Shown piece after piece: positions 1-64,000 of a stretch of 64,000 nt of DNA; within the stretch, counting starts at the first letter, position 1; each line of letters begins with the position of its first letter. Position numbers and translations under genes: made by a program. Under the pieces are notes generated by a model. That model ran no database searches. It worked only from the letters and a program-made list of their open reading frames with translations, and was not told the origin of the DNA. The stretch is from Podospora anserina (Eukaryota): NCBI GenBank assembly GCA_017654855.1, contig CM030336.1, forward strand, positions 248,001 to 312,000, given 5' to 3'.

Positions 1-24318: not shown

Positions 24319-27300
24319 GAATCTCCTCTGATCTAGTTACCTCCCACCAGGTCAAGGCACACCGCCAAGCACACCATCACATCACAAAATCCGCAGTTCG
24401 GATGATCCGAGGGATATGTTGCAATTTTGGTAGTGCGAGACGGCATGCACGGGTGGCAGGTGAACAAACACACATGCACACAGACACACACACACACATT
24501 GTCCGACTCGTGGGTAAGTGCACCAGCTGAGTCTATTGTGACGGTAGACGATATCTGTTTCAGTAGACGAGCATTTGCCGTGGGGGGAACGAGGCACTGG
24601 TGTAACCGAGTTCATTGTGGAAGAGGGTGCAGTGGTGATGTGGAAGAAAGGGGTTGATATCATGTAGAGTGTTGCATTTGATGGTCTGTGTCGACCACCT
24701 TGTATGTGCTGTTTCCTCTGGTTCTTCTCACTCGGGATAGGAGCGGAGCGGCACTCCAGAAATATTGAACCAGTCTGTTTGATTTTCACAGTATAGCCTT
24801 CACAGCCTTGGTTCTAGGCAGATGGCCAACTTTGCGGCTCTGCTGCTCATGATGGAGAGCCAAGCCTGGTTTGGTAAAGCAGGGTCATGGCATTTTTGTC
24901 ATGGCGTCGTCACTTGTAAGCCGCTCGCATTGCATGATCATGGTCCCCATGCTTCTTGTTGCTTGTCTGCATCATCTCCAGAATCGAGTCAGCTCGTCGT
25001 ATGTTTGCCTTATGCACACCACCGCTCACCACGCAACGGTCATCCGATCTCAGTCAGAATGGTTGCTGACGGAAAACAAGTGCTGGCTTCCCGCGCCGGG
25101 TAGGCGGGTTCACGGTTCAACATGTCCGCCCAGATCACGTTTCCTCCCGAGCATGTCGCCATTTTGATTGAGTGAACCTTACCGATCCGAGGCTTCCACA
25201 CTTGTTGTCTCATATGCATGACAACTCGGATCTTTCTTGGTTTCTATGACGACTTCTTGTTCTTTTGGGTCCCGCCGATCACCGATCACCCATTCACCTC
25301 GGTACCCGTCCCACCCGTTCATCCTCTTTCATGATAATACCCTAGAACAAAAGGAAAAGGGGTGGGTGAGACTGATCTTAGCCGTTGCGGTTTGAGGTGC
25401 GTGGGGAAAAAAAAAAAGCCTGTCGTTGATACCACCTGATCATAATAGAAGATGACAAGTCACATTTTGGCAACGGAGATGCAAGATATTGTGTGATGTG
25501 AGAGGGGGAGGTGGGCAGAGAGCAAGGTTTGATGAAATCGATCGAGGGTAAGCACTAGGCTGCTTCAAGACCAGAAGCCATGAACCAGCTGATGACCTGG
25601 GTTGCCGGCAGCAGTAGCAGCAGCAGAGATAATGTAAGAAGCAGATATTTCCATCCCTACAGGGTGGAATATATGTGATGTATGTACCTGCCTAGACAAG
25701 GAGTTTGGGTTCTAGAATTCATCAAGATCCCTGACCCTGACCTTTACCCCCCTCCGCCCCCCCCTCCCTGCGTGCCCTTGGATAAAGTCGTTAGTTTTGG
25801 GGCTTTGTATCACCACACCATCACCACTTCCTCCCTCTTCATGCACAGTTCTTCAGTTTCAAACATACCTAGAATCAGCCAAGAGACCGGCCCGGGATTT
25901 GTTTTGTTGAATGCGACGGCAACACACAATCAGCTTTCGGATAGATAGCTAGCACGGCACGAGATTAAACAAAAAAGATGTCCATACGTTGGGATTTGGT
26001 GAGTAAGTACCAACCTACCTTGGGCCAGGGTCAGCGTAAGACGGTGGTTGTATAAGCCGTTTTATATGGGGCAAAAAGCACGCTAGGTAGCAGCCTCTCT
26101 CATCGATCAATGAGGAAAATGAAGCTCCTCGGTCCGGGTTTCTGGTTAATAGGTTAGATGATCCCTTGAAAATGCTCATTTTCGAGCTTCCCTACCACTG
26201 ACCGAGCAACTCTCACAAGATGGCCTCTTGCTTTCCCCTCCCCCAAAAAAAAACCACTCCCCCAGATGCAGGTGAAGGTCGTCTTTCTTGGCGTAGGATT
26301 TCCAATACATGCCATGTTGTACTCCCACATCCGCCCCCCGGTCCGTTTATCGCGGCGTCATGCCGTTGGTCCTGCACGCTGCACAAAATATATGAGAGGA
26401 AAAATGTCGCTTCTGCCTTCCTACTTGCTGCACTGAACGGAAGGATGTTCCGCTCCCGTGGTCCTCCATGCCTCAAACCTCCCGCCCCGTCGTCGATCGT
26501 ACCCCCCGCCCTCCCCAGTTCGACGCAGTTTTGATCCTGTGCTTCTCTGACTAGGTAGGTAGATCAACAACCGTCTGACATGGCATTAATACCTAACCTA
26601 CTAGTGATCCTCCTCCAGCTCGGGTATGCCTTGGGAGGGAGCCATGTAGGAGCAATGCGACGATTCATACCGTTTCAACCGACCAGTGATAACCACCTTC
26701 TTCCCACCCCAGTCTCCACCGTCCACAAGGCCCCGCGATCGCCCCAGGCAAGGTGACGGCACAGCCCGTTTAGCTAGCTCTTTTTTCTTTCTGTGGAACC
26801 GAATGCTACTGTCGTAGGATCTGTGGTGATGATGGAGGGAAGGAAGAAGAAGCAGGCCAACGGCGCAGCAGCAACTTGACTCAGCAAAGAGAAACCCCAC
26901 GTCCAAGGAAACATGAAAAAGGCGGAGGGGCACGGCAAAGTATACTATTTGCATATAAGCAGGGGAAAAAAAAATATCAGAGAAGACTGGGGGATCGCCA
27001 ACAGGGTTACCCAAAACTCGGCAGAAACCACCAATTCTCTCCAGGATGGCCCCCAACAAGAATGCCAGTCAGTCAGTGCCTGAACCTTTTCGTTCCTGTC
27101 TTTGTTGCTCTCGTCTCGGTCCCCAAGAGGCCTGCGAGAGAAGCACCTCGCATTCGGCCCCTACGCGATGGTGTAAAAAGGGCTGAACCGCTCGCACAAG
27201 TGCCATGGGACAGGGTATTCGGTATATATGTATGTTGCGTGGTTGGTGGTTCGAGATAAACGTCTTGATTTTATCCGTGTAACCCTAACCCATCAACTCT

Positions 27301-27362
27301 CCTCGCTGTTGGCACCCCCCCTACTCTCTACTCGCCCTGTGCAGCAAACCCTGGCATTCTTT

Positions 27363-27402
27363 TGCCTGCCCTATCCTGCCCTATCCTGCCTTATCCTGCC
27401 CT
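27363..27402. repeat. 10-bp tandem repeat (CCTGCCCTAT) about x3.5
   Basis: gcctgccctatcctgccctatcctgccttatcctgcccta. Confidence 0.85.
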
Positions 27403-27849
27403 ACGAAGAAGGAGGGCTGCATTAGCTCACACACCCCACCTGCTTGGATGGCTGCACGACCCAAAAACGGTGTGCGGGATATGAGTTGCAGCAGCAACAA
27501 CTGCCAACAACAGTTAGGCAAAACGGTGGTGGCCTCTCTCTTTTGCTGCGCCGCAGGGCACTCGGTTCGGTAACCTTTTTCTTCTCTCAAAACCCCTGCT
27601 TGCCCCCCTCCTCTGTGCCGAGTGGGAATTGTTACCCTTCTGGGAACCACGTCTCTGAGTGGTCCAGGAGTGCGAACTTGAATCCATCATCCAGCACCGT
27701 TTCCTCCGTGCAACAATGAACCAAGATTTGTGGTTGTGGTTGAGGTGGATATCGTCGGCCCTGAAGATACACAGACACCTACATGTGTAGGACGATGATC
27801 ATCTTTTGCATATTCGCCGTCGGAGATTGCAGCAGACCAAGCAGCAATA

Positions 27850-28564
27850 TCAAGGCAAGTTCTTGGGCACCGAAGGGAAATAGTTTGGATCGCGCAGTCT
27901 TTCTCGGTTCCGTTTGGCGATCTCGGCTTGCCTCTTCTTGAACAGCCGCTGTTGGAAAAAGGTGCTGCAGAAAACTTGGTCAGCACCCGGCCCTGTTTCG
28001 CCCAGAAAAGGTTCACGGAAGCAAAGCATGGAGGGAAACTGACGGTTTGAGTTCAAACACGCGAGGCTCTTCCTCCTCGGCTGGTGAAACTGATGTCTCC
28101 TCTTTTTTCTGCAAGACCGTTAGCACAGGCACACGACACGACACCGCCAGGGGAAGGAGGGAGGAGGAGGCGGGAGAGTCGGCGGATCTAACCGTTGCTG
28201 CCGCCTTGTCCTTGTCCTTGTCATCTGTCTTTTTGGTGTCATCCTTCTCGTCCTTGTCCTCCTTGTCCTCCTTGTCCTCCTTCTTCTCTGCCTTTTCCTT
28301 CTTTTTCTTCTGTTTCTCTTCGTACTCCTTCTTCACCCGCTCAATCTCGTCTTCCAGCTCCTTCTTCTTGCGCGCTTCGATGGCGGCATGGTCGATCTTG
28401 GGGGTGCAGAAGCCTGTGTCTTTGAGGTGAGAAGGACAGACGTAGAACCAGTCTTTGCTGTCCGATGTGATCAGGACACTGGAGCTGGGCTTGTAGCAAA
28501 TCTCGCATGACTTAGCCGAGGTCTCGGCAACCTTGCGGTGTGTGTACTGGTTTGGAAACGCCAT
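27850..28564 (-). CDS. VFA1: Vps4-associated protein Vfa1 (DUF1742)
   Basis: MAFPNQYTHRKVAETSAKSCEICYKPSSSVL..DWFYVCPSHLKD; introns 28192-28109 and 28043-27965; ends PRVFELK..FQQRL..FPSVPKNLP. Confidence 0.85.
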
Positions 28565-28579
28565 CTTCGGGCATTCGAG

Positions 28580-28580
<1 letters not shown>

Positions 28581-28627
<47 letters not shown>
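28581..28627. repeat. Compound microsatellite (CA)4(AG)20 immediately upstream of the VFA1 ATG
   Basis: Directly visible. Confidence 0.95.
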
Positions 28628-28629
<2 letters not shown>

Positions 28630-28886
28630 GTTTGTTGATGTCGTGATTCCAAATAATGCTGAGCTGTCGACGCGACAAGCCCCAGGCAAGGCGGCCGCGG
28701 GGTAGCTCCCTCCAGCCTAGGCCTTAAAAACACCGTGTTTACACAGTACGCGGCACTGTGTTATCGAAATGTTGTCTGCCCCTGACCAGACGGAGGTCTT
28801 CATGAGAGATTGTCTATGTTTTTGTATGGACTCGGGTCTATCTTCATGAACCAAACGAATCTCAGGGCCAGCCAAGTATCCAACCA

Positions 28887-30457
28887 TTAATCCTCATCCA
28901 TGCCCTCCCCATCCAAGTCATTCTCATCATCATCATCATCCTCGCCGCCTTCTGCATCTTCATCATCGTCTTCCTCTTCACTCGATGTCCCACTTCCTTC
29001 GCTTTCACCCTCACTCCCAGGATCATAATCCTCTTCGTCTTCATCTTCTTCATCCTGTAACCGCTGCTCTGCCTCCCACTGTGCCTTTTCCAGCTCTGTC
29101 ATGCCCGCAGTCTGCGCATTCTCCGCCTCCCCTCCCCCGGTTCCATCAGCATCATCCTCCCCACCAGTGGTTTTATTATTCTCAGCCAGCTCCCTCTTGG
29201 CCTTGCGCTTTTCAGCCATGCTCTTATCCGCCAGACCGTGCCGTTGCACGTAATTAGCATTGATCCCCTCAAAGTCCTCTTTGTCCAGCATGCCAAACTC
29301 AATCTCCTTCTCCACATTGCCCGACTCGTCCACGTCGAGCTCAACCACAATGTTGAACGTCCTCGCCAGCACCGAAGTGAAGCTCAACGCCACGATCCTA
29401 TCCAGTGGCAAGAACACAATCGGCTTCTTGAACCCCCACAGTATCCCCGTCGGCAAGAAGAACAGGTACCCATCTTTGCTCCCCCTGAAGGCCTTGACGT
29501 GCACCGCCTTTTCCGTGGGGCGATGGGCTTGCCTCGTTACCGAGTGGAAAAGTTTTGGGTCTGACGCAACAATGCTGCAAGAGTGGTTCCCTGCGGATTT
29601 GAGAGAGGTTGCCAGCGCCCAGTGGAACAGTGTACTGTAACTGTCCGACACGGCTTCTGCCGTCTTGGCTGAGGCGCCCCCGATCGAGCCTGGCTTTGGA
29701 GCTGCCCCGGGGACAGTGAAGACGAACGGTTCGAGAGCGGTTGGACTCGTCGGCGCAGCACCCGCGGCGGGTTTGGCCGTTCGAGTAGGAAGGTAGCTGT
29801 TACGGGGGAGGACGACGTAGTTGTGTTGAACCGTGGACTTTTCGGGGACTGGGAGATAGAAGATGTGCTCTGTACGGCGGTGAAAAGCACAAAAATTAGT
29901 AATTGCCCAACAAAGACAGACCGAGGACAGAGAACGCAACGTACCAATCTCCTTCCATGGATACACGATCCCCTGCACAGGCGTAGAGCTGCCGGACACG
30001 CTTGCGTACAAAAAGTTCTTGGTGAAGCACACATCGTACTTTTTGCGCTGTGGCGCCGATGCGGAAATATCCTTGACCTCGAGCAGCACCTGTTCTGAGG
30101 TAGCTGCGTCAAGACTTACACCTCCTCCCGCCGTACTCCCGTTCGACTGTGTCTGTTGCGACGGCCGTACTTGTGCGATATCGACCCGTCTTCGTTTGGC
30201 GGCCGGGCCGTCGTCGTCTTGTGTAGAGCCATGGTCGGAGGCCGTGGCAATGCGCTCGTATACAAAGCTGGCGATCTCGTTGAACAGTCCGACACGCGCT
30301 GGAGTGTCTGGTGTTTTGCTCGTCAGTATTCTCCCTGGGCCCCGACATCATGGGGTGCACGACATGGCATACCGGCGGCTTCCTGGATGCCCGCGAGGAT
30401 GTCTGGTCGCGTTTGGAAGACTGATTGGAGAGTCTCAACATTGAGCTTTGCCGGCAT
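28887..30457 (-). CDS. RTT106: Histone chaperone Rtt106
   Basis: MPAKLNVETLQSVFQTRPDIL start; two introns; PH-domain motifs PQRKKY and HVKAFRGSKDGYLFFLPTGILWGFKKP, EIEFGMLD; acidic tail. Confidence 0.88.
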
Positions 30458-30836
30458 GGCGGGCAATTGGTAGTGTTTCGAGATGTGGGAGATGTCAAAT
30501 TACATGTGGTTGTCTATGTGTGTTTGGAAAATGGTTGCCAGGTTGCCAGGTTGCCAGGTTGCCTTATCGTGCGTTTGGAGTCTCGAGTTTTCGTATCTTG
30601 GACGCGTTAATTGACTTGGTTCTGCCATAATTTAGGCGCCAACATCATGTGACGTCAGTTACAAGTCCCCTAACCCTCTTTCTTTTCCATAGCCAAAACA
30701 AAAAACAACATGTCACAGCCGTGCTTGGATTGTCCAAGGTACCTATCAATTGTTCCGGGACAAAGTCCTTTTCTCTATTTTGACTCTTTTAACTCTATCT
30801 TACTCTCCCCGTTTCTGTGATTAAACTCAACCCTGG

Positions 30837-33210
30837 TTACTGACCTTGCACAGCACCACCAACCACCGTCACTTTTTCCTTGCCATTTCCAGGATCAATC
30901 ACCAATGTCTCCTTCGGCCCCGTGCTGACCGTCATCGCCGGCTTCATGGCCGCCGCATCTGTCGGGGAGGACCGGTCGACTCTTCCCTTCTTCCCGCGCC
31001 GTCTCAAAGTCGGGCTCACTGTTGGGATACCGCCCTGACCCAAGACAGGTTTTCCCGTCACATGCACTTTCTTGTCCTCGTCCGTCCACGTCTCGAAATC
31101 AAGCGATGTCCAATCCTCGGTGCCAATTGTCGGCATCGATTCCATGGAAATGGGAGTGGTGGTCCAATCCCAGTCTGTGCCGGTCAAGTCGGACTCGATG
31201 CTGACTAGGGAGGTGGAGAGGCTGTCTGTCCAGGACCAAGAATCATCCGTCGTCCAAGACCACGAATCATCTGTGGTGGTGGAGCTTTCCCAGGAGATAT
31301 CTGAGGTGCTGCTGGCGGTGTCCCAAATCATGGTGGTGGTGGTTCCCCAAGGTTCCTCGGTCCAGGGGTCGTAGCTGCTGGTGGAAGTGGGGACGGCCGA
31401 GTAGGCGCCAGTAGAGTACGAGGTGCATTTCGAGGCTGAATACGAGGAAGAAGAGCTCGAGGCTGGTGTCATCACCCAGCTTTCTGAGGAGGTCGAGGAG
31501 AGCTCCCCATGTTTCGAGTCGTCGTCGGCCGAAGAGGGCGCGTCGGACCCCTCTTCACAATCGCCGTGAAACTGGCCGATGCCATGGGTCGATATGATGT
31601 TGGTGCCGCAGTTTTGGTATTGAGCAAAGTAGATCTTGTGCTCCTTCTGTCGGAAAAGAGCTTTGAGCTGCGTCAGAGGTTGTCAAGTCTCGGATGGAAT
31701 GAGGCAGACGTACCGTATACCGACCGCAGGAACGTATCTCCAAGAATGTAAAACTGATCCCAGGAAGGGACAACGCCCAGGAGACAGAGGGTCTCCTCGT
31801 TGTCACCAAACACACCTGGTTCAAGCTGGAAAATAAAGTCTCTGTAGGGCACACGAATGGTTTGGTTCCCAAAACCGAAATCAACGCTCCCCTCGGCATG
31901 GAGGTGGGAACAATCGACAATGGTACCGTATGTTGCATTGTCCACGGCGTCTGGGAAGAACCTTTTGATGTTTTCGAATACATGGTTTGGCACGTAAGTG
32001 AGAGTGGTGCCTGTATCGGGGAGAAAGCGTTCTTCGAAGCTGTGTTCGGTCACAGGCATGGACAGGCACGACCCGGGTTGGGTGACGCCGATGTAGGTGA
32101 GGTTGATCCAGTACCGGTAGTAACCATCCTCTTCCTGGTTGAGCTGGCTTGCCATCTCAACGCCGTGGAGGGGCCCTCTGAATTTGGCCATGTCGACACC
32201 GCCAAAGACAATCTCGCCTAGAGCGACACGATCGAACTGTTAGAATGCCGGCAACGAAAGACATGTGATGATGAAATGAGAAACCTACCATTTTCATCAT
32301 CTACGCTTCCAAGCGAGAAGCTGAAATCCTTGTCTCGAATCAGATTCTGTGAATACATGGCATCGATTATGCCGCTGTAGTTTTGGTTGTATCCCTCTCC
32401 ATATGCCACTCCAAAAATGCCCGAGATCATGCCCGACGACCACGTCGCCACTCCAAACTGAACCGGCTGCCTGAGCGAGAACATTTCGTCGTCATAGTAC
32501 TCGGATGGATCTGTCTGGCTCGTCAGTGCCTGTGATGGCGGACAGTGAAAAACGACCGGCTGGATGAGGTCTCGCTCACCGTTGAAGCTGATGGCATCCT
32601 TGTAGAATTCAATGTGTGTTTCCCCGCTGCCGTACGTGATGTACTTGGATGGAAAGGTCCTGTTCATGCTGATTACAGTTTCCGACTGCTGTGGCAGATA
32701 CATGCCCAGTGACCGGCAGAGCTTCTCGTAGGACGGATTCCAACCAACCATGGTGCAGTGTGGACTGACCCATGTTTCGGAAGAACCAGTATCGAAGTCG
32801 AGGGTCACGGCCTGAGCAGGCTCTCCAATCCACACTGCCCTGCTTGTTAGCATGTGCCATATCCTCTCACGAAGGCCGGACTCACTCTTGATGCCATAGG
32901 CCATCTCCTTGAATATGCTGGTCAGGTTGGCCTGGGCAAGTGTAGCTGCAGGCGGGGCGGAGGATGTTGTGCTTGTGCTGTAGTAGTCGGAGGTATATTT
33001 CGCCGGAAGGCGCTGTGCATGAGGGAACCCACGGCTTGATCTGGACTGCTGTTGACTGGGGCTTCGTTTTCTCATCGGCAAGCGAACAATGCCATTTTCG
33101 GCATCCTTGGAACGTCTAGCTGCAGACGCCGGGTCCGCCTTTGCAGCAGCGGTTGATGTTGCGGACACGAGAAGGCACAGCAGGATGCTCCAGCCTTGGG
33201 GGAAGTGCAT
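30837..33210 (-). CDS. Secreted pepsin-family (A1, yapsin-like) aspartic protease with a Ser/Thr/Trp-rich tail (multi-exon)
   Basis: Signal peptide; LDFDTGSSETWV and FLPDTGTTLTYVP catalytic motifs; ITYGSG flap; ILGDTFLRSVY; frames joined by about 4 introns. Confidence 0.88.
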
Positions 33211-35977
33211 AATGAGACGGGAGATGCACAGAATGTGCGCGACAGCTGCAGAGAAGCAGGTGAATGGAGAAGCTGCTGTACTGGCAGGATGTTGTGTTCC
33301 GTGGTGAGGAGCAATGGCTGCCAGTCAAGTGCCATGATCTATCATATATATGTAACAGCCGTCAGGACTCAGAAGGCGCCTGAACAAGTTTGATCATCTC
33401 GATCTTGACCTACCCGACGCTAGATTGGGCGCGGCTTGCACGTTTCAACCAAAAGGGTTGTGTAGCTTCAGCTTCAGCACAGCATCTAGGCATCGGTATC
33501 ACCATGCTGCCGACAAGTTCCGTGGGGAACCCGAGAGGTGCTTGTGTTAGTAACGGCCCAACAGACGATCGAAACTGTCATAGCAATCAGCCCACTTGCC
33601 GTCTGGGAGACTGCAGCCACAGGATCTGTGACTCGAGGCTCGGTGGTGACAAGTCAAACAATGACGCTGTCGTGATAGTCAAGCTACCCGCAGATCCCCT
33701 TGGCAGCACGCAATCGGCCGTTTGGTATTGAAATAGAGGAGATGAGCCAAGCACCTATTTTGCAAGCGGCAACCGACTCAATGCCAACCCAGCATGTTGC
33801 TTCACGTGCTTGATGACCATGTTAGGTATGAGCTCAGCACGGAACTCTTGTATGCCTAGGAACGAGTGTTAGTGCCGGGGTCGATCTCTGTTTTGGTTGT
33901 TCATTGCAATACTACCCTAGTGTATGCCACATAACAAGGCATTAAGCAAATGCTCATGAGGTGCGCCTTGACCCAGTTGGGTCTATTCAATTAGGTAACG
34001 GCCGTTGTTGGTCCGCCTGGACTATTATGAATTGTTTAGGTATCCCGTCCGTCCGCAGAGCCAAGTGCCAGCCAAGTCGGGACATAGTTGTATTTCTAGG
34101 AACACAAGACCTTGTCATGAACAGGACACCCGATATAGAAGGGTACAAGCGAGATCATCCACTCAGCGCTGGCTGAGCACCCTACTTATAGCTTTTAGTT
34201 CATATTTTCGTACGGTGCTCAAATCAACAAGCTTGGGTTGATCATCCACGCGCCGCTGATAAAGGTCCATGGGTAAACCACGAACAGGGAACTGTTTTTG
34301 TTCAGTCAACATGATAAGCAAGAGCTTCTTTATAAAATGAAATTGACATTTACCGGTGCTGAGATATGAAGTGTAGGTGAATAGCTAGTGTCGCAAGTCA
34401 TGATTACTGGCAATTCGAAAGCCGTACCCCGTATCCATTACTTCAGGATCATATTTGCCTCAATAAAGCTGCTGGATGTTCTGAGCTCGTTGAATATCTC
34501 CCGAAGTCAACTGGCATCTGAAGTCGCTGTGAATACAAACGTATGTGCATGAATCAGAAGGCTCGAAACATGCTGAAGGAAAGTGACTATCGTGAGGACG
34601 ACAAATAAGATCTGGGCTGGGAGTAATAGATGAGAGGCGTTTTCGAGTATAAATATCAGACAAGTATCCCCTTATGATAGGATCTCGACACCTCTCAAGT
34701 CAGTCAATGCCTGTATCGGTCCTACAACGCCACTTGCGACGACAAGGCTGCGACTCAAGTCTCATGGTGGAGGACTGTCTAGGCAGCTTTCGCAGTTGTC
34801 GGGACTGAAAAAGCGGTTGGTCAGCGGTTTGTCAACATGAGATGACCGGCTGAGAGCTCCTGGCATGAGTGTCAAGAACGACCATCTTCACGACTCCACG
34901 GCTTTGCATCTGCAGCTTCCCGTGCGACAAATGCAAACATTCAGCTGTGACGTCATGGTAGGACGAGCTCAATATCGCGACGAATGTAATGGGGAGGAGC
35001 AAAGTGGATGAGAGGCCGCCGTCCCCGTTAACCCCTTCTCCTGTCGGAGCTGGATGCCGAGCAACATGAGTGGGTGTCGCAACTGAGATTCCGTGATTTC
35101 CAAACGAAGACGACATGGTGACATGATGGCTAGCCGCGCGGGAGAAATGACCAAACATTTCCAGTAACTCGCGTAATCCATGTTTGGGAATGTCTGGATA
35201 CCTAGAGATGAGGTCGTGTCCAGGCCGCAGCGGGCTCCTTGTTGGGCACCTTGAGGGTTGAGTCGGAACTCGGAACTCCACAAAACGTCCAGAACCCACA
35301 GAATCCACAGAACTGCATCACCTCCCGCCAACTCCCGCCCAGCCCGCAGCCCAGACGACGTAGCGTAACCTTCGCGCCGGCGCCATTGGATATCTGAAGC
35401 CCAACTGCGTTTCTTCCAACAGCCATGGCGCCACTCTGCTTGCGTGGTCTCTCGCCTGCGTCTCTTCAGTGCCCTCTTGGCCACCCCCCTCTTATGCGGC
35501 CCAAGAGATGGATATCTTAGACAAGCGCTTGCCATCTCTCCAGACAATGAAACTATGAACCCCTCCGCCAAGCAATTTGTTGTCTGCTCCACAATGTCAT
35601 CTCGCCCCTCCTCCGCCATCCCCCCCTTTACCCCCTCGCCAAGGGCATCGATTCATCGCGTGATTTCCATTTCTCTCCAAACAACACCCGCCTGCAATAA
35701 TGGAAGGTGGAGGTTAACCAGCTGAGGCCTCCGCAGCGAGCAAGAACAAGACACGGGTCTCGTTCGGATATGCGGCACATACCGCTGAATGGAGCCCCGG
35801 TGGGGATGACCCCCCCCCCCTCCCTCTCTTGGGTCAGGTAGGGTAGCTAGGAAACAAGCATAAATACCTTCCCGCTCTTGCCACTCTTCCAGAACTTCCA
35901 TCTCAACATCTCCAACCTCCAAACCAACTCACCAAATCAACACTCTTCACCAACATAACAAGCACACATCAGACACC

Positions 35978-36436
35978 ATGTCTTTCCATCTCTCTGCCCA
36001 GGACATCCGCGTCGATGACGGCCACATCCTCCGTGCCCGTCTCGACAACGGTGAGGGCGAGTGGGTTGACGCTGAGCTCGACCTCAACACCGTCCTTGGC
36101 AACAACGACGGTAGGTCCCATCCTGTCTCCCGGCCATGTAGCTTGCCTTTTATCAGTTGCTGACGGTTTGTCTCCGCAGGCCTCTTTGAGTGGGAGGGTG
36201 GTGACTTCGCCGCCAGCGCCGAGGGTATCACCTTCCAGCTGGAGGGTGACGAGAACGTTCCCATTCTCCGTGCCGGTCTCACCAACATGAACGGCGATGT
36301 CAACTGGCATGACGTCAACCTTGCCGAGCGCATCACCAACAACGGCGGCCAGTTCGAGCTCCGTAAGTTACTGCTTTGCTCTCTGCTCGCTCCAGGTCGA
36401 CCATCTTGCTAACCAATGATGCTCTGGACAGAGTAA
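35978..36436 (+). CDS. Cyanovirin-N homolog (CVNH) lectin
   Basis: MSFHLSAQDIRVDDGHILRARL..LDLNTVLGNNDG|LFEWEG..ILRAGL..VNLAERITNNGGQF; two introns, last coding exon only 5 nt (36432-36436). Confidence 0.92.
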
Positions 36437-36774
36437 GCGCGAGAGCCGTGTGGCAGATGGACTTCCACTAGGACGGTGTAGGGATATGGGATACATGATG
36501 GACTCATGGAGAACCGAGATCTTGAGTAGTGTTAGCCACGTGCAATCAAACAAAGTAAAATTCCAAACTTGGGGTGATCCTTTGTTGTATTGTTTGGTAC
36601 TGGGTTTGATTGTGATAAGGTATCTGACTTCTGTAAACATCTCTTGACGGGTTTTGTAGTCCCCGAGTCCAAGACTTTGAATACAAGTTGCCGTACCCAC
36701 CCAGGAAAGGTTTCAGGTGGTATTGTACATGCAGTTCCTCATTCTTACATCCCGTTCTTCCTCGGGCTCCAAAC

Positions 36775-37563
36775 TCAACCCTTGGTGAACTCCCTCGACA
36801 GCTCAATGGCCATCTTGATGATCATCCCATTGCTCTCCCGAACCTTGATCAACATGTCGTAGAACAAGGCGTGAACCCCCTCGGGCGTGCCCGTGATTCT
36901 GACTTTGTGGGCGGCACGAACCTCGAGAAACTCCCTCTCCTCGGTGATCGACAGCCAGGAACACCCAATCGCCTCGTCGGTGATCAAGGGTCTGGCCCAG
37001 GCAAGCCCGCGCTTCCGCATCTCCTCCCTCTTGGCTTGATTCTCCATCGGGCGACAGATCTCGTAGTAGACCTCGATGACGGGGGAGTCATGGGCGACGG
37101 CGACCACCATGAGGTTCAGCTGGAGCCCCTCGAAACCGCTGTAATCCTGGACGTCGGGGGTGTTGATCGTGAGGACTTTGGCGAGGTAGTTGTAGACTGT
37201 GCCGGCGGGCTTGTAGGGGTTGGGGTACATCTTGACGATCCAGTCGTAGACATCGGGGGGGAACTGGGTCTTGGGATCGTGGTGGATCCTGAGCATTTTG
37301 GTCGCACCTGTCAGGTCGCTGGTGTGGAGATAATTCTCGACGCGGGGCTTGTCGTTGGCCCAGTCGGAGGCGCGGTAGGCTTTGGAGAGGTTGAAGGGAG
37401 GGGGCTGGGAGTGGTTGTGACTGGTGTTGACACAACGATAATCGACTGGGAGGGAAGAGAACGAGGGTTAGCTGAGTTCTTGAGGGAAAGGTAAAGGAGG
37501 ATGAGTACCTATCTCGCAAGGGGTCAACAACGACTTACTGCTGACATTCTCGTGGCAACCCAT
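36775..37563 (-). CDS. Hypothetical protein (about 231 aa), no family recognised
   Basis: ATG at 37563 plus a 93-nt intron (37538-37446; GTAAGT, GCTAAC branch, CAG) joins MGCHENVS in frame to the 173-aa ORF; GC3-rich, gene-like codon usage. Confidence 0.7.
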
Positions 37564-38299
37564 GATGATCGACTTGGGGATGGTGATAGACTTGAGAGAG
37601 TCAGGAAGAGTAATAGCTTGATCGCTCGGGAGAAAAAGCAGGCTTCTGCGAGTGAGAAAGGAGTCTGCGCGGAACAAGGGGAAAGGTCTGATCAAGAAGA
37701 CCGATTTGGCGGTTGCTCTCTATTTCACCAGTGTCAAGCAAGAACTGTAGTGGCAGGGGAAAGCTAGGATTGGTCCAAACTCCTAGCAGGGCACAAACGC
37801 TGCCTAGATTGCGAGGGTAGGTAGGTAACTGTCGGGGTCATGCCACCCTTAGGAGCCCTAGAATGCACCAAGTATATCGTTGGCAATAGAACTCTGCTGT
37901 CTGCTTTTTGAATTTCTTGTTCCCCGAAAATCATATGGCATCAAGTGCGATGGCAAAGCAAGCAACGAAATGAGCTCGGGGCCAGCAAACCTGAAGCGGG
38001 CCTGCTTTGAATGATTTGCCTGAATCTGTGTAGACAAAAGGGGCTTCTTGCCCAGCTAGCGTTTGAAGCTGTACACTCCAGTACCTCTCCGGCAATTCTA
38101 GACCTCCATTGACAGCTCCTTGCTTGATCGAGACCCCAGGGCTGGAAGATGGGCATTCGACATCCGGCTCAACCACTGCCTCCACAACCTGGCCTCCGCT
38201 ACCATGCACACCCTTTGGAATAACAACAAGCTCCACCACCCGCGTTCCAGAAGGAATCACCATTCGCAGTCTCCCTCGGCAGAGATGCGGGTTGCGCCT

Positions 38300-38826
38300 C
38301 TCAAATTTCCCTGCGGTGATCATAGTACATTTTGTATTCCTCGCAAACAGGACTGTTCTCGTCACGGGTCTGTGTTTTGCATTCAAAGGAGAAACCAGCG
38401 CTTCGCAGCTCTCGAACAAATGTCTTGCTGTCACCTTCCTTCTCATCCTGAGTTCAAAACGTCAGCCCTGAGCGCAACCAAACCGAAGAAAACCATCGTA
38501 GACTTACAAGGACGGGCGAACGCATTCCAAACTTCGTAGCAGAGACCGCTGTAGGTCACCGTCTTGGGGTCCCGCTGGAAAAAGATTGAGTAGAAGTAGT
38601 CGAAGACGACTTTGGTGCTCTCGACGAACTTTTTTGTTGGACTGGTCGGGCTCCAGTGTCCCATTCAGAGTGGCGCCGAGAAAGAGCCTGGCCATCGACT
38701 CGAGCGCTGTGGTGCTGATGTGTGGGCTCGCATCTCTCCACCATTGGTGTCGTCTGAGCACGCGGGTTTGAGGGCCTGACAAGCAGATAAGAGAGCAAGG
38801 AGATCTGTTTCGAGGATCGGATGCAT
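38300..38826 (-). pseudogene. Degenerate gene, paralog copy B
   Basis: Frameshifted fragments ARLFLGATLNGTLEPDQSNKK / FVESTKVVFDYFYSIF..TYSGLCYEVWNAFARP, a 60-nt intron, then ..VCEEYKMYYDH. Confidence 0.6.
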
Positions 38827-39364
38827 TTTGGCGACTCTTTGTTGTTGTCGAAATAGCGAAGGTACAAAGTGATACATCAAGAAAATATGACACAGAGCCT
38901 TGAGAACGAAAAAAACTTGGAAGTGGAATTACAGTGACTCACGACATTCGCAGTCGTGATGATTGGTTGGTGGTTGAAAACATCAAGCCAAGGCGGGCAG
39001 GGAAGGTTATTGACTTGCAGCCCTGTAGGTGGGCAAGCTGCACAAGTTTCTCCTGTCACTATCTTATCAAGAGCTCTCAGCTGCCCATAGACCTGTCCCC
39101 GGTAGTTGTCCGCGACCCAAGCTTCTGTCAAGAAGCTTGATATGATACTTTCATATGGACTTCCAATTAGACACCAATGATGTTCAGTTGAATACTTCGG
39201 AAACAGAGGTTTGAGGATGATTGGACTGGCTTGATTCTCTACCCCTCTGGCTATCTAAACACAATTCCCAGGTGATCATTGATCTATTCGCTATGTGTGA
39301 CAGTTCAGGATTACCTCCACTTTGTGCCTTACAATTCAGCTACAGGTCGCCATGCAAATCCACA

Positions 39365-40100
39365 CTAGATATCGATGTAGTATTCCGCATCTTGTACATG
39401 TCCAACAATGCCTAAGGAGGGCAGATCTTGATCTCGGCCCTGATGACCGAGCCATCCTTGGCAGCAATCCTTGCAAGTGAAACTGTCTCCCACCTCCCGG
39501 TGCTCCTCAACTGCCATCTCGATCTCTGCCAGGTAAAGTCGCTTGCCGTTGTGGTTTGCCTTTGAACCAACAGGTGGTCGTGTACACTCCCGCTTAGCGG
39601 GAGGGGGATCGTCGAGCATCGAAGTGTCAGGCGTCGGTCTTTTTTTCCCGGTAGCGGGAGCCTGAGAGATGGGAGCCGTGAAGGGATTGGGCATTGACGT
39701 TTTACTCTCAAGACCTTGGCGTCATTCATAGTACATTTTGTACTCCTCGGACCATCCTGTTTTGTCCAGCTTGAACGCGCCCTCTACAGCCAGATCCCCG
39801 AATGAAATGGGGAGCTTAGCGCCCGCCTAGACGAATGTTAACCGGATTGCTCACGAAGGCTGCGGCGCAACAAAGGTGACATACACTCCCGGTAGATGAC
39901 CTTCCAGACCTCCCAGTAAAACCATTCATATGAAAGTCTGTCTGGTACGGTCGGAGTAGGCTTGGTATTGTAGAGAGCTCGTCGCATACGGTCTTGGCGG
40001 CTACAGTGTAGAGCCGAAGCTGCTGCTGTGGATCAAGTCCGAACCTATGAACGGTTGTTTGAAAAGCAGATGTCAATAGGTGATTTGTTATTAGTGGTGT
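39365..40100 (-). pseudogene. Degenerate gene, paralog copy A
   Basis: Fragments SAFQTTVHRFGLDPQQQLRLYTVAAKTVCDELSTI / SYEWFYWEVWKVIYRE, a 58-nt intron, then WSEEYKMYYE* (in-frame TGA) continuing into MPNPFTAP... Confidence 0.6.
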
Positions 40101-40848
40101 GCCTTTCTTCTTGTCTAGTCCCTAAAGCAGACGACGGTCGTCCGTTTGAAATTGCTCCTTCCTCGGCATCACTTGAGAACTGTTCCCCTTTGAGAGCCTG
40201 GGCTGCTCCAGAAATTCATTTGATTGATCCCAACGTAAATGGCAGCCCACCAAACTCACAAATACGACTATCTTTTACGTGTTCCCATTTCAGACGATAT
40301 CTCTTACTGAAAACTACTGAGCATGTATCTCAGGCTACCTAGAGTCAGCCCCATGCTACATCGATATCAGACGAAGCGGTGTGCGATGTCGCCATCAGTT
40401 AAATTGGCACTGCTTGTTTTCCCTTTACTTGTTCGAACATCTCGTGATAGCGGGGCTCTAGGTCTAACGAGGGCTAGCTGTCCATCATAACCCCAGCCAT
40501 GGTTTCATCACCGCAACCTGACGCTGACGGACATCGGTGGGGCTTCTGATAGCAGCATTGATAAGGCTGTACCTCACGGAGTTTCTGGAAAGAAGGTATC
40601 ATCCCATCACACGCTAGCTATCAGCAAATCTGGCAAGTAACTAACCAGGGATGCCTCCCTGTTTTTTCGCGATGCTTACATGCAGCAACCGCATGTACAT
40701 GGCGATTTGACCATGCCCGGCCTTTCAAGGGGGGTACGGACACCTTATAAGAGCCCTCGCTCTCCCTCGTTCCTGGTGAAAATAGTACTTCTTCGGCATC
40801 TTGCTATTGGGACGCCAAAGAATTCAAGTTTACCAGTCCAACACTATA

Positions 40849-42182
40849 ATGGGCCAGCTTAGCGCCTCTACTGTGAGCTTGGGGTTGAGGTCACACGACA
40901 AACGGTCTCGCCATAATGTCTCAGACAGGTATTGGTGGTACGTCAGGGCCACGCCAAATTCCACGTTCTGTGCTTACTGAGCTGTCGTATGTGTTGGCTA
41001 ACTAGCAAAAGGTCCAGCAAAATTGGCTCCCATCTCATGCTGTTACTCACCAAAGCGGGATACACCCTCGATGCTCAAGCTGAGGCATTGTCTTTTCTCT
41101 ACCACACCGTCGCCCCTCGCCTTGGCCCGAAACCAACATCGCCAATCCCAAAGTGGCAAAGCTTTATGACTGACGACTTCACCCCATTCGAGTACAGCTG
41201 GAAGTGGGGACGAGGAGACAACCCGCCAGAGATCCGATACAGCATCGAGGCTATCTCACCTATTACAAACAACCCATCTGACCCTTTAAATCAAGCAGCG
41301 ACCTACGCCCTCCTATCACAGCTCCAGTCAATGACACCCGAGCTCGACCTCTCTCTGTTCCACCATTTTGTCACATGCTTTTTTGGCCCCCAAAGCCCTG
41401 TCCTGACCTCTACAAAAGCCACGCACCAGCAATCGTCTCTCTTTCTAGCCTTCGAACTGTCACGGAAAACTAGCCAAGATTCAACCAAGTGCTATTTTGT
41501 CCCTGTATCAACCCCGTCGAACAGCGCAGCCGAGCAAATTTCTTCGGCGATCAGGTCCTCCAGTTACCACTCACATCTCCCCGCCATCGATGAACTCGAA
41601 CAATTCTTTCGGCAAGACCAAGACGGCCGAACCATCAAGCCAATCATGCTTGGCATCGACTGTGTCGACGCCTCCGAATCCCGTCTCAAGATCTATGCTC
41701 GGTCCACGAGGACTTCGTTCGAGTTTGTGAGGCGAGTCATGTCCCTCGGGGGCCGACGCCGGGGAATGGAGAAGGAAGAGGGGCAATTGAAAGAGCTTTG
41801 GTGCCGGGTCTTGGGCCTGCCAAAAGATATGAACACGGAGGAAGAGTTGCCTTTTCGTGATCACCCTACCGCCGGTACCCTCTTCTACTTTGATGTTGGG
41901 CCAAAGGAGACGGTGCCAGATGTGAAAGTTTATATACCCGTGAGGCACTACTCAAAGAGCGATCAGCAGATTGTGAGTGGACTGACCAGCTTCATGGAGA
42001 AAAATGGGAGCAGAAGGTTCGTGGACTGTTACAAGGAGGCGATAGAGGGACTAGCTACCGAAGAGGGGATCGATGTAGGGACGGGAGTGCACACGTATGT
42101 TACTGCGGCGTATAAAAAGGGTGGGCTGGCTGTGACAAGTTACTTTAACCCACAGATGTATCACAGGGCAAGGTGGGCTTAA
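40849..42182 (+). CDS. DMATS-superfamily (ABBA) aromatic prenyltransferase
   Basis: Intron 40938-41011; motifs W.SFMTDDFTPFEYSW, IRYSIEAI, DPLNQ, GIDCV..SRLKIY, KVYIPVRHY, VTSYFNP. Confidence 0.92.
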
Positions 42183-42508
42183 TGTCAGCCTGGTTAATAC
42201 CTCGTTATTCGAGCTTTTTGTTTTTTTTGTTCTTCACCTTTTCTCAGGCATAGACTTCGCAGAGCAAGGTTTTATAGGAGGATAGAGTTATCCTTTCAAA
42301 AAATCTGAGACAGACGGCAATCAGACATGGCCCCTTGTAGGTACTTTTTTTTCAATATTCCAGCCCGAGTTCTGTTGTCTTCGACCAACAGCCTGCTCAT
42401 CTAACTCCTAATAGTGACGTCTTCCATAACCTGGTATCTACTTAACTCCTTAGAACAGTGAAGCCACCGCGCATCCTCACCTCCCAACGTTTTCCCCGTT
42501 CCCGAAAA

Positions 42509-43063
42509 TCACAAATCCTTCACCAACACCTTGAACCACAAGTCCTCCACCAGCGCCCTATTCTCCCCATCCATCTTGGCCAGCTCCTCATGCGGAAACT
42601 CCCTCCTCTCCTCCGTCACCGCGTACCCTCTCCTCACGTACCAATCAATCAGTTCCTTTCTTGTCCAGATAACCGTCATCTCCATCTTCTCCGCCCCGTG
42701 GCTCCTCGCATACTGCTCTGCGTTGGCCAGCACCTGCCTCCCTATCCCCCCGGCCTGAAGAGTGGGGTCGACGGCGAACATGCCGAAATACCCGATTTTC
42801 CGAGACGGCTTGAGAAGCACCTCGCAGCAGCCCACGAGGGCGTTTCCGAGGGTTGGGGAGAAGGCCATGATGACTGCGCTGTGGGGGGTGTTGATCTTTT
42901 CGACGATGCCGGCGACGTTGATGCGCGTGCCGACTAGGAGGTCGGCCTCGGTTGTCCAGCCTTTGCGACTTGTCTCGCCGCGGTAGGCGGATTGGACGAG
43001 AGGCTGGAGGAGGGGCGCATCTTCTGGGGTGGCGAGGCGGAAGGTGAGGGCTGCTTGGGACAT
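42509..43063 (-). CDS. GNAT N-acetyltransferase (bacterial-like SAYRG..GWTTEADLL subfamily)
   Basis: Intronless 184 aa; acetyl-CoA motif FAVDPTLQAGGIGRQVL; LIDWYVRRGY. Confidence 0.9.
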   Translation of the reverse strand: MSQAALTFRLATPEDAPLLQPLVQSAYRGETSRKGWTTEADLLVGTRINVAGIVEKINTPHSAVIMAFSPTLGNALVGCCEVLLKPSRKIGYFGMFAVDPTLQAGGIGRQVLANAEQYARSHGAEKMEMTVIWTRKELIDWYVRRGYAVTEERREFPHEELAKMDGENRALVEDLWFKVLVKDL

Positions 43064-43646
43064 TTTGGAAACAACGGAAGAGTTTGGTGGTGGGGGCGGT
43101 GTTTCTGGAGGACGGATTTGTGGAAGGAGTTGAGATGGGTTGCGGAAGGAGAGGAAGTGCTGGAAGAACTCTTGAACAGTTTAATTTGCGTGCTGATGTC
43201 TTTGAAGGGCGCAGTTGTCAATGTCAATTTTTTTTTTGTCATATGAGCGAGGTAGTTGTTGCCAGTTGGTTGAAATGTGAATGGATGAGTCAGGGTGGGA
43301 ATCTTCCGAGGCTCCGCCGACCGACTTGACCGACATTGGAGTCGAGGCATCTGGTCAAAACAAGAATCACCTGATGAAGTACCACACGATGTCTTGCTGC
43401 TACCCAGACCGCTTGGCTGATCTGTTTATGTTTACACTATCCAACAGAGTACCGAGGTCCAAAAAAACATTGGAAAAGGGGTTCAGGGGTAAGCAAGGGT
43501 TAGGGTCTATGTGGGCTTTTCCGGTATCGGAGGTTGTCGGTGGCAACCAGGTCTTGCCAGTCAAGTATCACGATGAGCAAAAGCAGATCCTGCGCTTTGA
43601 TAGAATCAGTTAGAAACGGCAAAATCAAAAGGTGAAAAAGTAAACA

Positions 43647-43656
43647 ATGATGCAAT
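43647..43656. promoter_or_regulatory. CYS-3/MetR-like bZIP site (ATGATGCAAT) upstream of the GNAT
   Basis: One mismatch to ATGRYRYCAT; reverse complement is ATTGCATCAT. Confidence 0.3.
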
Positions 43657-43697
43657 GAAATTGGTTGCGGCACATTGCGGAGTTTGACGGCCTCCAC

Positions 43698-45385
43698 TCA
43701 AGCCTGCCCCTCTTCCTCGGACTTATAAGGCGGATCTTCCTGGTACAGGTGGTACTTGTACCGACTGCCCTCATGATCATCTCTTAACCCATTTTGGCCC
43801 TTCCCATAAATCTTCTCCCTAGCCGTCACCGGTTCCTCACTCGGATCAGGCAGCTCAGGATAGACCCCCCTCCTCCTCAGCTCGGGAATTAACAAGTCCA
43901 CCACCTCTTCAAATGTCCCCGGTGTGGTCACATACCCAATGTTAAACCCGTCCACATCAGCCTCCTTGACCCACCGTTCCAGCTCATCCGCAACCGTCTG
44001 CGGGCTTCCCACGCTGACTGGGCCAAGCCCGCCGATTGCCGCGTGTTCAGCCACCAACCTCGGCGTCCATCTAGGGTGTTCCGTGCTGGCCGTGGTGAAG
44101 TTGTCGAGAATGCTCGTGACCTTGTGTGCCTCGACACTATCCTCCTTGCTTATCTCCTTGTCAAGCGGTAGCTTTGACAGGTCGATTCCTGTCCAGCCGC
44201 TCACCAGCACCAGACCTCCAATGGTGGAAGCATACTTCTTGAGTTCTTTCAACTTCTCTTGGGCGAGCTCATCTGTATCGGCAACAATGGGCGTGAAGGT
44301 GGCGAATACCTTGATGGATCTCGGATCACGGCCCTTTTGGGCGGCCAAGGCGCGGATGGCGTCGATCTTTGGCCTCAAGACTGAGGGTGAGTGACCAGAG
44401 ACAAAGATGGCTTCCGCGTGGGTGGCGGCAAAGTCGGAGCCTGCCGAGGAGGTGCCCGCTTGGAAGAGGAAGGGAGTGCGTTGAGGAGAGGGGTCAACGA
44501 TATGCTTCGCGTCGAGAGAGAAATATTTGCCTTTGTGGTTGATGGTGCGCACTTGGGCCGGGTCGACGTAGCTGTCGTTGGCTGGGTCTGGGGAGAGGGC
44601 GGTGGGGGACCACGAAGATTCCCATAGCCTGTGGACAGTGTTAGTTTGGGCAAATTATCACGACCCTAAGACAAGACGTACTTGTAAAGAACCCGGAGAT
44701 ATTCATCTGCTTGACGGTAGCGTTCGTCGTGTTCAATAGGATTGTCGAGGCCAATGGCCTTAAAGGCGGACTTCTTCCAAGACGTCACTATATTCCAACC
44801 GATACGACCCTGTGTGAAGTGATCCAGAGTCGAAAAGCGTTTGGCTAGAAGATAAGGTGGCTCAAAACTGGTCGAGGCTGTGATGGCAAACGACAAATTC
44901 TTGGTCACTGCTGCCATGGCTGAGATGGGCTGGAAATCCTGTCAATGGATGGTTCACAATCCCATGAAAAAAAAAAAAGAAATGGGAAAGACTGACAATT
45001 GTTGGGTCGGTTATTGGCCATTGTGCCGCTCGCCTGATGCAATTGTCAACGCTCCCTTCGTATGTGTCGTAGCCACCATATGTGTCGGCGAGGAACAGAG
45101 CGTTGACCCCTCCCCTCTCAAGAAGTTTGGCGAGTTCAATCCAGTAATCAAGCCTGCGCTTGGTTGCCGACTTGTCAACTGGATTCTGTTTCAGTTATCA
45201 GTACAGTGGTTCAAATCGCACAGTACATGCATAGCAGGGGTTTATCGTCGCACCTTCCATTGTCCTGGAGACAGGTGCCCGACAGTGCTCATATCGAAAG
45301 CATTGATGAGGATGTGTTTCTTGCCATTCCCAAGCTCATGATGAGCCCCGTTGGGGGCTGGTGGTTGTTGGTTTGTGTTCGACAT
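43698..45385 (-). CDS. FMNH2-dependent luciferase-like monooxygenase, DmoA/DszA/NtaA family (paralog 1, 499 aa)
   Basis: HILINAFDMSTVGHLSPGQWK; LFLADTYGGYD; AKRFSTLDHFTQGRIGWNIVTS; PSPQRTPFLFQAG; GWTGID; DVDGFNI. Introns 45253-45186, 44996-44930, 44681-44629. Confidence 0.92.
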
Positions 45386-45606
45386 TCTAACTTGTGATTT
45401 GTGGAAAGGAAGAGTGGAATGTGAAGAAGAGTAGTCGCAGCTTGAACCAACATGAGAGTCGGAGAGTCAAATGTTTATATATAGAGGCATATAATGAATC
45501 CAGAATGTCTTGTACCAAACCAGGGCCATTTGCATGAGGTACAAGGCTTGCCGGTTCGCAGCAGGGAGGGGTTTATCTCCGAATTCATGTTGTAATTCAC
45601 CGGCCG

Positions 45607-45616
45607 ATGGTGTCAT
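45607..45616. promoter_or_regulatory. CYS-3/MetR consensus site ATGGTGTCAT upstream of monooxygenase 1
   Basis: Exact ATGRYRYCAT match about 220 bp above the ATG, beyond a TATATATAAA box near 45474-45483. Confidence 0.5.
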
Positions 45617-45928
45617 GCATTGTCCCGGCAAACTGCAGCCACATTCCTGCCAATGATGAACCATCAGAATGGCGTCGTATTACGGATTGAAGACAAATTC
45701 TTAGCCTCATGCACACCGCGGTAGACCGGTCATCTCATCTTCAGCAATTACAAGGCCAGCAGAACCGAACAATCACCATGTCAGCCCAACTCCAGCATGA
45801 GACGTTTCAGTGGTGTTCTATTGTGGCAGACTGCAAAAAACCCAAAACGCTATGTTATGTGTGGAATAGCTTCAGAATAGATGGTATGCAAGACCATCCA
45901 ATAGAGAAAAAAAGAAATCAAAAAGATG

Positions 45929-46013
45929 TGCCCCCACGCGGGATTGAACCGCGGACCTCATCATGTCACAGAATGTTTACGAGTGATGCGCTCTACCACT
46001 GAGCTATACGGGC
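45929..46013 (-). tRNA. tRNA-Thr(CGT) with a 13-nt intron
   Basis: GCCCGTATAGCTCAGTGGTAGAGCGCATCACT-CGT-A[AACATTCTGTGAC]ATGATGAGGTCCGCGGTTCAATCCCGCGTGGGGGCA, followed by oligo-T terminators. Confidence 0.92.
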
Positions 46014-46099
46014 CTCTAGAACTAAGTTGATGGCAAGTTCAAATTTTCGGTTCATGACTCGACAAGGCTCACCACAAACTTCCCATTGTCAATGGCTAT

Positions 46100-47694
46100 T
46101 CACAATCCCTTGTCGTCGCTCTTCAAGCTCGGTGTTTCCGCTGACGACGCCCGCTCCTCCACGAACTCCACTTTGGAGGTGCCAAACTCGCGCACAACCA
46201 ACCAAGCCGGGAAGATGGCGATGGCCCACAGTCCAAAGTTAATGTAAACACCCCCAACCTCAGCAAAGACCACGAGCGAAGTGAGGCCGTAGCTGACAGC
46301 CTGCCACGCCGATTCGGTTCCCCGCAGAAGCGCGGCATAGCGGACCACCTCCGACTCATCTTTGGCCAAGTTGTGGATGATGAAGTACAGAAACATGTAG
46401 TTCAGCTGGAAGCCAACGGTCAAAAACACGAAAACACCGAAGCCCTCACCGAAGTTCCCGTCAACCCAGTCGAACGTTGGTCTGGTGACGCGATAGCGGG
46501 TGACAAGAACCGTCGCCCACGTCCACCAAGCGCCCTGCAGAACCACAATGACCCAGAAGCTGGAGCGAGCACGAGTCTTGAGAGCAATTCTTGTGCGATC
46601 AATCCAGGCCTATCATGATACGGCTGCTGTTAGCCTGATTGAACAAATTGAAGGTGGAACGAAGATGGAACTTACACCGAGTATCCACCCCGAAACAACA
46701 GCAATGATGCCAGACAAGAACGATCCCAAAGCACGAGATCGGACAGAGAACCACACTGTTTCCTGTTAGTTCTTTTTCCTCGCTGTCGACTGTCAAGACC
46801 AAACTTACTAGCAAGATAGGTGAAGTAGACTGCCTCTGCAAAGACAGCCTGCCCGATGAACAACACCATCAAGAGAAACTTCTTGCCCAAGAACAGTCTC
46901 GCCGTCTCCTTGAGCTCAAAGAGAGGACCGCGCGTGATGGCCAGCTCCACCTTCTTGCCATCTGTTCTCTCGACCTTGTCCGGTGCATTGAGCAAAAATC
47001 CGAAGAGGGGACCAGTGCACTGCATTGCAATAAACACCAGGAAGACTGTGTATGACACTTTGCCAGCCTCGCTGTTCTTGGCATTGAGACCAAGGTTGAT
47101 CGCACCGCCCAGAATCTGACCAGCCAGTCGATATGTCAGCCAGTAGCCGATAGCTTTGCCCCTGTTCCAAGGCTCTGGATAAGCAATGGCAATAGCAGCC
47201 TCGGCCATCCAAAACACACCGGCCGAGATACCGCAGAGCGCAGCACCCAACAAGACGAGCCATTCGGTCCCGAAGCGGTTATTGGTGTAAAGGCCCGCTG
47301 CATATGGCGCGTAACCGATCCTGCTCAGAGTCAGTCGTCAGAGTCCAACCGACAAAATCTCCGCCTTGCTATTCCCCAGGGCAACGCACGTTCCGAAAAT
47401 AAGAGCACCCTTGATCCCGACGTAGTGCACCAAAGTACTGGAGAAGTAGCACGATACCACCATGAGACAGAAAGTCAGAGCATTGGCTGCATTGATGAGC
47501 TGTGGTGAGGCAGCGCCGCCGGCCCCAAGCGAGTTCATGGCGCCCCAAATTCCCGGTGCCGCCAGATTGCACAAACCCAAAACGGTCATGTTCCAAAAGG
47601 TGGAACGGTACCATTTGACCGGATGCAATTCAGATTTGGGAGGCTCGGCTTCAACCTCATTGTGACGCGAGACGGTGTTGTCGTGGAAGGCCAT
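46100..47694 (-). CDS. MFS transporter, UNC-93-like (DUF895)
   Basis: WYRSTFWNMTVLGLCNLAAPGIWGAMNSLGAGG; GVFWMAEAAIAIAYPE; RYAALLRGTESAWQAVSYG; 2 introns. Confidence 0.85.
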
Positions 47695-48505
47695 TGTGCC
47701 TTGACTGTCTGGAAACAGACTTGCTGGAAGGCTCGGGGAGCAAAAACAGGAAATGGTAAGGGGTGATAACAAAAGATTCTTTCTGACATGGAAGTCTGGA
47801 TGACACCTGGGCAGTTTTATCTTTGCGCAACAGTTGCACGCACCTCGGTACTCACATATCCAGTTCTTCAGGAAAGCAATTAGCGGGTGCTGTTCAGTCT
47901 CGCTGAGGTAATCAGACCTCAGCGGTGAAAGGTAGGAGCTATAGTACCAGGAAGGAAGCCTTGGATCTTGAGCTGGACCGGTCTCGGCTTCTCTTGCGAA
48001 CAATGATCAATAAGCACGCAATGCTCCCGAGACGGCAAGGCAACCTCAACCCCCACACCCGGAAGCCTGGTAACTTGGCGATAGCGCCACCCGCGCCGTT
48101 GTGTCGTCTTGAACCCTTGTTCACAACCGGTCGTTATATCCGGTGAGCATGAGGACTCGGGCCCGGATTTACCTTCCACTTCTGGTTTTGACGTGTACCA
48201 GGCTTGCGGTAGGATTGGGCATGGTAAAGCCTGTGATGGTGACACAAGCAAGGTGATCCGGGCTAAAATGACGATATAATACCAGATCCGCGGAACCGAA
48301 TACGTTGAACATTGACGACCGGACACACCACGGCTACCTGGTAAGGTACCTTGGGTAGGTACCGAATTCTCCTGGGTGCGTACTATCGTCGGGAGCTCAC
48401 AGAACAATCCACCCCACACGAAAGAGGCCTTCTTTGACAGTAAATAATTGAACATTCATAGGTTTCAAATTTCTCGACAATCATGCAATTCATACTACGA
48501 GTAAT

Positions 48506-50508
48506 CTAGGGTAGATCCCACCAACTCTCATGCAGGTCCTTCAGATTCACCTCCCCCGGTAATCGCAAGTATGAGGTCATGTCCGAGTTCTCATCTGCCT
48601 CCTTGCTTGTCCAGCCATTCCCGAAATACCATGCAAACCGATTGCCCTCAGGCCCGAGATACGTGTACTCCCAGTCCTCCCATCTGGGCTCTCTTCTCAC
48701 AGCCGTGACATGGCCTGCGCTTCCTGGCCAGATGCCGTGGATTCTACCGCCTGGACGCCCGCCATTGTACCAACTGCTACAATTATCACTAAGAACAGTC
48801 GAGGTAAAAAAGGCATCAGAGTACTCGACGAACTCATCAGCTGCTCTCCTGGATGGCTGGATGCTCTTGATCCCCTCTCTTGCTACCTTCCTCAGGATCT
48901 TGGCGAAACACACCAGTTGGACCTCGACGGAATGCGGGACAGTACCCGACGGACCTGTTCCGTGGGGACCATGGACGAACAGCAAGTTGGGGAAGCCTGG
49001 GGTGGCGAGACCAAGATAGGTGTACGGGAAGCCATAGCCAGTCTTTGACTCTGGATCCCAGAGCTCCCTCAACTCTGTCCCATCCTGTCCCTTGATGGGG
49101 AATGGTGTCACCATGTCCACGTTCGCACCCGTCGCGCAAAAGACAGCATCGACCTTCCTTTCTCTGCCATCCACTGTGACGATTCCATCTTCTGTGAACC
49201 TCGCGATCCGCGAAGTGATGTACTCGACATTATCTTCCGAGATAGCCTCCAGGTATCCCGGCCCTGGTGTCAGGCGTCTGCAGTTTGGTGAAAAGTCTGG
49301 AACGATGTGCTCCAACAACTCTGGCTTCTTCTTCAACCTCTGCTTCATGATCTCGATGAACCTTTCCCGAAGATCAATGTTCGTCTCCGACCCCCTGAAG
49401 AAGGCGGAGAACCTCCTCCAGTACTTGTCTTCCAGCTCTTTTCTGAACTTGAGGTACGCCGTCGGATCCCTCGCAAACAACTCCTTCTGCTCCTCAGAAT
49501 AAGGCTGAGGACCAGCAGTCCGTTCATCACCCGCCCAGCTGCCTGCAATCCAAGTCTTGTTTCTCGCATAATGATCCAACTGCTTCACCCTCTTTTGCAG
49601 ATTGGCCACCAGCTGAATCCCAGAGGCACCATTCCCAATCACCGCCACAGTCTTGCTGTCAACATCAAACTCCCCATCCCAATGTGATGCGTGTCTCAGG
49701 TGGCCCTTGTACGACTCGATCCCTTCGTAGTCTGGCAGCTTCCAGGCGTTGAACCGCCCAATGGCGTTCAAGACAAAGTCGAACTCTTCGACCTTTGGTC
49801 CTTCCTCCTCTTTGTGTTGGGTGCTGACTTTCCAGACTGACTTGCCCGCATCCCACTCGAGTGACTGGACTCTGGTGCCGAATCGTGCGAGCCGGTAGAC
49901 ATCGTGCTTCTTGGCGACAGATTGCCAGTAGTCTCTGATCTCGCCGCCGGGGGCGAACTGGTCGGACCAGTCGGTTTTGGGCTCGAAGGTCGATTGGTAG
50001 ACGTGGGAGGGGATGTCGCAACGGACGCCGGGGTAGGTGTTTTCGAGCCAGGTGCCGCCCTGTTGGTCAGGTCACGGGTTAGCACTTATACGGGAGGAAG
50101 GCATTTGCAAGAACACCTCATCTTGGGACTTACAAAGTCGTCGTTCTTCTCAAAGATGGTCAGTTGGATGTTGGGGACTTTGGCAGGAAGCAAGATGCCA
50201 GCTGTGATTCCCGCTAGACCACCGCCGATGACAGCTACTTTGAGGGCACGGGGCTGGTCAATGAAGCGGTCGACGAGGGAGATTCGGGACTTGGGATATG
50301 TAGGGATCCGCTGGGGAATCGTTGTGGTGGAAGGGGGCAGCCCTGGTGAGGTTGCTGGGGTATAGTGGTCTGAATGGGAGTCTGAGTTGGTGTCGCGATC
50401 TGACGAGGACAGCTCGGGAACCTCCAGGGCGGAGATTGACAAGTTGGACAGTTTCTCCGTAGCGTTGATGGCCGCTACGGGGTCTGGGAGGGTTGTTATG
50501 GTGGCCAT
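48506..50508 (-). CDS. FAD/NADPH-dependent Baeyer-Villiger-type monooxygenase (642 aa)
   Basis: VAVIGGGLAG, GGTWLENTYPGVRCDIPSHVYQ, fingerprint YKGHLRHASHW, VAVIGNGASG, CRRLTPGPGYL; intron 50133-50060. Confidence 0.9.
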
Positions 50509-50961
50509 GATGTTTGGGTGTCTAATTCAACGAAGTCAACAGAATCGAAATCGCACCACAAACAAGCACTCGATGCGCTACAGCCTCTCTAATACCTGCT
50601 ACCAAACCCTCGCGGACAGGTGCACACCCTCCATCACATCTCCAAGGCCCTCTATGCCACCATCATGCAGTCATAAATGTCGTGATCTGATTCCCCGGCC
50701 CCCGCCTTCGCTCTCTTCACGCCAGCTTCCCGATAACCCTCTCCCGGAAGCCGACCGGCAACATGAACAATAACACCATCCGCGGGGTCAATGCCATCAT
50801 GCCTCTGTACCAGTTTCCTGCCCTGTTCGTTGTCCCCCACGCTGCTCGTTGATCCACAGCACCGAAGATCCCGCCTCCTTATTCCCGGACTCCATCACCA
50901 GGTACCAATTGGAAGGATGACAATAATTCTTGGGAGTGCAGTGACACCAACGACAACTTCA

Positions 50962-50971
50962 ATTGCGCCAT
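50962..50971. promoter_or_regulatory. ATTGCGCCAT box in the divergent BVMO / Seo1-like promoter
   Basis: Identical 10-mer also at 59337 and 59596; one mismatch to the CYS-3 consensus. Confidence 0.5.
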
Positions 50972-51908
50972 GTTGTGTCACTTTAGCATGCTTTTAGAGG
51001 TTCCACTCAGGTGTTCACTATGCAGAAAGGGGGTCGGTTGGTAGATCGAACTGCTAACGGGGTACGGGGTTTGGTGCCGATTAGCGTTGGATCAGGATGG
51101 TGTGATTGACGCGCGGTTGAGCTTAGAGGACTAGCATAGGCGGGTCTTGGCTTTATGGGGAGTTCATCGGGGGCAGCGAGGATGAAAGTTTTGTTGTGCA
51201 TTCACAATCTGCTGTGTCAGTGAGCTTTTCAGTAGTATGAAGTCCAGTTCCAGTCTCGATGTAAATATGGGGCAAAAAATAAAGAGTGTTGGGGGCCATT
51301 CAGGGGTAATCACCGTGGTTAAAACCCTAACCCTTCCCAGCAATGGGATACTCGAGCACCACTGCTTTTGCATCCTTCCACGTTGAGGTACTTGGCTGTG
51401 GTAAAATCCAATTGTGATGGGAATTTTCAAGCTTCATTCATCAAATATTGCCGGAACAATCTGTGCAAACAGTCGCTAACATCTCCACAAGCCAAACATC
51501 CCGCCTTTCGGTGGTAGAGGGACCAATCTCCAAACCACCCCATCCCGAGCAACAGTTTTGTTCAATGGTTTAATGGTCGTGAGTCTCGAGAAGATTCGTG
51601 ATCCTGCAAAAGGCTGTCGCCACAGAGCCGTAGTCCCTGCACCATCCAATAGTGACAGCCGACTTGGGCTTGCAGCTGGTAAACCCCAGTTTCCTGGGAC
51701 CCTTTACGTTGCCGAAACATTGTGCTACATGATCAGAGACAAGTTGATCCCCGACTTAAAAGTGACGTCGTCCGCATAACCACGCATCTCTTCACCTGTC
51801 AAAGCTGCAAGAAGCCGTTTCCTGTCAAGTCCAGACCGTTATTGCCAACGGTGACCCATTCCATTGGGGCTTGACGTCGATCCTTTCTATCCAGCCCCGG
51901 CAGTCAAC

Positions 51909-53462
51909 ATGACAACCAAAACCTCATCACCAGAGAAGCGAAAATGGTACCAGATACAATGGTTCCAACCGCAAGACACGCCTCGCGAGAGGAAACTTAT
52001 CAACAAGCTCGATCTCCTGATTGTGCCCTACGCCTTTTTGGCATATTGGGTCAAGTACATGGACCAATCCAACCTCAGTATGCCTTCTATCACTGCCTCA
52101 AGCCCGAGTTATACTCACACCTACTAACACGACACAGACAACGCCTACGTCGCCGGCCTGAAAGAAGACCTCGGCTTCCAAGGCAACGAGCTGGTCCAGC
52201 TCCAGACAATGTACATCATCGGCGCCGTCCTCGGTCAAATCCCATTCATGTTCCTCTTCACCTACGTCCCCATGCACTGGGTCATTCCATTCCTTGACGT
52301 CGCCTGGGGCATCTTCACTCTCCTGCAGTACAGAGTGACGGGCTTTGCCGAGCTGGCCGCCTACCGGTTCCTCGTCGGGTGGTTCGAGGCGGCCTTCTTC
52401 CCGGCCATGCACTACATCTTTGGGGCTTGGTACCGGAGTGATGAGATCGCTCGGAGAGGTGGTGTTTTCTACCTTGGGCTGACGCTGGGAACGCTCACCG
52501 CGGGGCTGATCCAGGCTGGCGCGAGCCAACGTCTTGAGGGAGTCAAGGGGTTGGCGGGGTGGAGGTGGATGTATATCATTTGTGCGCTCATCACCATTCC
52601 GATTGGCATCATTGGGTATTTTGTTCTCCCCGGGACACCAGACAGGCCGAACGGATTACTGTTGTCGGAGGAAGATGTCGCTGTTGCCAAGGAGCGTCTG
52701 CAGAGAGATGGCCACGTCACCGAGGGAAAGTTCTCGTGGAAGGGACTGGCCAAGATTGCAAAGACGTGGCACTTTTGGGGGTTGATCTTGTTTGACGTAC
52801 TCTTCTGGAATGGAAGCATAAACACTTCGACCGGTGGCTATCTTCTCTGGATCAAGAGTCTGGGGAGGTTCTCCAAGGCGAGGGTGAACGAGCTTGGCAC
52901 CATCTCGCCGGCGCTGGGTATGTTTTACACGGTGGCGATCTGCTTCGCTTCGGATTTGGTGTTGGGACCGGCGTGGGCTATCACGGTGGCTCATGTCTGG
53001 AATATCATTGGTCTGATCATTCAGGTTATCTGGGAGGTGCCGGAGGGTGCGTTGTGGTTTTCCTTCATGACGACTTACAGCGCTGTGGCTATGAGTTCGG
53101 TATTGTACGGATGGGTCAACAGTCAGCTCAAGGCAGCCCCAGCGGAAAGAGCATTCACGTTGGTTCTTATCAACACTGTTGCTCAGAGCACTACGGCCTG
53201 GACGCCTCTTTTGGTCTTCAAGACGGTTGAGGGACCGAGATTTACCAAGGGTTACTCTTTCGTTTTGGCCAACGCCGTTTGTTTGATTGGCATGGCGCAT
53301 GTGTTGAGGATATATCTTGCTAAAAAGGAGTAAGTTTTCGAGAGATAACCTCATGAACCGACGCTAACACTCTGCCACAGCGCCAAGAGAGCAGACGCCG
53401 AATCTGGGTCAACGACGGGGACATCACTGGCCGAGGGCAACAAGGCGGCTGAGAAGATTTGA
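51909..53462 (+). CDS. Dal5/ACS-family MFS permease, Seo1-like (putative sulfur-compound uptake)
   Basis: KLDLLIVPYAFLAYWVKYMDQSNL|NNAYVAGLKEDLGFQGNEL; WYRSDEIARR; LEGVKGLAGWRWMYII; resembles yeast Seo1 from memory; introns about 52078-52137 and 53330-53380. Confidence 0.82.
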
Positions 53463-53495
53463 GACGCAGTATTCGATTAGTTATTTATCTCCAAC

Positions 53496-54293
53496 TCATC
53501 TTCCACAGTTCCTGGTCGAGCAAACAGTATTCTCGTGAATATACCGAATCTCCCCCGACTCCACCCTGATCAAGTTGTTCGTCTGCGTGCCCGGATGTCT
53601 CGGGATAGCAGCGTCGAGAAAAGGGAACAGATGGAAGATATCCACCGCGCCCAATTCCTCGTCAATTGTGTACCGCTGATTGCTGACGTTGAACGGGGGC
53701 GGGAAGTTGAGGAGGCAGTTGCTGGTGATGTAGAAACCTCCCTCAAGACGGGCGCAGTTCTTGGCAAAAACAGGCTTGACGGTATGGTTGCCCCATGCAT
53801 CGATGTACGCGTCTCCCGCTGCTTTGAGAGCCTCCCGAGATTCACGCTTTTCCACTGGGACAGGGGCCCAGCTTTCCTGTCGATTGTAGATCAGGGACCC
53901 AGTCGCGTTGAACAGCCAGTCGCCTGTGTCACACACGATTGAGTCGATGTGTGTAACCTTGCTGTCGGTGAAAGCAAGCCTTGTGCCAATGACGTAGGGG
54001 TGTTCTGTGGTGGCGACGATTTCGGTGTATGAGGCGCATTGGGTGGTGTCGTAGATGCTGAGGTTGAAGTCGATCTTGATGCCTTGCGACAGGACCCCTG
54101 TGGTGATGTTCACAAGAGCGTCGTTCTCGTAGTAGTCGACATCGCTCGATAGTGTCGAGAAGGTCGGCTCTCCAGCAGTGAGTGCATCCAAGTATTCTGC
54201 CGTTGCAGCCTTCAGGAAGTCTCGGGTGCAGGGAGTTTGGCCCAGAACTGGCAAAGCCAGGGCGATGCTGGTAAAGAGGAGAGAAGGCAACAT
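53496..54293 (-). CDS. Secreted fungal protein of unknown function
   Basis: Signal peptide MLPSLLFTSIALALPVLG followed by CTRDFL..YYEN..HPYVIGTRL..GDWLFNAT..CARLEGG; 265 aa, intronless. Confidence 0.75.
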   Translation of the reverse strand: MLPSLLFTSIALALPVLGQTPCTRDFLKAATAEYLDALTAGEPTFSTLSSDVDYYENDALVNITTGVLSQGIKIDFNLSIYDTTQCASYTEIVATTEHPYVIGTRLAFTDSKVTHIDSIVCDTGDWLFNATGSLIYNRQESWAPVPVEKRESREALKAAGDAYIDAWGNHTVKPVFAKNCARLEGGFYITSNCLLNFPPPFNVSNQRYTIDEELGAVDIFHLFPFLDAAIPRHPGTQTNNLIRVESGEIRYIHENTVCSTRNCGR

Positions 54294-55719
54294 GATGGCG
54301 GTCGAGACGCTAGAAGCGGTTACTGTCTCTTGGTGAAGCTCAACATGTTGAAAAATCACTTCCCCATACTTGAATTTGTACATGGCAGGAGGTTGTTCTT
54401 TGGGGTCAAATGAGGGGGTGACCATCTCGAGTGCCGTCCCGCTGAGATTTAGCCGTCATGTATATGAGAATTCGGCGTTAGAAAAGCAGCATCCTTACCA
54501 GGAGGGGCACAACGGCAAATGGGATTGCTCAATCATTGTTGTTTAAAGCCGCCATAAACCCTCTGATCACCCGGTGAGGGGAGGGAGTCGTGCATAGTCC
54601 CTGAACTGCCGAGTTCACAATACTGTAAACTAATCAGAGCTTCTAGGGTCATGTCAGTATGTGCGAGTTGTTGACAAGCTTTCAGGGGCTCAGGGGTTTT
54701 TTGACAACTGGAGGGCACGGACCATACTCTGGTCTTGGGGGGTGACGTCGGTTGACTTGGTAACAAACTGCGAAAGTTTCCCCGTCGTCAGCAAACGTGC
54801 AAACCAGGGGCGCGGAAGCCGGGCGACCCGGCCCCGATCGCTGACAGGGCTGAAGAAGGGCAGGTTGGAGCAGCAAACCTGGATCGTCGCAAATCGGATC
54901 CTTCGTCCAAAGCCTGGCATCTTGGCACCTCAATTTCGCCAATCTCCACCACTTATCTTATCGGCCCCCATTTGCTGCAACAACGAGGCCCAGTACCACC
55001 ACCAAGAACGGCCCGCAGGTCTACCAAACACATTGCGTTCCTCGAGCCGCATGACCAACTTGGGCACCTACAATGTTAATAATCCGAGGTCGAAACCTCG
55101 AGTCCGAATCGCCGCCACCACCGTCCCCTCCGGGCACTGGGGGTCTCTTCGTCGGCCACCCATGAATGTGGGAAGGATTTTGGCCTAGTGTTTCAAAAGT
55201 CGCCGTCGGTGCCAATCGCTGTATGTGGTGGGCGCTTTCCTCTCTCAGCAACGCGTCTTGCTGTGCCGCAGCTAGTGGCACTGTTTTTGGCACGTTAACC
55301 GTTGAGTTTGGACGCCGAGTATGCCCAGAGACTCCAGATCGGCCCTAGCGCACACTGTGCAACGGTTTAGACCACCAAAGATGTGCAAGACAAGCAGGGA
55401 AGCAGGGGGCGGAGTTTGGGGCTTGTCTTGAACTCAACATTGACGGCCAAGAACTCCAGATTTGTCGGCGAGCCACTCACGGTGCGACAGAAGGTGCTGC
55501 TTTTTTCTCCCTTGCCCTCACTCCCCATGGAGCTTCTTCCTCATCTCTCTCCTCTTCCGCCTTGATGGTTGAAGAAATCTAATGTTGCCCAACTCACTCT
55601 CAACATATTGATAGCTTTTTGAGTGCCAATGAGCCTCCGCGGTTCAGAGTCATCTGATATTTGCAGTTCGGATCTGAGGAGGAATCCAAGTGGCCTGGTG
55701 GTCACGAATCATTGACACG

Positions 55720-57497
55720 ATGTCGGGAATCCTTCGGTCAAAATATCGAACGGCACTTCCGCTCTTCCTTTCAATCTTTCAAGGCCTGGCCGAGGCAGTG
55801 TCACCTGTCTCCATCAAAGGAACAAAGTTGTACGATGAAAGCGGCGCTCAGTTTTTCCTCAAAGGTACTACCTGTTGCCCATTCCATCTTGCTCTCAGAC
55901 TGACATGATCCAGGCACGGTATATGTTGCTGGGGATAATCGCAATGATCCTTTATTGAACACGACCCAGTGCCAGATAGATGCAGAACATCTAAAGAATG
56001 TTGGCGCCAATGCAGTCTACATTTACAGCATCGATGTCTCCAAGCTCGGTCAGCATCGAGGCTGCATGGAGGAGTTCGACAAACAGGGGATTTATGTCTG
56101 GCTTCAGCTGGGACAGCTTCCCATGGTTCTGTCTAGGGTTTGTTTTTCTGACTCGTAAATGTTGGTAACAATTCACGTATCTAACACAGTTTCTTCAGAG
56201 CGATAACACTCCCAGATGGGACCTCGGCTTCTACAACACCTGGACCTCAATAATCGATTCGTTCTCCGAGCACGATAACCTCTTGGCTTTTGGAATCGGG
56301 CAGGAAACGATCAACGGCACGTCCGTCACAACATTGGTGGCCCCCTCTGTGAAGGCCGCCGCCCGTGATCTGAAGCTGTTCCGGGACAAACGAGGATACA
56401 GACCGATACCCATCAGCTACACTGCCGGAGACTTTGAACAATATCGTCTTCTGACAGCTCAGTATCTCACCTGTGGGCCCGCCGAGTCTAGCGTAGACCT
56501 TTACGGCATCAACATCTTCAACAACTGCTCTGACGACAAGCTTGACCGTCTGCGGTCCGAGTTCTCCAACCATCACACCCCGGTCGTGTTCGCCGAAGAC
56601 GGCTGTTTTCCAGAGACCCGCGAGTTTTCCGAAGTCCAGACTTTCTTTGGGGAATCCGAGTTCTCACGAATCTTCTCTGGCATGAACATCTACCAATGGG
56701 GACGCAATGAGTTCGGATTTGCTCTTGTTGTCTATGGTGACGAGGCCGACCGAAACCTCGGCCAACCCGGTACATTCTTGCCAGCATACACATCTCTCCA
56801 GCAGGTTTGGAGCGAAACCGTTCCCCAGTCCACCTCCCGAGATGCCTATACCTTTTCATCGACACAACTACCTTGCCCGACAGCTAACCCCCAGGTCGGC
56901 TGGTTGGTGGATAGAGCTGCTGCATTGCCGGTGATATCGGGATTAGACATCAACACCGTGACCGCCCGTACGAGACGAACCAGACCAACGACGTCCACCT
57001 CAGCAACGGCAGTGCCCACTGAAAGCGGGGACAACTCTAGGGACAACTCTAGGGACGAGGAGGTCCTCGCCAGTAGTGGCATGTCCGCAGGCGCGATTGC
57101 CGGGATGGCCATCGGTATTGTCGCCGCCGTTGTTGGTGGAGCAGGTGCTGCCTTTTGGTTTTTGCGGAGACGGAAATCTCGTCAAGGGGAGCCCGATGAC
57201 CACAACGGCCCTTATGAGAAAGCTGCGGCTGATTCTGATCGTCTCTCAACTGCCAAGACTGAGCTGCCTGACCAAGAGAGAGCTGCGAATGAACTTGAGG
57301 GCAGGTTCCACTATCATCAACTACCAGTAAAGACGGATTGGAAGTACCCTCTCGAGGCTGGTAGTAAACCTGTCAGTGAACTCCCTGATGGAGCAGGTCG
57401 GCCTGGAAATCATTTTGAGTTGGAGGGGAGCCCAGTGCATGGGCCGGGGTACAACCCGGGAGCAGAGTTGCCTGCGCCTGCACCTGTACCGAAGTAA
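55720..57497 (+). CDS. Divergent GH72 (Gas/Gel) beta-1,3-glucanosyltransferase-like protein with a single TM helix and cytoplasmic tail
   Basis: Signal peptide; VSIKGTKLYDESGAQFFLKG, DPLLNTTQCQID, KAAARDLK, RPIPISY, YLTCG, DLYGINIF, PVVFAEDGC, FSGMNIYQW; then an S/T stalk, AIAGMAIGIVAAVVGGAGAAFWFL-RRRK; two introns. Confidence 0.85.
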
Positions 57498-57732
57498 TCA
57501 AACTTGACAAGACGCGTCAATCTTTGTTTGTTTCAATTTTGCACACCAACATTTTCTTTCTTTTTCTTTCCGTAAATAATAGCCTACTTTACTTTGTATC
57601 CCAGCTTGTACAAATAAAACCCTTTGAAGAAAACAGCGCCCCGAGGAATGTGCACAACCCAAACAAACAAACATTGCCCCTTTTTAACCGCTAAACGACA
57701 GCTTGACAAGCGCGTCTCGCACTAACAAAACA

Positions 57733-59135
57733 TTACACCCGCACAACCAGCTTGCCACCACTGATTTCACCCTTCCTCATCCGATCCAGCGCCTTGTTGA
57801 TGCTGCCTAACCCAGACTCCACGTCAATAATCTCTGGCGGCTGCACCAACCCTTCCTTCAGCAACCTCTCCAACCAACTAACCAACGCCTCACCCACCGC
57901 CGGCACCTCATGGAACAACTTGATGGGCACAGTATGGAAAAGCGTCCCCTCCGGCGCCGTCTGCTTAGGCAAGCCCGTCAACCCAATCAAATGCGCACTC
58001 AACAACGTCGAGTCATGCGGCGTCGACGGCGGGCTCGGAGGCGCCTCACCCTCTTTTAAGAGTGGCTGCTCACCACCACCACCCAGATTATCCGGCGATA
58101 AAGCCTGCAGCAGACTCGTCGCCGATTCCCTTCCGCGGGTATCGATCCCGAACCTCAACTTGCCCTTCAGATTCCCCTTGATGATTGCTACCGCTCTTTC
58201 CGGGTCGTGGCTGTCGACCAGCAAGTCGGTCCTGATAGCCTTGTGGTTCGCCAGCCGGAGTCCGTGCTTGGCCTTGTCCACCACGGCAACGGTCTTCAAC
58301 CCTGCCAGCTTGGCCAGTTGGATGGTGAGGTTGGCGGAGGTAGACGATCCGCCCCAGACGGCGAGCCAGTCCCCCTTTTGGGCGCGCTCATGGGAGCGGA
58401 TGCCATCTAGGCACTCGGCGCGGATGTCCTCTGCTATCCTGTCGGCGGGGAGGTCGCGGACGAGGGAGTAGAGATCTGGTCCGTCGAGAACATGAGAGAA
58501 GTCAAGGCCGGCGCAGACACCCAGGGCGAGGGCTGCAGCGACAAAAGCGACGCCGAGGGTGGAACCTTCTTCGATGGAGAGGGATGGGGGGAGGCGGACG
58601 GTGTTGTAGTCGAGTCCGATGACGTATTCTTGGTAGGCTGCCTTGCGGAGGTCGCGGTAGTCGGTGGAGATGACGAGGACGCGATCCTTTTCCTGAAGGC
58701 GGGTGGAGGAGGAAGAGGGGGCTTGGATTACTGTGCCGGCGAGCTCGCGGCCGGAGATGTAGGGGAGGGTGGGGATAGCGAAGTTGAAGTCACTGATTTG
58801 GTGTCAGTGAGACCTTCAGATTAGGCAGACAGAACGAGATGAACTTACGGAGCCTTCCAGTCGATGGGGTTGAGACCAATGGCCTGGGTGCGGACCAAGA
58901 CTTCGTGCTCGTCTTGGAGTTGTGGGACTGGGTAGTCGTCTGTCAACTCGTAGGGTTGCCGTGCAGCATGCAACAGCAGGACCGTCTGGGTTTCTGGTGG
59001 AGGGGTGAGGGGTTCATCTGGCCGGACTGGGGCTTTCTCTGCCTCTGTGAGGTTGAGACTGTCAAGCTTGGGGCTTGATAGCGACTTTCTGAACTTGTGA
59101 AGAGACATTTTTCGGAGGAAGGACGTTCCACTCAT
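57733..59135 (-). CDS. Zn-independent MDR oxidoreductase (enoyl-reductase / quinone-reductase-like, 448 aa)
   Basis: EVLVRTQAIGLNPIDWK|..PYISGRELAG..AYQEY..WLAVWGGSSTSA..GEISGGKLVV; intron 58848-58793. Confidence 0.88.
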
Positions 59136-59316
59136 TGTGTCTCTCGAGCTGCTGTAGGCTGGCACCGGCAGAGCTTGTCTCTGATCAAAGAAACCAGTAC
59201 GACTCGACTTCGAGCTGCCGCAGTAGGGTAGGCAAGATAAGGGATGTTGAGAAGGTGATGTCAGCACGGGTAGTACCGCAAAATCCGACCGAGATTTGTC
59301 AACTTAAGTAGTCGAA

Positions 59317-59346
59317 AGACACAACTACGCGCTCAGATTGCGCCAT
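59317..59346. promoter_or_regulatory. Composite element: 20-bp motif AGACACAACTACGCGCTCAG abutting ATTGCGCCAT
   Basis: Lies in the divergent MDR / monooxygenase-2 promoter; the 20-mer recurs (19/20) at 63941-63960. Confidence 0.55.
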
Positions 59347-59595
59347 CATGGTATTTGTATCTATTGGTCTCTCTCTCTCTGGGTCTCAGATCTGGATGTC
59401 CACTTGGTGTCACAGCCTCGACACACCCCCACACAAACTGCAAAGAAACACCAAATCCCACCATCTCCACAGATTAACGGGAATAAATCCAAGATTCACC
59501 TGCCATCTCAGCTTTCGGGATGGCCTCCGGTCCGGGGGTGGTCTAAGGTGGACTTGGCGATGAGGCGGCCGCTATGAGCATCATTCCCCACGTCA

Positions 59596-59605
59596 ATTGC
59601 GCCAT
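59596..59605. promoter_or_regulatory. Second ATTGCGCCAT box in the MDR / monooxygenase-2 promoter
   Basis: Exact repeat of the 10-mers at 50962 and 59337. Confidence 0.5.
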
Positions 59606-59858
59606 CGCCTCCCGGCTCCGGGACCCATCCAACAACCACGGTTCCTGCCGATCCACATTCGGCCCCATCCACGGCGATGGCGGCATGATGTGATGCCCTT
59701 TGGTGCCGTCCATATGTAGGCCCTGCCTGCAGCTTGCAGACGATGCCGACATATCTCCAGGATTCCCGCACGGCGTGATAAGCAAGCAACCAGCCTCTCA
59801 ACCAAGACACTCACTATCCTCTTTGGACGCATCTCGCTGGCACCTCTCATCCCTCACC

Positions 59859-61610
59859 ATGGCTGCTACCACCCCAGCTGTTCAGACCAGGCAAAAAAAG
59901 CCACTCATCGTCAATGCATTCGTTGAAATGTGTACGTATTCATTACCAGAATCAATCCCACTTGCTTGCATGAAAGAGGCACAGAAGACCCAGCTCAGCT
60001 CAACTGAACGCTTGCTAATGCTTCTGTTGGATTTCAGGCAGTGGGCACCAGTCCCCAGGACTTTGGCGGCACCCTGACGATGAGTCCTGGAAGTTCAATG
60101 ATCTTGACCATTGGGTTGAGCTTGCCAAGTTGCTAGAGGAGGCCAAGTTCCACGGCATTTTCATTGCTGATGTTTTGGGTGAGTAACAAGCCCCCTTTTC
60201 CAACCCCTGACTTTGAACACAAGCAAACAACACTGACACAACCGCAATAAAATAGGTGGTTATGATGTTTACAAGAATTCTCTGGACCCTGCTGTCATCA
60301 GCGGCGCTCAGTGGCCAGTGAACGAGCCTCTCTCCGTGGTGCCAGCCATGGCGGCGGCGACCAAGAACATTGGTTTCGGCGTCACCATTTCCACCACCTA
60401 CGAACAGCCGTACCATCTTGCCAGACGGCTTGCCACAGTCGACCATCTCACCAAGGGAAGGTCAGTTATTTTTGCCCCTTTCACCCACCCTCTGTCTCCA
60501 AACTAACACCACCTCCAGACTCGGCTGGAACGTCGTAACCTCCTACCTCGACTCCGCCGCCCGCAACATCCACGGCAAGGCCACCCAGCTCGCCCACGAC
60601 GACCGCTACGCCCAGGCGGAGGAGTACATGAAGGTCATGTACAAGCTCTTCCAGTCCTCCTGGCGCGACGACGCCGTCATCCTCGACCGCGAGAGGGGCA
60701 TCTACACCGACCCTGCCCTCGTCAGAGAGATCAACCACAAGGGCAAGTTCTTCGACGTCCCCGGTCCCGCCATCACCCAACCCTCCCCCCAGCGCACCCC
60801 CTTGCTCCTCCAAGCCGGCACCTCCCGCGCCGGCAAGATCTTCGCCGCTCAGCACGCCGAAGCCATCTTCACCTCCGCTCACTCCCCGGCCGTCTGCGCC
60901 AAGAGCATCACCGAGATCCGCGAGCTAGCTCGTACTGAGTTCGGCAGAGACGGGAACAAGATCAAGGTTCTGGCTTTGGTCACCCCGATTCTGGGAAGGA
61001 CAGAAGAGGAGGCGCAGGCTAAACACGCCGAGTACCGCAAGTACGCCTCGACCGAGGGTGCCCTGGCTTTGTTTGGCGGTTGGACAGGCATCGATCTTGA
61101 TCAGTACGGTGACGATGAGGAGCTGAGAGAGGTCGAGAGCAACGCTGTCAAGTCTACTGTCACTGGGTACGCCAAGTTTTCGCCGCAAAACTCCAAGTGG
61201 ACGAAGCACACTGTTGCTGAGCATGTTGCTATTGGTGGGAACGGGCCGATCATTGTTGGTACGCCCGAGCAGGTTGCCGATGGGTTGGAGAGGTGGGTGG
61301 AGGAGGGTGGGGTGGACGGGTTTAACTTTGTGAGTTTGTTCTTGCTTATTGGTGAAGAGAGTAACAGAGCTGACAGGAGACACAGGCTTACGCTCTCTTC
61401 CCGCAATCCTTCAAGGATATCATCGAGCTGCTTCTCCCAGAGCTGCGGAAGCGTGGTCTTTTCTGGGATGACTACGCCGTCCCAGGCGGCACATATCGCG
61501 AGAACTTCTACGGTGAGCCTGGACAGAAGCACCCACTACCTGAGCACGTTGCTGCCAAGTTCCAGTGGAGGGCTGGCGTGCCAGCGGAGGAGCACCAGAT
61601 TCCGGAATAA
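59859..61610 (+). CDS. FMNH2-dependent luciferase-like monooxygenase, DmoA/DszA/NtaA family (paralog 2, 484 aa)
   Basis: [101 protein letters not shown]. Introns 59932-60037, 60179-60255, 60461-60518, 61330-61385. Confidence 0.93.
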
Positions 61611-61751
61611 CTGGGGAAAATTCTCGATATCTTGATATACAGAAGAGACATATACACACTATGATGATCCCATCCTGCTCCGGTCCATCTGTGCATCCAA
61701 GTCCCGAAAGGACTTTACGTTATCATGAGGCATAAAGTAATAGTTAAAAGG

Positions 61752-61958
61752 GGCTATTACTATCCTTTTAAGCCTATTGACCACCTTCTAAGACCCATTA
61801 TTATTTTTGAAGCGCTATTAACAATCTTTTAACACCTATCAACTATCTTTAAATGTATACAGATTATCTCTCAAGGCCTATCAATTCACCTTTAACGTCT
61901 ATTCATTACCTATCAAGGCCTATAAAGCATATCTCAAAGGATACCAGCTATCTCCCAA
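61752..61958. repeat. Degenerate AT-rich 21-bp minisatellite (about 10 units)
   Basis: Seven consecutive 21-nt units (61812-61958, e.g. CACCTATCAACTATCTTTAAA, GGCCTATCAATTCACCTTTAA) preceded by three 20-nt units. Confidence 0.8.
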
Positions 61959-62076
61959 GCCTCCCTTGACGGGCAAAGATGGAGGTCTAGGCAGGCACAA
62001 CCTTAAACCCTGTGGCTTCTCCTCTTAACTCGAAAATATAAGGGTATCATATCTGATTCATTCTATATATTACATC

Positions 62077-63450
62077 TCACCACTTCACTCCCCAATCCCA
62101 CCCTTTTACTCGAACTCGGACCCAAAAGAAACACCCAAATGCGCCAACATAACTGGCGATAGCAAACACAAGTGGTCTCCAATAAGCCCTTCTATCCGTC
62201 TCTCCTCCCATGTCTACCAGGCCGCCGGCGATAGGTATTCCTGTCAAACATGCCAGGCTGGCAAAGGTGTAGGAAGTGGCGTAATACCGACCATAATCAT
62301 GCGTCTCGCACAACTGGCCCAAACAGATGGGCACCAACGTGATGTTGGAGCCACTGACAAGACCAAACAAGACTGCAAACCCCGTTATCAGTCCAGCACC
62401 ACCACCTCCATCTTGGCCGAGCGCATCGGGGAGCCAGAAGCAGGCGACAGACACGAGGCAGATAGCAATGGATACAACCATCGTGTTGTAGCGACCTGCT
62501 TTGTCGGCGATGTACCCAGGCAGATATCGCCCAATACAAGACGCCCCATTGATGATGGCAAGAAGCTGGTACGCGAACGCTGCATCACCTCCAGCGTCAG
62601 CATCCTCGGCCAGCCCCTGACGAGCGAGATAATAGCTTGGTATGTATGACACCGGGACAAAGTACGCCCACTCGATGAAGAAAACCCCAGCAGTCGTAAA
62701 TGCCATCGCTCCTGTACCATCAAGAAACATGCGTGGGTTGGGCAGCATATCTCGCCACGTAGAGGATGCCTTGGCCTGTCTGATCTCAAGACGACTTCGA
62801 CAAAGGAGCACACTGGCAACGCAAAGTACGAGCAGCACAAAACCGACGATTCTCATGGCCCATGCCCATCCGACCTTGGGCACCAGTGACTGCATCATCA
62901 AGGGCCACATGACACCCCCCAGTGCGCTCCCCACAAAGGCAAACCCACTGGCTGTCCCTCGTCGCTTGTCAAACCAATGTGAAATGGCCCCGATAGCAGG
63001 TGTGAAGAGAAGGGAACACCCAGTGCCGGTGAGGATGGAGAAGGCAAGGATGAACTGGTAATACTCGGTGCACTGAGCGGTGGTAAAGATGCCGACAAGC
63101 AGACAGACAGTCCCGAGAGCCATCAGTCCCTGGGGACCGTGTCGATCGAAGACGGGGCCGATCTGCACGCCGCAGAAATAGGAGACAAAAACAAAGATGC
63201 CAAAGATCCACCCGATGGCTTGGTTGGAGTAAGTCGGCAGTACAGTCGTTGCGACGAGGGCCTGGAACATGCCGACTGAGTTGACGAGTCCCATGCCACA
63301 AGTCATGGCACACCATGAACCAAAGGCCACGCTCCAGGCTTTGAAGCCGCCTTCGGGGTAGGTGATTTTCTTGGGGTCGACATTTTGATCTTCCGAGTCT
63401 TCTGGTGTGTTGATGGGTTTCTCAGTCGCAGGAGGCCCTGAAGTGCTCAT
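62077..63450 (-). CDS. MFS monocarboxylate-porter family transporter (Mch4/Mch5-like)
   Basis: YPEGGFKAWSVAFGSW; GPVFDRHGP; HWFDKRRGTASG; GRYLPGYIADKAGRYN; 12 TM segments, intronless. Confidence 0.9.
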   Translation of the reverse strand: MSTSGPPATEKPINTPEDSEDQNVDPKKITYPEGGFKAWSVAFGSWCAMTCGMGLVNSVGMFQALVATTVLPTYSNQAIGWIFGIFVFVSYFCGVQIGPVFDRHGPQGLMALGTVCLLVGIFTTAQCTEYYQFILAFSILTGTGCSLLFTPAIGAISHWFDKRRGTASGFAFVGSALGGVMWPLMMQSLVPKVGWAWAMRIVGFVLLVLCVASVLLCRSRLEIRQAKASSTWRDMLPNPRMFLDGTGAMAFTTAGVFFIEWAYFVPVSYIPSYYLARQGLAEDADAGGDAAFAYQLLAIINGASCIGRYLPGYIADKAGRYNTMVVSIAICLVSVACFWLPDALGQDGGGGAGLITGFAVLFGLVSGSNITLVPICLGQLCETHDYGRYYATSYTFASLACLTGIPIAGGLVDMGGETDRRAYWRPLVFAIASYVGAFGCFFWVRVRVKGWDWGVKW

Positions 63451-63637
63451 GGTGCTGGCCGCAGTCGGCGGGAGGGGGGATCAGGTCGGGTGCCTGATTG
63501 GTAATATTTCCGGAGAAGCAGTAGCTGTCAGGCTCAGATACTTTCCTGTTGAGCTTGATAGTCAATCCCATGTGAGGTAGGAAGGTGCGAACATTGAAGG
63601 TGCTCACTCACTTTGTTGACAAACACTCTCATGATCG

Positions 63638-63647
63638 ATTGCGTCAT
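63638..63647. promoter_or_regulatory. ATTGCGTCAT box upstream of the MCH-like transporter
   Basis: One base from ATTGCGCCAT; about 190 bp above the ATG. Confidence 0.45.
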
Positions 63648-64000
63648 TGGTCAAACCGATACCACATCGGCAGGAAAGAGCATCGACTGTCCAAACCAGT
63701 CGGCGGAATAGACTCAGTGATTATTGAGAGGATGAGCAGAAGTTCGCGCGGCTATGGTGTTTAATAACTGCCATTTTCAGGGAATCCCGAAAGCTCGCAT
63801 GTTCTCAAGGTAACAGTAGGTCAGGTTCACCGCACTCGATGATTTAGGCCGCGGCCTTTGACCATGTCGATCATGACGATCCACCGCATCCCATCGAGAT
63901 CTCTTTCTGTAAGTAAGAAGATGGAAATAGCACCAATCAGAGACACAACTACGCGATCAGTTACAGGTCTATACTGACTGGTATCGAGTATTTAAGGTCG

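Follow-up and report, generated by a model that had tools for sequence, protein, structure and literature searches.

A conserved gene cluster of Podospora anserina probably dedicated to organosulfur scavenging under sulfur starvation

What joins two luciferase-like monooxygenases (LLMs), a BVMO-type flavoenzyme, an MDR reductase and several MFS carriers in about 20 kb of the Podospora anserina genome? An earlier note on this DNA proposed that they form an uptake, S-oxidation and C-S cleavage pathway used under sulfur starvation rather than a secondary-metabolite cluster. Within the window, i.e. the whole stretch of 64,000 nucleotides analysed, all gene types listed in that note were recovered in 43698..63960 by our own gene models, from which all strands and coordinates given here derive, and by domain searches. 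Most introns were confirmed by RNA contigs from public runs, which serve as proof of spliced transcripts only.

The two LLMs are LLM1 (43698-45385, (-) strand, 499 aa; exons 45385-45254, 45185-44997, 44929-44682 and 44628-43698), matching PF00296 and TIGR03860, and its paralogue LLM2 (59859-61610, (+) strand, 484 aa; exons 59859-59931, 60038-60178, 60256-60460, 60519-61329 and 61386-61610), with which it shares 51% identity. Against the TIGR03860 cut-off of 279.7, LLM2 scored 317.5 bits, and LLM1 270.8 bits with its last exon and 124.1 bits with the preceding one. PDB searches returned DmoA (6AK1) as the best solved relative of both (E 2.6e-67 for LLM1; E 1.8e-79, 270 bits across 268 residues, for LLM2), followed by the alkane monooxygenase LadA (E 2.6e-59 and 8e-61), and placed DszA/BdsA and YtnJ in the same family (E about 1e-35 to 1e-40). 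By these matches, LLM1 and LLM2 are NtaA/DmoA-family FMNH2-dependent luciferase-like monooxygenases. Because an alkane hydroxylase, LadA, ranks next after DmoA, a sulfur substrate does not follow from family membership. All three introns of LLM1 and three of the four of LLM2 were found in RNA contigs.

The BVMO-like protein (48506-50508, (-) strand, 642 aa; exons 50508-50134 and 50059-48506) resembles class B flavoprotein monooxygenases of the type I BVMO kind, with an FMO-like Pfam match (E 1.6e-11) and, in the PDB, cyclohexanone (CHMO) and phenylacetone (PAMO) monooxygenases as best solved relatives (E about 1e-41). Its translation carries GGGLAG, GNGASG, GGTWLENTYPGVRCD and YKGHLRHASHWD, and at its intron the loose end of an RNA contig matches 50134-50143. 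The reductase (57733-59135, (-) strand, 448 aa; exons 59135-58849 and 58792-57733), assigned to the zinc-free MDR proteins of the enoyl/quinone reductase kind, contains only two cysteines and has its intron in RNA contigs. Its Pfam match was sub-threshold; its fold was confirmed through LovC, which was hit in the PDB (E 2e-9) and was the top Foldseek match, with NADP, of the predicted model (pLDDT 83.4; E 1.2e-15).

Among the carriers, the Dal5/Seo1-like MFS permease (51909-53462, (+) strand, 480 aa; exons 51909-52077, 52138-53329 and 53381-53462) matched MFS_1 (E 3.4e-20) and TIGR00893 (E 4.8e-30), its 3' intron being present in an RNA contig. The DUF895-like MFS transporter (46100-47694, (-) strand, 468 aa), named after the Neurospora crassa counterpart by position ('DUF895 domain membrane protein'), matched MFS_1 with its middle exon (E 2.8e-10) and has two of three introns in RNA contigs. 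The third, MCT-like carrier (62077-63447, (-) strand; MFS_1, E 3.6e-35; SfMCT, E 2.1e-28) exists as announced and has one 1-mismatch CYS-3-type site at 63637, but is not a conserved partner: it is rich in Met and Cys (5.9%) and lacks a homologue in all 80 related loci described below, so that its membership is doubtful.

BVMO/Seo1-like and MDR/LLM2 form the divergent pairs that the earlier note had pointed out. The cluster is split by two passenger genes, encoding a signal-peptide protein to which a Pfam search assigned no family (53496-54293, (-) strand) and a GH72 glucanosyltransferase (about 55835-57497, (+) strand; Pfam GH72, E 1e-33). Upstream of LLM1 lie a DMATS-type aromatic prenyltransferase gene at 1.5 kb (40989-42182; PF11991, E 1.4e-103) and, by domain search, a GNAT gene at 0.5 kb; neither these nor the passengers had been mentioned before. 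The long ORFs scanned across the window contain no PKS, NRPS or terpene-synthase domain, and to this extent the claim that a core biosynthetic gene is missing holds, yet the window does include the DMATS gene. A flavin reductase, a desulfinase or a sulfite-handling gene was found neither in the scanned ORFs nor as a recurrent neighbour in related loci.

To what extent this grouping recurs was read from 80 metagenome loci around BVMO homologues, which fell into 65 groups after removal of copies at least 97% identical; counts refer to the 27 non-redundant groups in which the sequence flanking the BVMO homologue reaches 5 kb or more. A DszA-family LLM accompanied it in 22/27 groups, a DUF895-like MFS in 14/27, an MDR in 7/27 and a Seo1-like MFS in 6/27. 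At least two partner families were present in 17/27 groups, at least three in 7/27 and all four in 2/27 (loci L015 and L040), and no partner gene was seen in 4/27. In L015, LLM1, Seo1-like, BVMO, DUF895, MDR and LLM2 genes follow one another in a single 13-kb run. Both divergent pairs recur in many related loci, the Seo1-like/BVMO pair in 13 of them; gene order and make-up vary, with the LLM as the commonest partner. Homologues of the GH72, secreted-protein, DMATS and GNAT genes lie beside the BVMO homologue in none of the 80 loci. Adjacent or near-adjacent locus tags (Hte_003404/003405, AAE478_005498/005499, OQA88_3085/3087, PspLS_10795/10798, PWT90_07606/07608 and LLEC1_01065/01067) and single contigs of Lepidopterella palustris (32,767 bp) and Coniochaeta hoffmannii (67,905 bp), each with all three enzyme homologues, extend the linkage from Sordariomycetes to Dothideomycetes. 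As independent fungal contigs repeatedly show these families next to the BVMO homologue, the grouping is far beyond chance, and the co-occurrence in other genomes that the note had called for is borne out.

The regulation of such genes is recorded in N. crassa. The supplements of Huberman 2021 (mSphere, PMC8550094) mark five counterparts as 'CYS-3 bound and regulated': NCU05884 (MFS transporter Seo1), NCU05885 (flavin-binding monooxygenase), NCU05886 (DUF895 membrane protein), NCU05887 (oxidoreductase) and NCU05888 (dibenzothiophene desulfurization enzyme A). According to these data, their FPKM values lie at 0.15-0.82 on sulfate and climb to 51-197 when sulfur is absent, an induction of about 100- to 1300-fold, but stay below 1 in the cys-3 mutant; the flanking NCU05881, 05882, 05889 and 05890 change about 2-fold at most, and NCU05883, which bears no annotation in the supplementary tables, is also induced. 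One DAP-seq peak is common to NCU05884/05885 and another to NCU05887/05888 (PMC8550094), matching the two divergent pairs of the Podospora window. Orthology was assigned from annotation names, gene numbering, the DAP-seq peaks common to each pair and homologues in further Neurospora species: LLM2 shares 79% identity with a N. tetrasperma protein (fifth-ranked match) that is 47% identical to LLM1, the BVMO is 73% identical to a N. tetraspora protein (13th-ranked match), and many LLM2 orthologues are named 'dibenzothiophene desulfurization enzyme A'. The two loci have five annotations and two divergent pairs in common; the Podospora locus differs by the additional LLM1, an inverted three-gene block and the two inserted passengers. 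Thus, co-induction by sulfur starvation and dependence on cys-3, as the note had predicted, were found for the N. crassa counterparts.

The promoters and the protein composition, both of which the note had invoked, point in the same direction. Fourteen matches to the CYS-3-type pattern ATBRCGCCATC with at most one mismatch were counted in the window against 5.9 expected. Seven of the fourteen, including the only two exact ones, fall in the cluster promoters, which together span 3,648 bp (binomial p 4.7e-6). Both exact sites (59337-59347 and 59596-59606) lie in the MDR/LLM2 promoter (59136-59858), together with 1-mismatch sites at 59336-59346 and 59676-59686. Predicted sites with one mismatch each occur at 50962-50972 and 51096-51106 in the BVMO/Seo1-like promoter (50509-51908), and the LLM1 promoter has one at 45606-45616, an exact ATGRYRYCAT that matches ATBRCGCCATC with one mismatch. 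The DUF895-like promoter has no site at up to one mismatch, and the strict ATGRYRYCAT shows no enrichment across the window (2 vs 0.88 expected; 26 of 100 shuffles reach 2). In related loci, 26/31 divergent intergenic regions between cluster genes hold at least one site, at a density of 0.92 per kb vs 0.19 per kb elsewhere. Met plus Cys amount to 0.60% in LLM1, 0.89% in the MDR, 1.24% in LLM2 and 1.25% in the BVMO, compared with 2.0-5.6% in ten other window ORFs. This depletion is kept in orthologues (medians 0.81%, n=76; 1.27%, n=89; 1.46%, n=114).

Because four independent lines, namely the N. crassa counterparts, synteny, promoter sites and Met/Cys depletion, converge on sulfur starvation, the earlier reading as an organosulfur-scavenging rather than a secondary-metabolite cluster is supported. 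We assign a probability of about 0.7 to a conserved metabolic cluster of filamentous ascomycetes that is activated by a CYS-3/MetR-type bZIP factor under sulfur scarcity and takes sulfur from C-S compounds; that its overall function is sulfur acquisition from such compounds appears quite probable. The substrate, for which thioethers, sulfoxides and sulfones are candidates, and the role of each enzyme are suggested by family, and the following sequence of uptake, S-oxidation and C-S cleavage is tentative. The Dal5/Seo1-like and DUF895-like carriers would import the substrate, the NADPH-dependent BVMO-type flavoprotein would oxygenate the sulfur atom, and LLM1 and LLM2, as DmoA/DszA-family FMNH2 monooxygenases, would cleave the C-S bond to an aldehyde and a thiol or sulfinate ending as sulfide or sulfite. 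The MDR reductase may then act on the carbon by-product or an unsaturated intermediate, and reduced FMN would come from a reductase encoded elsewhere.

Alternatively, the genes could be co-located for shared promoters or chromatin, with enzymes working in parallel on separate substrate classes. The variable order and make-up of the loci and the low counts of MDR and Seo1-like partners would fit such a regulon island, as would the fact that DmoA cleaves the thioether dimethylsulfide directly, without prior S-oxygenation, and that related yeast Dal5-family carriers import peptides for which no oxygenase is needed. However, the recurrence of both divergent pairs, the complete partner sets of L015 and L040 and a tight conservation between two fungal classes, typical of pathway clusters, make this explanation unlikely. 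Far less probable is carbon catabolism or xenobiotic oxidation, in which a sub-terminal alkane/ketone route would be made up of a LadA-like hydroxylase, an alcohol/enoyl reductase and a Baeyer-Villiger monooxygenase, with MFS uptake or efflux: LadA's rank among solved relatives and the ketone-oxidising relatives of the BVMO speak for it, but the counterparts silent on sulfate and both bound by and dependent on CYS-3 (PMC8550094), the strong Met/Cys depletion, the predicted CYS-3-type sites and the lack of any recurrent esterase beside the cluster in related loci speak against it. A secondary-metabolite cluster built on the nearby DMATS, with oxygenases, reductase and carriers for tailoring and export, is the least credible. 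DMATS and GNAT genes do adjoin LLM1, and such clusters commonly contain BVMOs, enoyl-reductase-like MDRs (here with a predicted LovC-like fold) and MFS carriers. However, none of the 80 related loci holds either gene beside the BVMO, a scan of 7 kb on the upstream side of the DMATS gene yielded no further biosynthetic domains, and the conserved gene set matches the N. crassa sulfur regulon (PMC8550094).

Among known bacterial systems, a comparable one is DmoA/DmoB of Hyphomicrobium sulfonivorans, in which DmoA, of the same TIGR03860 family as both LLMs, is partnered by the dedicated flavin reductase DmoB. The Podospora cluster has no linked reductase, and its setting is sulfur starvation rather than growth on DMS, the LLM activity being predicted. 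The bacterial dszABC, sfnG/msuCDE, ssuEADCB and B. subtilis ytmI (YtnJ/CmoJ) operons are sulfur-repressed and serve C-S compounds during sulfur starvation by combining uptake, S-oxygenation and FMNH2-dependent C-S cleavage. By analogy, the Podospora cluster would follow this logic, but with a proposed NADPH class B flavoprotein in place of the acyl-CoA-dehydrogenase-like DszC, MFS instead of ABC carriers, an added MDR reductase, neither a DszB desulfinase nor a linked flavin reductase, and, being eukaryotic, genes that are transcribed individually and driven by a bZIP activator. Yeast Seo1p is a specific gamma-Glu-Met importer that does not carry methionine sulfoxide (PMC7617739), and C. albicans Seo13 is a glutathione carrier (PMC13170222); both are sulfur-repressed Dal5-family MFS proteins like the window's predicted carrier, a likeness at the family level that leaves those substrates theirs. 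Seo1p is thus not a general sulfoxide permease. In other fungi, the sources report methionine-repressed DszA-type monooxygenases, a flavin monooxygenase and allantoate-type MFS permeases in T. reesei (PMC4536894), Met4-dependent PF00296 monooxygenases in C. parapsilosis (PMC11502921), and C. albicans FMNH2 monooxygenase mutants that were unimpaired on taurine and on the various sulfonates assayed (PMC13170222).

The note's statement that no characterised fungal cluster of this type is known holds in that the literature searched contains no description of it as a unit; that sulfur regulates the N. crassa counterparts, however, is already part of a published data set, whose paper, in the passages searched, treats the genes singly rather than as a cluster and proposes no pathway for them (PMC8550094). 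While the fungal enzymes of the pathway are not yet characterised, the cluster most likely serves to import carbon-bonded sulfur compounds and to excise their sulfur.

Gene models built by exon chaining, with identities taken from Pfam, NCBIfam and PDB sequence searches, place the cluster at 43.7-63.5 kb in the order luciferase-like monooxygenase LLM1 (43698-45385, minus strand), a DUF895-like MFS carrier (46100-47694, minus), a BVMO-type flavoprotein (48506-50508, minus), a Dal5/Seo1-like MFS carrier (51909-53462, plus), a family-less secreted protein (minus), a GH72 glucanosyltransferase (about 55835-57497, plus), a medium-chain reductase, MDR (57733-59135, minus), the second luciferase-like monooxygenase LLM2 (59859-61610, plus) and an MCT-like MFS carrier (62077-63447, minus). 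The BVMO and Seo1-like genes and the MDR and LLM2 genes form divergent pairs, in line with the earlier note, which spoke of partly divergent pairs, and its statement that PKS, NRPS and terpene core genes are missing agrees with the absence of such domains from the long ORFs scanned in the window. Canonical GT..AG joints in contigs from four public RNA runs confirmed the three introns of LLM1, two out of three in the DUF895-like gene, the single MDR intron, three of four in LLM2 and one 3' intron of the Seo1-like gene, while the BVMO intron fits the loose end of an RNA contig. As these runs consist of contigs, which carry no condition labels, depth cannot rank the genes, and uncovered bins such as 51605-52271 carry no meaning.

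The same contigs contained plus-strand GT..AG joints at 46243-46328, 46764-46820 and 48374-48461, within or just downstream of the minus-strand DUF895-like and BVMO genes, which suggests spliced antisense transcripts, each joint being found in one contig of one run only. A 4,050-base contig of run X1 spans 56198-58792 from the GH72 gene into the convergent MDR gene, so that their 3' ends either overlap or are bridged in assembly. The product of the secreted-protein gene (53496-54499), counted from its first Met, has 265 aa, a signal-like start, seven Cys and no Pfam family; the gene is incomplete in the model, for its intron at 54426-54498 lies upstream of the modelled start codon, and the 5' end is therefore longer than the model. 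Ordinary housekeeping neighbours lie towards the left of the window: a HET (heterokaryon incompatibility) domain gene at its left end (1382-2116) is followed, between 2.5 and 15 kb, by genes for a Na+/H+ exchanger, a homologue of the mitochondrial calcium uniporter and a transcription factor of the fungal Zn-cluster type.

Both LLMs are predicted to be FMN-dependent monooxygenases of the NtaA/DmoA family (TIGR03860; Pfam PF00296). The main exon of LLM2 scored 317.5 bits against TIGR03860 (curated cut-off 279.7), and the LLM1 exons, scanned singly, gave 270.8 bits over profile positions 155-412 and 124.1 bits over positions 76-159, either one below the cut-off and both together above it. The two proteins are 51% identical to each other and share dimethylsulfide monooxygenase DmoA (6AK1) as best solved relative, with E-values of 2.6e-67 for LLM1 and 1.8e-79 for LLM2, followed by LadA, HcbA1, RcaE, BdsA/DszA, YtnJ, MoxC and NtaA; BdsA/DszA is less closely related than DmoA (E 1.9e-35 and 8e-36). 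DmoA converts dimethylsulfide (DMS) to methanethiol and formaldehyde, and a function of this type is suggested for the LLMs by similarity to 6AK1 only. The second component of a two-component system, a flavin-reductase domain, was absent from the window ORFs scanned, and no extra family recurred beside related loci; the partner NAD(P)H:flavin reductase may be encoded elsewhere. Both P. pseudopauciseta QC763_502260 and a P. comata protein match the LLM2 exon at 100% identity. The best LLM1 match (query 43698-44654) is PODANS_5_2330 of P. anserina S mat+, a one-member cluster, at only 87%; the neighbouring BVMO and LLM2 have counterparts at 99-100% in clusters that comprise 29 Podospora sequences. 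Other Podospora annotations may lack the LLM1 gene model or draw it differently, or else LLM1 diverges more between species. Scanning bacterial genomes with LLM2 returned three weak loci (24-41% identity) without an adjoining BVMO, MDR or MFS homologue. In the passages covered, a V. dahliae paper counts 'luciferase-like monooxygenase' genes among those transferred from bacteria to the fungus, and no link from these to the NtaA/DmoA family was found.

Type I BVMOs are defined by two dinucleotide-binding motifs together with the fingerprints FxGxxxHxxxW[P/D] and [A/G]GxWxxxx[F/Y]P[G/M]xxxD. The translated BVMO gene carries GGGLAG, GNGASG, GGTWLENTYPGVRCD and YKGHLRHASHWD (with Y replacing F); an alignment of 29 homologues shows little or no variation at G123, H127 and W131, and the closest PDB relatives are cyclohexanone (CHMO) and phenylacetone (PAMO) monooxygenases. 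We therefore assign it as a predicted type I Baeyer-Villiger monooxygenase, a class B flavoprotein, whose exon has 99% identity with P. bellae-mahoneyi QC761_502310. MDR is divergent, with Pfam ADH_zinc_N and ADH_N matches below cut-off only, and belongs to a small family (83 representatives at E <=1e-30 among 1.84 billion). The AlphaFold model of its large exon (pLDDT 83.4) retrieved LovC with NADP as best Foldseek match (E 1.2e-15, TM 0.67), followed by the CurK and JamJ enoyl reductases and quinone oxidoreductases, and the protein contains two Cys in 448 aa. These features point to a medium-chain dehydrogenase/reductase of the zinc-free enoyl/quinone reductase branch with a predicted NADPH site. 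The enzyme identities proposed in the earlier note, namely two DmoA/DszA-like monooxygenases, a BVMO-type flavoenzyme and an MDR reductase, were thus borne out by the profile, fingerprint and model matches, respectively. The Seo1-like carrier matched MFS_1 (E 3.4e-20) and reached 104.8 bits with TIGR00893, far under the cut-off of 395; its label is a name-based assignment that follows the N. crassa gene annotated 'MFS transporter Seo1'.

Linkage was assessed with the BVMO alignment of 29 homologues as anchor. All window proteins were searched against 80 metagenome loci, flanks of up to 10 kb included, and copies at least 97% identical were merged, which left 65 groups; the counts are for the 27 groups in which one flank extends for 5 kb or more. 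A partner gene lay beside the BVMO homologue in 23 of these 27 groups and was missing in four. By family, LLM was found in 22, the DUF895-like MFS in 14, MDR in seven and the Seo1-like MFS in six; at least two partner families were present in 17/27 groups, at least three in 7/27 and all four in 2/27. The secreted protein, GH72, MCT-like MFS, GNAT acetyltransferase and DMATS families had no homologue in any of the 80 loci, an absence that serves as internal control. The co-occurrence anticipated in the earlier note accordingly holds for the LLM, DUF895-like, MDR and Seo1-like partners, but not for the MCT-like carrier. Metagenome locus L015 shows the order LLM1(-), Seo1-like(-), BVMO(+), DUF895(+), MDR(-), LLM2(+), which equals the N. 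crassa annotation order provided that NCU05883 is of LLM1 type; compared with it, the window has the Seo1-like/BVMO/DUF895 block inverted and the secreted-protein and GH72 genes inserted. In L015, LLM2 is followed at 13739-15148 by another DUF895-like gene, a distant one at 34% identity. Adjacent or near-adjacent locus tags were found in six named genomes (Hypoxylon texense, Parahypoxylon ruwenzoriense, Cercophora sp., Pyricularia sp., Aphanocladium album and Akanthomyces lecanii), and the Dothideomycete Lepidopterella palustris carries all three enzymes on a single 32.8-kb contig. No further gene family recurred in the flanks of related loci, flanks being shared only between near-identical contigs. 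With linkage of non-homologous, functionally related genes conserved across species, this is a fungal metabolic gene cluster.

The sulfur regulation of fungal PF00296 enzymes is already known, and the N. crassa counterparts are part of a published data set (Huberman et al. 2021, PMC8550094). In the parts of its supplementary tables covered here, NCU05884-NCU05888 are all listed as 'CYS-3 bound and regulated', expression rising between sulfate and sulfur-free medium from 0.82 to 87.6 FPKM for NCU05884 (MFS transporter Seo1), 0.63 to 98.3 for NCU05885 (flavin-binding monooxygenase), 0.15 to 50.9 for NCU05886 (DUF895 domain membrane protein), 0.15 to 197 for NCU05887 (oxidoreductase) and 0.64 to 175 for NCU05888 (dibenzothiophene desulfurization enzyme A). 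None of the five reaches 1 FPKM in the cys-3 mutant, and the flanking NCU05881, 05882, 05889 and 05890 hardly change (PMC8550094). One DAP-seq peak is common to 05884/05885 and another to 05887/05888 (PMC8550094), which makes these pairs divergent neighbours like the two pairs of the window. Without sulfur, NCU05883 goes up from about 0.2 to 141-376 FPKM, and in the cys-3 mutant it is near 0 (PMC8550094, supplementary file 2); it does not figure among the differentially expressed genes listed in the paper, bears no annotation in the supplementary rows covered, and its name is absent from the main texts of the literature searched. By position, it could be the counterpart of LLM1. The correspondence with N. 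crassa follows annotation names, numbering and peaks, with sequence comparison through other Neurospora species: an N. tetrasperma homologue shares 79% identity with LLM2 and 47% with LLM1, an N. tetraspora homologue is 73% identical to BVMO, and no Neurospora protein was among the best 120 LLM1 matches. Induction by sulfur starvation via CYS-3 is published for the N. crassa counterparts only and would apply to the P. anserina genes by analogy.

The N. crassa DAP-seq motif ATBRCGCCATC (PMC8550094, in the part covered) had 14 window matches with at most one mismatch vs 5.9 expected, a number reached by 1/100 shuffles, and the cluster promoters, 3,648 bp in total, hold seven of the 14, both exact ones among them (p 4.7e-6). 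The DUF895-like gene promoter has no match at this threshold, and its counterpart NCU05886 shows the weakest DAP-seq peak among the five N. crassa genes (PMC8550094). Across related loci, a site was present in 26/31 divergent intergenic regions between cluster genes, the density there being 0.92/kb vs 0.19/kb elsewhere, with some loci near-duplicates. Cluster promoters thus carry predicted CYS-3/MetR activator sites. The older strict pattern ATGRYRYCAT was not enriched in the window (2 matches vs 0.88 expected, not significant), so that the promoter boxes claimed previously are backed by the DAP-seq motif and not by the strict pattern. The Met/Cys depletion claimed alongside was confirmed: disregarding the start Met, Met+Cys amounts to 0.60% in LLM1, 0.89% in MDR, 1.24% in LLM2 and 1.25% in BVMO, compared with 2.8-2.9% in the two conserved carriers, 5.9% in the MCT-like MFS and 2.0-5.6% in ten other window ORFs, and orthologues are also depleted (medians 0.81%, 1.27% and 1.46%). 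A sulfur-poor composition is an established pattern of sulfur-starvation proteins.

Our best reading is a CYS-3/MetR-controlled cluster that takes sulfur from C-S compounds. Two MFS carriers would import the substrate, the BVMO-type enzyme would oxygenate sulfur, the two LLMs would cleave the C-S bond and MDR would reduce an aldehyde or unsaturated by-product; as DmoA cleaves the thioether directly, S-oxygenation need not come first, and reduced FMN must be supplied by an unlinked reductase. The data support the cluster setting, while the individual steps follow from family chemistry. Because yeast Seo1p carries gamma-Glu-Met (PMC7617739) and Seo13 glutathione (PMC13170222), according to the parts of these sources covered, the substrates could be conjugated thioethers. 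The nearest alternative is a regulon island whose genes share no pathway. An alkane or ketone route fits the evidence poorly, and so does a DMATS-based secondary-metabolite cluster: a DMATS-type aromatic prenyltransferase gene (ORF 40989-42182) and a GNAT acetyltransferase gene (42509-43063) lie directly upstream, but homologues of the two accompany the cluster in 0/80 related loci. Some 600 bp ahead of the DMATS ORF, at 40385-40396, lies a palindromic CYS-3-like site with one mismatch on each strand.

The putative sulfur-scavenging cluster does not have the make-up of the Dsz system (DszA, the DszB desulfinase and the sulfide/sulfoxide monooxygenase DszC): no acyl-CoA-dehydrogenase-like or DszB-like gene was found among the window ORFs scanned, DszB is without fungal homologues (Linder 2018), and the fungal enzymes are uncharacterised according to the same review. 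The cluster shares its logic with bacterial sulfur-starvation operons, whereas its composition is new and fungal. No passage found in PMC8550094 treats NCU05884-05888 as a cluster or as neighbours, the genes being named singly, and the passages searched in Amich 2013 and in the F. graminearum bZIP007 paper leave the cluster unmentioned. In the literature searched, the NCU identifiers and DUF895 led only to PMC8550094 for those genes; other work, such as Linder 2012, might affect priority.

In the covered parts of the respective papers, Aspergillus fumigatus is described as growing with volatile DMS as its only source of sulfur (PMC4807360, PMC6794476), and the 2019 paper proposes a DMS monooxygenase as upstream step and names no fungal gene there. 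A more specific, and in our estimate doubtful, proposal is that the cluster constitutes the missing fungal route for thioether sulfur (DMS and other S-methyl compounds) behind mould growth on DMS. If so, a class B flavoprotein and two DmoA-like enzymes, anciently bacterial, would convert R-S-CH3 to assimilable sulfide or sulfite, the Seo1-like carrier would perhaps import gamma-glutamyl or amino-acid conjugates, and the genetically unexplained DMS growth of moulds such as A. fumigatus would gain a basis.

Soil sulfur is mostly carbon-bonded, and Neurospora knock-outs are available. The conserved six-gene unit offers a concrete set for deletion and expression studies with a clear regulator, and it suggests that a BVMO-type oxygenase, an MDR reductase and two carriers are partners of the monooxygenases, which single-gene studies in Candida could not reveal because of redundancy. 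It would also count as one more fungal gene cluster that serves nutrient scavenging rather than secondary metabolism.
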